A stretch of 62,986 nucleotides of DNA, the filler included, from Reclinomonas americana ATCC 50394 (lineage: Eukaryota), in NCBI GenBank assembly GCA_048213135.1. It is 7 parts of 4 records of this genome, joined end to end, with 100 filler letters (N's around TTAATTAATTAA, not from the genome) between each part and the next. Parts side by side here need not be neighbours in the genome. Positions count along the whole stretch, not along the records: positions 14,364 to 29,754 come from PS015191.1; 6 more parts are not named here. One strand, written 5' to 3'. A program made the position numbers and the translations under genes. The notes beneath the pieces were generated by a model. The model made no database searches. It was not told where the DNA came from and saw only the letters and a list, made by a program, of their open reading frames with translations. This document shows, piece by piece, positions 1 to 62,986 of the stretch. Position 1 is the first letter of the stretch, and each line of letters starts with the position of its first letter.

Positions 1-228
1 GACCAGGCGAGATACCGTTTGTGCCGGTGCGGCGGACGGAGATCGAGGATGTAGATGAGGAGGACGATGAGGGCGACTGGACATCGTCACCCGAGCAGTA
101 TGCGAGGGTTGCAGAGCACGCGCAGCACTGGTTCCTCGCGTTCTCGTTCTTTTCGCGCATTTTTATTGCTGGTTGGTTGCAAGTGAGAGAGATAGAGAGA
201 GGGAGGGAGGGAGGGAGGGAGGGAGGGA

Positions 229-266
<38 letters not shown>

Positions 267-2457
267 TAGGGAGAGACAACTTTGTATTTCTTTCCTGTCG
301 CTGGTGGTCTCTTTTTTGTCTTGTTGGTGGGTCGTATCGCCATTAGCATTGTCGGCGTTACTCCGTTCTTCGGTGCTNNNNNNNNNNNNNNNNNNNNNNN
401 NNNNNNNNNNNNNNNNNNNNNNNNNNNNNNNNNNNNNNNNNNNNNNNNNNNNNNNNNNNNNNNNNNNNNNNNNNNNNNNNNNNNNNNNNNNNNNNNNNNN
501 NNNNNNNNNNNNNNNNNNNNNNNNNNNNNNNNNNNNNNNNNNNNNNNNNNNNNNNNNNNNNNNNNNNNNNNNNNNNNNNNNNNNNNNNNNNNNNGACTGT
601 TTGGTCCTGGTCGATATCGCGTCGTTTTTCATCTGTCATATTTTGCTCCTACTCCTTACTTCTTTGCATTCTCGCCCTTCCCCTCTTCTTCCGCTTCTCC
701 TCCGCTGACTTTGGTGTGTGTGTGTGCCATCTCAGACTCTATTTCGCCACATATCTGTCACTACTCCTACTCCTTACTCATTTACATTCTCACCCTTCCC
801 CTCTTCTTTCCCTTCTCCTTCGCTGACTTTGGTGTGTGTGTGTGCCATCTCAGACTCTATTTCGCCACATATCTGTCACTACTCCTACTCCTTACTCCTT
901 TGCATCCTCGCCCTTCCCCTCTTCTTCCGCTTCTCCTTCGCTGACTATGGTGTGTATGACATCTCAGACTCTATTTCGCCACATATGTGTCACTGCTACT
1001 CTTTACTCATTTGCACTCTCACCTTTCCCTTTTCTTCCCCTTCTCCTTCGCTGACTTTGGTGTGTGGCATCTCGTATTCTCTTTCCCACATCCATCACTG
1101 TTCCTACTCCTTACTTCTTTGCATTTCTCGCCCTTCCCCTCTTCTTCCGCTTCTCCTCCGCTGACTTTGGTGTGTGTGTGTGTGCCATCTCAGACTCTAT
1201 TTCGCCTCATATCTGTCACTTCTCCTACTCCTTACTCATTTGCATTCTCACCCTTCCCCTTGTCTTCCTCTTCTCCTTCGCTGACTATGGTGTATGTATG
1301 ACATCTCAGACTCGATTTCGCCACAAATCTGTCACTATTCTTACTCTTTACTCATTTGCATTCTCACCTTACCCTTGTCTTCCCCTTCTCGTTCGCTGAC
1401 TTTGGTGTGTGGCATCTCGTATTCTCTTTCGCCACATCTCCATCACTGTTCCTACTCCTTACTCATTTGCATTCTCGCCCTTCCCCTTGTCTTCCCCTCT
1501 TCCTCCCCTCTCCTTCCCCTTCCCCTTGTCTTCCCCTCTCCTTCCCCGTCTCCTTCCAGGTGTGGTGGTGCTGGAGACTGTTTGGTTGTACGGCAACGTA
1601 TCGCTTTCGAAGTTCATGCTGACCAATACGGGCACTGGCATGGAGGCTGCCAGCGGCGCTGTATTCTTTGTGTCGATGTTGGTGGTGGCTGTCATGATTC
1701 GGGAGGCACAGCGTACCACGCACCTCGGTCGTCCACTCTTTCTTGCCTTTGGTGGTCGATTTGCCGTCGCATGTTGCGTGTGCGATCTGCTGTTGTTGCT
1801 GTTGCTGCTGGGCGGTGATTGCGGAACTCACCTTCCTCTCTCCCTGTGTGTGTGTGTGTGCACAGTGTACATTGTAGTGCTAGCTGTCTCCATTGGTGCC
1901 ATGCCGTTCGAGGACATTGTTGCGTATCGGTATGGCTCTCTCTCTTTCCTTCTTGATCGAGCTCACCACTGCGCTGTGCGCTCCACAGGTGACAGAAAAG
2001 ACGCGCGCCGATCCCACATGGTAGGCGCCTGTAACCTCCAGCTTGATCCCCCCTTTCACGCGTCTCACTTTGCGAGCGTGTGCGCGCGCACAGGCCCACT
2101 GGTCAGCCAGACTCCACCGTGTCTCTGTGGCAGATCGTATTCCACCTGTGCAACATTGTGCGGCTGGTGGCCGTGCTCATTGGCGCTTTCACGCTACGGA
2201 AGCACTTGCGAGCGTGGCTGGCGGCGACGTTTGAGAGAGCAATGGCTAGTGCTGCCGAGGCCACACCGGCACCGGGTGGACCATCTGCCAGTTCCGCACA
2301 GCGTGCTGGCCACTCGGTGCTTGGTGCCACGGGCGAAGCAGGCAATGGCCGTTTGTCTGTGTTGGGTCCGCGGACCACTGTGGAGATGCAAAAGTTGTCG
2401 CCTCACAAGGCAACCAAGCACACACTGCCAGCACTGCCACCAGCGGCGCCCCTGTAA
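1..2457 (+). CDS. Multi-pass membrane protein of unknown family, 5' partial, multi-exon
   Basis: Exons at 1-~145, 1560-1772, 1866-1918, 1989-2020 and 2093-2457 join through GT-AG introns into hydrophobic helices (GVVVLETVWLYGNV, AVFFVSMLVVAVMI, LYIVVLAVSIG, LWQIVFHLCNIVRLVAVLIG), ending at TAA 2455-2457. Linkage of the first exon across the N-gap is assumed. Confidence 0.55.
630..1500. repeat. Intronic minisatellite, ~110-120 bp unit, ~7.5 copies
   Basis: The GCTGACT(T/A)TGGTGT anchor recurs at 704, 822, 940, 1050, 1160, 1280 and 1395, with similar pyrimidine-rich sequence between anchors. Confidence 0.95.
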
Positions 2458-2616
2458 ATGACCCTCTAATTTTGCATCTCCCACGATCGCTTGCTTCTCA
2501 TCTCGTCTCCCCCCTCTGTTTTTACCATCGACGCAAATTCATTTTTTCTTGCTGTACAGGCACCACAGCTCCCTTCCTGCCTTTCCTCACAACAAACAGC
2601 ATACACAAACGGGCGA

Positions 2617-3768
2617 TCACGACTCGTCATCCGATTCGGATTCGTCGGAGGAGTCAAACATGCGCTTGTCGCGCTGCTCGGTGCGAGCGCCACTGATGGG
2701 TGGTGATGTTTGCTCTGCGCACATACACACACACACAGAGGTTCAAACGAGAAAAATACAACAGGGATTTCGAGCACGCGGAACACACACCAGCTCTGTG
2801 CTCGTCGCGCTTGGCGTCCTGCAACCACCGCACGAAGCGGAAGAAGCGATCGATAGGCTCCTTGCGCGCACGTGCCAACATGGACAAGTAGTCCTCGGAG
2901 ATCTGCGGCCGGAATCGCTCCACCAATCTGCGGCGCTGCTCGGCATCCATGCACTTGGCCTTGATGAGGCGAATCCTGTTATCGATGATGAGGTAACGTG
3001 AGTGCTCTGTTGCTCCGCGCGTCACCAGGCTGCCTGTACATACCACGACCGGCGAGTGAATTCCGTGTCGGCGCAGCACGAAAGCCGCCGATCCGTGTTG
3101 ATAATGGTGAAACCGTACGGTGTAGTTTGACCCTTGATCGTCGCCAATGGCACAATCACTCGTGTCTCACCATTCTGCACACACAGCGTGAGCAGATAGA
3201 TGTCCATCACCAAAGAACTCACGACAACGCCACGTACCACGAGTGCCATAGCACCGCGCTGCGTCTTCAACGTGGAGTCCGTGTAGTAAAACAAATCCAT
3301 GCCGCTGAGCACAAAGAACCGTCGCTTCCAGCTCTTCACCACCTTGCCGCGCTTCGTCAGCCATCCACGTTTGGTGGCCGACGAAAGCACCGCTGCGGTC
3401 GTGCGGGGTGAGTGCTCGAGGCGCAACACCGAGCAGGGGTCACTGCTACAACGCAACTCAATTGCAGGGAGAGACGCTGCATCTTCTCCAGCACCAGTCG
3501 ATCGAACAGGTCTGCACCAGTGCGTGTCATGCGGTCTTGAATGAACCACGCAAAAATCTGCGTGCTCAAAAAGTGCTCCATAAAGTCGCTGTGTTCCTCG
3601 TACTGCTCCTCCAAGAACCGTGTGTTGTCAAAGAGTTCCGCCGGCTCCGGGTCCTCCGGTGTCGGCCGAATGATGCACTCGTCGTAGCGTTTGAACATGC
3701 TCACAAAGATCGCAATGAATCGCTTCCTCAAGCGCTGGTGAGATCATCTCGGTGAGACTACTGCAACA

Positions 3769-3803
<35 letters not shown>

Positions 3804-6325
3804 ATTGCGTGGACGCAACATGAAGAGCTTTGGAGCTCGACGGCGAGTAGTCGGTGGCAGCAGCGGCAGCGGCGGCGGCCGCAGCAGCAGCCGAGGGCGA
3901 CGGCGCCACACCACCAGTGGGTGAGCCAGAGTAGGTGCGCAGTGGCAGCGCACTGGGAGCCGGTTCATCGCGGTCGCCATTGGAGCTTCCGGCACGATGA
4001 TAACTGGGAGTGGAGGACTGCGCGGAATCGGGCGACGGTGGTGTCGCTCTCGAGTGCGCAACCGCACTGCTGAGTGCCGAGGGCACATCTGGCGCTGACG
4101 ACGACTCGGCGGCCTCATTCGCAGGCGGGCTCCCGGGACTGCGAGAGCCTGTACGCACACCGACAAAAAGTGAGTAAGCACTTTGCGTACGGCACTGCGC
4201 TCTATCACAGGACAACGAACCACTGCCATTGGAGCGTGCTGGCGACACTTGCGAGTCACGCTGCAGCGCCTCGAGACGCGACGCCAGCAGCTCGGGTGGC
4301 GGGGCACCACCAGCACCGCTGCCGCTACCGATACTTCTCCGATGAATGGTGTGATTCAGGGGGAGGAGTCGAGGTGGCCGTCGATTGGTGGAATTGCGTC
4401 GGCGACCAGCGCGACGCTCGTCCGCATCCGACGCTCGCAGCTCGTCGTCGGAGAGCTCGTCATCCGAAATGTCGGTTGCAGTGGCAGCCGCCGAGGTAGT
4501 CGTCGGTGCCGGAGTGGCCAGAATCTGCGACACATGACACACACACAAATATGAGTGCAGTTCTTCAGCCATCTCTCTTCTTTGTTCCTCTCTCTCTCAC
4601 ACACACGCACCGCTGTCCGGTCGGTCGTTCGGTGAGCAGATGACAGGTTGGGATCGCGGGAGGATTCCACCAGGCTTGCCGTGTCCGTATCGGTGTGCTC
4701 GTCGTTGGAGACCGCATCTGTTCAACGAATGTCAGTATGCGCAGTCAAAAGGCAAATGCCACACGTCAAGCCGCACCAGAGGTCTCCGTCGCGACAGCAG
4801 TGGGCGGCGGGGTGTGCGGGTGGTCGTATGACGACATGTCGGAACCGGTATCGTGGCGCGATTCCTCAGGTCGGTCGGCAAACGGCGCAGATCGTCGTCG
4901 CCCGAGAGAACCCCGACGTAATGGTACACTACACGAGAGTGCGCCAGCCGTCAGTGCCATTAGTTCAACAAAGTAGCGTGACACAACCTACTCACCGACT
5001 GGGTTCACTTGCGTCGGATTCGACAGCGGTCATGCTCTGCAAGTGTCATCGACAGTGTGTGAGCAATGACTATTACCGCATAGTCACGGTATTGACTACG
5101 CACCCGCAACGAGGTGGCATTCAAGTTGAACTCGAGCACCGTTTCCTCCATAAAGGCGCCAGTCTCGTCATCGGAGTCGCTCTCATCCGTGCTGCTGTAG
5201 CCGTAGTCACCCTGGCAATCATCGGCGTCAGTATCGCCGACGCCTTTCGCACATGTCAAATGACACAGACCTCCTCTTCTTCCGACAACGTTCCCGAACC
5301 CGACGCTCGACCACCGCCTGCTGCCTTCACTCGAGCCGCTGATGCGCTCGGCGATTCGGCCACGGGACTCATGTTGTAGCGAGAGGATGCTCGTCCAGCA
5401 GCGACCTCCTGCTGCGCCTGCACAGGTCGGAAGAGGCGGTAGGCACCCTCCTCCAGCTGTGGGCATGTGAGGTCGGCAGGTGCAGCAGCTGGACTGCAGA
5501 ACTGGAAGCGCTCCAGTTCCTGTGCAGTCTCGCCCGTTAGACAACAGAGAAGAGAAAGACCACCGTACACAGCGTGAGAGCAGTCCACGTACCTTGCGAA
5601 TCTTCTTGACGTAGCGCGGCGGAAGAGTCTTGAGAATGTCGGGATGCTCCGACAGCAGCGCATTGGGCAAGAATACAGCATTCCGGTCCAAATCGACAAT
5701 GATGGCCTGGAGGTGAGGCGAGTGAGCGAGTGAGAGATAGAGAATCAAGGCACGGTGTGACGGACGCACGTGTTCGTGTGGAGTGTACGAGTTGAGGAAC
5801 TCGCGATGCGTGCCCATCAGATACGGGAAAGGAGCTTGCAAGTACTCCATCATGATCTTGGGCAACAGCGGAATGTACACATGCGGCCACTCAAACGGAT
5901 GCATGAGGCACAGCAACGACTCCGTGCACTGCATATCAACAGAGTCAATAAACAACACAATACATCGCTTGAATTNNNNNNNNNNNNNNNNNNNNNNNNN
6001 NNNNNNNNNNNNNNNNNNNNNNNNNNNNNNNNNNNNNNNNNNNNNNNNNNNNNNNNNNNNNNNNNNNNNNNNNNNNNNNNNNNNNNNNNNNNNNNNNNNN
6101 NNNNNNNNNNNNNNNNNNNNNNNNNNNNNNNNNNNNNNNNNNNNNNNNNNNNNNNNNNNNNNNNNNNNNNNNNNNNNNNNNNNNNNNNNNNNNNNNNNNN
6201 NNNNNNNNNNNNNNNNNNNNNNNNNNNNNNNNNNNNNNNNNNNNNNNNNNNNNNNNNNNNNNNNNNNNNNNNNNNNNNNNNNNNNNNNNNNNNNNNNNNN
6301 NNNNNNNNNNNNNNNNNNNNNNNNN

Positions 6326-6375
<50 letters not shown>

Positions 6376-7461
6376 TTTTCTCTCCTCCCTCCCCTCCTCC
6401 CTTCCCCTCCCTCCTCTCTCTCCCCTCCTCTCCCTCCTCTCTCTCTTCTCTTCTCTCTCTCTCTCCCCTTCCCCCTCCCTCACTGTCTCTCCCTCTCTCT
6501 TTTCTCTCTCTCTCTCCCTCTCCCTCTCCCCCTCCTTCTCTCCATCCCCCCTCCCTCTCCACGCACATCAGCAATCGGATAATCGTCTGCGCCAGGGCAC
6601 GGGAATGCGATCTTGCTGATGCCAACCGAGATGGTGCGACCGGTCTTGCACGGGAAGGGAACAGACAGGGCGTGATAGATTTGCTCGCTGACACGCACTG
6701 CGCACACACACAAGACATCAGATAGGGAGAGACCACAAAACACGCGCAGAGGATGCGTCGACGCACATCCAAACTTGGAACGCGGTGGCTGTGAGTTGAG
6801 GAACGCGCCAAAGAATCGGCCAAATCGCATAAAGTACTGCCAATGCGACACGATGCACAAGGCCACTGGCACATACAACGCCCGGTAGCGCACACCACTG
6901 CACCGCACAACGGGAGTCAGTCGGCCCCGTTGCAAACGTCTCCCCCCCGTGCACACGCAGTCGCCTACCTGTCTCTCGCCGCCTCATTGACCGTGTTGAT
7001 AAACTCGCGTGACATGCGCGAGTAGCGGATCAAGCAGAAGCCGTAGAAACGATGCCCATCCAGCTCCGTCATCACGAAGCTATGGTACCGCGTCCCGAGG
7101 CGCCGATCCGTGAACGAGATGCCGTTCTGAAAAAAACACACAATGAGGCGCAGCAGACTACACAGCGAGAGAAGCACATGATGTTGATCGCACCGGAAAG
7201 TTGAAGGCGTGGCTGAACTCGGGCAATGTGAAATCGGCGTGATCCGTGGACGGAACGCGGGCATTGATCTCGGGATCAAAGGTCACAGCAGGATCCAGCA
7301 GCGTCGATGCGACTATTACACAAAGAAAGTTGCTGTTTTCGTGACCAAGAACAACACGCAGACTCGCACACGAGAGGGGGACTCACTCTCGGGCTTGCTC
7401 TTGAGCGAGTTGAAGAAGCTGTCGCCCAGGCCCACCGTGACTACATAGTCAACCAGGCGGT
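2617..7461 (-). CDS. DENN-domain (uDENN-DENN-dDENN) plus PH-domain protein, putative Rab GEF; start codon not resolved
   Basis: uDENN: RLVDYVVTVG, FPNGISF...HSFVMTELDGHRFYGFCL. DENN: LMHPFEWPHVYIPLLP...LQAPFPYLMG. dDENN: RLRKRFIAIFVSMFKRY...FLSTQIFAWFIQDR. PH: KRGWLTKRGKVVKSWKRRFFVL. The last exon ends DESESDDES-TGA at 2617. Confidence 0.9.
6326..6560. repeat. (CT)n microsatellite and polypyrimidine low-complexity tract inside a DENN-gene intron
   Basis: Directly visible and flanks an N-gap. Confidence 0.9.
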
Positions 7462-7811
7462 CTGCATAATGTCATCCATGGATAAATTGAGCAAGCAGTA
7501 TACCATCTCTCCTCTCTCTCACTCTGCGTGTGTGCGTATCTGTGCACTCCTCTCTCCTTGGCACTCATTGTCTGATGCACGCATGCACACAGAGATGGAC
7601 GTGTGTCTGTCTGTTTTTCTCTCTCCTTCCAGTCATGAGCATCTCCGCGCACCTCGGCGCCCCCTCTCTCTCTTTCTCTCGCCTTCCCTTACTCCCTGCC
7701 GCTTAACAACACGCACCTGGTCGCGACCGAGAGCTCATTCTCCCTCTCTCTCGCTCTCTGTCAGCACTCTCAAGCACACACAGGACGACGATTGCCAATG
7801 CGACGTTCATT

Positions 7812-8889
7812 CTACCTCGGTGGCAGCTTGTGCACAAGACGAAGCCGTGCGGATCTGGCCGACGGATTCTCCGCCACCTCTGCATCACGCGGTCTCTTCA
7901 CCGGCAACACTTTGAAGGCGCCTTCGCTGTTGCTTTCGCGACAAACGTCGCACACGGTGCGATCCTCCAGCGAGTGGTACGTGACGACAGCCAGCACACC
8001 GCCGGGAGCGAGGCATTCAAGAGCAGCCCGCGTGCCACGCTGCAGCTCGCCGAGCTCGTCGTTGACGTACATGCGCAGCGCCTGAAAGGTCCGCGTGGCC
8101 ACATGCCGTCCGGTCTGCTGCGCACTGCGCGGCACCGCCACGCTCACGGCCTGCACGAGCTCCTGGGTGGTACGTAACCGTCCATCCGGTGCCGCCTCTC
8201 GCGCCGTCACAATACTCCGAGCAATCGGCCAGGCGAACTTCTCCTCGCCCAGCTGTCACAGAATGTGAGCGATTCACCTGCAGCTGTCTCACAAGCGCGC
8301 GATTGCACACCTCACGAATGATGCGTGCCAGTTGCGCCGTGTCCAACGAGTTGACCACATCAGCCGCCGTGGCCTCGGCATCCGGTCCCATGCGCATATC
8401 GAGCGGTCCATCGCGCTCCCGCATGAACGAGAATCCGCGTTCCGCGTGCACCAGCTGCTGCGTGCTGACGCCCAGATCAAACACCACAGCATCCACACTG
8501 CCGATGCCGACGCATCCTCGTGAACACAAGACCTCGTACACATAGACAGCGAGCGGGAGAGAGACGACGCACGTGTTTGGGGCACAATGCGCGGCCAGGC
8601 GACTGAACCGATCGTGCACGAGGCGGAAGCGATGGGCGCCAAACTCGGCCTCCACTGCCGCCCGCGCCACTTGCACCTCGGTACTCCACGAGTCGCGATC
8701 AATGGCCAGCACCGACGCCTTCACCGACGTTGTCGACTGCAGCAGAGCGCGCGTGTATCCGCCACAGCCAAACGTGCAGTCGACGATCAACGCCGCTGCT
8801 GCTCGGGGGTGGAAGTGGTGTTGACCGCTGCCTGTTACATAGTGCGACACAGCAGAGACGACTTCGCCAAGAAGCACGGGGACGTGCAT
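7812..8889 (-). CDS. METTL15: rRNA m4C methyltransferase RsmH/METTL15 (MraW family), 2 introns
   Basis: Motifs HVPVLL, VDCTFGCGGYT, IDRD, FDLGVSTQQL...RGFSF...DGPLDMRM, ATRTFQALRMYVNDEL, VTYHSLEDR, ENPSARSARLR; TAG at 7812. Confidence 0.95.
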
Positions 8890-8944
8890 GAATGAGACGG
8901 ACGACGGAGACAGACTCGCGCTCGTGACTGTCTGCTTTTTTGTG

Positions 8945-11900
8945 ATGGACGAGAGCGCCAGTGCGCTCGCCGCACACGCGGTGATGCACTTCCGGCAGCG
9001 CGACTATGTGCACGCGTTGGAGGCACTGCGGCGACTTGCGCGCGCCACCAGCACCACACTCTCCTCATCCTCCACGACAACAACAACAACAACGAGCACG
9101 ACAACAACAGGAACAGTGGCTTCTGCTGCTGCTGCTGCTGCTGCGCCAGTGTCGTCGAATGGTGCCAGTGGAGGGCAGTCGGCGGCAACGACTGCGGCGG
9201 CGGCGGCGGCGGCTGCGGCTGCGCGCGAGAGTGATCGCGTGGCGGGGGTCGACACCAAGATCGTACACAATGCCGCTGGTCAGTGTCTCAGTGTGTGTCT
9301 GTCTATGAGAAACACACGCGCGCTCTCTCTCTCTTCTCTTCTCTATTCACTCACGCGCGTGATTGATTGGATTCGCACACCAGTGTGCGAGTTCTATCGC
9401 GACGGGTGTCAGGAGACGAGCAAGTTGCTGACCAAGTTGCAGAAGCTCGTGGGGCGCACCTACAAGCGAGGTGTGTGTGTGTGTGTGTACATGTTGTCGC
9501 TCTGGCTTTGCTGTTTCTCTTCTTGTTGTTCGTGTTGATTTGACCACGCAGAAACCGAGGGCATGTACGATGATCCGGAGCTGAGTGTGTTGCTGTACAA
9601 CCTGGCGTGTCTGTACATGCAGCTCAAGCAGTACGCGGAGGCGGCGGCGGTGCTGGAGGCGCTGTTTCGGGCGACGCCGGGGGCGCTGAATGAGAGCATT
9701 CTGTTGCGGGTCGGTGCGCTGCTGCTCGACATGCTGCTGACCATGGCGGAGAATGTGTCGTGGTTTCGTGTGGCGGCGCTCTGCCGTCGTGTCCAACCGC
9801 TGCTCGATGCGCTGGAGAGCAGTGTGGCGACGTTGGATGTGGAGGTGTGTACCGTCATCCATTTTTGTCGAGTCATTCTGTTCGTTCCTCGCTCACACGA
9901 TCGCTCAGTCCAACTCGAGATCGAGTGCCGCTGCTCGGAACGGTGTGTCGAGCTGCCCTGCTGCCCTGTCACCTCTCTCTTTGTGCTCTTTATGCTCACC
10001 ATCGTCGGGGCTCGCCAGCGACTGCTGTCCGTGCCGTGTCGCCCACGCTGTCGACCATCGCCTTCTCTGGCTCCGAACTGCGCTTCCTGCTGCACATGTG
10101 CCGCGCGCGGCTCCAGCTGCTGATGCGCGACGCGGCATCGGCGCGTGGTGAGCTGCAGCTGGCCAGCGGGCAACTCGGTGCACCATCGGATCCGTTGCAT
10201 GCGCTGCACCGACACGCCACCGTGCTGCTGTCGGCACATGTGGAGTTTGTCAGCGGCAATCCACGCAATGCGCTTGCCATTCTCGCGCCTAACGGCTCAC
10301 CGCTGCTGTCGCCGCCAAGCGCGCTGCCGCCCTCCGACGTCGCTGGTGAGCGTCTTTCAACATGCACCGCATGTCACAGCTGCTCATGCGTTGCGCTCCA
10401 CAACAGATGCCAATGCCTCGACGGCCTTGTCGGTCGTCTACCTCAATAATATTGGCTGCGTGCACTATGCGATGCGTGCTCCGCGCGCGGCTGCGCATTT
10501 CTTCCGCCAGGCACTCGAGCACTGGGATCGTCACGTGCATGGTACGCTGACAGTCGTTGGTGTCTGTCGGTCATCCTGCGTCTTCCTCTGCTCACAACAT
10601 GGGCACTCACACGCACAGCCGGTGCCAGTATGGCTGTGGTCTCGTCGTTTACCCGCGACCGCAAATGTGAAATCATGTACAATTATGGCCTGCAGCTCTT
10701 GCTAATCGGCAAGGCACATGAGGTTGGTTTTTTTGGATTACTTTCGGCCGTTCGTGGCGCAAGCGGATTGGTTCTGACTGGTGTGCCCGGCGCAGGCTTT
10801 TGAATGCTTGCAATTTTCTTCTCTGTTGCTCGGGAGGAGACCACGACTGTGGTTGAGATTAGCAGAATGCTGCATTGCGTTGCATGCAGCCAAGGTCAGT
10901 ACATTCTCCCCTGCATTTCTCAGTTCCCTCTCTCCGTGTGCTCACACGGGTGTTGCAGGCCGAGGGGCAACGATCATCCAGGTCCGGCAAACTGTGGACC
11001 ACGAGCTTGTCTGTGCGAGGTCACTTCGCACATTGCCTTCCACCGGCGTCTGTGGTGTCGGATGGCATTGTTGCGGACTCGGAGCCGCTGGTCGACGAGA
11101 GTGCACGCCCCGTGGTATTCAGGTGCGATCCTCTTTCACGCCACTCTTTTGTTGTTGTGGAGCTTCGTCACGAAACCCCTGATACGTCTGCAGAGCACGT
11201 GACGGCGCGGTGTTGAGCTTGCCGAAACCGTCCCTCGAATACGCCGCTTCGTGTTTGCAGACGTGCCTGGCACTGATCACGAGTCTCGAACAACAGCAGC
11301 AATACGTTTCGTAAGCAGCCGTTTTCTCGCTGTGGGTGGGTGTTGCTGCTGTTGCTGATTGTTCTGTTTGTTTAGGATCCGGAGACGGCGGCGAGTGTCG
11401 CCTCTGCCGCTGCGCTCGAGTCGCAAGAGCTTGCATTGGTGCAGACAGCATGTCTGCTGCGCTTGGTGTACATTGCCTTGTGCCAGCACGATCCGTCGGT
11501 GGCACTCGCACTGTGTCGTCGACTGGTGGCCTCACCGCCCCCGGATGTCGACTCGAGGTGCCGTGAGCACGCTGCATAACAACACCATTTCTGCCCGCTC
11601 ACTCTTCTCGCGCAGAATACTGGTGCATCTGTATGCCGCCGAAGCCCTTCTCATGCTTGAACAAGTCGATGCCGCACTGGGACTTTTGTTTCCACTCCCG
11701 GAAGTTGCGTGTGCCTCGAAACGTGTGCACACGCCGTGTGTCGTGCTCATTGGTTGTGGTTGCAGGCATTCGCTGCCGTGGTGCCGGCGGCCGCCGACGA
11801 GACATCACTCACCGTACGACTGGCCACGTACTGCAATCTGGCCGCCGCATTCACGGAAAAGGTGTGTCAGCAATGCAGCAGATTCCACTGCGTCGATGAT

Positions 11901-12146
11901 CGCTCACGCCCCACAGGGACAACTGGACGCCGCTCGACGATGTCTCACCGCGGCTCTGCGTCTCTCACCGTCCTACGCACCGGCTCTGCTCAGTCTCGTG
12001 CACGTGGAACTGCGAGCCGGTGTGTGTCCATGCTGTCGATCACACACAATTTCCGTCAGTATCTATCTCACATGTTTGTTGCAGAGAATCCCGCGGCAGC
12101 ACTGCAAATCCTGCAGCAGCAACGACCGCCACCAACATCCTACTGA
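8945..12146 (+). CDS. CNOT10: CCR4-NOT transcription complex subunit 10 (TPR-like)
   Basis: Spliced motifs LLYNLA, YLNNIGCVHY, EIMYNYGLQLLLIGK, AFECL...PRLWLRLAECCI, SLEYAASCL, HLYAAEAL; ends PPTSY-TGA at 12146. Confidence 0.9.
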
Positions 12147-12319
12147 ACAGAGTGAACTCATACGCATGTGCACCACAGATTTTCACATGTCCACTAATCA
12201 ACTGCCTCACACACAAACACACTAAAGAAAAAAAGAAACCTGCCTCCCCTCTCTCCCACTTTTCCCGCCAACAGCCTAGCTAGTGTCGTCACACTGGATT
12301 ATGATGAGGTTGAGTGTGC

Positions 12320-14207
12320 CTATTTGAATCCCATTAGTGAGGGGTCAAGCTGTGCGCAGCGGCGGCAGGAAACGCCAGTGAGCACGTTGAAAGCAGTACA
12401 GTGGCGAACGGCGCACATCATACACACCTGCTTGCCCTTCTTGCCCTTCTTCTTGTTGCCGCCCTTCTTGTCGGTGGCGGCCGCGCTAAATCCGCTCAGA
12501 TCGGAGCCTGCCGACGAGCGTCCCGACTCGAATGCTCGGTGGGTAACAAACTGCAATGAATCGTGCGTGAGAAGACGACGCCGATCAACCAACATTAAAA
12601 GCAAGAGACATTACCTCCTGTGCAAAGCTCTGCGCTCGTTGACTGTGTCCGAGGTACTGGCCGAGGTACTCGCGCACTTCGTTGTCGGTCGGCAGCGTGA
12701 GCAGGTAGCGTACCAGCGTCAGATCTGCACCGGTGGAACGATCAGAAAGCGTGCACGCGATGTGTGCAGAAGGGGTAATGCGACGATGCGCACCGTCAGA
12801 GCCATTAATGGCCTTCAGTTCCGTGCGGCACCATGCCTCGAATTGCGGAGACATGGACACAGCGGACTCTGCCTCCCCTCCACGGGCGGAAGCTGCTGGT
12901 CCGGCAGCCGCACCCTGCTTTCCACTCTTGCCCTTCTTGGTCTCCATTTGCGGCAGTGACGGGAAATCGTCGGGCTCACTGCAGGCGAGAGTGCGCGTCA
13001 GCTGCAGTCACTCAAAAACAAATTCACGCACTCCACTCATACCTGCGATTCGACGACTGCTTTGTCACCACCTCGGGGCTGGACGGCTCATCCTCCACGT
13101 CCCAGAACAGCTCCGAGTCCTCACTGTCATTCACATAAGCACAGCGCCACAAATGAGTGCACAAGCAACGGACGCAACGCTGGTGGCGGTGCGCCTCTGC
13201 CCTGAGCAGCAGGAGCACCGGCAGGGGCGTTCCAGCGGGCTTGTCGGCCAGTGGCGGCTTGCACCTTGACCTTGGGCGCCGACTGCGCCTGGTGCGGGGT
13301 GGGGAAGTTTTCCGATTCAGGTGCTGGCCGAGCGATGGCAGCCGGTGCACCATTGCCGCGACCGCGACCCATTGACGGCGCGGAAATCGACGCAGGTGCG
13401 GGGGAAGAGCTGCTGCTCCACACCGTGGAAACACCACCGCGAGCCGGCTGCACAATGTTGCGCTTCGCCTGCCTCTGCGCCTCCATGGCTCGTTCTTGCT
13501 CTTCGCGAATGGACGCGAGAGAAACGGCGGCCACCGGAGCAGTGGGCGCCTGCATGTGAGTGCCAGATCAGTACATCAGAGGGACAGCAATGCACAGAGT
13601 GGCGCCACACGAACCGCGTTCCAAGGGCCCTGACGCCGCGTCTGCATCAGTCGCTCCTGCTCCTCCGCCTGCAGGCGCAGCGCGCGTTGTCTCTCTGTCT
13701 CGAATTGCTCCACTTCGGCGTTCTGCAACTTCATGATCTCGCGGAAAGACAACTCAGCTGGCACACACAAGTACACAGTGAGTCATCGGTGGCGAACGGC
13801 AAAGGAACGAGACAAGCAAACGCATGCTCTGCGCACATTGCTTGGCACTGGCCGCTGGCGCAGCTGCGGGAGCCTTGGCGGCCGAGGCTGGCCGACGAGA
13901 CTTGTCCTGCCGCTGAGGCACTGGTGCGGGCTCAGGCTCCTCCTCCTCCAGCTCCTCCTCCGGTTCCTCCTCTTGGGGCAGCAGACGTGACTGCGTAGCC
14001 ATACCGACATGTCAGTACGAAACACCATCCAACAACAGGTTGCTTTCCTCGTCTCACCTTGGCAGCCGGCGGCAGCAAGTCGGCCAGCGAGTACACTGCC
14101 GGCGGTGCACGGCGCTCTGCCAGGGGAACGAGATCAATGCCAGTGGCCGACGGTGGCAACTTGACAGGTACCGGTGCCGGCTCCTCGACGGGTGCAGCGG
14201 CCTTCTG
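12320..14207 (-). CDS. GIGYF/Smy2-like protein, C-terminal part (5' end lost in gap)
   Basis: SFREIM and SLASIREEQ motifs; FEAWCRTEL...LTLVRYLLTL...EVREYLGQYLG...AQSFAQEF; KKKGKKGKQ-LDPSLMGF terminus, typical of GYF-protein C-termini. The GYF domain itself is not seen. Confidence 0.7.
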
Positions 14208-14263
14208 CTGAAAGTAGAAGAGAAATGAGCTCACAGATCGCATTATGTGGATGCTGTGACAGC

Positions 14264-14363
14264 NNNNNNNNNNNNNNNNNNNNNNNNNNNNNNNNNNNNN
14301 NNNNNNNTTAATTAATTAANNNNNNNNNNNNNNNNNNNNNNNNNNNNNNNNNNNNNNNNNNNN
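14264..14363. other. Assembly gap with artificial all-frame stop linker (44 N + TTAATTAATTAA + 44 N); same construct at 29755-29854, 38201-38300, 50677-50776, 54304-54403 and 61765-61864
   Basis: Identical 12-mer centred in exactly 100-nt gaps six times. Confidence 0.97.
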
Positions 14364-15267
14364 GCCGACTGCTGTGCGCGGATCAGTGGTGCTCAGCACC
14401 CCAGTGGACGGCGTGAATGCCGTCGCGGAGGAGACGGCCGCCACCGGCACATGGTGGGACTGGCTCGAGTGTGTTTCGTTTTTTGCTTGTCGTCTCACTG
14501 TGTCCCTCCGTGCAGCGGCTGCTCCTGGTCGAGCCTCGTCATCTTCTGGGTCTGCACCGCCGTCCAGTGGACCATTGGCGTGGGTCTCCTCATTGCCGCC
14601 AACGTCATCTCGGGGCCTGCGTCAGACCAGGGAGCTGGTGAGTCGGAGGGGCATTGTCTTTTGTGGTCTCGCTCATCACTTCCCCCGTCTCCCATCGCGC
14701 AGGTTTGACACTCTGGCAGTCGGTGTTGTACGACTATTGCGCCTGCTTGTTTGTCGGCTGCGCCATTGCATTCGGCGTGGTTGGTCTGCGCCTCATGCTC
14801 AAGCTGCGCCGCTCGCCCATGCACACCAGTCGCTGGCGTGCGCTAATCAAGAAGGTTTTTTTCGTTTTGGCGTCTTTCATCGTTGCTCGTCGATCATCCG
14901 TGCTGAACGAGGGCGAACCAGGTGGCCTTCCTCACGGGCATGTGCATCGTGGCCTTCACCACGAGAGCGGTGGTGATTTTTGTGGAGGTGCATTCCACGC
15001 TGCACCTGCTCGATGACCCGCGAATTGCGCTGGTGCGTGTGCCACGTGCTTGCTGGCTTTGATTTTCATTGTTCACCTGCGATTCACTTGCATTTGTTTT
15101 CCCCCGGGGCAAAACAACAGGGCTACTACGGCATCCTGGAGGTGGTGCCCATCTTCTCCCTCTTGTGGGTGTTGCCACGGCCACAAGAATCACACGTCGA
15201 AGACTCCACCAAGGGCGGTTCCGCGATCCACGCCTCACACACGGGCATGTCGCCCTACAAGAGGTAA
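14364..15267 (+). CDS. 7TM-like membrane protein, THH1/TOM1/GPR137-like, 5' partial
   Basis: Spliced helices LVIFWVCTAVQWTIGVGLL, CAIAFGVVGLRLMLKL, KKVAFLTGMCIVAFTTRAV and YYGILEVVPIFSLLWVL. The F-x-x-R and E-x-x-P pattern matches this family by eye. Confidence 0.6.
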
Positions 15268-15330
15268 ACGGGGGGCGCGAATAGCGCGTGCGCCACACTA
15301 ATGAGTAAAGAAAACGCCGTTGCGCCGTTG

Positions 15331-16984
15331 CTACACCGCGTCGCTCAGCACCGTGAGCAACTCGTGCAGCACCGACGACACATTGCTGGTCAGCTGCAAT
15401 GACAGGAATGAGAAGGGAGGGGAGGAAAAAGGAAAGGAAGGAGGGAAGGGACGGGCGCACGCAACTCGCAAGCGCCCAGCTGTATGTACCGTGTAGCCCC
15501 CGAGCGACACACTCAGCAGGTGCAGGCCGGTGAGCTCCAAGTTGAAGGTGGAAAACATGAATTGCTCGAGATGCGACACGGCGCTGGTGGCGTCGTGTTG
15601 ACTGCAGCAGCGACGAGGCGCGTGAGCAACATGTGTTTGTGGGTGGGCAGGGATAGTGTCGAGTGTGCCGCACCACAACTGGAGCCACAGATCGGCGGGA
15701 AACTCGGCGGTCATCGTCTGCAGCGCACCGTGCTCCGTCGTGTCTTCGGTACCTACACCGAATACGAACTCGCACTGCTGGCTGCAAGTGTGCATGAGCA
15801 ACAAACAAGGGGAGGAGCGACTGGAAAGTAACCAAACGCAACGACACCATGGCAGCCACGTCACCATCGTCTCCACCTTCCGCTTCGTCGTCGCCACTCC
15901 CACGACCGTCGTCGGTCTCCCGGCGACGCACAACCGTCTTCCGCGCCCTTCCTTTCACCCTGCCTCGTTCTTTCGCCGCCACCGCCTCTCTCCCTCGCAT
16001 GACGGCGGCCACCGACTGACACACGGCCGAGGCCGCCACACGCAACACGTGCGGCGGCAGCAACGCTTCAAAGAACCGACAGTCGAGCAGCGCACACACG
16101 GTGCTCACGTACTTGGCCAGCGCACTGGCTGGCGTGGCACGCAACAGCGCCAGCCGACACAGGTGACGACCATGCGGTGTGGGCGCCGCGCGTCGTCGAC
16201 CTGCATGCCAGGTGAGAAACAACGGGGAGAAAGCGGAAGAAAAAAGCTGCAGTCAGCTGACCTGCCGCGGCCGCTCGCGGCGACATGCTGCTCGCTCGTC
16301 GCAGTGGCGACGGGCCACGCGCCGCCACCTCCACCGACATGGGCGCCGGCGCCTAACTCAAAACCACGTGAGCCAGCAGCAGGAATGCGAAAAAGAACAC
16401 TGCATACACCTCCGCCAGCATCGTCTCCTCCAGCTGCGAACTGGCAAACACCGATCGCGTCGTGAACTCCTGCTCCAGCGCCTCGCGTCCATCTACACTC
16501 CCCCCGATGAGCAACACAGATAAAGAGACAGACTGCACGACAACAAACCATCAAAACGACACCGCAGAAAGCACAGCTCAAACACCACACGCTCCTCTTC
16601 TCCAACACGCATCAGCACCACCTGCTCTGGATCACCACGCTCCTCATTGGCCTCTGCATACGCTCGTGTGAGCACACCAAACAAGCAAATGACCAACCCA
16701 TTGATGATCACGCACCATGCACCACCCATTGCACCGAATGCACCGTGGACCTCTACGCACACATATACACATGATCAGTGTCTCTCCGCCAGCGCACGAA
16801 GTACTGCATGCACCAGCGCAACTGCAGCATCGAGCGCACTCTGCAGCTTCCCGCTCACAGGCGACACATTCAGCACATGCGCCTCCAGTCGGCCCTCACG
16901 ATGCGGCAGTCCGTGTAGAGGCGACACGCGGAACAGGTGCCACTCGCCAGCAGCACCGGAAAGCAGCGCGTGCACATCAGTCAT
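15331..16984 (-). CDS. CENPL: Centromere protein L (CENP-L/Iml3/Fta1)-like
   Basis: N-terminal LL...WHLFRVSPLH; middle LALLR...VCALLDCRF; C-terminal LEQFMFSTFNLELTGLHLLSVSLGGYTVHTAGRLRL, paralleling CENP-L W-x-L-Y-x-x-T-P-L, F-D-C-x-F and F-x-I-x-L-x-x-x-x-L-x-x-V-S...DGKIKI. Recognised by eye. Confidence 0.7.
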
Positions 16985-16993
16985 TGTTTATGT

Positions 16994-17034
16994 AAATCCG
17001 GCGCCAAAATTTGGTGTCGGATTTCGAATTCGAA
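16994..17034. promoter_or_regulatory. Putative cell-cycle element cluster upstream of CENP-L: E2F-like TTTTGGCGCC within an inverted repeat, plus tandem TTCGAA (CHR-like)
   Basis: GGCGCCAAAA at 17000-17009; imperfect inverted repeat 16994-17024; TTCGAA at 17023 and 17029. Confidence 0.4.
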
Positions 17035-17489
17035 CCACTGTCCGATCTTGGTGTGAAGAGAGAGCAGAGTGTGTGCTTGGGACGCCTGTGTGTTCTCTCT
17101 CTGTGTTTGTGTGCGTACTCGTGCAAACGCTCTGGTTATCATCTGTGTGTGAGTGAACGAGTGGAGTGAGTGAGTGAGAGAGCAAGTCGGAAAAGCCGAG
17201 GTGAGTCCGCAGCAACCACCAACGTCCCGTGTGCGAGAGTGAGAGAGAGAGAGGAAGAGAGAGGAAGTGTGTGTTGTGCATGTCGTTCCTTGTGTGTGCG
17301 TGTGTGTGCGTATGTGTGTGACAGAGAGAGCGAGGATGCCGCGCTTTGTTCGTGACGTTGCTCGTTTCGATATCTCGCACACACGCACACACACACCCAC
17401 GCACACCTTGCAAGCAACAGAGAGAGAGAGAGCGAACAACACAGAGAGCACACACGCATGCACACCACTCATCTCTGTCCAAACTGAGC

Positions 17490-20379
17490 ATGGATGCGAT
17501 TCTGATCTCTCTTGTATTTTGTATTGCCAGCTCGGAAAACATGCGGACCTCGGTGTGGTTCATGAACGGCGTTGGCTGGGCTGCCTCCTCGCCTATTGCC
17601 TTTGCAGTGCTCCTGCGATACATTATCCATCTGAGCCCCTTTTGTGCCACCTGCAACACCTATCCGTTCTTCTACGTCGCTGTCGTTGCGTTTTCATCAT
17701 TGTCATCATTGTGCTCTCCCCCCCTCGTCCAACTTGCACTCAAACACATACACAGTACTCTGTGATCATGTTTGTGGCCTCGGTGGTCTATTTCATCGTG
17801 CAAGTGCTGCGGTGAGGGAGTTGTGGAGCGAGTGTGCGTGAGTTGCTCTGGTGACTGACTCTTGGTGTGCGTTGACAGATCGGACCCCGAGAAGCAAGTG
17901 TTTCCGCTCAGCATGTGGCAGTACGGTGTGCTGTCGGTGTTTCATGTGGCGTCGCACTTGTTGAGCATCAAGGCTCTCGAGTCGGCGTACATGACAGTTG
18001 GCCGGTGCGTCTCCTCCCTGTCCATCCGCATCTCTGCTCCTTCTCACCCTCTCGCCGCTTCAGTTTCCTGGTGTTTGAGCTCGTCGACATTGTCATTATG
18101 CTCGTGCTCGGCTCGTGGTTCCTCGGTCGCCGCTGCCACAAGGTGTGGCGTGTGCTGATTGGCAGCATCTTGGCGGTCGGTGGTGTGGCCGTGTTCTGGT
18201 TGACCGTCTGGGATGGTGCGTTTGCGTGTGCGTGCGTGTCTGCACAGACGGTGGATACTCATCGGGAATCGCTCTGTGTGTGCGCAGTGTTCTTCCGCGG
18301 AACTACCGTCCCGTCGGGCAAGTACAACCTGCTTGGCGTGTTGTATGTGTTCCTGGCCCGCATTTGCTGGGTCTCGCGGGGCGTGCTGTCGCGCCGCTTC
18401 CTGGTGCGCGCTGGCGCCAGTGTCAACCCTGAGGCGCTGGTGGATCGTGTGGAGGCCATCAAGGGTGCCGAAGAGTACAGCACGCCGGTTGCGTCTCACC
18501 ATTTTTCTCTGTGTGAAAAAGTCCTCGCGCGTGTTCTCACCCCGGCGGCACAGGAGGGCAAGAAGACGCTCCCCGACGAGTACAAGCGCGGTCACTTGTT
18601 TATCGGCCGCGACGACATGGAGCTCACGCAGCTCGACCAGATCTTCGACAATGCCATGTACGACGCCGAGTATGTGAGGTCAGTCACGATTCTCGCACTG
18701 CCATCGACTGCCCCTCCTCACTCATCGCTCTCCTCCCGCAGCACCACGCGCGATTCGACGTTCCAGTTGCACGCGATTGGCGGTGGAATGGTGCTGGCAC
18801 CGGCTGCCATTTTCGCGTCGGTGATGAATGGCGAGACGCCGGACACATTCAACCAGATCACCGGCGCTCCCATTGTGACCTTGGTGCTGCTTGGCATCAT
18901 GGCGGCGCTCTTCCCCTTCCGCTCGCTCTTCACCAGCAATGTTGCGTCCACTGCGTTTTGCCCCGCGATGTGTGCGGTCTCGGCTAATCCCCCCCACCTT
19001 TGCAGTTTGTGAGTAACTCGTCGTCGGGCACGTTGTTTGGCTGGCGTGTGAGCAAGATCGTGTTGGGCGTGTGCGCCGGCATTGTGCTGTTCGACGATGA
19101 GTTGTCGACGGCCACCCAGATTGCCGGCCTCGCCACGGCCATTGCCGGCCACTTTATCATTCGCCATGCCTACGGCCGCTCGATGGAGAACGACTATGTG
19201 CGATTCCAGATTGCCGCCCTCGACACACACTTTGGCGGCGAGCTGCAAGCCGAGGATGCACGTGCGCTCATCCGCGTGCACCGCCTGCTCGGTTTCGAGA
19301 CCTTCCAGCGCATCATGTTCCAGGCCGCGCTGCACGAGGACACCAAGCAGTGGCGCAACACGGCGCCGCGTTCGCTCGACGTGCGCCGCGTGCTCGACCA
19401 GGACGACGCCCGTCTCCGTGCGTGGTTGGCGCAGGGTGTGCCGGGTGCGCGCGACCCCATGTTCCAGCAGCACGGCACGGTGGCCGACCTTGAGGCCGGC
19501 TACTTCAAGCCAACTCGTTGCGTCTTTATTCTGTTTTTCTGCCCCTTTATCGGATGCGAGTGCTGACGAGGATTGTGTTTTTTTGATTTTTTACAGCTGG
19601 TGGATCGCTGANNNNNNNNNNNNNNNNNNNNNNNNNNNNNNNNNNNNNNNNNNNNNNNNNNNNNNNNNNNNNNNNNNNNNNNNNNNNNNNNNNNNNNNNN
19701 NNNNNNNNNNNNNNNNNNNNNNNNNNNNNNNNNNNNNNNNNNNNNNNNNNNNNNNNNNNNNNNNNNNNNNNNNNNNNNNNNNNNNNNNNNNNNNNNNNNN
19801 NNNNNNNNNNNNNNNNNNNNNNNNNNNNNNNNNNNNNNNNNNNNNNNNNNNNNNNNNNNNNNNNNNNNNNNNNNNNNNNNNNNNNNNNNNNNNNNNNNNN
19901 NNNNNNNNNNNNNNNNNNNNNNNNNNNNNNNNNNNNNNNNNNNNNNNNNNNNNNNNNNNNNNNNNNNNNNNNNNNNNNNNNNNNNNNNNNNNNNNNNNNN
20001 NNNNNNNNNNNNNNNNNNNNNNNNNNNNNNNNNNNNNNNNNNNNNNNNNNNNNNNNNNNNNNNNNNNNNNNNNNNNNNNNNNNNNNNNNNNNNNNNNNNN
20101 NNNNNNNNNNNNNNNNNNNNNNNNNNNNNNNNNNNNNNNNNNNNNNNNNNNNNNNNNNNNNNNNNNNNNNNNNNNNNNNNNNNNNNNNNNNNNNNNNNNN
20201 NNNNNNNNNNNNNNNNNNNNNNNNNNNNNNNNNNNNNNNNNNNNNNNNNNNNNNNNNNNNNNNNNNNNNNNNNNNNNNNNNNNNNNNNNNNNNNNNNNNN
20301 NNNNNNNNNNNNNNNTTTTCCTCTTCCTGTTCTAGAATCGATTCGTGGTGCTCGTCGGCAACGGCACCACACCGTGTAA
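17490..20379 (+). CDS. DMT-superfamily (TPT/nucleotide-sugar transporter-like) multi-pass membrane protein; start uncertain, last exon beyond an N-gap
   Basis: About 10 hydrophobic helices after splicing, with HLLSIKAL, LLGVLYVFLA and SKIVLGVCAGIVLFDDELSTATQIAGLATAIAG, typical of the EamA/TPT C-terminal repeat. Confidence 0.65.
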
Positions 20380-20434
20380 AAGCGAAACGTGTAAGGCTAC
20401 AATGCGTGTGTCGCTCTAGTCTCATTCGTTTGCG

Positions 20435-22198
20435 TCAGAAGCGAGCCAGAGCACCACCGTCACAGCGAATGCCTTCGCCAGTGATAAACGCGGACATAGG
20501 GGAGGCGAGGAACGCCACGACCTTGGCCGTGTCCTCGGGCTCGCCGTGGCGCCCGAGAATGGTGCCCTGTCGACCGGCCTGTGCGAGTAAAAGAAAGTGA
20601 GGAGATGCGTGGAGCGGGCAAAACAAAGATATGCTTTACCTTTTTCACAAACTCGGCAATGCCCTGCGAGCCGGGAGTCAGCGTGATTCCAGTCTTGACG
20701 CAATTGACGCGAATGTTGTGCTTGCCGAGAGCCTGGGCAAATGACTGCAAAACAAAGGGGACCGTGCGATGAGAGAATAAGGGAAGGAGCAAGGGGCGAG
20801 AAGCCACATGGTCACCTCGGTGAGCGACAGCACCGCTGTGCATACTCGATGAGTGAACGGAGAAATGAGGGGGGAAGGGAGTGGAAGACAATGGAAACGC
20901 AACCCGCTTTCGAGGCGCTGTACGCAGTCATGTGGTTGTCTGCATGTTTCACTGAGGTGTGAGCAACCAGCAAGCGATATCAGCAACAGCCATGCGATCG
21001 CAACTGGCGCGCTCCGAGACCACCGACCCAATGTTGATGATGCTGCCGCCTTGGTTCTGGGAGGGACGGAGGGAGGGAGGGAGTGAGCGAATGTATGAGG
21101 AGTGCATTGTGACCTTGGCGTCGCCCTCACCTGCTCGATCATGGCCTCGGCGGCCACCTTGGACCAGTAACTCAGCCCCTTGACATTGACAGCCATCACA
21201 CGATCCCACACGTCGTCGGTGCACTCCAGCGGCTTGTTCAGCGGGTACATGCCGGCGTTGTTGACCAGCACGTCCAGGCGGCCGCAATCGCGCATCACGC
21301 TGCCGATGACGTGGTTGGCCTCGTCGAGGCGGCGTGCGTCGGCCACGTAGAAGCGGTGCTTGCTGGGATGGAGGGGAGGGAGAAGGGGAAGGGTGAGGAG
21401 ACGACGATGAGGGGGAGGGGGAGGGGGAAAGGAGAAGGAGGGGGGAAAGGAGAAGGAGAAGAAGAAGGGATAGAACAAGAACAACAAGGAGAGAGAGGAG
21501 GAGGAGGAGAAGAAGAAGAAGAAGAACAAGAACACGAACAAGGACAAGAAGAATAAAAAGAACGAGAAGGAGAAGGAGAAGAAGAAGAAGAAGAACAAAA
21601 AACAAGAACAAGAAAGAACACGAACAAGAAGAACAAGAAGGAGATGAAGGAGGAGGAGAAGAAGAAGAAGAAGGAGAAGGGAAGAGAGGGAGGAGGAGAA
21701 GGAGGAGGAGGAGGAGGAGGAGGAGGAGAAATAGAAGACAGAAGAAGGGGCAAGAGAGAACACAGTGCAGAAGGAGAAGAAGAAGAAGAAGAAGAAGAGG
21801 TTGGTAGACAAGGAGGGAGGGAGGTCAGTATTCTCCTGCATGCAACTCACCCCTCACTCGGAAGCGAGCGCAATGCATCCGTGCCGCAAGCTTGATTCAT
21901 GTCGACAATGACAACTGTGCAGCCGCATGCAGCCAGCTGCTTGGCACATGCCAGGCCGATGCCTGAGCGACAACATGAGTAAGACAGAACGAGAGTGTGT
22001 GTGTGAGAGAGAGAGAGACCTTGCGCGCCACCAGTGACCACGGCGACCTGTGTGCATGCATGCAGTGTGCATTTTTCCGACAGTGAGAAACGGACTGTGT
22101 TGTGCACTGTGGAGAGACATGCAAGCTACCTTGCCGTGGAGGCCGAGAAGCTCTTCGGGAGAGGGCGTGCTGGGGCTCGCTTTCGCGCTGGCGCTCAT
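20435..22198 (-). CDS. Classical short-chain dehydrogenase/reductase
   Basis: [29 protein letters not shown], catalytic YSASK, NIRVN, FITG...DGG after splicing. Confidence 0.95.
21365..21800. repeat. Purine-rich (GAA/GGA/CAA) low-complexity tract expanding an SDR intron to ~490 nt
   Basis: Directly visible. Confidence 0.9.
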
Positions 22199-22249
22199 GG
22201 AAACAAGGAATTGATGCAGGACAAAACGTGGTGAAGTTGTCTTTGCCTT

Positions 22250-23766
22250 TCACTGCCCCTTCAAAATGCTCTCCAGCCGATCGAGTGCGGCGTCAAACGA
22301 CAGAATGCCCTGATGTGAGGCGCCCTCGAACGCCCACTGCCGGACCGGCTGCGACTGCGCGGTCCACTCGTGCTTGGCGCGGTCCAGACTGCGCCCACCC
22401 ACAGTGCCGTCGCCATCCTCTTCAGTGGCCACCGACACGGGTGGTGCGGGAACTCGGTTGACGGCAAAGTCGGCGGCGTACGTGAACGCCGATTCTGTCT
22501 TCACGCCGGTGCCGCGGAGGACGTTTACGGCCACGTTGGGTGGCTGGAACGGGCCGAGAGTCAGCGAGCGCAGGCCCGCCACGTCGTACATGTCGGCGGC
22601 CTGCTGCAGGCCGAGATCGAGGAAGAGTTGTCGAAAGTCGGCCACCGTGTACGATTTTGTCGGCGTCTTGACCAGCACCTCCGCGGGCGACCACAGCGAG
22701 GCCTGCGGGAAGAGCCACGGACCGCTGGCGCACGTGGACTGAATGGGCCGGAAGAAGTCCTGCAGAGTGTGGCAGTCAGCAACAGGGGACTGAGCAATCG
22801 AGGTGCGGGCGCTGCACAACTGCTGGCAACACCGACACGCCAAAGTTGTCGCCCGAGACCATGGCCTTGACAGTGGACACGGCGCCTCCGAACGGCGGTG
22901 AGATGGCCGTGAACGAGGCAATGTGGGCATCCTTCCACTCCTGCGACTGCTGATGCAAGAAGTGGAGCGCCACCGGTCCGCCCATGGAGTGCGTCACCAA
23001 GTGTGCGCGTCGTCCCCCGTTCCGTGCCACCGTTTGCTCGACGAGCTCACGAAGGGCGCTGTAGTAGGTCGTGCTGCAGAGAGAGAGAGAGAGAGATCGA
23101 TGGTGAGACGCTGCGGTGCAAAGAAGGTCGCGATGAGTAGGCGAACAAACCCAGCAGGTCGGCCCGGCAGCTGCATCCAACTGAGACCGTCGGCCGCCAG
23201 TCGCCAATCGTAGGGGGCTCCGTGCAGGTTGACGCCGATCTGGTAGCCCATGGTGCTCACCAGACGCTTCACCATCGGCTCAAAGTAGGCCGGCGCATGA
23301 ATCGAGGGATCCAAGTAGGCGAGACCGCCGACACCAGTGCCAAAGTCCACCGAGCCGTCAATGTCGACGCCGGGCGTGTTGGAGTAGTGGCGAGTGGTGG
23401 CGTTGTAGTGCAGCTGGACGCGGTGGCGGAAGCAGTCGGGCACCAGTGTGAGCTCCTCCAGACTCAGCCACAGAGTGAACCAGTCGGTGGCGCCACCACG
23501 GCCGTGATGAGTGCTGCGACTGCAGTAAAAGTGTGGCTCCATGGTGTTGTTCAGTCGAGCGTGTAATACGGAGCCACCGAGGCCGTTGATGAGAACCACT
23601 GGCGGGAGTGTGTCGTCACTGGGGACTGCAGGGAGAATGATCATGAGGGTGAATGAAGATCATGGTCAGCAGGGGAGTGTTGTACTGTACCTGCTGCTTG
23701 TGAAGTTGTGATGCAGATGGCGAGGAGGAAGAGAAAGGCGAGGAGAGGGAGTACAGCGCGACTCAT
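22250..23766 (-). CDS. LCAT-family lysosomal phospholipase A2 (group XV-like) with signal peptide
   Basis: MSRAVLPLLAFLFLLAICITTSQA signal; PVVLINGLGGSVL, WFTLWL, GAPYDWR, THSMGG nucleophile elbow, DGDGTV, catalytic His in SHQGIL. Confidence 0.93.
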
Positions 23767-24332
23767 GATGCTGTTGCAGAGCTGCACAGCGTGTGCGCGC
23801 GCGCGAGAAAGCAAACGGAGTTTCAGACAGGTTCTCTTTTGTTGGACGAAGCTCCGGTTTTCGAACGCCGTGGCCACCAAGCCAACAACAACAACCCTGG
23901 CAGGCTGATAGGCGATGAGCGCATCCGAGGTCAGCTTCAGCACTGATCGCACAATGATCGATCCGGCAAGATCGATATATCGCGGTATACGTACACATGT
24001 ACAAAAACTATCGATCGCTGCGCAGTGCATGCAGCGTGCATGTACATGTATCACCATCGGAAGAGGCTGTCGCAGACCACCAGCTGTCACGATTAGTCTG
24101 TCAGCTTCTGCACGCAGCGGCCAGCAGATCGCCATCCTTCGATATTCGATTTCGATATCTCGCGATCGCGATGCCCAGCGAGCGAAAGCGCTGATAGCAC
24201 CTCACGCATCTCGCTACTCCACGTACCTCCTCCAACTGGAGCTCACAAGGTTGATCCCACAGCTGATGACAACTCGTGAACCGCCTCATTTTCTCAAAAT
24301 ACACTTCTTTTCCATCCTCTCCCGCAGCGTCA

Positions 24333-24711
24333 TCAATCTCGGTCAAAACAAGTGACCATCTCCGTGCCCACCTCCACCCCACAGTCCGCACACTCAATGT
24401 GATACATGCCATACATGCCCATGCTCTCCAGTCGCCAATGCTTGTCCACATGCCGACAAGTTCCGTCCGCGTTCTTCTTCATCGGCGGCTCTGCTGGTGC
24501 TGCCGGCACCACTGGCGCTGGTGGTGCAGCGACCTGCCTCACAGGCTTGCCATGCCGCTGCACAAGCGCCTTGCACGCCTTGCACTCGGCGAAATCCAGT
24601 CGCTGCCGCATCATCACCTGCGCGACAACATCAGCATTGACACTCAGCAATACAGCGCACACTGCTACTACTCACAGTCGCATCACACGAGGGGCACTTG
24701 AACTCGTCCAT
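24333..24711 (-). CDS. Small (~105 aa) putative double zinc-ribbon protein
   Basis: MDEFKCPSCDAT|intron GTGAGT..CAG|VMMRQRLDFAECKACK...CRH...CADCG, stop at 24333. Confidence 0.6.
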
Positions 24712-24799
24712 GATTCACTTCTCTCGCACAACAAACGAAAAACAGTTGTTTGTCCCACGCATGGGACTCGCGATCGGATTTCTTGCGCATTTGTCCGAG

Positions 24800-27526
24800 A
24801 TGAGAGAAAGTCGCGTCTTTCGACCTCCTTCTCCTCTCTCTCCTCTCCTCTCTCGGCTCACGCATTCCCTTGCAACACAGGGAGATTACTTGTACCACCA
24901 CTGCTGCTGCTATTGCTGCTGTTGCTGCTGTCAGTGATCAGGTGTGCTGCTTGTCTTGCAAGAATCACATTGTCGTGTTTCTCACTTTCTCCTCACACAC
25001 ACACACAGTCATGCGCAGTCAAGTGACGGTCTGTCTGCCTCACTCACCTTGTGCGTGCAAGCACGTTCTCACTCTTTCCGCAGTCTTGTCTCTGGAGGCC
25101 ACAGACGACGAGCTCTTTGTCGAGGACCTTGTCAAGGACATTGGCGCAGAGGCAACTCTGAGCATGGAGTGGGAGGTGCCGAGTGCAGCACTCTCTCTGT
25201 TGCTGCGGGAACATGGCGGTGATCGATTTACTCTCCGCTGGTCTGCTCTTCTCTCTCTTGCTTTTCCGTCCCGTTGATCGTCGTTTTGGTGAAAGTCTCG
25301 TTGATGCCGCAGGATTGGCTCCGACGATGTGCTGGAGAGCCGTGGACGCGGTGGCGGCGATGCGCCTCTGGTACGAGTCTCTCGCGGCGATTGTCAGTCG
25401 TACAAGGCGGTGAGGAGTCAGGCGGCGCTGACGCAGTGGGCCAATGGCGGGTGCGCGATCCGCTTTCGCACTGGACCGCTGGTCTACAGCGATGCGGCGT
25501 CGTGGAACAAGGTGCGACGGGTGGTGGACTCTGTCTTGTCGGAGAGCGCTCGTGCTGATCGATTGTGACCGCAGGTCAAGGTGTTTATGAGCAACACGGT
25601 GCGGGCTGCCATCAACGGCCTCGTCAGGGACACCAGCAACAGCAAGGTGCACGTGGCACCAGTGAGCGGTTGCGTGCATGGATTGTGTGTTCGTGTTTGT
25701 GTTGCACGGGTGGGCGCCAACGCTGTTGTTTTGTGTGTGCAGCCATGATCCAGCACATGAACGAGTTGCGCATCGGCAGTGCTTCCGATATCTGTGATGC
25801 TTTGGTTGGTTGACTCGTTTTTGGCGAGCGCAGTGCGGCTGGTGGCGATCGCGACTTGCAGGCGCAGCTTACTGGCTCCAAGCCCAATCATCCCGACCAG
25901 CCTCCGGTTTGTGCACTCTTCCTCACATAATATTATATCTCCCTCTCACTCCCTCTCTCGCCAGACTCGGAGACTCAGGAACCGCAAATACGTGCCCGTG
26001 GTCATGCGATTGGCGTCTTCCCTCGGCGCACCGATATCCATCGATTGTCGTCCGCGAGTTGCGTGCTGTCACCCGTGCACCTTCCAGGCGCACTCGTCTC
26101 ACTCTCTGAACTATCGCAGGTCACCTTTGTCGTCCAGCTGCGCAACTTCGTGAGATCCACGTTGCGTCTTTTGACGGCTTGCATCCAGTGATGCGCATTC
26201 TCATCATGTCGCGCGCACAGTAATTTCAGCAACTCGTGGTGGTCCTTTGGTGGCGAAACGACGACGGTGAGGAAGTTGTCTCGACAACACACCTCTGCAG
26301 CTGCTGACTTTGACGTCGATGTGTATGCAGCCGCCGGTCTTCAACGGCAAGCTTGTGCAGACATTCCTCGCTAATGCCGGCACCAGCGCCAGCGACGTGA
26401 CTGCACGCAGCGATGCGCTGGCAGCCCTCCTCACCAGTGTTGGTTTCAGTGCGCCGTTTACCACCGACGAGGTGCGACCGAGGCCGCGTACGAACCTGCA
26501 TGCCTTCTCATCACTGATCTACTCACTGCTGTTGCAGGATTTTCAAGCCACCTGGCTCGTTCTCGGCGCCACTGTCGGACACCTCTGTGCGTCTCTCGTC
26601 ACTGTGATGTTGCTGTATCGAGCTGCGCTCACCTTCGTTGGTGTGTGCACACAGCGTTTGCGGTGTGGGCCACCAAGACAAATGCCAACGAGAACACGGA
26701 CGTACGCTACGACAGGCGCGACTGGATGTCGTCGGCGGTGATGGAGGGAGTTGCGTTGAAGCATGTGTCACTGCTTGAAGCATCGGCTCACGTGCATCAA
26801 CGCAGCCCTACAATCGACCAATGTGGAACTTCTTGCCCAAGGCCCGCCTGCGCGACCTGGTCAAAGCCGTCGCACAGAAATCAACGAGCATGCACAGTTT
26901 GAAGCCGGGTTACACCGGCACGGGCTGGACGACGCTGACCAAGCTCAAGAAGCGTTTCATTTTCGGCCGCAAACGAATGGTCGACGAGGACAAGATCAAA
27001 GCCATTGTCGATGCCTTTTGGGGACCGGCACCCAGTTGCGTCACTCACTTGTTCAGCAACGGGGGGAGCACGACTGAATATATATCGCATTTGCACGACC
27101 AGCGCAAGGCGAGATCGACAGCACCACCGACAAGAATCAGCAGGGAGTTGCGCTTCTCTGCATGCCTTTTCCTCCGCTCATGTGCTGACAACTCTGCTCT
27201 CTTCCTCGCTCGCAGCTGCTGAAGATCCGACGTCGCGTGCGCCCCATTTTCGAACACATGCTCAGCGACGTGTTNNNNNNNNNNNNNNNNNNNNGCAGCA
27301 AGTGTTTGGCCCGATGCGTGCGTCCCCAGCCAGCCTTCCACGAGTGCGCGCGTGTCACACCACTCTCACTCGTCGCACAGGCCACATGCGTGAGCGCAAG
27401 ATGTTTCGCGCGGCACCTCACGCCTCCTCTGTCAGGCGCCTCGCCAATCAGTTGTCGCTGGTGATCGAAAACCGCATGTTGCGTTGGCGTCTACCCAAAG
27501 CGTGCCCTCGACAAGTGATTGACTCT

Positions 27527-27569
<43 letters not shown>

Positions 27570-27707
27570 ATCATCTGCTTTGATTCGCACAGTGGTGACC
27601 GCGATCTGAGCATCCGCATCGCCTCTGAGGGCACTGTCTCCTTTGCAGACGACGCTCTCGCTGAGAAGGCTCGAGTGCGATACGCGGAGACCAATTCAAT
27701 GCAATGA
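24800..27707 (+). CDS. Secreted protein of unknown function, 18 visible introns
   Basis: Splicing gives [35 protein letters not shown] (signal peptide) and a continuous frame to TGA 27707, apart from a small N-gap. No family recognised. Confidence 0.7.
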
Positions 27708-28068
27708 ACCAACCTTGTGCTTCTTCTGTCTCTCATCCACTCATATCGAGTCCATTGTGGCACAACACAGTCTCCCTCTCTCTGTGTGTGTACGAGAGAG
27801 AAGGGGAGAGAGAAAGAGAGAGAGCACACGCGCGACCGTGCGTGCGTCTCCCTCCCTCTCTCTATCTGTCTGTCTCTCTGTGTGTGCGCGAGAGACAGTG
27901 TGTGGAGACGCGCTGGCCACACATTACACACACTCTCTCATTACCAGCGGTCTTCTCACTTGCGCGCACGTGAGGGGTGAGTGTGTGCGCATATAGACAC
28001 CACCATAATGTCGACTAGCCGTTTTCGTCACACATTGACACCCTCGTCTCTCACACACACTCTCACAG

Positions 28069-29754
28069 ATGAGTAACCCATATGAGCTCCTCGTGCGACA
28101 CTTGGCCTCTCAGCCAAGGTTCGTGCACTCACACACTTACTCACCAATCATTTCGCTCGTCCTCAATCAGTCAGCGTGACCACAACAGACACGCTGCGGT
28201 GTTGGCGCACACGTGCAAGCCGAGCGAGTCTGATGGACTTGCCCGCGCACTGCTCTCGTTTGCGTCGCAGTTGACCGGAGCTCCACTTCTGCTTCTGCGG
28301 CATCTGTTGACACAGGAGTTCCGCGCTCACGCCGCCACTGTGCCGCAAAAGATCCTCCGCTCCAACACCATCACCAGCAAGCTGCTGGGCTTGTATGCAC
28401 GCAAGCTGGGCTCGGATTACCTGCGCCTCGTGTTGCGTGGCTTGACCATGGAGCTCATGCAGAAGGAGACGGCGGTGAATCTGGAGTGCGATCCAGAGTT
28501 GCGCGCCGCCACCTCTCCATTTCTCTCTTTCGTGTGTGCACCACCACTTGCCGACGCCTCTTTCTCTCTCTGTGTGTGTATGTGTACGCAGTCGGCTAAA
28601 GGACAGCAAGAAGCCGAAAAAGGCGGCACAGCAGGGTCTCAAGCAGCTGCGCGAGTGGACTGTCAAGTTTCTCGACACGCTGACGGCCTCCGACAATGTG
28701 GATCAGCTGCCACGTGAACTGCGCGCTGTTACGCACTACATTCGCCAGCTGGCGTTGGAGTATGACTTGGATGCGGCGCCAGGGTGCTCAGTCACCGGGT
28801 GTATCGGCGGTTTTTTCATGCTTCGGTGAGTTTTTACTGAGGCGGGAGAAGCGCACAATGTTGGCGCACGGGATATCGCATCATTATCTCGTGCCGCTTC
28901 TTTCTTCGCTTCATACGCGTGCGATCACTGGGCACTGCTTGGCCCCGATGCTTTCTTTCTCCCCATTTCCGTTTCCGTCTCCCCCATTTCTCTTCGCCTT
29001 TTCTTCCCTCTTTCTCACCTCGTTCTTCTCTCACCCCGCAGGTTCATCTGCCCGGCCGTCATGGTGCCCTCGTCTTTCGGCATTCTGCCCAACTCCTTCT
29101 CGCCCTCCGCGCACGTGCAACGTAACCTCACGCTGCTGGCCAAGGTGCTACAAAAGATGGCCAACGACGAGACGTTTGATCAGGAAGGGGAGCCTTATCT
29201 GGCCCCCATCAATGACTTGCTGCTGTCGAAACGCGTGCAACTGAAGCGCTTCCTCTTGCGACTGGCCGATGACCCGTACATTTATCGTTTCGTTAGACTT
29301 CTGCGCCTTGCTGTTGAGCGCCTGGCTGAATGGTCGTCCGTGCAGATGTTCCCGGTCGTGTGGCGTTCGGTGACCTGCGTCTGACATCGGCCCAGATTTC
29401 CAGCAGTCCGGAGGCTGTCATATTATCGCTGATTGACCGAAAGGACTTGCTGCTGCTGCATCGCATGGTCCACCGCAACAGTGACATGCTGATGACCATG
29501 TTGCACGATGAGATTCACGATGGTGCATCCCTCTCTCTATTCCCGTCTCTCTCTCCCTCTCTCGCCGCCGCTCACTCCTGTTTCTTCTTTTTTTTTTGGC
29601 AGCCTCGATCAGCGGCGACGCGCCGGATGTCGACGCCCGCACAGCGGCCGATGCCATTTTCATGGAAATCGTTCACCAGCTCGGTCCACCACCCAAACCC
29701 GGCCACACGCACACAAGATCGGCACCCGGCTTCCAGCTCGACGAGGCCGATTTC
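28069..29754 (+). CDS. Ras GTPase-activating protein (RasGAP domain); frame runs open into the gap
   Basis: ILRSNTITSKLL (arginine finger), GSDYL, LECDP, IGGFFMLRFICPAVMVP signature, RNLTLLAKVLQKMAN, EPYLAPIN. Confidence 0.92.
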
Positions 29755-29854
29755 NNNNNNNNNNNNNNNNNNNNNNNNNNNNNNNNNNNNNNNNNNNNTT
29801 AATTAATTAANNNNNNNNNNNNNNNNNNNNNNNNNNNNNNNNNNNNNNNNNNNN

Positions 29855-30493
29855 ATCACGGCGTTCCCATGCTAACGACGGCCGGTGGCGGTGGTGCTGG
29901 CGTGGTCCCACGCACTCCTTCTGGCGAAATGCGCGCCTCCAACTCGGAGGCCAGCGAACTGGATCCCAGCCACATCAACACATCCTCCTTGTCGCACTCG
30001 CCTCCACCATCTCCGCACCCCAACCGTGGTGGCTCGCCCACTCTCTTGCCGTCGTTGGATGAGGATGCGTCGGAGGCATCGGTGGCCAGCGTGTGGTCCA
30101 GACCACTAGCGGTTGACCGATTGGACTCTCTCATGGAAGTGCCGCCACCCGAGGTCGTGCAGCAGTGGGTGGAGGAGCGGCGCGATGAGCTGCTCGAGCA
30201 GCAAATCATGCAGGAGGACCCCGACCTGGCCTCGGCTCTCGGCGCCGACGACGATCGCGCCGGTAGCTCCACTGATTCAGTCAAACAACAGCACCAGCAC
30301 CAGCATCAGCTGCCGTCGAGCTCCGCCGCACGCACCACAAACACCTCCGAGGACAGTGGCGACTCGTCAAAACTCAGTCGCCGTCGCAAGATTGGCTCCC
30401 GTCGGTTGACCGTCAACACGCACCGTGTGAACGATCCCGGTGCGTGACTGCACTCATTTCTGTCTCTCTCTCTACACACACACACACGCACAC

Positions 30494-30532
<39 letters not shown>

Positions 30533-33500
30533 AATCAAGAACTCACCACGGTATATCGTGCAGGACTGCCAGGAAAGATGGTCGCCGATTCACCAGCCCC
30601 CGACATGCACGTCGATCCGAATCAGATCATTTCACGGACGCGATTTCGACGCTCATCGTTCTTCAAGCTGGCCGACTCACCCGTGGTGGCTGCACGACTG
30701 GCGCGCACGCGTGGCAATGTGCTGCTGGGCATGTCACCGCTGGCGTCACCCACAGGTCGCATCCATTTGCACGTGCCCAAGTCTCGCAGTCGTCGAGCGA
30801 ACAAGGTGAGAGAAAGTAAGAAACGGGTGGGAATAAGAAGAGTACTGACATCTATCTCACCTGGTTTGTGCAGTCGGGAACGGGCAGCGATCGAAGTACC
30901 GCAGCGGAAGGAGGCGAATCGTCTGGTTCGGGGAGTGGTCTGGACACGTCACTGACCATGTCGCCGACGTCGGTGTTGGAGGAGCGGCCCGTCAATGGCG
31001 ACGCCGCCTCGTCTCCATCACCATCTCCTCCGCGACACACGGGTGTGGCGACCGGTCGCCGTGCCACACACGGGCGGTCACATCTGCAGGAGGCGAATGT
31101 GGCGCTCTCCGACATGGGCGACACTGACGACTCGTATCACTCGTCCGAAGCCGAGTTGCCGGCAGCTGTCGCAACTGCGGCCTCGACTCTGCCGACGCAC
31201 GTCTCCAACACTGTGCCGGTGGTGGAGATGGCTGTCGTGGCAGGTGGTGGTGTGGGTGATTCGACACCAAAGTTGGCCGTGTTATCGCCAACCTCGAGCG
31301 AAGGATCACTTGACAGCCCACAGGCCGTAGCGCGTCGCTCTCGGCCTGCGCCGCCAGCCGTCGATCCACCACCACCACGGATACCATTGCTGCCACAACA
31401 ATCGGTGGGTGGTGCATCGTCGTCGTCGTCGTCGACACCAACAGTGCTGCTGCCGCCGGCCTCGCCGCCCGCAATGAGTGCGTCGTCGCCGTCGGATCCC
31501 ACATCGCCGCCAGTCGGTGGAGTCGCGACGCCGAAGCTCTCGCGTGCCAATCAGTTGCATCCCAACAACATTACGGCACCGGAGCTGATGGCGCGCGGTC
31601 GGTCGCTTTCTCCGCCGGGCGGTGAGGCGGCCGACGATCGCGTGACTGTCCAGCCACCGTCCCCGGTGCTTCGTCGGTACGCCAGTGACCTCTCACATGT
31701 TCGCCTCGGGCGACACAGTCCACAACCTACGGCCGCCGCAACCCACGAGCGCATCTCCCACCGCATGCTCATGGATGCGCTGGAGTTTATGCCACCACCA
31801 AGCGAAACGTCGTCGGCTGGTGAGCGAGAAACTGTGACGGAGGGGCTGCTGTCGAGCGCGCGAGCAGGGCGTTCTCGCCGGCGGCGAAAGCCACCACTGA
31901 TGCGTGACGGTGGCTCCGCATCGCAGCAAAACTTGCTGCTACCGCGTGACGCCATGCGCGCTGTGAACTCTGTGGTGCGTTTTTCAACTGTTTTCTTGTG
32001 TTGCATCGCATTGTTTGTGTTGACAACTTGATCAGTCTCCAATTCCTCATCACCACCACCGACGTCGCCGTCGGAGGAGATCGCGATCGCATTCCGCCGC
32101 ATCCACCGCCTCAGATCAATCGCCGCATCGTGATCCACTGCTGCCTCTGTCTGTTTCCCCGTATCGCAACGCCGCCGCTGTGAATGCAGCAACGCCACCC
32201 GCAATTAGTGTCGCTGCTGCTGCTGCAGCCGAGCAGGTACGCTGTGCGCTCATGTCCTCCGATTCGCACATTTTATGTATCGGCAAGGCTGACTGCCGTA
32301 TGAATAGCCACCACTCTCCGCCGACCATCATCGTCATCATACCCACGCCTCCAACTTGAGCATGTCGTCAGTGACTTCACCGCTCCCGCCCGCCAACGAT
32401 GCCTCGTTTGGCGACAGCCTCGTATCGCCTACGGATGCACGAAGTGTCTTGAATGTGTCGGGTTCCGGCAGCGCAACGCGCGCCGGCGATACCTCCTACA
32501 CGCCCACTTCATGCAGCTCAATCGCACCGACACCACCGCCGCCTCCAACAACGCCGCTGCCGCCGACATCACCACCACAACTAATTGAAGGTGGTGAGGC
32601 GGCAGTCAAGTCGCGTTCGCAGCTGTTGTCGTCACCGCCGTCGCTGCCACCACCACCACCACCACCACCACCACCGCCGCCGCCGCCTCCTCCTCTGCTC
32701 GGCACCGCACCGCACTCTCAGCCAACTCAACAACACTCATCGCACCAACCACCACAACAACCGCCACCACCTCCTCGCCCGCCACTGGCGCGTCAGCGTC
32801 AACCGCCCACCACGCCGCCACCGCCGCCACCACCGCCGTCGTCGTCCGCGTCACCTCCGCAACCACAGTCGCCGAGCGCACTGTCGTCATCGCTGTCGAT
32901 GCCGGCTTCGTCGGCTGTGCGAGCTCCATTGGTATTGGACAGTGTCGACGGAGGCGGCGACCAGGACATGGCGAGCAAACGGCATTCGTGGCGCTTTCAC
33001 GACATTCGAGCTGTGTTTGATCACAACACTGTGTCGCCCACGAGTCCGGTGTCGGATCGCAACACCCACTCACCGGTGCTCCAGGAGTTGCGCAATCTCG
33101 GTCTCTCGCCCACATCGTCGTCGACGGTGGCCGAGCGTCTGGCGCGCTTCTCTTCTCCGACGTACGCTCGTGACGCGGAGACGAAGGTGTCGCCGCCAGT
33201 GCAAACTGCTCCATCTCGGGTGGCTGGCGGTCGACGATTGTCAGCGCTCATTCAGGATCGCATTCGTGTGTACCAGACGCCTGTCGGTGAGTAGAGTTAT
33301 TTCCTCCTCCTCTGTCGATTGACAGCAGAGTCTCACACCTTATCGACAGATTCGTTACCAAGCCGCGCCATGTCCACTGCCAGCTCTGGTGACGGGACCT
33401 CCGAGACAGCGTCGCCACCGCCGCCACCTGCACATTCACCGCCATCTCTGCCTCCATCGCCACCCATCCCACCACCACCTCCGCCGTCCGCATCCGTGCC

Positions 33501-35549
33501 GCTGCTGTCGTCGCCCTTTGCGAAACCGGCCGCCAATTCGCTGGCCACACCGGCCAGTGGTCGTTCGTCACTGGCGGTGAACCTGCAGAGGTCACCGGAT
33601 GCCGACGAGTTGCGTTCTGTGCGACAGTGAGTGGCCACAGATGTTATTGGTGTCTGACATTGTTTTCGCCGCCGCCGTGGCACAGTGATGCTGTTTCACA
33701 CGCCACTGCAACACCACACAGCCCCTACGTGGAGGGCGATCGTGCCTCGACACTGGGCGGTTTGTCGATTCGGCGACCCTCGGCAGCCACCATCGCCAGC
33801 TTTGCCAGTCGCGACAGGTGCATCTTTGTTGTCTGGCACCCGCCCCGCCACCCATTCTTCGCCTTGTGCTCACTCTACACATCTGTGCAGTGCACTGTGG
33901 TCTCCCATTGTCGCCGATCTGGCCGCTCTGGATGCACTGAGCACACCGGTGCATGTCGGTGGTGGTGTTGGCGAGCGGCAGCCAACCAAGGGTGCGTGTG
34001 GGTGTGTGTCTTCATTTCGTGATGCATCGGGTCACTGATTGTCTGCTGTGTCAATCGCAGTGCATGCGTCCATGGACCTGCCGCCGCCGCCCCTTTTGCT
34101 CCCCCGGCGTGAGAGATTGCCGCCTGGAATGGCCTCCATGCAGCGATATCGTCGCTCGGGAGACGCCAATGCGGCCTTCCACAACCAGCGGCCGGGTACC
34201 TTTACAGATCGAGTTGATGGAGTCGACGAGCAGGGTGATGGTGGTGATGCGTCGTCCACGGACACATCGGCTGGCACCGACGATGATGGCCGTGATGATG
34301 AGGGAGAGGAAGAGGAAGAGGAAGGGGAGGACGGGGAGGACGGGGAGGAGGAGGAGGAGGAAGAGGAGGAGGACGAGCAACCACCAGAGGAGTTTGACGA
34401 GGAGGGCACGCCGACGGAGACACTGCCGGCGCCAGTGTCGCTCGGGTCGAACATGACGCCGTCGGGCACGCGTGGACGTCCACTGTACATCCACACTAAT
34501 GCTGAGAGTGGTGGCACGCGACGCGGTTCAATCTTTATGGAGGTGCGCAACCCGCTGGGACCCATGTCTCCCAGTTCCGCTGCGCCGCCACCGTCGCTCG
34601 AGGTACGTGTTTTCCTGCTGTTGCTCTGCTTGGATACGGTGATGTCGAGCAACTGACGAGCGAGTTTCTGTCATCGTTTCCGTGCACACAGGCCACGTTT
34701 CCACCCATATCGCAGATGACGACGGTGCACGCAGTGGATATGGACGGCGAGCACGTGACCAACACGCACTGTACGACGACAAGTGTGACGGAGTTGCGAC
34801 GGAGCACGTCGCTGTCGCCAACACGACAGCGTTTTGGTGTGCGACCCACGGCGCTGCACATGGCACTGGACAATGGCGAGACGAATGGCTCGGTGCACGG
34901 CGACGAGACGCAATCACCGCAGAGTTTGATGACGGAGCAGACACCGCCGTGCTCGCCGCTGCTGAGCGCCACGGCGCATCCGAAACCGAGCTCGGTCACA
35001 TCGGTTACTGCCGCAGCGGCGGCCGCTGCTGCTGCCGCGGCTGCCGCCATGGTCAGCGGTGGACCTGTGGTGACGCCGACACAACTCGGTAACAGGCGAG
35101 CGCGATTCCACGTGCGTCGTCGGTCGTCGCGGACGGAGAGTATGGTGAGTTCCGAGGGCCGTCACTCCGTGGATCAGGAACACGAGCGGACCTTCGAGGT
35201 TGGCTCTGCAGCCGCAGCCGCGGCCACTCTTGCCGCCGAAACAGTGCGGCCGCGCTCCTCGTCTGTCCGCTCCATTGACGGCGCGGACGGCACCGCGGAG
35301 CCGGTCTGTGCACCCATTCAGGCCGCACCACCATTCCCCTTTGTCCGCACCGGTAGTGTGCCGTCTACTCTCGACGTTGCGTACGGTCGCCGTCGTGCAG
35401 TGTCTGCCGGCGATGATGTGACCGGCACTGTTCCTCGGCCTGCGGCCGAGTCGGGCCCCCTTCGTGCCGAGTGGGAGCGAGAGCAGCAGCGAAGACGAGG
35501 AGATTCTTTCGAGGTCTCAGCGGCGACAACAGCTGGTCCCTCCCGCTAA
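29855..35549 (+). CDS. Long Ser/Pro-rich disordered coding region, probably the C-terminal continuation of the RasGAP gene
   Basis: Large + strand exons (29855-30439, 30874-31975, ~32356-33287, 34061-34602, 34716-35549) joined by GT-AG introns, with poly-Pro and poly-Glu tracts; same strand as the open-ended RasGAP. Confidence 0.6.
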
Positions 35550-35680
35550 CCTTACATGTTTTAATATTATTAACTCGCACGCCCGCGCCCTGGGCTTGCT
35601 GTGTACTTTTTCTAAACCACCCCCCAACCAAGCATTAAATGATATCGTTTGCTGTTATTGATGATTGATTGTGGGCAAAA

Positions 35681-38200
35681 TTAGATTGCGAAATGCCGCG
35701 CTGCTGTGCTTCCGCCAAACGACGATCGGCTGCGCAATCTTTGCAGCACGGGTGCAGAGCCAGCGATTGCTGTTGCTGCTGGCGCTGGTGCCGGCTTCAA
35801 ACCGGGTGAGCCCATCGAACCGCGCGACGAACTCGAGCCGGTGCGCATGAGAACACTGGCGACGGTTCCGGATCGCTTCACCAACTCTGGTCGAGTCAGT
35901 GAGGAGGCGCGCCGAGCCATCAGCAAATTGCTGTTGCTGCGAGTCTTAGCCAGGGACTCGGCCAATCGGAAGACATCATCGGCCGCCGGGTCGCTTGTCG
36001 GATCCTTTTGCCCGGTGGCCACCGAGCTCCGGGAGCGCTGGCGCTGCAGCCGACCGGCCTCGATGCGATGCCGATCGTCGATGCACCGCTGTCGCAACAA
36101 TTCACGCTCCACCGGCCCGAGGCCCGAGGCGCCGTCGTACTGTGCGCCCGACAATTCCAGTCGATACCCCTCGGTGCTCCACAGCAAGCGCGCGTGCGGG
36201 ATAAAGAGGCTTGGCAGCGATCGATCAGCTGGTGTGGTATTCGCCGCGTGCGCCGCCACTCGCAACGCCGCGCTAATGTCCCAGCAGCGCACGGTGCAGT
36301 CCTCACCGCCCGTGTACAGCATGCTGTCGTTGTCGAGTGCCAGAGCCATGGTGTTGATCTCCTGCGGCGTCACGAGCAGAGTGCCGCATGAGCGGCACTG
36401 CGAGCCAGTCGAGAGGTCGAATAGTCGCACAGTGCGATCCGCACTGTACACACGAGTGTGAGTGCGCATCTGAGGCACGGGAGAATGCAGGTAGGGAGGG
36501 CGCGCACCTGCCGGTGAGGAGCCATCGACCGCATCGTGAGTACACCACCGCTCGAACTTCGTCGGTATGCGCTCTCTTGGCTCGGAACAGAGCATCGCCA
36601 GTGGCCGCCGACCAGAAGCGGATACTCTTGTCCCAGCTGCCGGCGGCAACCAGTGCGACTGAATCGGGAGAGAAGGCAATCGCCAGCGCCTGGCGAGTGT
36701 CGGCACGCAGCGCTTGTCGGCACGAGTACGTCTCCGTGTCCCTGTGTATCAGAAAGTGTGCGGATCAGTGCACACCGACAATAAAAAATATATATACATG
36801 CAATGAGTGTGCACATGAGAGCGGCGAACCAGATGCGAACAGTGGCGTCCTTGCTGGCCGACGCTATCCATTGACCGTTCGGCGAGTACGCCACATCCAT
36901 CACCCAGTCCGAGTGACCGCCACTCATCGCATCCATGACGGCAACTTCCTCGTGTCGCGCCACCGACCACACACGCACGGCACCGTCCGAGCCGCCAGAC
37001 AGCACAAACTGGCCGTCGGGTGCAAATCGCACGCTGCGCACGTGAAGCAGCAACCGGTCAGACTACAACTATTCAACTGCAGAGTGAAACTCACGACTCG
37101 CACCAGTACACACGGCCTGCGTGCCCGCGAAGTGACCAGATGGCCTGCCCATTCAGCACGTTCCACAGACGCACCATGCCGTCGTCGTACCCGGCCACTG
37201 CTGTGAGTTGATTTGGTGCGCACTCGATGGCATTGACGCGACCGCCATGGCTCTGTTCCCGGATGACGCGAACCAATGCGCCAGTGGCTGTCTTCCACAC
37301 TCGAATCGAGCCGTCCCAGCTGCACGACACCGCCAGACGTCGATCACACGTCAACGACACGGCACGCACGGGGCCCGTGTGTCCCTCTCCTCGCGTCACA
37401 GTTTCTCCACCAAACAAATCATGCAGCCGCACAGTCTTGTCCTCGGAGCCCGACACCAGAATGCTGCCATCGTGCGAAAAGGTGACACTGGTACGTGCAG
37501 ACAATATGTCAGACAATACAAACATACATGCAGTCTATCAGACGGGGCCTTGCGTACCAGTTGACAGTGTCGGTGTGCGTCTCGATGGTGGTGATCAGAC
37601 GACCGGTACCAGTGGACCACAGTCGAATGGTGCGATCGCTGGCTGCCGTGCCCACAAATCCATCGACCGCAAACTGAATGTCGTGCACCGCACCCGTGTG
37701 TCCCTCCAATCGCGTGCGCACAGTGGCCACTGTGCCGACGGTGCCCGAATGCTGCAATTCCACACTCGTATCCCACAGCATTACCAAGCTGCGGTATGTG
37801 CNNNNNNNNNNNNNNNNNNNNNNNNNNNNNNNATGAATGAAGTGAGCACAGAAAAGCACATTCTGCGCGCGCGTGCGTGCACACGTACCCATCTTCCGAG
37901 CCGGTTGCCATGGTGCGCCCGTCGGCAGCAAACGCAATGGACATGAGCGGGAGGCTGTGGGCAGTCACCGCCGCCGATGTCTCCACTCCAGTTTTCGGAT
38001 CGATGATGCGGAGCGAGCCGTCTTCGCAGCCGAGAGCCAGCGAGGCTCCGTCGGGAGTGAATCGCATGCAGCGCACGGGGGGCAAGCTAATTTCGGGGGT
38101 GGCCCACACGGCAAGGCACTCGCCACTGTCGACCATCCACAGTCGAATCGTCTCGTCGTCGCTGGCGGACGCCAATGCCGCGCCGTCGGTCGAGAACGAC
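35681..38200 (-). CDS. Multi-WD40-repeat protein, 5' partial
   Basis: More than 10 repeats such as ASASDDETIRLW, LEGHTGAVHDIQF, SGSEDKTVRL, SCSWDGSIRVW, GHSDWVMDVAYSPNGQWIASASKDATVRIW, TGGEDCTVRCWD. Confidence 0.92.
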
Positions 38201-38300
38201 NNNNNNNNNNNNNNNNNNNNNNNNNNNNNNNNNNNNNNNNNNNNTTAATTAATTAANNNNNNNNNNNNNNNNNNNNNNNNNNNNNNNNNNNNNNNNNNNN

Positions 38301-40598
38301 CTCAACAACCGCCGCTCGTCCATGTACTACGAGCTGCAGCTGCCCAAGGGCACCTCTCCATACACAGATCCCGTGCGCATGCTGGTGCTGCGTGCCGAGT
38401 CGCGCTACCAGATGGGCGTCGACTATGCGCAGCTCGTCGGCGACGACTTTGCGAAAATGTACAACATTTTCATGGCCACGCTCGTCAAAAACGCGGTGAG
38501 TGTGTGCCCCCCAAGCAACGCCACAGTGAGTAATCTCCTCAACGTGTTGTGTGTGGGCGCCAGCTGGAGCAATCGCTGTTGGAGGAGTTTTTGGACTGGC
38601 AGTGGTCGACGTACTTGGCGCCGGCTACGCCTCCTGAGTTCCTGGAGGAGGTGCAGTGTGCCTGCATGTATGTGCATGTGTATGAGTCGCGACCTGCTCA
38701 CTGGCTTGTTCGTGCGTGTGTGCCAGCTGCGTGGCATGAAGGATGCGGGTGCGGCCATGAACCATCCGCAGCTGGACCGCATGTCGTCGCGCGTGGTGGT
38801 GCTGGCCAATGCGCCGAGCGACGGCGACGACTGGATCCCCGTGATTCTCGAGTTGCGTCTGCTGCAGCTGCTTCTGCTGTGCGATTGCCGCTCACGTGTT
38901 TCGGCGACAGTGAGTTTGAGGAGTGGTTGAAGAACCGCACCGACACCTCGGCGGCGGAGATGCTCGGTGGACTCGCCACGTGGAAGGCACTCGGCAAGTT
39001 CCCCATTGAGGGTCACCACTGCAGCATGATGTCGTGGTGGGGCAAGCTGACCAAGGGCGGACAGCTGGTTTGTCGTCTCGATGAACTCGGTTGGCGAATC
39101 CACCAATCACTAACGCACCGCGGTCTTGTGAAAAACACAGTTCAGCTCGCGCAATCTGGACTGGTCGAAGGTGCGTGCATTCCGTGGTCTCTCTCTCTCT
39201 CTCTATCTTTCGTGCCATTCGCACTCACGACTGCATTGCAGGACACTGGCATCTCTGCGGTGCGAGCGACACGAATCTCCCCTCTTTGCTCGCACCGGTC
39301 GTTTTTTCTTGCTCATGCTGCTGATTTCTGCTGCGCAGTGGAAGTTGATCACGGTGTACCACCCGCCGGAGGCCGGACGCCATTCGTATGCCACATTCGG
39401 GTGCGTCGCCAGCACCTGCCGTCTTTGCAAAAGTGGTTTCTGACTCTCCCGTCGCGCAGCTGGGCCGGCTTTGTCGGAGCCATTGCCGGCATGAGCTCAC
39501 AGGGACTCACTGTGCACGAAGCCAATCTCGGTCAGCAGCTGCTCGCTGATTTCTCACTTCTCACCAGTCCGTGTCGCTCACCAATGTTCTCCAACAGAGG
39601 AGAGCATTGAGACCTTCCGTGCCATCCCGTGGGTGCTGCGCACGCGTCTGGTGATGGAGCTGGCTGCAAACCTCGACGAGGCACGCGACGTGTTCAGTTG
39701 CGCTGGAGCCTGCTGCTGCTGCTGCTGCTGAACCTCCTTTTCATCGCCAGCGTTTCTCATTCTGTGTCGCGCAGCCAAGCTCACCAACAACACGGTCGGC
39801 TTCAATTTCATGGTCACCTCGGCCTCGGATGCCGCCGCCGGCAAGTCCGCCGCCAACGCCTTCGAGACGCAGGCGTGGTACACGGCTGTGTTTGCCGATA
39901 ATGACGAGCGCGAGATCACGTTTCGTTGTCACGTGTGTCGTGTCGCCGACGACGAGATGATGTTGCTCACGTGCTCTTCCCTTCGCCAGCGCCACCTACG
40001 AAGACGTGCATGGTGTCACTCGCCCGCTGGGCAAGCCGTTCCCGAACGCCCTCTACCGCACCAACCACGGTGTGCATGTATGCGAATTTGAATGTTGCCA
40101 ACGATGCCTGCTCACCGCTGCGTGTCTCGCAGGCTACGATCCGATCATTCGCAAGTCGTACCAGTGGCCGATTTCGTGGCACGCCACACAGGACAGCATC
40201 TACCGCTACTTCCTCATTGCCAATTCGACCGAGGCGTACGTGGAGTCCAAGGGCGCCAAGGTCATTGGCCCCGACGAGGCCGTGACCATCACATCGCTGG
40301 CCGCCCCAAAGGGCGACAACTTCTTTGTGTGCGACAACACCAATGGCGGCTTCACCGTACTGAGCGTGGTCTACAGCCCGAGCGACTTGCACGTGTACGC
40401 GGCCTGGGAGAATGGCACTGGCAGCAGCTGGCGCACTGCCGGGTTCGTCTCCGATCTGCGAGTTGCTTTCGTCTCGCTCTCCGTCCTCACTTACCTTGTC
40501 CACGCAGATGCACTGGCTACGTGGCAATCGACCTGTCGTACTTCTTTGGTGACATGAGCGACTCGGCATCGCGGCTGCGAGGAAACAACGTCGAGTGA
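38301..40598 (+). CDS. Peptidase C45/acid-ceramidase-like Ntn hydrolase (Dictyostelium dcd1-like), 5' partial
   Basis: Nucleophile HCSMMSWWG, FSSRNLDW, LITVYHP, FGWAGFVGAIAGMSSQGLTVHEANL, PWVLRTRLVME, NNTVGFNFMV, YRTNHGYDP. Confidence 0.85.
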
Positions 40599-40654
40599 GG
40601 AGAAAAAGTCCTGCAATGAAGTGACAGGATTGGCTTGATTTCCGTCGTTGATTC

Positions 40655-43526
40655 ATGGCGTCATCATCGGCACCGCGACACTCCTCAGGCTCCGCAGGGG
40701 CCTTTATCGATGAGGGTGCCACGTTTGAGTCGCTGGGCCTCGATCGTCGTCTCCTGCTGGCCGTGCTCAATCTGGCCTACACAGTTGAGTATGACGCACA
40801 CAGCGAGTGAGTGAGTGAGCAGGAAAGGGACGGCAGCTTGTGTATGGGCATGAGTAGAGCAGTGTGCACATGTGGCGGAGAGGACACGACGCCGTCTGCA
40901 ACACGAGGGCGCTCGTTTCGCTCGTGCACATTCACATCATCGCTCACTGACACGCACACACACTTGCCCAGAAACCCACTCTTGTGCAATCGTCGTGCAT
41001 CCCGCTGGCCCTGCAAGGCAAGGTGAGAGGAATGCCTAGACAGTGAGTGGGCAAGAGAATAGCTGCTCACTCGTTCGTCATCATCTATTAGGATATTCTG
41101 GCCCGTGCACGCACGGGATCGGGCAAGACTGCGGCCTACTGTCTCCCGTTGCTGCACAAGATCCTCACGGCCAAGAAGAGCGCAGCATATGAGCCACGAA
41201 TTGCGGCACTGGTGCTGGTGCCGACCAAGGAACTGGTCGAACAGGTCACAGACAACATTGCCGAGCTGAAGCGCTACTGCGGCTCGTCGATCTCGGTGAT
41301 TGGGGTGACCTCGGACGCGTCGCTGGCGCAACAGAAGCCGCGATTGGCCGAGTTGCCGGATGTGCTGGTGGGAACACCGGGTCGCGTGCTGCAACATCTC
41401 GAAGAAGGGGTGCGGAAAATCATTCGTTGGAGCCAGAGGCTGTCTGTCGCTCACCATTCTCTCTCTCCTTCTCGTGCTCAGAACATTACGCTGTCGGAGT
41501 CACTGGAGACGCTGGTGCTGGACGAGGCCGACTTGCTGCTGTCGATGGGTCACAATGCTGATGTGCGAGCAATCACTGAGCGGATACCGCGGACGTGCCA
41601 GACGCTGCTCATGTCTGCGACCATGAACGAGGACGTGGAGGAGTTGCGACGCCTCGTGCTGCACAATCCGGTGACGGTGAAGTTGGAGGATGCCGACGAT
41701 GACACGGCCGGCTCACTCTACCAATATGTATTACCGTGAGTCATGTCGTCGTCATTCATCGTCTGCTGGTTGTCGACCCGGTAGGTGGGCTCACTCCACC
41801 ACCATTCTCGTTTGTGCAGTGTTCGCGACGACGACAAATTCCTCTATCTGTACTGCATTCTGAAATTCCGCCTGGTGCCCGGCAAGGTTCTGGTGNNNNN
41901 NNNNNNNNNNNNNNNNNNNNNNNNNNNNNNNNNNNNNNNNNNNNNNNNNNNNNNNNNNNNNNNNNNNNNNNNNNNNNNNNNNNNNNNNNNNNNNNNNNNN
42001 NNNNNNNNNNNNNNNNNNNNNNNNNNNNNNNNNNNNNNNNNNNNNNNNNNNNNNNNNNNNNNNNNNNNNNNNNNNNNNNNNNNNNNNNNNNNNNNNNNNN
42101 NNNNNNNNNNNNNNNNNNNNNNNNNNNNNNNNNNNNNNNNNNNNNNNNNNNNNNNNNNNNNNNNNNNNNNNNNNNNNNNNNNNNNNNNNNNNNNNNNNNN
42201 NNNNNNNNNNNNNNNNNNNNNNNNNNNNNNNNNNNNNNNNNNNNNNNNNNNNNNNNNNNNNNNNNNNNNNNNNNNNNNNNNNNNNNNNNNNNNNNNNNNN
42301 NNNNNNNNNNNNNNNNNNNNNNNNNNNNNNNNNNNTTCATCAACGATCTCGATCGGTGTTATCGCGTCAAGCTGTTCCTGCAGCGGTTCGGCTTGCACGC
42401 GGCTGTGTTGAATTCGGAGCTGCCGGCCAACTCTCGGTGAGTTGGGGGGGATGTACTTACCTTGTTCACCACCACCCACTCAAGGTCTCACGCTCCACTC
42501 CCCGCAGCATGCACATTGTGCAGCAGTTCAACAAGGGTCTCTTCCCATACCTGCTGGCCACCGACGAGTTCTGCTTCGAGGATGCATCGACACGGAAAAC
42601 GGGCGCCTCCAAGAAGAAGAAGTCGAAGAAGGCGCAGGAGGCTGACACCGAGTACGGCGTCTCACGCGGTGTCGACTTTAAGGACATCCAGACGGTGCTG
42701 AATTTTGACATTCCACCTACCCCGAAGGCCTACACACACCGAATTGGGCGAACGGCGCGTGCGGGAGCGAGTGGAACGGCATTGACACTGGTCGACATGA
42801 GACGAGAGGAGAAGCTGTTTGCGGAAATTGTGCACACGCAGACTGGTGAGTCGCGGCGAGGCGTCGGTGGTGGTTCGTGGAGTGCGCTGACCGACTCGGG
42901 GTGTGCAGAGCGTGGTCACGAGGTGCAAATGTTTGAGGTCAATGTCGACGACGTGGAAGCGTTCCGGTATCGCGCCAGGACCGTACTCAGCGGCATCACG
43001 AAGAATGCGACGACGAACGCGCGTGCACAGGAGCTGAAGATTGAGATTTTGAACTCGCAAAAGCTGCAAGATCACTTCCGCGAGAACCCCGAAGATATGG
43101 AGGCGCTGAAGCACGACTCGCAGCTGCAGGCGCATTTGGTAACGGTGCGCTTCTCTGTCGTTGTCGTCTGTTTCTTGTTTCGCACTCGGTATCTAACTCG
43201 CCCTTCTGTGTCTGCAGCCCGACTTGAAACACGTGCCGACCTATCTGCAACCGAAATCGCTAAAGCCGTCACCCCTGGAGAGTGCAATTGCCGATTCCTT
43301 CATGGGCAAGAAGAAGTTCCAGTACAAGCGACAACGCGAGGAGAACGGCAAGTTTACCAAGAACAAGGTTGGTGTTGTGCGCCGCCTGCCCACTGTCTCT
43401 CCATTCTGCCGACTGACATGGTCTGCTCTCTGGCGCGCGTGCACGCACACACAGAGACGAAAGATCGCACCAAAGGATCCGCTGCAGACACCGGCAGAGA
43501 GGAGAGCGACTGCTCGCAAACGCTGA
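40655..43526 (+). CDS. DBP9: DEAD-box RNA helicase DBP9/DDX56
   Basis: Q motif [83 protein letters not shown]. Confidence 0.95.
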
Positions 43527-43586
43527 GGGCGAATGAACACATGATACAGGCGTCCCGTCGTGTTTTCTCGCTTCGTTCCTTCTTTT

Positions 43587-46500
43587 TCAGTCGCCATCCC
43601 CGTCGTCCTCCACCGTGTGGATGCTCCAGGTGTCGGGTGGCGGCGCCGGTCCTGCACGTCGGTGCGGGTTGAAGGCCACCACCACACGAGGTGCGGCGAT
43701 TTGAATATCCGGCTGCTCGTCGCGCCGCAGCAAGCGCATGTTGGCCACGGCGGCGTCACGCACCGCTTTGGGATCGACCTCGCGCTGTGTACATACGCAT
43801 CGTGAGTCTACACCGCACGGGTGTGGGAGCAAAAATGAGTGGATGGCATGCCTTTTCTCGCGGAATCGGTGCACGAATGACGGCGCCGGCCGTTCGCTTG
43901 CGTGTGTGTGCCTCGGCTGTGGTGAGCGTGTCGTAATCCAGCGCCGCTGTCTGGCGACTCGGCTGATACGAGGTGCTCCTTGTGTCGCGCGACACACGAG
44001 GCAACGAGAAGCCGCCGCCCGACTCGGGCTTCAGGAATCGCAGAGCCGACTCGACGTCGTACTCGGGGGTGAAGCGCGGCACTGGCAGATCGTGATCACC
44101 AGGTCGTCGTCGCTGCCAGACAACAATGCAGGTGAGCCAAACAGGGAAGAACTGAACGGGAGAGAAGCAGCTTGCGCACCCCCTGATACTTGCTGAAATC
44201 GACATCCGGAACGCGTGGTCTCAACATGGCCGAGCTTGCGTTGAACTCGTCGTGCGCCATGCCAATCGGGCGAACCTTGTCATCCTCCGTGATGCGCCGG
44301 TTCGGTGTCAGGTCGCGTCCGTTGTACATGAGTGGTGCTGTGTTGAGAAAGTGAGCGCAGACAAGCAGCAGTGACTGACCGTCTCGCGATGCACACACCT
44401 TTGCTAAAGTCTGTGGCACGCGGCTGTGGCAGTGTTGCCGCCAGAGCTGCCTCGACATCCAACTCAACGGCGTCGTTCACCGGCGCCGGCGGGATCTTGG
44501 AGCGGCGGAGATCGGGGATATCACTGCGAGGCAGGTAGCCGCCTGTCGACAGCCAGCGAGAGGTGTGAGCATGATTGACGAAAAAGACGAGGACGCTGGC
44601 GCGCTCGCACCAATAACACGCGGAAACAAGACTTCACGAGGAATGTCGTAAATGGCGCTGTTGAGTCGATCGGGGAGCGGTCGTTCCTCTCGGCGTCGTC
44701 GGGCCACCGGTTCAGGGCTGACGATGCGGTGGCCTGGAATCGTGCGCTCCACCAGCGAGTATTCCACATCGTAGCGTCTGTGCGCAACAACGTCAGCAAC
44801 AAACAGCCACAGTTGCGCAGATAGCGATGCAGACAGACCCTGGATCGAGGCCAGGAGGCGGAGGCGGGGCTAGTCGTGGCGGAAGCTCCAGCGAGTCGTG
44901 CAAATGATCGGGGCGCATCACCACGAGACACTTGGCGCTCATGGTCGGGCGCAGATCGGATAGTGTGGGACCAGTTGCCGCATACAACGCCGCCTCCAGG
45001 TCCTCATTTTGCAGCCGCCGAAATCGTGCAACCTCGCCCTCTGTCAATGGACGATGATGAGAGCGAACACGTGGAGCACCACCAGACAGCGACGTCGACA
45101 AACCAACAGTCGGCGGATGCAACACTGGCGCAAAGTCGTGCTTGGGACGCACCGGATCCAACGAAGGATTGTAGGTGCCAGGATCGAGTACCTTTGGCTG
45201 ACGGCCACGTCGACGTCTGGGCTCCGTGACCGTGGCTGCAATTATTGGGGGTGAGCAGAACGAAGGGATGCTCCTCGCCAAAGCGTCCTCTCGCAACTGT
45301 CAAACACTGGTCCAGGCACATGCGGAAGCAGGGCCACGGACGGATCGTGCCACTGCGTGTCGGGAGAACGCCACAATCTTTGCGCCTCTTCCAGACCTGC
45401 AGCGAGCGATCAGTGCCTGGCACAGATGGAACAATCGGTCAGCTCACACGTACCGGTCACCACTGAGTCGTCCACAGTGAAGCGGCGACCCGTGGTACGA
45501 TCGAACATGATGGCGGCCACGTGCGCACGAACAGCATCGTACTGCGGGTCGTAGAGACCCGGTCCAAGGCGATCGGGCGGCGCACTGTCGTCGACGACAG
45601 GGAAACGCTCTCCGGTACCGAATGGCACGCCGCCACGAATGGTGCGCTGGTCGACCACCGTGTACGTTCCGGGGCCCTGCGATGACAGATTGAAGAGTGT
45701 GAGTTGCAGCAGCCACAGCAGGCGAATGTTGACGCGCTGCGCGCAACTGGCACACGTGGTGGCGCCGACCAGGAGCGTAGCTTTGATAGAAAGGAAAGAA
45801 TGTGTGAATGCGGTGCTGCATCGCAATGTGGCTCGGGGGAAGCACAAGTACCGGTGAGGGTGGCGGTGCAATGGTCGCCAGACGAGGCCTCGATTCGATG
45901 GCTCCATATGCACGATCGACATCCAACAGCTGTGGCACACCGGCGGTGTGAATGGATGGCAACAAGAATGCAGTGTTGCACGGCACGCTGCTCACCAATG
46001 GTTCCGGTTCTGCATCGTGCACTGGCCGACGAGGTGCGGCAACGACGGTGGGCGGTGCCATGACAGTAGTCGGGGCTCGCGGACGAACGGCATCGACATT
46101 CGGGTGCAGTTCAAGCGAGCGGCGCCGCACATGTTCACGACGCCGGCGAGTTGTCGGTGTGCGCCCTGCATACCGACGAAAATCGACAACACCAGAGGGT
46201 GGTGGTCGCATAGGTGATGGAGACCGTGAAGATGGCGGCGGCGATGGTGGTGGCGGAGTGGACGCGCGCTGGGGGAATGCGCAAGTGAGTGAATCACGAA
46301 TGCATGCCACTTGCTGCGCCACTGCGTTGCTCACCGATGCACTGGCTGGTCGCTGATACGCAAAGCGTACAGGTGCACTCGCAAAGTCCACAGCCGCACT
46401 GTGCTTTTGCACCACATCCCATCGTGGAGCGTACTGGCCAGGCCCCGGTGTTCCGTGGCGTGACGCCGAGGATGCGGAAGAGGGAGAAGACGCTGGGGAC

Positions 46501-47391
46501 GACGACGACCTGCCACCCTCTCTGTGCTGGCGACGATGTCGACGGTGCGATCGATGCCGTCGTGGAGACGGCGACGAGGGAAACCTGAGTGAGTGTGAGT
46601 GTGCGAAGAAGAAAAGACCGGATGGCAGTTTGCATGTGTGTTGTTGGCTGACCTCTCGGCACCTCGACCAAGATCGGGCACACCCACAGGCGCCGGCGGT
46701 GGCGGGCAGTAAAAGTCACGCGCATCGACGTGGCCGTCGTCGCCTCGACGCCGGCGTACCTCCTTCTTCACTGGCTGCATGACCACGGCCGACGGATGCC
46801 GCGGCTTGACGGCATCCATGTTGGGCACATTCTCCTTTTCCGCGCCCTTCGTGGCTCGCCCACGCGACAGCCGAGCTAACAAACGAGGCAAGTGAGCGAT
46901 CAACTGGCGCAGACAGCGACTGGAACAAAAGAACACCAACCACGCTTGGTCTTGCCGGTCTTGTCCACGATCGCCGCACCGACGACCGTCGACGGCGCCT
47001 GTCGATGCTGCGTGACCTTGACAGGGTGCACCAGTGGAGCATCAAAGCGCGTAAACTCCACTCGCCCCTCCTCATCGCCACGCACGTGGCGAGCACGACG
47101 CGCCGAGTTGATCGCCGCCGCTTCCCGCCGACGACACCTGCAGCATTCTTCATCAATGACGATCGCTGACGATCGCACACACACACACACTCACCGTTCC
47201 AGACGACGCTCGGCGTCCTGCACAGCCGCGGCGAGGATCGAGGGGCCGCTGGGCGAGGTGGTGGTGGACGACGTTCGCTCGCGATCGCCTCGACCCTCGC
47301 CACCGTCGCCCCCCGTGTGCGCGTCGAGTTTGTCAATGGCGGCTTCGGCACGCGCAATCAGCGCCGCCAGTTCCAGCAGCCGCGACGACAT
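43587..47391 (-). CDS. SHIPPO/PGP-repeat (ODF3/STPG-like) protein, likely axonemal
   Basis: Repeated [30 protein letters not shown], each followed by V-R-P-type motifs; Pro/Arg-rich. Confidence 0.7.
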
Positions 47392-47478
47392 GCGGACAGC
47401 GCCCGCGCGCACGTGGAGAATGAAAGCGCGCAGGACTGCTGAGAGGACATCCACTCTCCCTCTCTACTCTCGCACGTC

Positions 47479-48544
47479 ATGGCCGCAGTCACGTTGCGTT
47501 CGGGCCTGTCTCTCTCACACTATGTGTCCGTCTATGCTCATGCCACGTGCTCTTCGCAGCATTGAATACACTGTGCTCAAGCCGGAGGATGTGGATGCGG
47601 CAGCTGAGTTGTCGGGTCGGTGCTTTGGCGAGAGCGAGCCTGTGACCACTGCGTGCGGTGAGACTGCGTGGCGACGAGTGAGCAGCATGCTCACGTTCTC
47701 ATGAGGACTGTGAGCAGATGTTTCCGGCGACTACATGATTGGCTACTGGCGACCTTTTGTGGAGATTTGCTGTGCGAATGACCTGTCGGTGGGTGCGTGG
47801 GCGGTGGATGCCACCACTGGAGAGCGTACGCTGGCCGGCTGCGCGCTCAACATGCCGTACAATACCCCGGACCCGCAGGGTGAGATGCGTGTGGAAGCAA
47901 GAGAAAAGTTTCACACTTTTTTTCATCGTGCAGATGCATGCATGCACGTGCGCAGCGTTCACCGATTACTACGAGGCCGACCCGCAGCCAGCGGGTTCGT
48001 CTCTGTGTCCCATGTGCTTTGTTTTTTGCTTCGTCACGCCTGCATCTCGCTCATTCGTTGCATGCGTTCAGCCATTCACGCGTGCCTCGACTTGCTGGAT
48101 GAGAACTACCACAAGGTGCTCGACATTGATCCGGCCGAGGTGCTGCTGCTGCTGGTGTATGCCGTCGACAGTCGCTTCCGTGGACGAGTTGCGTACGGGT
48201 TGCCATTCGTTCCCATGGTCGCTTTGTGCTAACGAGTCGCCAGGGCATCGCCAACGAGCTGACGACGCGGACGTTCCAGATTGGGCGTGAGCGTGGATTC
48301 AAGCGCGCCGTGTCGCACACCTCATCTGGTGCGTGTGGCCGTCACCAAGCGATCTCGTGTGCGTGCGCTCTCATGTGTATCTGTCGTGCACGCAGCGTAC
48401 TCTCGCGCAGCCATTATGCGCGCCGGTGCCCGGGAGGTAACTGCTGTGGATTATGCTACATTCGAGTTCCAGGGTACCAAGCCATTTGCTGGACTGCCGG
48501 CTCGCGGGCACACCCACTTCTGCGTGGTTGAAGCAGCTCTCTAA
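47479..48544 (+). CDS. GNAT acetyltransferase resembling insect arylalkylamine/dopamine N-acetyltransferases
   Basis: F-x-x-x-EP near the N-terminus, motif A AVDSRFRGRGIANEL formed across an intron, TSSAYS, VDYATF; TAA at 48544. Confidence 0.8.
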
Positions 48545-48631
48545 TCCGGTGTCACACACATCCTCTCCTGCAATGCAGCATCGTTTCCCCTTTTGTTCCT
48601 CCCTGTACACACTCGCACTCCGGCAGTCGGC

Positions 48632-49671
48632 TTACTTGCCTGTGGAGGGATATTAAATGAGAGTGTGCCCACATGCCACGCACGGGAAGTGTCCGCGTAC
48701 CGATGCTCTTGCGATTGCGCGCTCCATCAACAACACCCGGGCCCTTCTGCGAGCCGCCCGAAGACGATTGGCTGCTGTCTGCGCCGCCGTGGATAAACTC
48801 TGCGAAGCAAATCCCTCAGCATGTGGTGAGATTTGCATACAGGCGTGCACGCAGTGGCGCACCGGCGAGGAATGTGGCCAGGAAAACACGCTCCAGCAGT
48901 TGGCGATACTCGTCGATCTGCAGCACACCGTCGCCATTCGAGTCGACCTCTGCGTGCAACAATGAGCGCAAGAGGAAGGAATGCACTGTCATCGACACCT
49001 TACTCACTCTGCATGGCCCTCGCGACAACCTGCGCGACAGTGAGGTGATGAGAAGCAATGGTACTCACGGTCTTGTGAGAAGCATCGCACTCACCTCACG
49101 AGTGGGCGCTCGCAGCGAGATGGAGGGGTTCTTGGCGCAAAAATCGGTAAAGCAAATCTGCAAGAACGTCTCCACCTCGTCGACATTCAACGAGCCGTCA
49201 TGATTCTGCAGAGGCACGGCATGTCAGTGTCGTAAAGTGTCACATGTGGTGACGGCAATGCACGCACCGCATCCACTCGGCGGAAAATCTGCACGAGTTG
49301 CTGCTGGAAATCGGGACTGTGCATGCGGTGGTGAGCGAGCGATCTGACAAAATGAAACGAATGCACGCCCCGCACCTCTCGATGCGCGCCATGACATGGT
49401 GGACGCTCGACATGGCCAGCCTGCACACAGCAATCAAGTGAGCGACGCAATTGTGACAGACAGCAGCAGATGACGCAATCGCAATCGCAGCGCACTTGAC
49501 AAGAGACAAGTCGCCGTGCTGCTGCTGCACGGCCTTGGTCAGCAGACGCTCGGCCTCCGCGATCGGATCGTCAGCCTAACAGCAGACGCAGTCAGCGCAC
49601 ATGCCCGCCACAAACAACAACCACCGAGAGCCAGCGCGCACCAGCAGCACCGAGTTGATGATCGTTCCCAT
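48632..49671 (-). CDS. Two-EF-hand calcium-binding protein, possible N-myristoylation (MGTIINS)
   Basis: Spliced loops DANHDGSLNVDE and DSNGDGVLQIDE; 8 ordinary introns. Confidence 0.8.
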
Positions 49672-49773
49672 GTCCAGTGATCCCTGTCGCTGATGACTCG
49701 GCGCACCTCCTGCGCATCTCTTCCGTGAGACATGCGATATGCCATTCTCTTATCCACTATACACACACCAGTG

Positions 49774-50614
49774 CTACGCGTCGCCACTTGCGTTGCCTCC
49801 GAGCCACGTTTCGTCTCCAACTGCAACAATGCGAGTGAGAAGAGTGCAAATTGGATGCTCTCTCTTCACACAAGAACAGCAGCACGCAACAGCTGCTGCC
49901 GGCGCAGGCTTGCCAGAGGACGACACCACAGAGACCACATACAACACCACCATGACACCCGCTGCAGAGAGAGAGATGAGAGAAAGAGATGATGCGCGCG
50001 ACACACAAAGGCAGCACAAACCAAACAGCGCCAGTGCAGTGAACGGGGCGAGCACGCCCGAGTAGCCCAGTGACGCACACGCGCCAATCGCACTCCCCAG
50101 CAGTGTNNNNNNNNNNNNNNNNNNNNNNNNNNNNNNNNNNNNNNNNNNNNNNNNNNNNNNNNNNNNNNNNNNNNNNNNNNNNNNNNNNNNNNNNNNNNNN
50201 NNNNNNNNNNNNNNNNNNNNNNNNNNNNNNNNNNNNNNNNNNNNNNNNNNNNNNNNNNNNNNNNNNNNNNNNNNNNNNNNNNNNNNNNNNNNNNNNNNNN
50301 NNNNNNNNNNNNNNNNNNNNNNNNNNNNNNNNNNNNNNNNNNNNNNNNNNNNNNNNNNNNNNNNNNNNNNNNNNNNNNNNNNNNNNNNNNNNNNNNNNNN
50401 NNNNNNNNNNNNNNNNNNNNNNNNNNNNNNNNNNNNNNNNNNNNNNNNNNNNNNNNNNNNNNNNNNNNNNNTGTATCTCCACTGCTGCGTCCACTGCTGC
50501 TGCTGCTGCTTGCTCTTCTTCCAGCCCTGTGCGCCATGTGACCACGTGCAGTGGGCCGCCTATCATGGTGCGCGCCACAGGCACTGCTGGTAGAGGCTCA
50601 GCAGCGGAGGCCAT
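49774..50614 (-). CDS. Small putative membrane protein interrupted by an N-gap
   Basis: ATG at 50614; hydrophobic exons VLAPFTALALFGLCCL and GVMVVLYVVSVV; structure poorly constrained. Confidence 0.35.
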
Positions 50615-50776
50615 CGTCAGAGTGTCCGTCGATTGATTGCGCAGTCTGTGCCTTCTTTAACATGCTGTGCAAGCTGNNNNNNNNNNNNNNNNNNNNNNNN
50701 NNNNNNNNNNNNNNNNNNNNTTAATTAATTAANNNNNNNNNNNNNNNNNNNNNNNNNNNNNNNNNNNNNNNNNNNN

Positions 50777-53700
50777 GCTGCAAGGTGGCACATCGCAACG
50801 CGACACACTGGAAATGTCCGTCGGCCAGCTGCAGGCGCAGCTGCGTGAGCTTCAAGGTGCTCTGACGGCGGCCGAGGCCGACAAGGCTCTCCGCATGGGC
50901 CAGCTGGCTGCGCGCAACGATGCGCTGGCGGCGGCCAAGCAGGAAATCAGTCGCCTGGAAGGTGACGTGCGTCAGCAGGTGGCGTTGGTGGCCGACGGTC
51001 AAAAGACGGCATCAGGCCTCAAGAGCGAGCTGGATCGGGAGCGTGCAGCGCGAGCGGCCGACAGCGCACGATTCGAACGGCAGCTGAAGGCGCTGGAGGA
51101 TGAGTTGGCGCAGCGCCGCCACCAGCTGGAGCAGGCGAACGACGAGCTGGAGCAGGTGCGTGCGGCCAAGGAGGCTGCCGATGCCGCGTTGCAGGAGGTG
51201 TTGGCCAAGGTGGACAAGAAGCGCGAAAAGGTGGCCGGCGCACGAGCGACCAGCTCTGCGCTCGAGGTGATGGGTCACAAGATTCGCGAGCAGCTGGCGC
51301 AACTGCAGGAGGAGCGTGCGGCGCTGGAGGCGGCGGTGGCCGACGCCAATCGCCGCTGCGAAGATGCCATTCGCGAGCGTAACCAGCGCGACGCCGCCAA
51401 TGCCAAGCAGGTGGCGCGTCTGCAAGAACAGCTGGCCGCGCAAACGAAGCGGGCCGACGGTTTGGAGATGAATCTGGACAAGGCCACTGGAGACCTGCAG
51501 AAGACGCAGGCGCAGCTGAAGCAGTCGGATACCGAGAAGCAGGCCGCCGAGAGCCGTGCATCGCAACTCGAAGAGCGACTGCGAGCGGCGCAGGAGGGTG
51601 CCAGTGCGGCGGGCAGTCGTGCTGCGGAACTCGAGGGCGAGTTGTCGCAGTGGCGTCGCACGGCGGAGGAACGCGGTGCACAGATCGCAGAACTCCAGCG
51701 CGGTGAGCACCGGTCGGAGCAGGCGGCTGCTCGTGCTGCCTCGCGAATTCAGCACCTGGAGGGGCGTGTGGGCGAGCTGGAGCGTGAACACGCCGACTCG
51801 CGCGCTGCGGCCAACGATGCGCGCAAGAGCGCCGATCAGGAGCGTCTGGAGAAGGAGGCATTGGCGGCGACCGTTGCCCAGCTCACCGAGCGCCTGCGCG
51901 ATGCGCAGTCGGCGCTGACCACGGCGCGGTTCGTCGATTGTCGCTGTTCTGCAGAAGAGTCTACCTGCCTGCCTGCTCACACCACCCCTACATACGCACA
52001 GTGCCGCCAACACCATGCAACAGCAGCAACTGACAGCAGCCGCGACTGCGGCGGCCGAGGCACAGCAAGAGGTGGTGCGTCTGGAGGGCTTGGCGCGCGC
52101 TCTCGAAGCGCAGTTGCGCGATGCCAAGGTTCAGCTGGGAGAAGGCGCAGCGCAGCTGGAGAGCGAGAGGAGTGCTCGTTGCGTCCAGCCGCCTTTTCCC
52201 TGTTTGACTCTTGCTGGCCATTCATGATGTTGTGCAGGAGCGGCGGAGGCCAAGGTGGCTGCTGCCAACAAGAAAACGCTGGAGGAGCAGCTGGCGGTGC
52301 AACGGCAGGCGGTGGCCGACTGCCAGAAGGAGCTGCATGATGAGCGTGGAGCGCGTGCGGCTGCCGAGTCGGCTCTCCGTGAGGCGAAGCAGGCGTTGCA
52401 GCGTGAGGAGGTGAGGTCGATCGAGCAGTGGTGCCATGATGGAGTTCGCACTAAAAATGCGTGCACACGCACGACACTGCGCAGGGCAAGGTGACATCGA
52501 GTGAGGCCGCTCTGACCGACGCCCTCAACAAGCTTCGCCAGCGGAACACACAGATTGAAGAACTGGCGGCGCACGAAGCAGCGCTCACCAAGCTGCTCGA
52601 CGATGTCGAGAAGGAGAGGGTCGAACGTGTGGCTGCGCACGAGCGTGAGTGCTCGACTCTGGCCGAGCAGCAGAAGCAGGTTTGATGCCATCAACACGCT
52701 CATTGACCCTCTTCCTCTCGTCAACTTACATGCATGTGTGGGGGAAAAAAACAGTTGGCCGCGCAGTTGGATGCCGCCGGCAGCCGAGCTGTGGCGCTGG
52801 AGCGCAAGGACGAGGAGAAGGGGCGTGTGATTGACGGCCTGAAGAGCGACTTGCAGGCCTCGCGTGCTGCCACTGCCGATCTGGAGACGCGCCTGGCGCA
52901 GCACCAGAAGCTGCTGCGGGATGCGGAGGCGGCGCGTGTTGCTCTCGCATCGCGCCTCACCGAGGTCGAATCGGAGATGCAGCAGTGGAAGACGACGGCG
53001 GAGGAGCGTGGCAAGCGACTCTCCGAGTTGCACCACGATCTCGAGCAGGTGCAGCAGGCAGAAGCGCGACAGCAGGCGCGCGCCGATCATCTGGAGAGTC
53101 GCCTGAAGGAGGCTGAGAGGGCGCTGGAGGAGGCGCGTGCGGCACTGGCTGCCGAGCGTGCACTCAGTGCCACTGCGGTGGTCGACAAGGACAGTGTGCA
53201 GGCCGAAAATGCGCAGCTGCGTGATCGGCTGCGAGTGGCGCAGGCGGCACTCACTTCGGCGCAGGCAGACGTCGCGCTGGCCAAGGAGGAGGCCAACACA
53301 CGAACGGCTGCACTGGCGCAGCGGCAAGCGGATGTGGCCCGGTTGGAGCAGAGCCTGCGCGACTCGGACGACCACGGCAAGGAATTGGCGCGTCAGCTGG
53401 CGGAGCTGCAGGCGGAACACGATCGCAGTGTGCGTACCAATGCTGCGGCCGTGGAGTCCCTGACGCAGGCGCAGCAGCAGGCGCAGCACGAGTTGCAGGA
53501 CCGCGCGCTGGCCATTGAGGATTTGAGCAATCAGCGAGCGACGCTGCAGGCTGAGGTCAACCGCCTGCGTGCCGAGGTGGAGAAGCGCAACAGCGAATTC
53601 GGCAACACCGACGCCGAGCTGCGTCGCAAGACAGCCGAATGCACGCGTCTGCAGGCCAAGAGTGCGTCGCTCGAGTCGCGAGTGGCGGAGGTGGAGACCA

Positions 53701-56700
53701 ATCTCGACTCGACAAAGCAGGCGCTTCGCGATGCGCAGGCCGCCGTCGATAAGCTGCGCGCGGACAAGGATGCGCTCGGCAGCGAGAGCAGCAAGCTGCG
53801 CGCCCAGGCGCAGGAGTTGCGCGATGCAGCGGCTGCCGCCAACCAGGCGGCCAGCCACACTAAGGAGCAACTGGACGCGGCAACACGCGACCTGGCCGAG
53901 GCACAGCGCGAGGTGCATTCATCTTCCTCCCTCTCCCTATCCTACCTACCGTTTGCTGTGCTGACACTCTCCTTTCGTCGTGCAGTTGAGCAAGTTGGAT
54001 GCGTCGCTGGTGTCGGAGAGTGCCAAGTTGCGCGACGAGAGTAAGAAGGGCCAGGCGCTCGCCGACGAACTGGAAGGTGTGCGGCGGCAGGCGGCGGCCG
54101 ATGCCAAGGCCGCCGAGGCACGTCAAGATGCACTGCGTCGCGAACTCGCCGCGTGCCAAAAGGCACTGAAGGAGACGGAGGCCAAGTTGGCGAGCGAAAC
54201 GCGCGCTCGTGAGGATCTGGAGGCCCAACTGGCCGCCCTGAACGACAAGGTGCAGCAGAAGAAGTCCAAGGTGCAGAGTGTGCGCGGTGAGCTCCACCAG
54301 CAGNNNNNNNNNNNNNNNNNNNNNNNNNNNNNNNNNNNNNNNNNNNNTTAATTAATTAANNNNNNNNNNNNNNNNNNNNNNNNNNNNNNNNNNNNNNNNN
54401 NNNCAGGAGGTACTGGTGCAGAATGCCGCCATGGTCGATCAGCTGCAAAAGGAGAGGGAGGACCTGCAGCGGGCGCTGGATGAGTTGCACAACGAGAAGC
54501 AGAAGTTGCAAGGGTCGCATGCAGCCATTGAGCAGTCGTTTGCCGAGGTGCGCTCGCAGCTGGAGGCCAAGGAGTGGGAACACCAAGGCGAGCTGGAGAC
54601 GTTGGACATTCAGCTGGAGGAGAAGCACATGTCGACGCAGCAGCTCGAGTCGCAGCTGCGCGCAACAGAAGCCGATCTGCGAGCCTCGCAGCAGCGCGCC
54701 AACGACCTGGCCGAGCAGCTGCGCAGTTCGGAGGCCGCGCGCAGTGCGCTCAAGACCGACGTGGAGACCGTGCGCGGTGACAACCTGCGGCTGCAGGCGC
54801 AGCTGACGGAGAGTGCCGCCAAGAACTCGGCACTGCAGAACGACAAGCGGCAGGCGGAGCAGCGTGCGGCGCGTGCCGAGTCACGACTCAAGCTGGCCGA
54901 GGATCGAGTGGCCGAGTTGGAGGCACAATTGGCGGCGGCGCGTGAGTCGCTGGCCAAGACCACCAGCGCCCTGGACGAGGTGACGGCGGCGCAGAACACG
55001 CTCACTGCGGCGAATACGCAGTTGCAGAAGCGCATCGACCAGCTGCAGCCGGCACTGGCCGGTGCCCGGGAGGCACTCGCCACTCGCGAACGTGACGCCG
55101 CCAATGCCACCGAGGCACTCCACCAGGCGCAAGCCGAGTTGACGACNNNNNNNNNNNNNNNNNNNNNNNNNNNNNNNNNNNNNNNNNNNNNNNNNNNNNN
55201 NNNNNNNNNNNNNNNNNNNNNNNNNNNNNNNNNNNNNNNNNNNNNNNNNNNNNNNNNNNNNNNNNNNNNNNNNNNNNNNNNNNNNNNNNNNNNNNNNNNN
55301 NNNNNNNNNNNNNNNNNNNNNNNNNNNNNNNNNNNNNNNNNNNNNNNNNNNNNNNNNNNNNNNNNNNNNNNNNNNNNNNNNNNNNNNNNNNNNNNNNNNN
55401 NNNNNNNNNNNNNNNNNNNNNNNNNNNNNNNNNNNNNNNNNNNNNNNNNNNNNNNNNNNNNNNNNNNNNNNNNNNNNNNNNNNNNNNNNNNNNNNNNNNN
55501 NNNNNNNNNNNNNNNNNNNNNNNNNNNNNNNNNNNNNNNNNNNNNNNNNNNNNNNNNNNNNNNNNNNNNNNNNNNNNNNNNNNNNNNNNNNNNNNNNNNN
55601 NNNNNNNNNNNNNNNNNNNNNNNNNNNNNNNNNNNNNNNNNNNNNNNNNNNNNNNNNNNNNNNNNNNNNNNNNNNNNNNNNNNNNNNNNNNNNNNNNNNN
55701 NNNNNNNNNNNNNNNNNNNNNNNNNNNNNNNNNNNNNNNNNNNNNNNNNNNNNNNNNNNNNNNNNNNNNNNNNNNNNNNNNNNNNNNNNNNNNNNNNNNN
55801 NNNNNNNNNNNNNNNNNNNNNNNNNNNNNNNNNNNNNNNNNNNNNNNNNNNNNNNNNNNNNNNNNNNNNNNNNNNNNNNNNNNNNNNNNNNNNNNNNNNN
55901 NNNNNNNNNNNNNNNNNNNNNNNNNNNNNNNNNNNNNNNNNNNNNNNNNNNNNNNNNNNNNNNNNNNNNNNNNNNNNNNNNNNNNNNNNNNNNNNNNNNN
56001 NNNNNNNNNNNNNNNNNNNNNNNNNNNNNNNNNNNNNNNNNNNNNNNNNNNNNNNNNNNNNNNNNNNNNNNNNNNNNNNNNNNNNNNNNNNNNNNNGCTG
56101 GAGAAGTCGCTGGCCGAGACCACGGCTCGCCTGGCAGACACGCAGAACAAGCTGAAGGACTGTGAAGACGCGCTGCAGCGCGAACGACGTGGTCGAGCGG
56201 CCGATAAGCAGGCTGCCGGTGCGCAGGTTGCACAGCTCGAGGCCGATGTTGCTCGACATGTGGCGGCACAAGCTGATCTGAGTGGCAAGCTCGAGGGTGC
56301 GCACCAGCTGGCCACCGACGCCGTTGCGCAAGTCAAGGAGGTTTGTGTGTGGACACGCTTGATTTCTCATACGGTCGAGTTCGTTCTAACAAGCGAGTCT
56401 CCAGCTGACTGGCAAGGTGACAAACAAGAAGGCCAAGATCGGCAACTTGAAGAACGCCGTCGCAGATCAGCGGCGACAGGCTGAGGTACTTTCCCTCGTT
56501 TGAGTTGTATGTGTGATGCTGATGCTCATCCATTGTGCGACAGAACAACCGCGCACAAGCCGAGAGCCTGCGTGCGGATGTCGACAGTCTCCGTCAGCAG
56601 CTGGAGGCCGAAAAGGCGGCGCGTGAGTCGCTCAAGGGAGAGAAGGCGCAGGCCGACGCCGAGGCAGCAGCCGCTGCCACCGAGGTTTGTTTCTGCAGAA

Positions 56701-59700
56701 GAGAGAGTGCTTGCTGATTTGATTGCTCATCCTGGACCACCAGCATCGCCGGCAATTGTCCGCACTGGAGGACAAGGTGGCCGCTCTGCAGTCCACCGTC
56801 GAAGACGACAATGCCGAGAAGCGTACATTGCAGTCGCGCCTCAAGGCCGCCGAAGCCGACAAGGCTGCGCTGGCGGAGCGACACGAGGCAACCGAGCGTG
56901 AGCTGGCCGGCGTGGCGGAGAAACTGGGCGCCTCGTCGTTGCGCGAGAAGGCACTGCTCGGCGAGGTGGACGAACTGAAGGCGCAATCGGCAGCCAAGGC
57001 CGCTCAGTTGGCCGACCTGCAGAGCGCACTGCGTCGTGCCGAGGAGAATGCGTTGCGTGCTGACAATCGCAACAAGGCGCTGAAGGCGCGTATCGATGAG
57101 CAAGACGAGGCGGCCGAAGTGCAGCGCAAGGCGCTGCTGGCCGCCAATGCCGCGGTGGAGGACGAGCGCCGCGATCGAGAGCGCATGAATGGCGAGATTC
57201 GCGAGGCCGGCGCACGGTTGACGGCAGCCGAGGGCGAGGTCGCGCGTCTGCGCACGTTGCTGGACGAGGCCGTGCGTGCCAAGGACACCACCTCGGCGGG
57301 AGATGCACAGCGGCTGGCGGAGATTGTTCGCATGGAGAGCGAGTTGCAGGAGGAGCAGAACCGGTGTGCGGCGTTGAAGCGACGCGTTGCCGACATCACC
57401 GAGGCGCTGGACCGGGAGAAGGCGGCCGTCGCACGTGCTGCGGCCGAGGTCGCCGATCTCAAGGCGCAGCTGGCCAAGGCCGCCGAGGCAGCGCAAGCAC
57501 AAAACGCCAAGGCCGATGGCCAGCAGCAGGCGGCCGCGGAAGCACTGGCGGCGGAGCGTGCTCGAGCCAATGAGCTCGCCGAGGAACTGGCCGCGGCACG
57601 CAAGCAGGTGTGTGTGTTCAAATGGGCAAGTTTGATGAGAGGTTTTTCGACTGTCACTCACCTTTTATTCCACATGCAGGTCGACGCACTTGCCGCCCAG
57701 ATCAAGGAGGGCCGCGAAGGCGCTGCGCAAGCGGATGAGGTGATTGTTTTTACGTGGGTTGTGCATTGCGCCTCGCGGTGAATGATCTGACTCGCTTGCT
57801 TTGTTGACGACGACAGCGTGCCCGCGCGCAAAAGTCCCGCCTGGAGAGCGAGCTGACGACGGCCGCCGAGCGTCTGCGACAGCAGGACACGGAGACCAAG
57901 AATCGTGTGGCCGCGTTGGAGGAGGAGATTGCTCGCTTGCGTGAGCAGCTGCGAGCGGTGACGCACGATGGAGTGGCCGCCAAGGCAGCCGCCGACGAGG
58001 AGGCGGAGAAGCTGAATTCCGAGATCAACAAGCTGCGCACGGCGCTCGAGCGTGAGCGTGGCGACGCCAGTGCCGACTCGGTGCGTCTGCGTGAGCGACT
58101 GGCGCTGCTGGAGAAGGAGGTGGCGGACAAGCAAGTCGAGATTTCGTCCAAGGAGGTGAGCAGGGAGAGCATGGATCGATTCATGTGGGTGTGTGTGTGT
58201 TTTGTTGCTGACTCTTGGTGAGCAGGCGCAAATCGCAGCCATGCGCGGAGAGTTGCAGGCGGCCGCCAACAGGGTGCACGATGCGAATCGCGAGGTGGCG
58301 GTCGCCAAGGAGAAAGTGGAGGCCGCCGAGCGTCGAGTACGTCGTGAGACCGATCACAACAGTGCGCTGCAGAAGCAGCTGGAGGAGCTTGCGGAGCGGC
58401 GGTCGCAGTTGGAGCGCGATCTGGAGGAGATCCCGCGGCTGCAAATGGAGCTGGACCGTGCACGAGCACTCATCTCCAATCAGCAACTGGCCATTGCTCA
58501 AGGCGACACCAAGTACGAGGCACTGCGGAAGCACACGGATGAAGTGGAGGCGAAGCAGGCAAACCACGACGCAGAGCGTGGTGCACTGCTGGACAAGATC
58601 GACGACTTGGAGCGGTCACTGATTGCTGCCGAAGCAGAGACCAAGGCCACGGCCGAAGCGGTGAGAGTTGTTTGTAGAGTGTGGCATTCAGTTCTGCATG
58701 CTCACGACCGCACAGGCTGCACGCGCCGATGCGGAGACCAAGAAGGCGCATGCCAGAGCCGCGGATCTGACCATGGCGTTGGAGCAGCTGAAGCACGAGG
58801 TTTGATGTCCTCGCAGAGTTGGTCTTGCTGCGCATGGCGGTGCTGACTGGTCGGTTGCAGTTGGAGGCGCAACAAATGCAGAACCGAGTGCAGGCGGAAC
58901 AGGCGGCTGCGGAGCAGACTGTGCTGAACGACACCATTCGTGACTTGAAGATGCGCGAGGAGTCGCTGATGGGCGAGCTGCAGCGTCTCTCGTCGACAAT
59001 TGATATTGCCAATGTGGCCATTCAGGATCTGCGCGGCGACAAGGAGCGGGTGGGTTGTCTCGCTTGTGTCACCATCCGCGACACAAAGTTGCTTATAGTC
59101 TGTGCTCGTGTATGTTCACCGTAGCTGGAGGCCGAAATCGCCAAGTTGCAGCACGCGCTCGACGTGGCGACGGGCGACTTGGCGAGTGCACACGAGGCCA
59201 AGGGTGAGTTCCCATTCTCTCTCGTTGCACCGTACGCCAGTGTCCTTGAATCTCACTGATTTGTATCTTTTCCCACCGTTGCAGCCGCTCTTGATGTGCG
59301 CTGCAATGCAGCGGAACAGCTGGCCGAGAAGCGCCTGGAACGCATCAAGCAGCTGGAGGACGAGCTCCGGCAGCTGCTATCTCGTTCCAACACCGCCATC
59401 AAGAACCTGACCACGGAGCTGACTGAGGCGCGGTCGGCGCTGGCCGACGCACGTGCCGATCTCGGCACCACCACCAACGAGAGGAACGAATTGCTGGAGC
59501 AGCTGTCGAACGAGAGGCAGGCCCACCAGGCTGACAACACGCAGAATACCGACGAGCTGGCACGTCTGCGTGCCGAGTTGGCCGAGGCGAAGGAACGCCA
59601 CTTGAAGGAGATGCAGAGCACGGTCAACAGCCTGCGCTCCACCATGAAGGCTCTCGACACGGAGGTCGCGACGCAGAAGCGTTTGGCCGATGGTGCGTCG

Positions 59701-60115
59701 TCATCGTCGTCCCGAGTGTGATCACGTCTCTTTCTCCCCCTCGCTGACTCACTCGCAAATGTGTTGTTTGTGTGCAGAGCGCGCCAAGCGAGTGGGCGAG
59801 TTGGAGCGCCTCTTTGCCGAGGCACAGATGGTGATTACGAAGAATAACGCGGAGCTCGACCGAGCACGCAACGAGTTGAATACGTTGGAGAATGCTCGCG
59901 CCCAGCTGGCGCAGAGCGACGAATCGCGAGCCCTGCTGCAAAAGGACTTGCGAGATGCGCAGGCCAAGCTGGCTCTGATGGAAGAGGAGGTCGACTACTT
60001 GCGATCGGTGGTCGACGGTAACCCGCGTCTGCACGACCTGGTCTACATTGACGACAAACTGGCCGGTAGCCGCAGCAGTGGTAGTGACCGTAGCAAGCGT
60101 CCGTGGAAGCCGTAG
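50777..60115 (+). CDS. Very large coiled-coil protein (myosin-tail/centrosomal/rootlet-like), 5' partial, spanning two gaps
   Basis: Continuous A/E/L/Q/R heptad exons on both sides of the 54304-54403 and 55147-56096 gaps; ends RPWKP-TAG at 60115. Confidence 0.85.
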
Positions 60116-60177
60116 AAGAATCGCGAAGGCGTGCGTGTATGTGATAAAAAATGAAAACCATCTTTGTGCGAAACAGT

Positions 60178-61424
60178 TCAGTGTGCGTGCTGCAGCTTGT
60201 GGAAGAAGCGGTGGATGCGAGTGAGCGCTTCGTTGGCACGCGCATTCTGCTCCGGCACGTTCCAGTCGCCTGCGAGTCAGACACATTCAGTCGACACGAG
60301 AATTCTACATGTACTGTAGAGGTTGGTGATGCCACGCAACCACGAGCGCCGAGGAAGCCTGCGGGTGGAGGGGGAATGAACAACAACTACGGGTGAGTGC
60401 CGATGTGGAGCGCTGAGTGGAGGAGGCTGGTGCAAGACGAACCATGGAACATGTCTGGCCACGAGTCGTACTCACAGGCGGCTCCGAACGGCTTGCGATC
60501 GAGCGTCTCCTTGAAGGGCTCCAGCGGCGGGTCATCCTGCACTCATGCAGTGAGCATCTAGGGGGACTGAAGGAGACGAGAGCGCACAGGTGAGACCTTG
60601 GTGTTGATGAGGAGGAACGGGCAAGTGGCCTGCAGCACAGCCGGCAGTGGTGAGGACGTGCAAGCACCGCTGATGAGGGAGTACACACACGTGCGCGCAC
60701 CTTGTCCAACACCTCCGCAGAGAGGTTTGACGGATGCACACCGGCGACACCGTCGAGAGTGTCTGGGAGCGTGGCGAGGTGCATGCAAATCATCGCCCCC
60801 CAGCACAGACCGAGAGTGAACACTTTGCCGCCAGGCTGCACATTCTGCTTGAGGAACTCGGCCGCCGCTTGCCCATCGCGGCCCACCTGGTCATAGGTGG
60901 CGCGCTCGCCAATGAACTTCATGATGTCGTCCCTCGCCGGTGGCCACGGGTCTGTGGGGAACGGTGCTCCCTGCGCGGCGGAAAAAAAGAGTGGTGAGCG
61001 TGGAGAAGTCGAAACTGGTATGGGGCAACGAAACGTGGAACAGGTCCGGCATCACCACCAGTGCGTTGAGCGAGTCGGCGAGTCGGTCGACGACCTGGCA
61101 ACGAAAGATGATGATCGATGATTGATTGATTGATGCATGCATGCATGCATGCATGCACACACCTGGTACGTATTCGGATGCAGTCCAAAGATGTCGTAGA
61201 TGAAGAGAATGCCGCACGTGGCGGAGGCGCCTTGCGAGACGTACGCCTGCAGCTCACCAGCGATCGGCAGTGTCGAACCGCGAGGTTCGTACGCTTGACC
61301 AGTGACGGGAGCCACGTCGGTCGGGCAGCACGAGGCGGATCCTGTGCATGTGGTGCATTTAGTGGGGAGGAGAAGGGGAGACGATGCGGTGGCAGGAGGG
61401 AGTCACACCTGCAGCGCTCAGCAT
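60178..61424 (-). CDS. Dienelactone hydrolase family protein
   Basis: SCCP start, IYDIFG, VMPDLFHG, nucleophile GLCWG, HPS, MFHGFLGARGDW after splicing; TGA at 60178. Confidence 0.92.
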
Positions 61425-61864
61425 GACGACCTGAAGGAAAAAAGGAATGAATCTTTGTCTAAAGGCGTGTTGTCTCCGGCCGACGGACTGCTTGTCCTCG
61501 TACGCGAGGTGTGCAAGAAGGAGGAGGCGATGCACAAGGTCGTGGGAAGCAAGTATACTGCGCGAAAGCAATTCGGATCAAGTGGAATAGCTTCGATATC
61601 GATATCGATATCGAGTGTATCGATCTTGTTCACCGTTTCTGCAGTAAACCTGGCCGCCGGTGGCCGTACCTGACTGTATTTTCTTGGGAGCGCAGCAGTC
61701 TTCCACAGCCGGTCATGGTGTGATTCCAGATGGCCATCGCAGCTCGGAAGAGAAGCCGAATCTCNNNNNNNNNNNNNNNNNNNNNNNNNNNNNNNNNNNN
61801 NNNNNNNNTTAATTAATTAANNNNNNNNNNNNNNNNNNNNNNNNNNNNNNNNNNNNNNNNNNNN

Positions 61865-62706
61865 CCCGCCGCGGCGGCATCACTCCAGTGGGCATACGTG
61901 AGTGTATTGGTGGCTGGCCGGCGCTGACAGCCGACGCACTGGAGGTGCCGCGTGACATGCTCGCCGCCGAGCTGCTGTGATACTCGACAGTGCCCAGCGA
62001 CGACGACGCCTCGCTGCGCCAGCGGCCCTGCTCGTCGGCGGAACCAGCGGCGGCACCGCCGACCACGGACGAACCGACTCCCGTGCGCTGCGTGACAATC
62101 GTGCCCGCCGTGTCGTGCGAGGCCTCGTCCTCGTAGCCACTCAGGTTGGACTCCGACGTCGGTCTCCCACGACTGCCGTGATACTCGTCGCTNNNNNNNN
62201 NNNNNNNNNNNNGTCTGAGTGCACGGTGCCACCGTGTGCGGGGTAGCTGCGCGAGCCGACCGATGAGGCGTCGGTGTAAGGCTGCCGGCGGCTCTCTGCG
62301 CCACTGGCGCTGTCGTACTGACTGTTGGTGCGCTGCTGCATCGACGAGTACTCGGAACGTGTGTACGTGTAGTCGTCGCCAGTGCGCTGCGAGGCCATGG
62401 ACGAGGCGGTGCGACCACCACGACCACCGAGGTACTCGGCGGAGGGCACCGACCGATGGCCAGTCGACGACGAGAGCGAGGAGCCGCCCGAGGTCCCCTC
62501 ACCGCCGCCGCCACCACCTCCCGATGTGTACGATCGCTCGCTGTGGTAGTGCCGGCGCGGTGGGAGTGGTGGGGCCGCCGAGTATTGGGAGGCGGTGGCC
62601 GTGCCGGTGCCGTCGCTGGTGTGGCCGCCACCACTGCTGCTCTCGCCGGCGGTGAAGGCGCTGCTCTGGCCGCCTACGCTGCTGTAGCCGGAGGGTTGGC
62701 GGCCGT
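61865..62706 (-). CDS. Ser/Gly-rich low-complexity exon of an unidentified gene (partial)
   Basis: Open frame following a long polypyrimidine tract and TTAG acceptor near 62707; continues across a small gap. Confidence 0.5.
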
Positions 62707-62707
62707 C

Positions 62708-62986
62708 TAAAAGGGGGAAGGGTGAGGAAAGGGAGAGGGAAGGGAAAGGAGAGGGGGAAAGGGGGAGAGAGAGGGGAAGGGGGAACGGTGTGGAACAGGG
62801 GAACGGCGAGAGGGGGAAGGGGGAAGGGGGAAGGGGAAAGGGATGACAGAAAAAGGAAAGATAGAGAAGGGAATGACGAGAAGGGGGAAATGTGAATGAA
62901 AGAGGGGGAAGGGGAAAAGGATGAGGGAAAGGGGAAAGGGATGACAAAAAAAGGAAAGATAGAGAAGGGGAATGAGGAGAAGGGGG
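62708..62986. repeat. Purine-rich low-complexity tract with a ~55 bp direct duplication (~62834 and ~62931)
   Basis: GGGGAAAGGGATGACA(G/A)AAAAAGGAAAGATAGAGAAGGG occurs twice. Confidence 0.8.

Follow-up and report, generated by a model that had tools for sequence, protein, structure and literature searches.

Claimed donors and the genes that carry them

The window, the whole stretch of 62,986 nt of Reclinomonas americana DNA that was analysed, includes genes for a protein with dDENN and PH domains, a membrane protein, a short-chain dehydrogenase (SDR), an LCAT/lysophospholipase-3-like protein, a large protein with a RasGAP domain, a DDX56/DBP9-type DEAD-box helicase and a dienelactone-hydrolase-like protein. 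The sequence-only reading of this DNA had claimed that 39 introns carry the donor core one base late, and this holds at each of the 39 listed positions on the two strands (Table 1), which all start with GT and carry G at +6 but not at +5. Displaced and ordinary donors co-occur within the same genes.

Table 1. Claimed displaced donors (heptamer positions) and introns (full span) in the window
Position	Strand	Feature	Basis
1773..1779	+	Claimed donor GTTGCGT	Sequence only
1919..1925	+	Claimed donor GTTGCGT	Sequence; recovered by gene finder
3451..3457	-	Claimed donor GTTGCGT, between dDENN and PH domains	Sequence
3813..3819	-	Claimed donor GTTGCGT, upstream of dDENN domain	Sequence
11306..11312	+	Claimed donor GTTTCGT	Sequence; read-through reaches stop after 2 codons
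11558..11564	+	Claimed donor GTGCCGT (G+6, not T+3)	Sequence
11704..11710	+	Claimed donor GTTGCGT	Sequence
12608..12614	-	Claimed donor GTAATGT (G+6, not T+3)	Sequence
13172..13178	-	Claimed donor GTTGCGT	Sequence
15459..15465	-	Claimed donor GTTGCGT	Sequence
17685..17755	+	Membrane-protein gene intron, 71 nt, GTTGCGT	Frame change in three-frame view; recovered by gene finder
18488..18553	+	Candidate intron, 66 nt, GTTGCGT, with CTCAC and CACAG	Intron-like sequence; recovered by gene finder
18941..19005	+	Intron, 65 nt, GTTGCGT, required for frame change	Three-frame view
19517..19523	+	Claimed donor GTTGCGT, last visible intron of same gene as 18941	Sequence, three-frame view
20836..20903	-	Second SDR intron, 68 nt, donor GTTGCGT at 20903	Homologue profile
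20940..21004	-	SDR intron, 65 nt, donor GTTGCGA at 21004	Homologue profile
22760..22820	-	LCAT/lysophospholipase-3-like gene intron, 61 nt, GTTGTGC	Homologue profile
24810..24816	+	Claimed donor GTCGCGT (G+6, C at +3)	Sequence
25669..25675	+	Claimed donor GTTGCGT; gene-finder intron 74 nt	Sequence, gene finder
25765..25771	+	Claimed donor GTTGCGC; gene-finder intron 69 nt	Sequence, gene finder
26058..26064	+	Claimed donor GTTGCGT	Sequence
26161..26167	+	Claimed donor GTTGCGT, ambiguous	Rival GTGAGA 11 nt upstream; gene finder picked 26150
26750..26756	+	Claimed donor GTTGCGT; gene-finder intron 56 nt	Sequence, gene finder
27035..27041	+	Claimed donor GTTGCGT; gene-finder intron 68 nt	Sequence, gene finder
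27147..27153	+	Claimed donor GTTGCGC; gene-finder intron 69 nt	Sequence, gene finder
27478..27484	+	Claimed donor GTTGCGT	Sequence
28498..28591	+	RasGAP-domain intron of large gene, 94 nt, GTTGCGC, ambiguous	Pfam RasGAP match
29287..29293	+	Claimed donor GTTTCGT; gene-finder intron 59 nt	Sequence, gene finder
38852..38858	+	Claimed donor GTTGCGT	Sequence; in-phase GTGCGAT at +27
39697..39703	+	Claimed donor GTTGCGC	Sequence
39920..39926	+	Claimed donor GTTTCGT	Sequence
40784..40971	+	First intron of DDX56/DBP9-type helicase gene, 188 nt, GTTGAGT	Profile; tblastn exon layout
45291..45297	-	Claimed donor GTTGCGA	Sequence
45741..45747	-	Claimed donor GTTGCGC	Sequence
47493..47499	+	Claimed donor GTTGCGT	Sequence
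48188..48194	+	Claimed donor GTTGCGT	Sequence
52178..52184	+	Claimed donor GTTGCGT	Sequence
60334..60340	-	Claimed donor GTTGCGT, dienelactone-hydrolase-like gene	Sequence
61028..61034	-	Claimed donor GTTTCGT, same gene as 60340	Exon frames fit both sides

GTT begins 36 of the 39 claimed donors, the exceptions being those at 11558, 24810 and, on the minus strand, 12614. As had been proposed, most donors read GTTGCG followed by T, C or A (30/39). The GTT class comprises 23 GTTGCGT, five GTTGCGC, two GTTGCGA, four GTTTCGT, one GTTGAGT and one GTTGTGC, giving frequencies of 89% for G at +4, 94% for C at +5, 100% for G at +6 and 78% for T at +7. The description of the class as the same core placed one base later stood with respect to G at +6. 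However, the class is narrower than the ordinary one, with C at +5 in 34 of the 36 GTT donors, versus C at +4 in 20 of 47 ordinary donors (p = 4e-7); T at +7 was found in 28 of 36, and T at +6 in 24 of the 47 ordinary donors. The flanking exon also differs, with G at -1 in 4/36 GTT donors versus 32/47 ordinary donors (p = 1.4e-7), and A at this position in 17/36. Unclaimed occurrences of GTTGCG likewise have G at -1 in just 4 of 50 cases, so this depletion is not donor-specific and provides weak support for a shifted pairing register. Ordinary donors display no preference for A at -2 (23–25%), and the exon pattern has therefore not simply been moved by one base.

Abundance, orientation and downstream signals

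A gene finder started de novo on the window, without any donor model, found GTTGCGT to be the top donor heptamer, with 3 of 117, then 18 of 148 and then 13 of 114 predicted introns. The combination of T at +3 and G at +6, with +5 other than G, characterized 20 of 114 predicted introns (17.5%), versus 3.4% of all GT sites (p = 3e-9). This value is close to the rough fifth of introns suggested by the initial tally, although the predicted set is noisy, with 32 of 114 donors matching neither class, and k-mer expectation maximization can reinforce itself. The claimed donors were recovered in 21 of 39 cases in one set and 14 of 39 in another. We estimate from these predictions that the displaced class may account for roughly 15–20% of introns, alongside ordinary G+5 donors within the same genes.

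The heptamer GTTGCGT occurs 32 times in the window, versus 14.19±4.36 in 100 dinucleotide-preserving shuffles, none of which reached 32, whereas the hexamer GTTGCG is weakly enriched (80 versus 63.5±7.8). On a strand map derived from coding potential alone, 28 copies of GTTGCGT are sense, two antisense and two undecided (p = 8.7e-7), and five sets of one-mismatch neighbours are strand-symmetric (11:13, 16:22, 8:10, 6:4 and 8:7). A CTNAY..YAG signal ending 40–130 nt downstream follows 29 of 37 claimed donors (two were dropped for N), as against 2257 of 7282 GT sites overall and 32 of 105 one-mismatch neighbours.

The strand bias also bears on the possibility that GTGCGT gained its extra T through an error of sequencing or assembly, such as a homopolymer insertion. 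This is a draft assembly, interrupted by 21 runs of N, and an extra T within an intron would leave the reading frames undisturbed. However, the sense:antisense ratio of GTGCGT itself is 54:32, the flanks of displaced and ordinary donors differ at -1 and in the core, and long exons of DDX56 (215 aa) and of the LCAT-like gene (about 167 aa) show no frameshift when aligned with homologues, so insertion errors are uncommon. We therefore consider an error of this kind very improbable. It is even harder to credit that the class consists of copies of a mobile intron family, resembling introner-like elements, with its own donor: an identical heptamer is present in 23 introns, but an all-versus-all blastn comparison of the 123 nt following the heptamer in the 39 introns revealed no shared body sequence, each of the 11 matches being due either to overlap between windows from adjacent introns or to low-complexity stretches of at most 30 nt.

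Junctions assessed individually

Four of the 39 donors were covered by a homology test in which in-frame GT-AG alternatives were scored against homologue profiles, and the claimed donor ranked top in all four. With a profile of 70 SDR homologues, the junction at 21004 scored 210.1 bits, versus 179.3 bits for the sole alternative donor (three in-frame variants within ±30 nt). At 20903, there is no other in-frame donor within ±30 nt, and the junction scored 210.1 bits, versus 201.4 bits for another acceptor (two variants, same profile). The helicase donor at 40784 gave 330.2 bits, versus 311.0 bits for its sole alternative, GTGCTCA at -21 (70 DDX56 homologues). Of the 18 variants scored at 22820, the claimed junction ranked first with 332.2 bits and GTGCAGC at +3 second with 327.2 bits, a margin of 5 bits with a profile of six homologues of 54–63% identity. 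All the introns tested in this way end in AG. Homology indicates that these four introns are cleaved at the GU. Together with the 28:2 strand bias and the de novo predictions, these results support the view that GTT donors are real intron starts beside ordinary G+5 donors, in a class of considerable size.

The intron at 18941 is required for the frame change, and its donor is the sole in-phase GT giving a usable intron length; a relative (P0283, 71% identity) begins, at this same exon start, with a translated intron end. The candidate at 18488 is in frame, stop-free and not required for the frame, and is therefore ambiguous. The boundaries might also have been mis-set, the true donors being nearby ordinary GT sites and GTTGCG an intronic or exonic element, such as a splicing-factor binding site. 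Nearby rivals do exist at 28498 (in-phase GTGCGAT at -12), 26161 and 38852, and the gene finder's partial recovery of the claimed donors would fit such a view. However, most sites have no in-phase G+5 donor within ±30 nt, and the GTT donors prevailed in every profile test, so that we judge general mis-setting to be improbable. At 28498, the Pfam RasGAP match (profile positions 1–67) extends to nt 28498, beyond the in-phase rivals at 28486 (GTGCGAT) and 28432 (GTTGCGT), and the gene finder picked 28486 instead. The GTTGCGT at 28432 lies within the RasGAP-matched stretch and is apparently unused; the motif alone is therefore insufficient.

Intron type and donor recognition

In the gene-finder set, displaced-class and ordinary introns have similar 3' signals: a CAG acceptor in 19/20 and 56/62, respectively, and a CTNAY branch motif in 15/20 and 50/62, at a median distance from the acceptor of 17 and 18 nt. 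The branch motifs seen were CTCAC, CTGAC and CTCAT, and median intron length was 68 nt for the displaced class versus 74.5 nt for ordinary introns, in agreement with the normal lengths, branch points and YAG acceptors initially described. The claimed introns thus have the GT, AG and CTNAY branch of major (U2-type) introns; G at +5, which is usual and not obligatory in this type, is absent from all 39. U12-type introns have a TATCCTT-type donor and a TCCTTAAC-like branch site and, like the class described here, constitute a second class beside the main one. We rejected this identity, because no TATCCTT-type donor is present at the 39 sites and the 3' signals are those of the main class.

We consider it on the whole probable that these are major-type GT-AG introns in which a GU-U-GCGU donor is cleaved at the GU and recognized through a core displaced by one base. 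The ordinary major spliceosome would remove them, one extra U separating the cleaved GU from the GCGU core, which would be read one base deeper into the intron than in GU-GCGU donors. The 5' end of U1 would pair first, one base out of its usual register; the most likely arrangement is a shifted register in which the intron G+1 occupies the place normal for the exon G-1, the alternative being pairing with one bulged U. The U6 ACAGAGA box would then accommodate the extra U. We propose that only the strongest core (GCGU) would be tolerated, because the displaced pairing costs stability. With the standard U1 5' end, given as AUAC-psi-psi-ACCUG in Tan et al. 2016 (PMC4856993), assumed to apply, the ordinary register would, by our own pairing count, lose G:C4 and U:A3, and both displaced registers would restore both pairs. 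The low frequency of G and high frequency of A at -1 may be more compatible with a shifted register, in which A-1 lies opposite U10, than with a bulged U, although this support is weak.

Known systems provide partial parallels. The human shifted-register sites of Roca and Krainer 2009, as summarized in PMC4856993, are also cleaved at GU, lack G+5 and have G and U one position later, with every U1 pair moved by one position; however, they are isolated and rare, and their core is A-rich, whereas here a single GC-rich motif serves about one-sixth of introns. In the bulge +2/+3 register (Roca et al. 2012, from the same source), the G is followed by two U residues, one of which bulges out so that the rest of the site pairs normally, and GUUGCGU fits this arrangement. 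Nevertheless, this register was reported for 68 of 201,541 human 5' splice sites (about 0.03%; 54 after curation), versus about 17% here, and the low frequency of G at exon -1 in our donors (4/36) is not predicted by it. All curated non-canonical registers together make up 2.1% of human sites in that account (Tan et al. 2016, PMC4856993), consistent with the earlier statement that displaced donors are rare in mammals.

The donors might instead be real and served by a dedicated variant U1, perhaps also U6, complementary to GUUGCGU and acting alongside its standard counterpart. The displaced motif is more sharply defined than that of the ordinary class, as expected if it matched its own guide, and co-evolved U1 5' ends exist, in Entamoeba (AACAAAC) and Mastigamoeba (ACGUAC), according to the available text of Roy and Bowser 2022 (bioRxiv). 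These lineages likewise have a donor consensus departing from GUAAGU, with T-rich positions after the GU in Entamoeba, as here. However, the cases set out in that text involve one altered consensus and one altered U1, with the whole intron set shifted, and it reports no coexistence of two classes such as we find within the same genes. In Mamiellales (GYGCGY) and Thecamonas (+4C), the donors resemble the ordinary class here (GTGCGT and GTGAGT), and both lineages retain a standard U1, which tolerates C at +4; the extra-T class present here is not described for them in the same text. No snRNA gene was matched by Rfam in the window. We therefore regard a variant snRNA, the leading rival of displaced pairing by standard snRNAs, as somewhat unlikely, and a dedicated second 5' splice site recognition system, in which a U1 (perhaps U6) paralogue complementary to GUUGCGU would serve about one intron in six, as unlikely.

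Our literature search found no paper describing an abundant displaced-donor class. The G recognized by U1 and U6 is regarded as lying at a nearly fixed distance from the GU at which cleavage occurs. Displaced sites are known in humans as rare exceptions, proven one by one. If the class proposed here is real, gene finders with a single donor matrix would mis-annotate about one-sixth of introns in such an organism. A second recognition system, if confirmed, would amount to an additional form of the major spliceosome, peculiar to this lineage, beside the standard snRNAs. If our preferred reading is correct, one sharply defined displaced motif serving about 15–20% of introns would constitute a natural experiment, from which one could learn how the spliceosome positions the cut where the GU and the U1/U6 pairing are one base out of step.

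Frequency and strand of GTTGCGT

The sequence-only reading had listed 39 introns with donors displaced by one base, most of them GTTGCG. This description agreed with the sequence: all 39 start with GT and carry G at +6 with no G at +5, 36 begin with GTT, and in 30 the hexamer GTTGCG continues with T (23), C (5) or A (2). The heptamer GTTGCGT occurs 32 times in the window, versus 14.2±4.4 in shuffled sequences, none of 100 shuffles reaching 32, and the hexamer GTTGCG alone was hardly enriched. In a strand map based on coding potential only, trained on exon pieces with Pfam support, 28 copies of GTTGCGT fell on the coding strand versus 2 on the opposite strand (p=8.7e-7), and the one-mismatch neighbours were strand-symmetric in 5/5 groups. 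A branch-like motif and a YAG ending 40–130 nt downstream were found for 29 of 37 listed donors (two of the 39 were left out because of N), compared with 31% of GT sites overall and 30% of one-mismatch neighbours. We consider the existence of a GTTGCG-type donor class to be well supported and highly probable.

GTGAGT, a perfect donor hexamer, did not favour the coding strand (29 copies sense, 37 antisense). Its copies occur within GAGT/GTGA-type repeats, and the most frequent 7-mers of the window are (GT)n and (GA)n microsatellites, often intronic (e.g. 27530–27568). Nine more GTTGCGT sequences lie outside the list of 39, the majority on the coding strand (Table); the trio at 15.8–16.1 kb could represent in-frame introns or ordinary coding sequence.

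The 62,986 bases are eukaryotic nuclear DNA (GC ~58%, 21 N runs) of high gene density, with short introns abundant throughout. Pfam matches identified pieces of an MraW-type methyltransferase, an SDR, an LCAT-like lipase, a RasGAP protein, a DENN/PH protein, a WD40 protein, a DDX56-type helicase and a dienelactone-hydrolase-like protein, and every matched gene was broken across several reading frames. In protein searches, the top DDX56 matches, with none above 49% identity, came from oomycetes, Coemansia and a jakobid, and LCAT-like matches reached 54–63% identity, one of them being from the vampyrellid Leptophrys vorax. Neither Rfam at gathering thresholds nor ARAGORN identified snRNA or tRNA genes in the window. 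At six places, 12 real bases are flanked on each side by 44 N, a layout suggesting an artefact of masking or scaffolding and not a biological feature. A low-complexity stretch of ~400 bases, nearly pure C/T (CTT/CCT repeats), is situated upstream of the SDR exon and probably represents either a long intron or a 5' region.

Coordinates of motifs, donors and other features in the window
Feature	Positions	Strand	Remark
Unlisted GTTGCGT	15836-15842, 16040-16046, 16139-16145	-	within 452-codon open frame
Unlisted GTTGCGT	28432-28438	+	inside RasGAP-matched exon; seems unused
Unlisted GTTGCGT	33609-33615, 35376-35382, 57052-57058	+	
Unlisted GTTGCGT	49884-49890, 59866-59872	-	
SDR donor without G+5, GTAAAGC	20633-20639	-	G at +6; homology
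SDR donor without G+5, GTGACCA	20809-20815	-	homology
C/T-rich stretch	21440-21850	-	
44 N/12 bases/44 N	14264-14363, 29755-29854, 38201-38300, 50677-50776, 54304-54403, 61765-61864		
Stop-free in-frame introns	18488-18553, 18666-18741 (approx.), 41550-41640 (approx.)		

Gene finding and homology tests of single donors

A gene finder using dynamic programming and a 3-periodic Markov coding score was allowed any GT donor and any AG acceptor. While donor scoring was flat, GTTGCGT was the joint-top donor heptamer (3/117); EM, applied to donor 5-mers and to an acceptor matrix, put it clearly in front (18/148), and with strands resolved and retraining it was again top (13/114). The final 114 introns comprised 62 with G+5, 20 with T+3/G+6 and no G+5, a pattern present at 3.4% of all GT sites in the window, and 32 in neither class, probably mainly errors. 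A large class, as had been proposed, was recovered; its share, about one in six by a rough estimate from the gene finder, is close to the fifth given previously. The listed donors were recovered in 21 of 39 cases in one run and 14 of 39 in the other. As the gene finder is noisy and can reinforce itself, its results were treated as support rather than proof. Coding-potential windows of 60 nt around every GT, and self-training, were too weak to tell donors apart. The automated choice misplaced acceptors (308 nt vs 188 for donor 40784) and was used solely for in-phase rival donors.

Homologue profiles comprised 70 SDRs (from 120), 70 DDX56 proteins (from 120) and 6 LCAT-like proteins, and all in-frame, stop-free GT-AG alternatives up to 30 nt away on either side (40 nt in the LCAT-like gene) were scored. 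In the SDR gene, donor 21004 (-, GTTGCGA) gave 210.1 bits versus 179.3 for the sole other donor, and donor 20903 (-, GTTGCGT) was the only one possible within ±30 nt. The DDX56 donor 40784 (+, GTTGAGT) scored 330.2 versus 311.0 bits, and the LCAT-like donor 22820 (-, GTTGTGC) was the top of 18 variants at 332.2 bits, with GTGCAGC at +3 close to it (327.2). Mis-set boundaries are an unlikely explanation of the class. The ordinary donors GTGAGGG, GTGACCA and GTGAGAG of the tested genes had the same outcome, and GTAAAGC, at one intron, was 2 bits below an alternative. Ordinary donors had been described as four hexamers; since GTAAAGC and GTGACCA of the SDR gene lack G+5, the ordinary class is broader than this.

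The Pfam match of the RasGAP exon ends exactly at 28498 (+), crossing the in-phase rivals 28486 (GTGCGAT) and 28432 (GTTGCGT). However, the gene finder picked 28486 over 28498, so this donor is ambiguous despite the extent of the match; a comparison of the exon with the PDB yielded chance matches only (E>0.5). In the LCAT-like gene, intron 1 (23090–23180, -) probably starts with GTTTGTT (phase 2), a further T-rich donor lacking G+5, and its start could not be fixed because the flanking protein region is variable among homologues.

Donor core and proposed pairing registers

The introns of the class have CAG acceptors with CTCAC/CTGAC/CTCAT branch motifs 17–18 nt upstream, as in ordinary introns, and a median length of 68 nt versus 74.5 nt, bearing out the normal 3' signals and lengths reported by the sequence-only reading. 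C occupies +5 in 34 of 36 class donors versus +4 in 20 of 47 ordinary donors (p=4e-7), A being almost as frequent as C at this ordinary position. The core is thus tighter than the ordinary one, and the class is not merely any donor plus a T. An assembly error adding the T is unlikely, given this comparison, the strand map and the alignment of long exons to homologues free of frameshifts. U12-type introns were rejected, the donor being wrong and the 3' signals the same as those of ordinary introns; a mobile family (introners) is also unlikely, since no body sequence is common to the class introns. G precedes 4 of 36 class donors versus 32 of 47 ordinary donors, and A precedes 17 of 36 class donors, but GTTGCG copies outside the list also seldom follow G (4/50), so this exon contrast is weak evidence only.

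Paired in the ordinary register with the standard U1 5' end (assumed here, sequence per Tan et al.), GUUGCGU loses the G:C4 and U:A3 pairs; a one-base shifted register or a bulged U regains both. We therefore infer that U1 may pair in one of these two ways, and after its departure U6 would pair one base deeper in the intron, or pair less. With G scarce and A common at exon -1, we lean, weakly, towards the shifted register. In the part of Tan et al. 2016 (PMC4856993) considered here, shifted and bulged registers have both been demonstrated by experiment in humans, yet are rare, with 68 of 201,541 sites for the +2/+3 bulge and 2.1% for all curated non-canonical registers, in agreement with the rarity in mammals previously stated for displaced donors. 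The main rival to displaced pairing with standard U1 is a dedicated U1/U6 variant reading the class: in the portion of Roy & Bowser 2022 (bioRxiv) considered, co-evolved U1 5' ends are described for Entamoeba and Mastigamoeba; in Thecamonas and Mamiellales, by contrast, the U1 remains standard even though +4 is C.

A shared intron position and the standing of the class

A membrane-protein gene (+) contains four GTTGCGT-type donors interspersed with ordinary donors, and the one at 18941 is required for the frame change. The exon at 19006–19515 (+) has 71% identity over 165 residues to P0283, a protein from one 2.3-kb Logan assembly contig and the sole close relative found; a metagenome scan with an alignment of the two gave 235 pattern matches and zero relatives. 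The predicted start of P0283 resembles the translated end of an intron and falls at the identical exon start after the 18941 intron, indicating that the intron position is common to both.

Some short introns are stop-free and in frame (Table), and their retention would add only ~22–25 residues. Hand annotation is consequently ambiguous for such introns, which would permit protein isoforms through intron retention.

Literature searches, largely confined to main texts outside the subscription journals, turned up no account of a GTTGCG-type donor class, and a genome paper could still contain one. Our reading, drawn from the sequence, is that displaced-register donors, otherwise rare exceptions, would here form one of the main classes, accounting for about one in six introns by rough estimate.

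Follow-up and report, generated by a model that had tools for sequence, protein, structure and literature searches.

A frequent class of GTTGCG-type donor sites in Reclinomonas americana that U1 may read one base downstream of the ordinary register

By analyzing 62,986 nt of the Reclinomonas americana ATCC 50394 genome (assembly GCA_048213135.1, seven parts joined end to end; hereafter the window), we found that about one in five predicted introns begin with GTT-N-H-G, mostly GTTGCG, and that the exon side of these sites is displaced by one base relative to ordinary donors with the cut kept at GT. On balance, we lean towards regarding them as introns of the major spliceosome in which U1, probably a changed one, initially reads the 5′ splice site one base downstream, the cut still falling at GT. 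What the analysis of these 62,986 nt adds is a graded exon-side compensation, in which the need for T at intron position +7 relaxes with the last exon bases. Throughout, a slash marks the cut, GTT-N-H-G donors are called shifted and donors with G at +5 ordinary; statements about published systems refer to the sections of each source covered here.

Results

A GTT-N-H-G donor class among the predicted introns

The window is GC-rich, intron-dense eukaryotic DNA. Introns were predicted by a purpose-written gene finder, whose donor score was taken from intron positions +3 to +9 alone and never from exon bases, and by a donor-blind variant that required GT and nothing further at the donor; the exon-end bases were therefore unselected. 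After two introns of the DBP9 helicase gene had been swapped for one on homology, the working set comprised 183 predicted introns: 39 with GTT-N-H-G (33 of them GTTGCG), five others with G+6, 125 with G+5 and 14 of other kinds, so that the GTT-N-H-G share is estimated at about 21%. This set retains errors, such as a missed DBP9 intron at 42846, and a better-supported subset was defined by model support >3 nats (34 shifted and 87 ordinary donors). GTTGCGT was the top donor 7-mer even in the donor-blind model (15/165), and GTTGCG was found at 3 of 922 GT dinucleotides within intron bodies versus the start of 33 of 183 introns. The shifted motif varies much less than the ordinary one does, with C+5 in 37/39 sites, G+4 in 35/39 and essentially always T at +3; 35 of the 39 sites have neither G−1 nor G+5. 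Among the five G+6 sites with another base at +3, four are ordinary AG/ donors. The sole GTTGAG-type donor, at 40784 in DBP9, opens an intron of 188 nt (median 68 nt) that the gene model missed, so A+5 variants may be undercounted.

The closest of 120 DBP9 homologues fetched is a protein of the jakobid Seculamonas (551 bits versus 486 for the next), which was also sister in a 27-row tree, a narrow sample with two long branches and a mis-joined C-terminal half; these matches make a jakobid affinity plausible, if weakly so. Elsewhere in the window, inspection by eye showed a degenerate tandem repeat at 600-1500, in a pyrimidine-rich stretch, the repeated unit measuring about 110-190 bases, and the minus-strand gene at 7812-8889, with two predicted ordinary introns, is presumably an RsmH-type rRNA methyltransferase, judging by its motifs. 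Pfam hints below the cut-off were obtained on the minus strand for CENP-L (15331-16984, E 0.034) and for a SHIPPO sperm-tail repeat (43587-47391, E 0.011), the latter of which suggests a flagellated cell. The parts are joined by 100-base N fillers with a central 12-base all-frame stop spacer (14264-14363, 29755-29854, 38201-38300, 50677-50776, 54304-54403 and 61765-61864), across some of which genes seem to run on.

The share of shifted donors is highest in the gene at 24800-27707 (7 of the 16 donors modelled upstream of a sequence gap), the product of which has a signal-peptide-like N-terminus. Its family was not recognised, with no Pfam match in five exons tested and only three repeat-like phmmer matches for one exon. 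Donors 24810, 27478, 24942 and 25023/25029 of this gene are weakly fixed, and the intron at 27478 is lengthened by a GT repeat. The donors are listed below, with gene-model support in nats.

24800..27707, plus strand: intron-rich gene of about 18 introns, 9 shifted and 9 ordinary donors (gene models); 20-N gap at 27275-27294
24808..24816 (+1 = 24810), plus strand: G+6 donor, A/GTC variant outside the GTT class; support 2.0, weakly fixed
25667..25675 (+1 = 25669), plus strand: shifted donor, G−1; support 8.5 (3.1 donor-blind)
25763..25771 (+1 = 25765), plus strand: shifted donor, GA/ with C+7; support 12.1 (8.2 donor-blind)
26056..26064 (+1 = 26058), plus strand: shifted donor, GA/; support 1.7, cut not separated from alternatives
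26159..26167 (+1 = 26161), plus strand: shifted donor, AC/; support 4.2, cut not separated from alternatives
26748..26756 (+1 = 26750), plus strand: shifted donor, GA/; support 7.4, cuts at +1, +2 and +5 worse by 17-20 nats
27033..27041 (+1 = 27035), plus strand: shifted donor, CA/; support 16.7 (10.7 donor-blind)
27145..27153 (+1 = 27147), plus strand: shifted donor, GA/ with C+7; support 17.6 (15.2 donor-blind)
27476..27484 (+1 = 27478), plus strand: probable shifted donor, AT/; in one gene model only and outside the 39
40782..40790 (+1 = 40784; intron to 40971), plus strand: shifted donor CA/GTTGAG in the DBP9/DDX56 helicase gene; homology
20998..21006 (+1 = 21004), minus strand: shifted donor of a short-chain dehydrogenase gene, CA/ and A+7; homology
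20897..20905 (+1 = 20903), minus strand: shifted donor of that dehydrogenase gene, GG/; homology
+1 at 1773, 1919, 11306, 11704, 17685, 18488, 18941, 19517, 28498, 29287, 33609, 38852, 39697, 39920, 47493, 48188 and 52178, plus strand: other predicted shifted donors; gene models
+1 at 3819, 3457, 13178, 16822, 15842, 15465, 22820, 45747, 45297, 49890, 61034 and 60340, minus strand: other predicted shifted donors; gene models

The predicted donors in the last two lines span 1771..61036, and support is below 3 nats for 16822, 22820, 28498 and 33609.

The cut stays at GT in introns of the major type

An initial annotation of this DNA had held that cleavage stays at GT, and this appears to hold for three sites by homology and for most others by reading frame. 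Against a DBP9 profile that drew on at most 70 of the 120 homologues, GT at 40784 was the best of 25 cuts (379.4 bits), with 374.0 bits for the +3 cut and at most 12 for out-of-frame cuts. Against a profile of five plasmid dehydrogenases, one of them truncated, GT was the best of 15 cuts (109.1 bits) both at 21004 (+3, 105.4; +1, 95.0) and at 20903 (+3, 104.9; +1, 96.7). The +3 cut thus loses at all three sites. In the gene-model frame test of 39 GTT-class donors, a set containing 40915 (later dropped) and not 40784, GT beat the +1, +2, +5 and −1 cuts in 38, 37, 37 and 37 cases, respectively; it was preferred to the in-frame +3 cut in 33/39, with a median margin of 1.3 nats. At 26058 and 26161 the test does not separate GT from alternative cuts. 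A Pfam RasGAP match spans donor 28498 on both sides, its exact cut base not being fixed by the match; homologue searches for two further genes found none, and PDB searches with three exons gave nothing useful.

These results bear on whether the class is an artefact, in which the intron would really be cut at TT, at GC or at some GT further on, base-calling errors would have altered AG/GTGCGT, or exonic GAG-TTG-CGN codons would inflate A at −1. Although the introns are gene-model predictions only and the model hardly tells the frame-preserving +3 cut from GT, GT is best by homology at three sites and over the other cuts by frame, GC is absent from +3 in the GTTTCG and GTTGAG variants, and A precedes 6 of 22 non-donor GTTGCG occurrences in genes. 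Cuts at TT, TG, GC or a GT further on were rejected, as were base-calling error and codon inflation. An artefact is, in our judgement, the least credible of the explanations weighed here.

Shifted introns carry U2-type features, namely a CAG or TAG 3′ end in 34/34 and a CTVAY-like branch motif in 28/34. Minor (U12-type) introns have a distinct strong branch site, an RTATCCTT-like donor and a phase-0 deficit. The near-identical first seven bases and the dispensable G−1, as in minor introns, might suggest a recently gained, introner-like family or a transformed minor-spliceosome class, with A−1 reflecting an insertion-site preference. The intron bodies, however, are unrelated (median pair scores 13 versus 12, the top pairs being simple repeats), and junction redundancy is 0 in 23/34, with no target-site repeats; for want of a common body sequence and of target-site duplication, an introner origin was rejected. 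Branch distance (17.5 versus 18), length (68 versus 67) and phases (p=0.83) likewise equal those of ordinary introns, as do the branch motif and the 3′ end, and the minor class was rejected on branch motif, distance and phases. We regard either origin as very improbable.

The exon-end preference is displaced by one position

The initial annotation had counted 18 A, 10 C, 6 G and 5 T at −1 of 39 shifted donors; the re-derived models gave 19 A, 11 C, 4 G and 5 T, with codon-phase-matched expectations of 6.7, 12.1, 13.4 and 6.8, so that A was in excess (p=4e-6) and G depleted (p=5e-4). The excess of A was also found among non-G exon ends (19/35 versus 8.9 expected, p=2e-4) and in the 34 better-supported sites (14 versus 5.9 expected, p=7e-4), and A was present in 14 of 32 shifted donors outside the 24800-27707 gene. 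Addition of the five other G+6 sites gave 20 A, 11 C, 8 G and 5 T (n=44). With A at fewer than half of the shifted sites, the "consensus" of the initial annotation would better be termed a preference. Ordinary donors have G−1 in 97/125 and A−1 in 6/125, and the two classes are near-exclusive by last exon base, shifted donors following 4 of 115 G-ending and 19 of 26 A-ending exons. Among non-G ends, A was more frequent in shifted than in ordinary donors when all sites were compared (19/35 versus 6/28, p=0.01) and not distinguishably so in the better-supported subset (14/30 versus 4/13, p=0.5). The contrast reported earlier within the 24800-27707 gene was reproduced, four of its donors being weakly fixed: A precedes 6/9 shifted donors (24810, 25765, 26058, 26750, 27035 and 27147; the others have G at 25669, C at 26161 and T at 27478), and G precedes 7/9 ordinary donors, provided that the third is 25029 and not 25023.

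At −1, the base frequencies in shifted donors were A.40, C.32, G.12 and T.15, in agreement with those at −2 in ordinary donors (A.40, C.29, G.16, T.15), and the exon-only log-likelihood of the shifted −1 bases was −62.5 under the ordinary −2 profile versus −131.5 under the ordinary −1 profile; the proposed one-base displacement of the consensus thus stands. C−2 showed no overall enrichment (11 versus 12.1 expected) and was found in 8/19 sites with A−1 versus 3/20 others, and A−2 in only 1/19 sites with A−1. C−3 was enriched (19/39 versus 11.7 expected, p=0.011, uncorrected), which is not a prediction of a shifted register. In addition, the four GTTTCG(T) donors (11306, 29287 and 39920 on the plus strand, 61034 on the minus strand) all follow a C-ending exon (4 of 11 C-ending shifted sites versus 0/28 others, p=0.004), three of them reading AC/GTTTCGT, a short palindrome around TTT.

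The same counts bear on a U1 duplex that keeps the usual frame while a single base, +2 or +3, bulges out (bulge-1), a register proven in humans, with 54 and 36 curated cases among 201,541 sites (PMC4856993). With G at U1 position 5, it is the best register for the four G−1 sites and may serve these. It requires G−1, however, which is depleted here (4 versus 13.4); a +3 bulge would free position +3, but the non-T G+6 sites are mostly ordinary AG/ donors (4/5), and a link between A−1 and T+7 is not predicted. A U1 bulge is therefore disfavoured as a general rule, and we hold it to be highly unlikely.

T+7 compensates for the exon end in a graded manner

T+7 was found in 20/20 shifted sites when the exon ended in a base other than A and in 10/19 after A (p=4e-4), with 8/14 after A versus 20/20 in the better-supported subset, and 4/9 versus 12/12 in the 21 sites that the donor-blind model fixes (p=0.006). 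The dependence is graded, from 20/20 after non-A through 8/11 after GA or AA to 2/8 after CA (trend p=3e-5; p=5e-4 in the 34-site subset); the contrast between CA and other A ends, a post hoc split of small numbers, had p=0.02 (0.10 in the subset). A parallel series was observed for T+6 in ordinary donors: 2/9 after CAG, 11/20 after DAG and 27/45 after other G ends. CA/G of a shifted site thus seems to behave as CAG/ of an ordinary donor, which is what pairing of −2, −1 and +1 to U1 G11, U10 and C9, respectively, would predict, and the graded compensation would be the signature expected from U1 pairing one base downstream.

The A−1/T+7 link could also come from compensation between U5 and U6. 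The pattern might be set at a later step by loop 1 of U5 together with the ACAGA box of U6, or by their proteins: A−1 would pair to a U in that loop, U6 would take G+6 and T+7 in a +1 register, and a standard U1 would bind loosely or elsewhere. In animals and plants, anti-correlated U5 and U6 pairing separates donors into two classes (PMC11732430), cryo-EM models put −1 opposite U5 U40 (PMC8283771), a non-canonical (−1) U6 register is on record (PMC11162779), and shifted sites bind a standard U1 poorly. The extra relaxation after CA, and not after AA or GA, nevertheless fits U1 G11 rather than a U-rich loop (A−2 in 1/19), ordinary non-G donors show no clear preference for A (6/28), and the invariant T+3 and C+5 are left unaccounted for, all of which makes this explanation quite unlikely to us.

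A dedicated second U1, for instance one with A at position 8 and so no mismatch at T+2, might instead read the shifted class alone as a separate donor code in the major spliceosome. The rigidity of the shifted motif (C+5 in 37/39, G+4 in 35/39) and the near-exclusive classes by last exon base (4/115 and 19/26) would suit such a U1, which would also give an identical-looking exon-side compensation. Rigidity is predicted by mismatch compensation too, however, and the GCG core is also favoured in the 28 ordinary donors lacking G−1 (G+3 in 25/28, C+4 in 16/28), so one U1 could serve both classes; we consider a second U1 unlikely.

U1 register and duplex energies

Duplex energies were calculated for the standard U1 5′ end (PMC4856993) and for hypothetical altered ends, pseudouridine and protein terms being excluded. 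With the standard end, shifted sites had mean energies of −0.4 kcal/mol in the usual, −0.8 in the shifted and −0.8 in the bulged register, compared with −6.3 kcal/mol for ordinary sites, and the shift beat the bulge in 9/34 sites and lost in 4. The three-register comparison proposed in the initial annotation thus gave no clear gain for the shift with the standard end. The shifted duplex would be almost unbound, so that a changed U1 or another factor would be needed. With a hypothetical G5 U1, the shifted register reached −5.1 kcal/mol (−6.8 with G5 and C6) and was better than the canonical register in 34/34 sites, beating the bulge in only 14/34; a clear energy gain was obtained with this end only. 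Under the ordinary donor matrix, shifted sites scored 10.2 bits when slid (with +2 set to G, the mismatch being ignored), 6.7 bits when bulged and −8.8 bits unshifted.

The earlier proposal that the whole U1 duplex slides without a bulge therefore stands in part. For the U1 step it is in keeping with the depleted G−1, the near-invariant T+3 and the relaxation of T+7 after A and CA; against it, a standard U1 gives the slide no better mean energy than the bulge, and C−2 is not enriched. It can apply to U1 only, as the U6 step would need a looped-out base if G+6 pairs.

C+5 in 37/39 shifted donors and C as the most frequent base at +4 of ordinary donors point to a U1 with G5, although C-rich donors alone would not prove a changed U1, as the cases of Thecamonas and Micromonas illustrate. 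An Rfam scan of the 62,986-nt window matched no RNA, snRNAs included. A metagenome scan for a G5 U1 gave six loci, none at the Rfam U1 threshold; these are chance matches, the best U1-like one having 13.6 bits (E 6) in three of the six rescanned.

Discussion

From the exon-side displacement and the graded compensation, we infer the following course of recognition by U1. Intron G+1 would replace exon G−1 opposite U1 C9, A−1 and C−2 would pair with U1 U10 and G11, T+2 would stay unpaired facing U1 C8, and T+3, G+4, C+5, G+6 and T+7 would pair with U1 positions 7 to 3, so that exons without a terminal G might become spliceable through the shifted register. The U1 5′ end is probably changed to G at position 5 and perhaps C at 6, with which the GCG core would give a G:C-rich helix strong enough in both registers; the shifted class would be common here because of this change. 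After departure of U1, the cut would remain at GT. U6 normally pairs with G+5, fixing the cut five bases upstream (PMC11162779). With the cut kept at GT in shifted introns, we infer that U6 would either forgo its usual pairing with G+5 or engage the site in a +1 register, one base being looped out.

Sites with U1 pairing shifted by +1 are known in humans (Roca and Krainer 2009, as described in PMC4856993 and PMC11162779), and the human non-canonical registers together make up 1.5-2% of 201,541 sites (PMC4856993). Like those human sites, the class described here has its consensus one base downstream, a GU-N-purine core that follows CA at some sites, and the cut kept at GU. Whereas the human sites are rare, are read by a standard U1 and have an A-rich core, it accounts for about 21% of predicted introns and has a GCG core hardly bound by the standard U1, with which the energy gain of the human shifted register was not found. 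By these predictions it is at least ten times as common as all human non-canonical registers combined, and reading in a shifted register, exceptional in humans, seems to be routine in this DNA. In the bulge-1 +2/+3 register (Roca 2012; Tan 2016, PMC4856993), G+6 replaces G+5 as it does here, but exon G−1 pairing is kept, whereas here G−1 is depleted and A−1 favoured.

Co-evolution of U1 ends with donors has been described in Entamoeba and Mastigamoeba, and in the latter +4 C of the donor is matched by G in U1, a G5 U1 (bioRxiv 10.1101/2022.06.08.495308); this is the very change predicted for U1 here. Both have a single donor class in the usual register, with no shifted second class in the sections of that preprint covered, and Thecamonas and Micromonas prefer +4C with an unchanged U1 (same source). 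The two major donor classes AG/GU and /GURAG (Parker, Fica, Simpson 2025, PMC11732430) resemble the present ones in being split genome-wide by exon-end G and in showing exon/intron compensation; they remain in the usual register and keep G−1 or G+5, whereas 35 of the 39 shifted sites have neither.

No description of a GTTGCG donor class was found in the literature searched, which covered titles and the starts of abstracts. More tentatively than the U1 reading itself, and with less than even confidence, we raise the possibility of a second donor code in the major spliceosome. A retuned or duplicated U1 would read about one fifth of introns displaced by one base, and sites lacking both G−1 and G+5 would routinely be accepted by the catalytic spliceosome, with U6 working in a +1 register or with a changed ACAGA-box or Prp8 pocket, of which that literature gave no description.

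How U1 recognition is handed over to U5 and U6 so that the cut hits the right G is a long-standing question, and human shifted sites are too scarce for statistics. If the reading is true, a genome with thousands of shifted sites would provide a natural data set in which U1, U5 and U6 could be separated by covariation, and would test U6 function in a +1 register. Annotation of this lineage is affected as well, since standard donor models penalise shifted sites. The class would also be, if true, a clear case of co-evolution between an snRNA and its splice sites that frees exon ends from the G−1 constraint.

Follow-up and report, generated by a model that had tools for sequence, protein, structure and literature searches.

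We identified two forms of 5' splice site in a 62,986-nucleotide stretch of DNA, hereafter the window. To judge from this sequence, the organism uses a shifted form, typified by A/GTTGCGT (a slash marks the cut), in about a quarter of its introns, mostly when the end of the exon is not G. We propose, with a probability of roughly 0.7, that the shifted introns are GT..AG introns of the major spliceosome in which the 5' splice-site signal lies one base deeper and U1 pairs in a +1 register.

Introns of the window and their donors

The window has a GC content of about 58%, and its genes are interrupted by introns of about 70 nt. Spacers of 100 nt each (44 N, a 12-mer with a stop in every frame and 44 N) at 14264-14363, 29755-29854, 38201-38300, 50677-50776, 54304-54403 and 61765-61864 connect separate contigs, and genes on either side of a spacer are therefore not linked. 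Introns were called with a donor-blind gene finder, whose donor model was GT only, in 29 gene intervals chosen by hand; a self-trained finder run on whole strands over-predicted and was discarded. After retraining with a donor model, 181 introns were called, and hand curation, applied also to the gene intervals, retained 159 GT..AG introns, spread over 25 gene pieces whose frames stay open. Excluded were GTTGCG candidates at 26058, 26161, 27478 and 33609 (among unresolved calls), the entire gene at 14364-15267 and one spurious hydrolase intron.

Two introns, at 595-1560 (+) and 21363-21850 (-), are long and pyrimidine-rich; one consists of tandem units of about 120 nt and the other of simple repeats. 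An RsmH-like methyltransferase (7860-8900, -) and a CNOT10-like gene (8944-12146, +), both labelled by eye, have a head-to-head arrangement, their starts being less than 100 nt apart. The region 38301-40557 (+) encodes a 476-aa partial protein interrupted by 12 introns, and the five of its exons searched against Pfam gave no match. A metagenome scan for a close relative found none, the top whole-exon identity being 50%. The spliced DBP9 protein has its best match in the jakobid Seculamonas ecuadoriensis (566 bits; next match 495), and the two pair at 100/100 in a 31-row tree for which 30 rows were chosen from 120 homologs, with Seculamonas the sole named discobid among them. We regard a jakobid or other discobid affinity of DBP9 as a lead rather than a placement.

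Shifted donors were defined by a fixed rule: T at +3, G at +6 and a base other than G at +5. Under this rule 37 of the 159 curated introns (23%) are shifted, 104 have G at +5 and 18 have neither pattern. The shifted introns span 1773..61034 and occur in 17 of the 25 gene pieces, always beside ordinary introns; 22 of the 37 donors read GTTGCGT. The donor-blind pass, which used no donor model, recovered 24 of the 37 along with 83 of the 122 other donors, and an unsupervised mixture fit to its calls separated two components, G/GTGCGT and A/GTTGCGT (BIC 4216 for two classes, 4252 for one and 4300 for three). The motif GTT[GT]CG is found at 34/159 curated donors versus 29/2950 other sense-strand GT dinucleotides in the same genes (p 8e-29, for a curated set selected in part with a donor model). 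All 37 introns are compatible with GT..YAG ends in frame; retention adds no stop in the curated frame for 7 of them, and an in-frame GT with G at +5 lies near 9. Pieces of one or more very long coiled-coil proteins, encoded on three contigs at 50777-60115 (+), have shifted introns at 1/16, versus 23% overall.

The two forms also differ on the exon side. An exonic G precedes 4/37 shifted donors versus 112/122 other introns (p 6e-21), and in the donor-blind subset 3/24 versus 77/83 (p 5e-14). Of the 43 donors that lack this G, 33 carry G at +6 and 10 are non-shifted. Shifted donors match 3.57 of 4 core positions, compared with 2.9 in ordinary donors with an exonic G, and the trade-off between exon-end G and intron-side match is seen within the ordinary class too. 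C occupies +4 in 53 of the 122 ordinary donors. At -1 the shifted class (A, C, G, T: 18, 10, 4, 5) resembles ordinary -2 (57, 25, 14, 26; p 0.69) but differs from ordinary -1 (p 3e-21), with A at 18/37 where 6.3 are expected (p 9e-6); shifted -2 likewise resembles ordinary -3 (p 0.3). The whole motif is therefore displaced, rather than being interrupted by a bulge. A standard U1 arm would form 5.05 Watson-Crick pairs with shifted donors in the +1 register versus 3.22 in the normal one, and 6.05 pairs with ordinary donors in the normal register versus 2.36 in +1. The shifted class accordingly shows both sequence features of a shifted-register 5' splice site, complementarity to U1 in that register and displacement of the exon positions.

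Beyond the donor, shifted introns are like the rest of the genome's introns in branch motif and YAG acceptor, as expected of members of the major-spliceosome class. Median lengths are 69 nt versus 68-71, the branch motif (CTCAC, CTGAC or CTCAT) lies at a median distance of 19 nt versus 20, and 35/37 end in CAG compared with 115/122. Minor (U12-type) introns were considered and rejected: neither the RTATCCT donor nor the TCCTTAAC branch of their consensus appears in the donor and branch tables. Mobile introns of the introner type were rejected as well, the median best local score between intron bodies being 21 for shifted and 22 for ordinary introns. Among 117 confidently placed introns at 50 unrelated DDX56 loci none is of the shifted type, although 4 of the 18 uncertain ones in this set of 135 satisfy the rule.

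Homolog profiles and individual introns

The original prediction held that conserved catalytic motifs are rebuilt only by splicing at the shifted donors. The seven donors that it cited are all present (three GTTGCGT, two GTTGCGC, one GTTTCGT and one GTTGAGT), and GT..AG splicing at them yields the peptides it named in open frames. These motifs are better described as conserved than as catalytic: acetyl-CoA is bound by the GNAT motif and ATP by the Q-motif, the RasGAP ECDP and the SHIPPO repeat are not catalytic, and the YxxxK of the SDR lies entirely in the upstream exon.

We built profiles from 111 DDX56 proteins, 80 prokaryotic SDRs and 6 hydrolases (out of 8), and scored every donor and acceptor pair up to 9 nt away without assuming GT or AG. 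The DBP9/DDX56 Q-motif intron (40784..40971, +; A/GTTGAGT) scores 375.3 bits when spliced, 12.1 when retained, 12.2 when cut as G/TT..AG and 375.1 when both ends are moved one base downstream (hereafter +1/+1). A 440-nt run of N at 41896-42335 within this gene costs no protein, and its halves join seamlessly against homologs. For the SDR intron after YxxxK (20836..20903, -; G/GTTGCGT) the same four scores are 273.6, 183.1, 179.3 and 274.0 bits. A second shifted intron in the SDR gene (20940..21004, -; A/GTTGCGA), absent from the original prediction, gives 273.6 spliced, 166.5 retained and 273.2 for +1/+1. Of two introns in a dienelactone hydrolase, the one at 60971..61034 (-; C/GTTTCGT) gives 208.8 bits spliced and 22.7 retained, and the one within the RGD/W motif at 60270..60340 (-; G/GTTGCGT) gives 208.8 spliced, 186.1 retained and 198.9 with a GT 3 nt upstream.

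An alignment that fits better with the segment retained had been named as a refutation; at all five sites the retained form fits worse, by 363, 107, 90, 186 and 23 bits at 40784, 21004, 20903, 61034 and 60340. Scores also collapse at the five sites with the G/TT..AG cut and with the inner GT at +6, and the shifted GT belongs to the top-scoring GT/GC-AG pair at 5/5. The +1/+1 cut nevertheless scores within 0.4 bit of GT..AG (differences of +0.2, +0.4, -0.4, 0 and 0, GT..AG minus +1/+1, in the same order), and joint slides of both ends come within about 1 bit. Homology thus fixes the removed length but not the cut, because joint slides tie. The alignments show that introns are present and what net length is removed, and they specify the donor once GT..AG is assumed. 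The word 'only' in the prediction holds solely with GT/GC-AG ends assumed, since sliding both ends scores alike; removal, net length and the best such pair all stood. Similarly, its claim that the proteins give evidence independent of the donor pattern is borne out for intron presence and length and fails for the position of the cut.

A database protein, P0121, is 51% identical to the window hydrolase and appears to be an unspliced read-through, with introns at three shared positions. Where the window has 61034, the P0121 residues are H followed by V-L-C, which makes G at +5 impossible there and hints that the relative shares the odd donor.

The evidence for the GNAT, SHIPPO and RasGAP introns is weaker than for DBP9, the SDR and the hydrolase. 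The GNAT intron (48188..48243, +; A/GTTGCGT..CAG/G) is a donor-blind call of 56 nt in phase 0 that joins RFRGR to GIA, which we take to be the glycine motif of the GNAT family; its retention meets a stop, and a branch-point-like CTAAC (48229..48233, +) lies 15 nt before its end. The aaNAT-like gene (47479..48544, +) has 7 exons in a 221-aa model, with two shifted introns (47493 and 48188) and four ordinary ones, and rival upstream donors would remove the exon end that contains RFRG. In a PDB search that exon end gave a weak, non-significant alignment to VDSRFRG in insect aaNAT2 (E 0.18). Five single exons of the gene gave no GNAT-family Pfam match, PDB searches with its exons otherwise returned weak or designed-protein matches, and one exon had no match of at least 0.9 in the ESM Atlas. 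The family label is a tentative one, drawn from the motif and the weak PDB match.

The intron of the SHIPPO-repeat gene (45677..45747, -; A/GTTGCGC) is a weak case, missed by the donor-blind pass, and an in-frame GT 6 nt upstream also leaves GPGTY. The RasGAP-domain intron (28498..28591, +; A/GTTGCGC) was called donor-blind. A canonical-looking in-frame donor at 28486, 12 nt upstream, would remove the four residues ECDP, which are worth 6.8 bits in Pfam (36.1 with them and 29.3 without). A word-index homolog search matched neither the RasGAP exon nor a hydrolase exon, and a PDB search with the RasGAP exon gave no match. Upstream of the RasGAP domain (25080-29754, +) lie exons with several shifted donors, in part myosin-like by eye, and the frame is ambiguous between 25907 and 26330 (+).

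Position of the cut and alternative readings

The sequence favours, without proving, a cut before GT and after AG. Both cuts could instead fall one base later, with the intron starting UUGCGU after an exonic G and ending AGN, as the original prediction had cautioned. This would keep the frame and the homolog scores, restore the exon-side consensus and the +5 G, and leave the U5/U6 ruler normal, in line with the statement in PMC11162779 that cleavage normally occurs 5 nt upstream of the U6-paired G. The residue that GT..AG predicts has no advantage in the homolog columns: at the DBP9 junction it is K, found in 6/111 where E occurs in 28/111, and of the 80 SDRs 13 have N and 11 have S at one junction, 34 having A and 41 G at the other. 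The sites 18941 (intron 18941..19005, +), 40784 and 38852 (intron 38852..38910, +), proposed as places where the models differ, do so as predicted (F or V, K or E, D or E), the first and last being donor-blind calls. Four of the seven cited donors (48188, 45747, 61034 and 60340) cannot discriminate, because G follows AG there, and 27 of the 37 shifted sites yield a different base under the two models.

The base after AG in the shifted class (A4 C14 G10 T9) is unconstrained yet varies with phase, G being found in 8/17 in phase 0, C in 7/12 in phase 1 and T in 5/8 in phase 2. It follows the phase profile that the first exon base shows at ordinary introns (p 1e-4; heterogeneity p 0.02), which argues against its lying in the intron, and does so in the donor-blind subset (p <1e-4), in recognisable genes (0.001) and at non-G sites (0.014). 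In the controls, intron positions -4 and -5 gave p 0.22 and 0.64, and the following two exon bases 0.23 and 0.04; with a generic codon-position profile the test was not significant for either shifted or ordinary introns. About six variants of a codon-context test were run. The downstream form favours GT..AG by about 4:1 (P 0.009 under +1/+1), the upstream-inclusive form is equivocal (likelihood ratios 1.3 and 0.5; P 0.02-0.03 under GT..AG, with a poor fit for both models), and the permutation form gives p 0.08-0.15. The later cut would also require abnormal chemistry at both ends and the loss of the universal terminal Gs; the first and last G of an intron pair with each other in the second splicing step. 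The caution thus holds for homology while the DNA statistics weigh against the later cut, which we judge quite improbable.

A dedicated set of snRNAs (a variant U1 and perhaps U6) might instead read GUUGCGU in the normal register and define a parallel intron class. The tight shifted consensus would suit such a set, and U1 arms that co-evolved with the donors have been described in Entamoeba and Mastigamoeba (bioRxiv 10.1101/2022.06.08.495308). A normal-register partner, however, leaves unexplained why exon positions -1 and -2 copy ordinary -2 and -3 and why the consensus is the ordinary one displaced by exactly one base, and branch and acceptor signals are common to both classes; we consider this reading unlikely, though it is the strongest of the competitors. 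U1 might also pair normally with the exon side and GU while an extra U at +2/+3 is looped out, a bulge register known at human 5' splice sites (PMC4856993). It would explain the intron-side displacement but calls for G at -1 and A at -2, whereas -1 is depleted in G (4/37 versus 13 expected, p 0.002) and enriched in A. Bulging may apply to the four G/GTTGCGT sites; as the main mode we rejected it as very improbable. Lastly, the gappy assembly and hand-curated models raise the prospect of an artefact, be it a doubled-T sequencing error, faulty gene models or copies of a single family of mobile introns. An error would not shun an exon-terminal G, however, and a homopolymer error as the source of GTTGCG was rejected; the coding frames are intact, the class is recovered donor-blind, similarity among the bodies of shifted introns does not exceed that among ordinary ones, and P0121 appears to share one such position. 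An artefact is the least probable of these alternatives, with very little weight left to it.

Proposed mechanism, known systems and significance

Under the preferred reading, U1 snRNA would bind shifted donors in the +1 register, with the first G of the intron standing in for the last exon G, the last exon base for -2, and GCGU at +4..+7 for +3..+6, while cleavage would remain before GU and after AG. An altered U1 arm is suggested because standard U1 cannot pair with C at +5, present in 34/37 shifted donors. With an arm retuned to GUUGCGU, pairing would be perfect for the shifted class and would contain one mismatch, at +1, for ordinary G/GUGCGU; we propose this mismatch as the reason why 92% of ordinary donors carry an exonic G. 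Since G is at +6 rather than the usual +5, pairing with the U6 ACAGA box would slip correspondingly or be lost. That one U1 arm fully complementary to GUUGCGU serves both donor forms, with a one-base U6 slip genome-wide, is a tentative extension to which we give somewhat worse than even odds. An Rfam search of the window returned 18 matches, none at gathering score, and no snRNA gene. Matches to a guessed U1 arm in the window were donor sites in reverse orientation and chance occurrences, and those in viral contigs amounted to 120 stretches that we take as chance.

In 2009 Roca and Krainer reportedly described atypical human 5' splice sites that U1 binds in a shifted register. A shifted +1 register at such sites is also covered in PMC4856993 and PMC11162779; as here, all U1 pairs are displaced by one position and GU is the cut site. 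The human validated bulge and loop registers together account for about 1.5% of sites (PMC4856993), compared with 23% of introns shifted in the window, whose consensus GUUGCGU, unlike the human one, has C at +5. Entamoeba (GUUUGU) and Mastigamoeba (GUGCGC) are likewise protists with a non-standard donor consensus, and Mastigamoeba has C at +4 in common with the window's ordinary class (bioRxiv 10.1101/2022.06.08.495308). Their donors have G at +5, a normal register and a single consensus per species, whereas genes of the window mix two forms displaced from each other by one base; a donor of this type was rejected, as the shifted class with G at +6 coexists with ordinary donors.

Two major donor classes, AG//GUNNN (U5) and NN//GURAG (U6), are distinguished in PMC11732430, and there too exon-end G is traded against the intron-side match; the class without exonic G normally has G at +5, rather than at +6 as in most such donors here. 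At the STAT3 donor D2, a non-canonical U6 register (PMC11162779) is also off by one base, as U6 pairing would be here, but in a single gene and with the GU element one base nearer the cut, whereas in the present case it is one base further, genome-wide. Intron ends of jakobids, given in figure 3 of PMC1201135, could bear on the question of lineage. A literature search, which covered mostly journals outside subscription, found no paper on such a donor class. Overall, the sequences point to a known mechanism, the human-type shifted register, at an unusual scale, rather than to an Entamoeba-type donor, U12 introns or introners.

If this reading is true, a register that is exceptional in humans would serve a deep-branching protist routinely as its second donor code. 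A G at +6 is at odds with the ACAGA-box ruler of U6, by which the cut is normally set, and the organism would offer thousands of natural substrates for studying how U1, U5, U6 and Prp8 choose the cleavage site. The shifted class would also misguide gene finders trained on standard donors, and P0121 marks a relative that shares the hydrolase intron positions.
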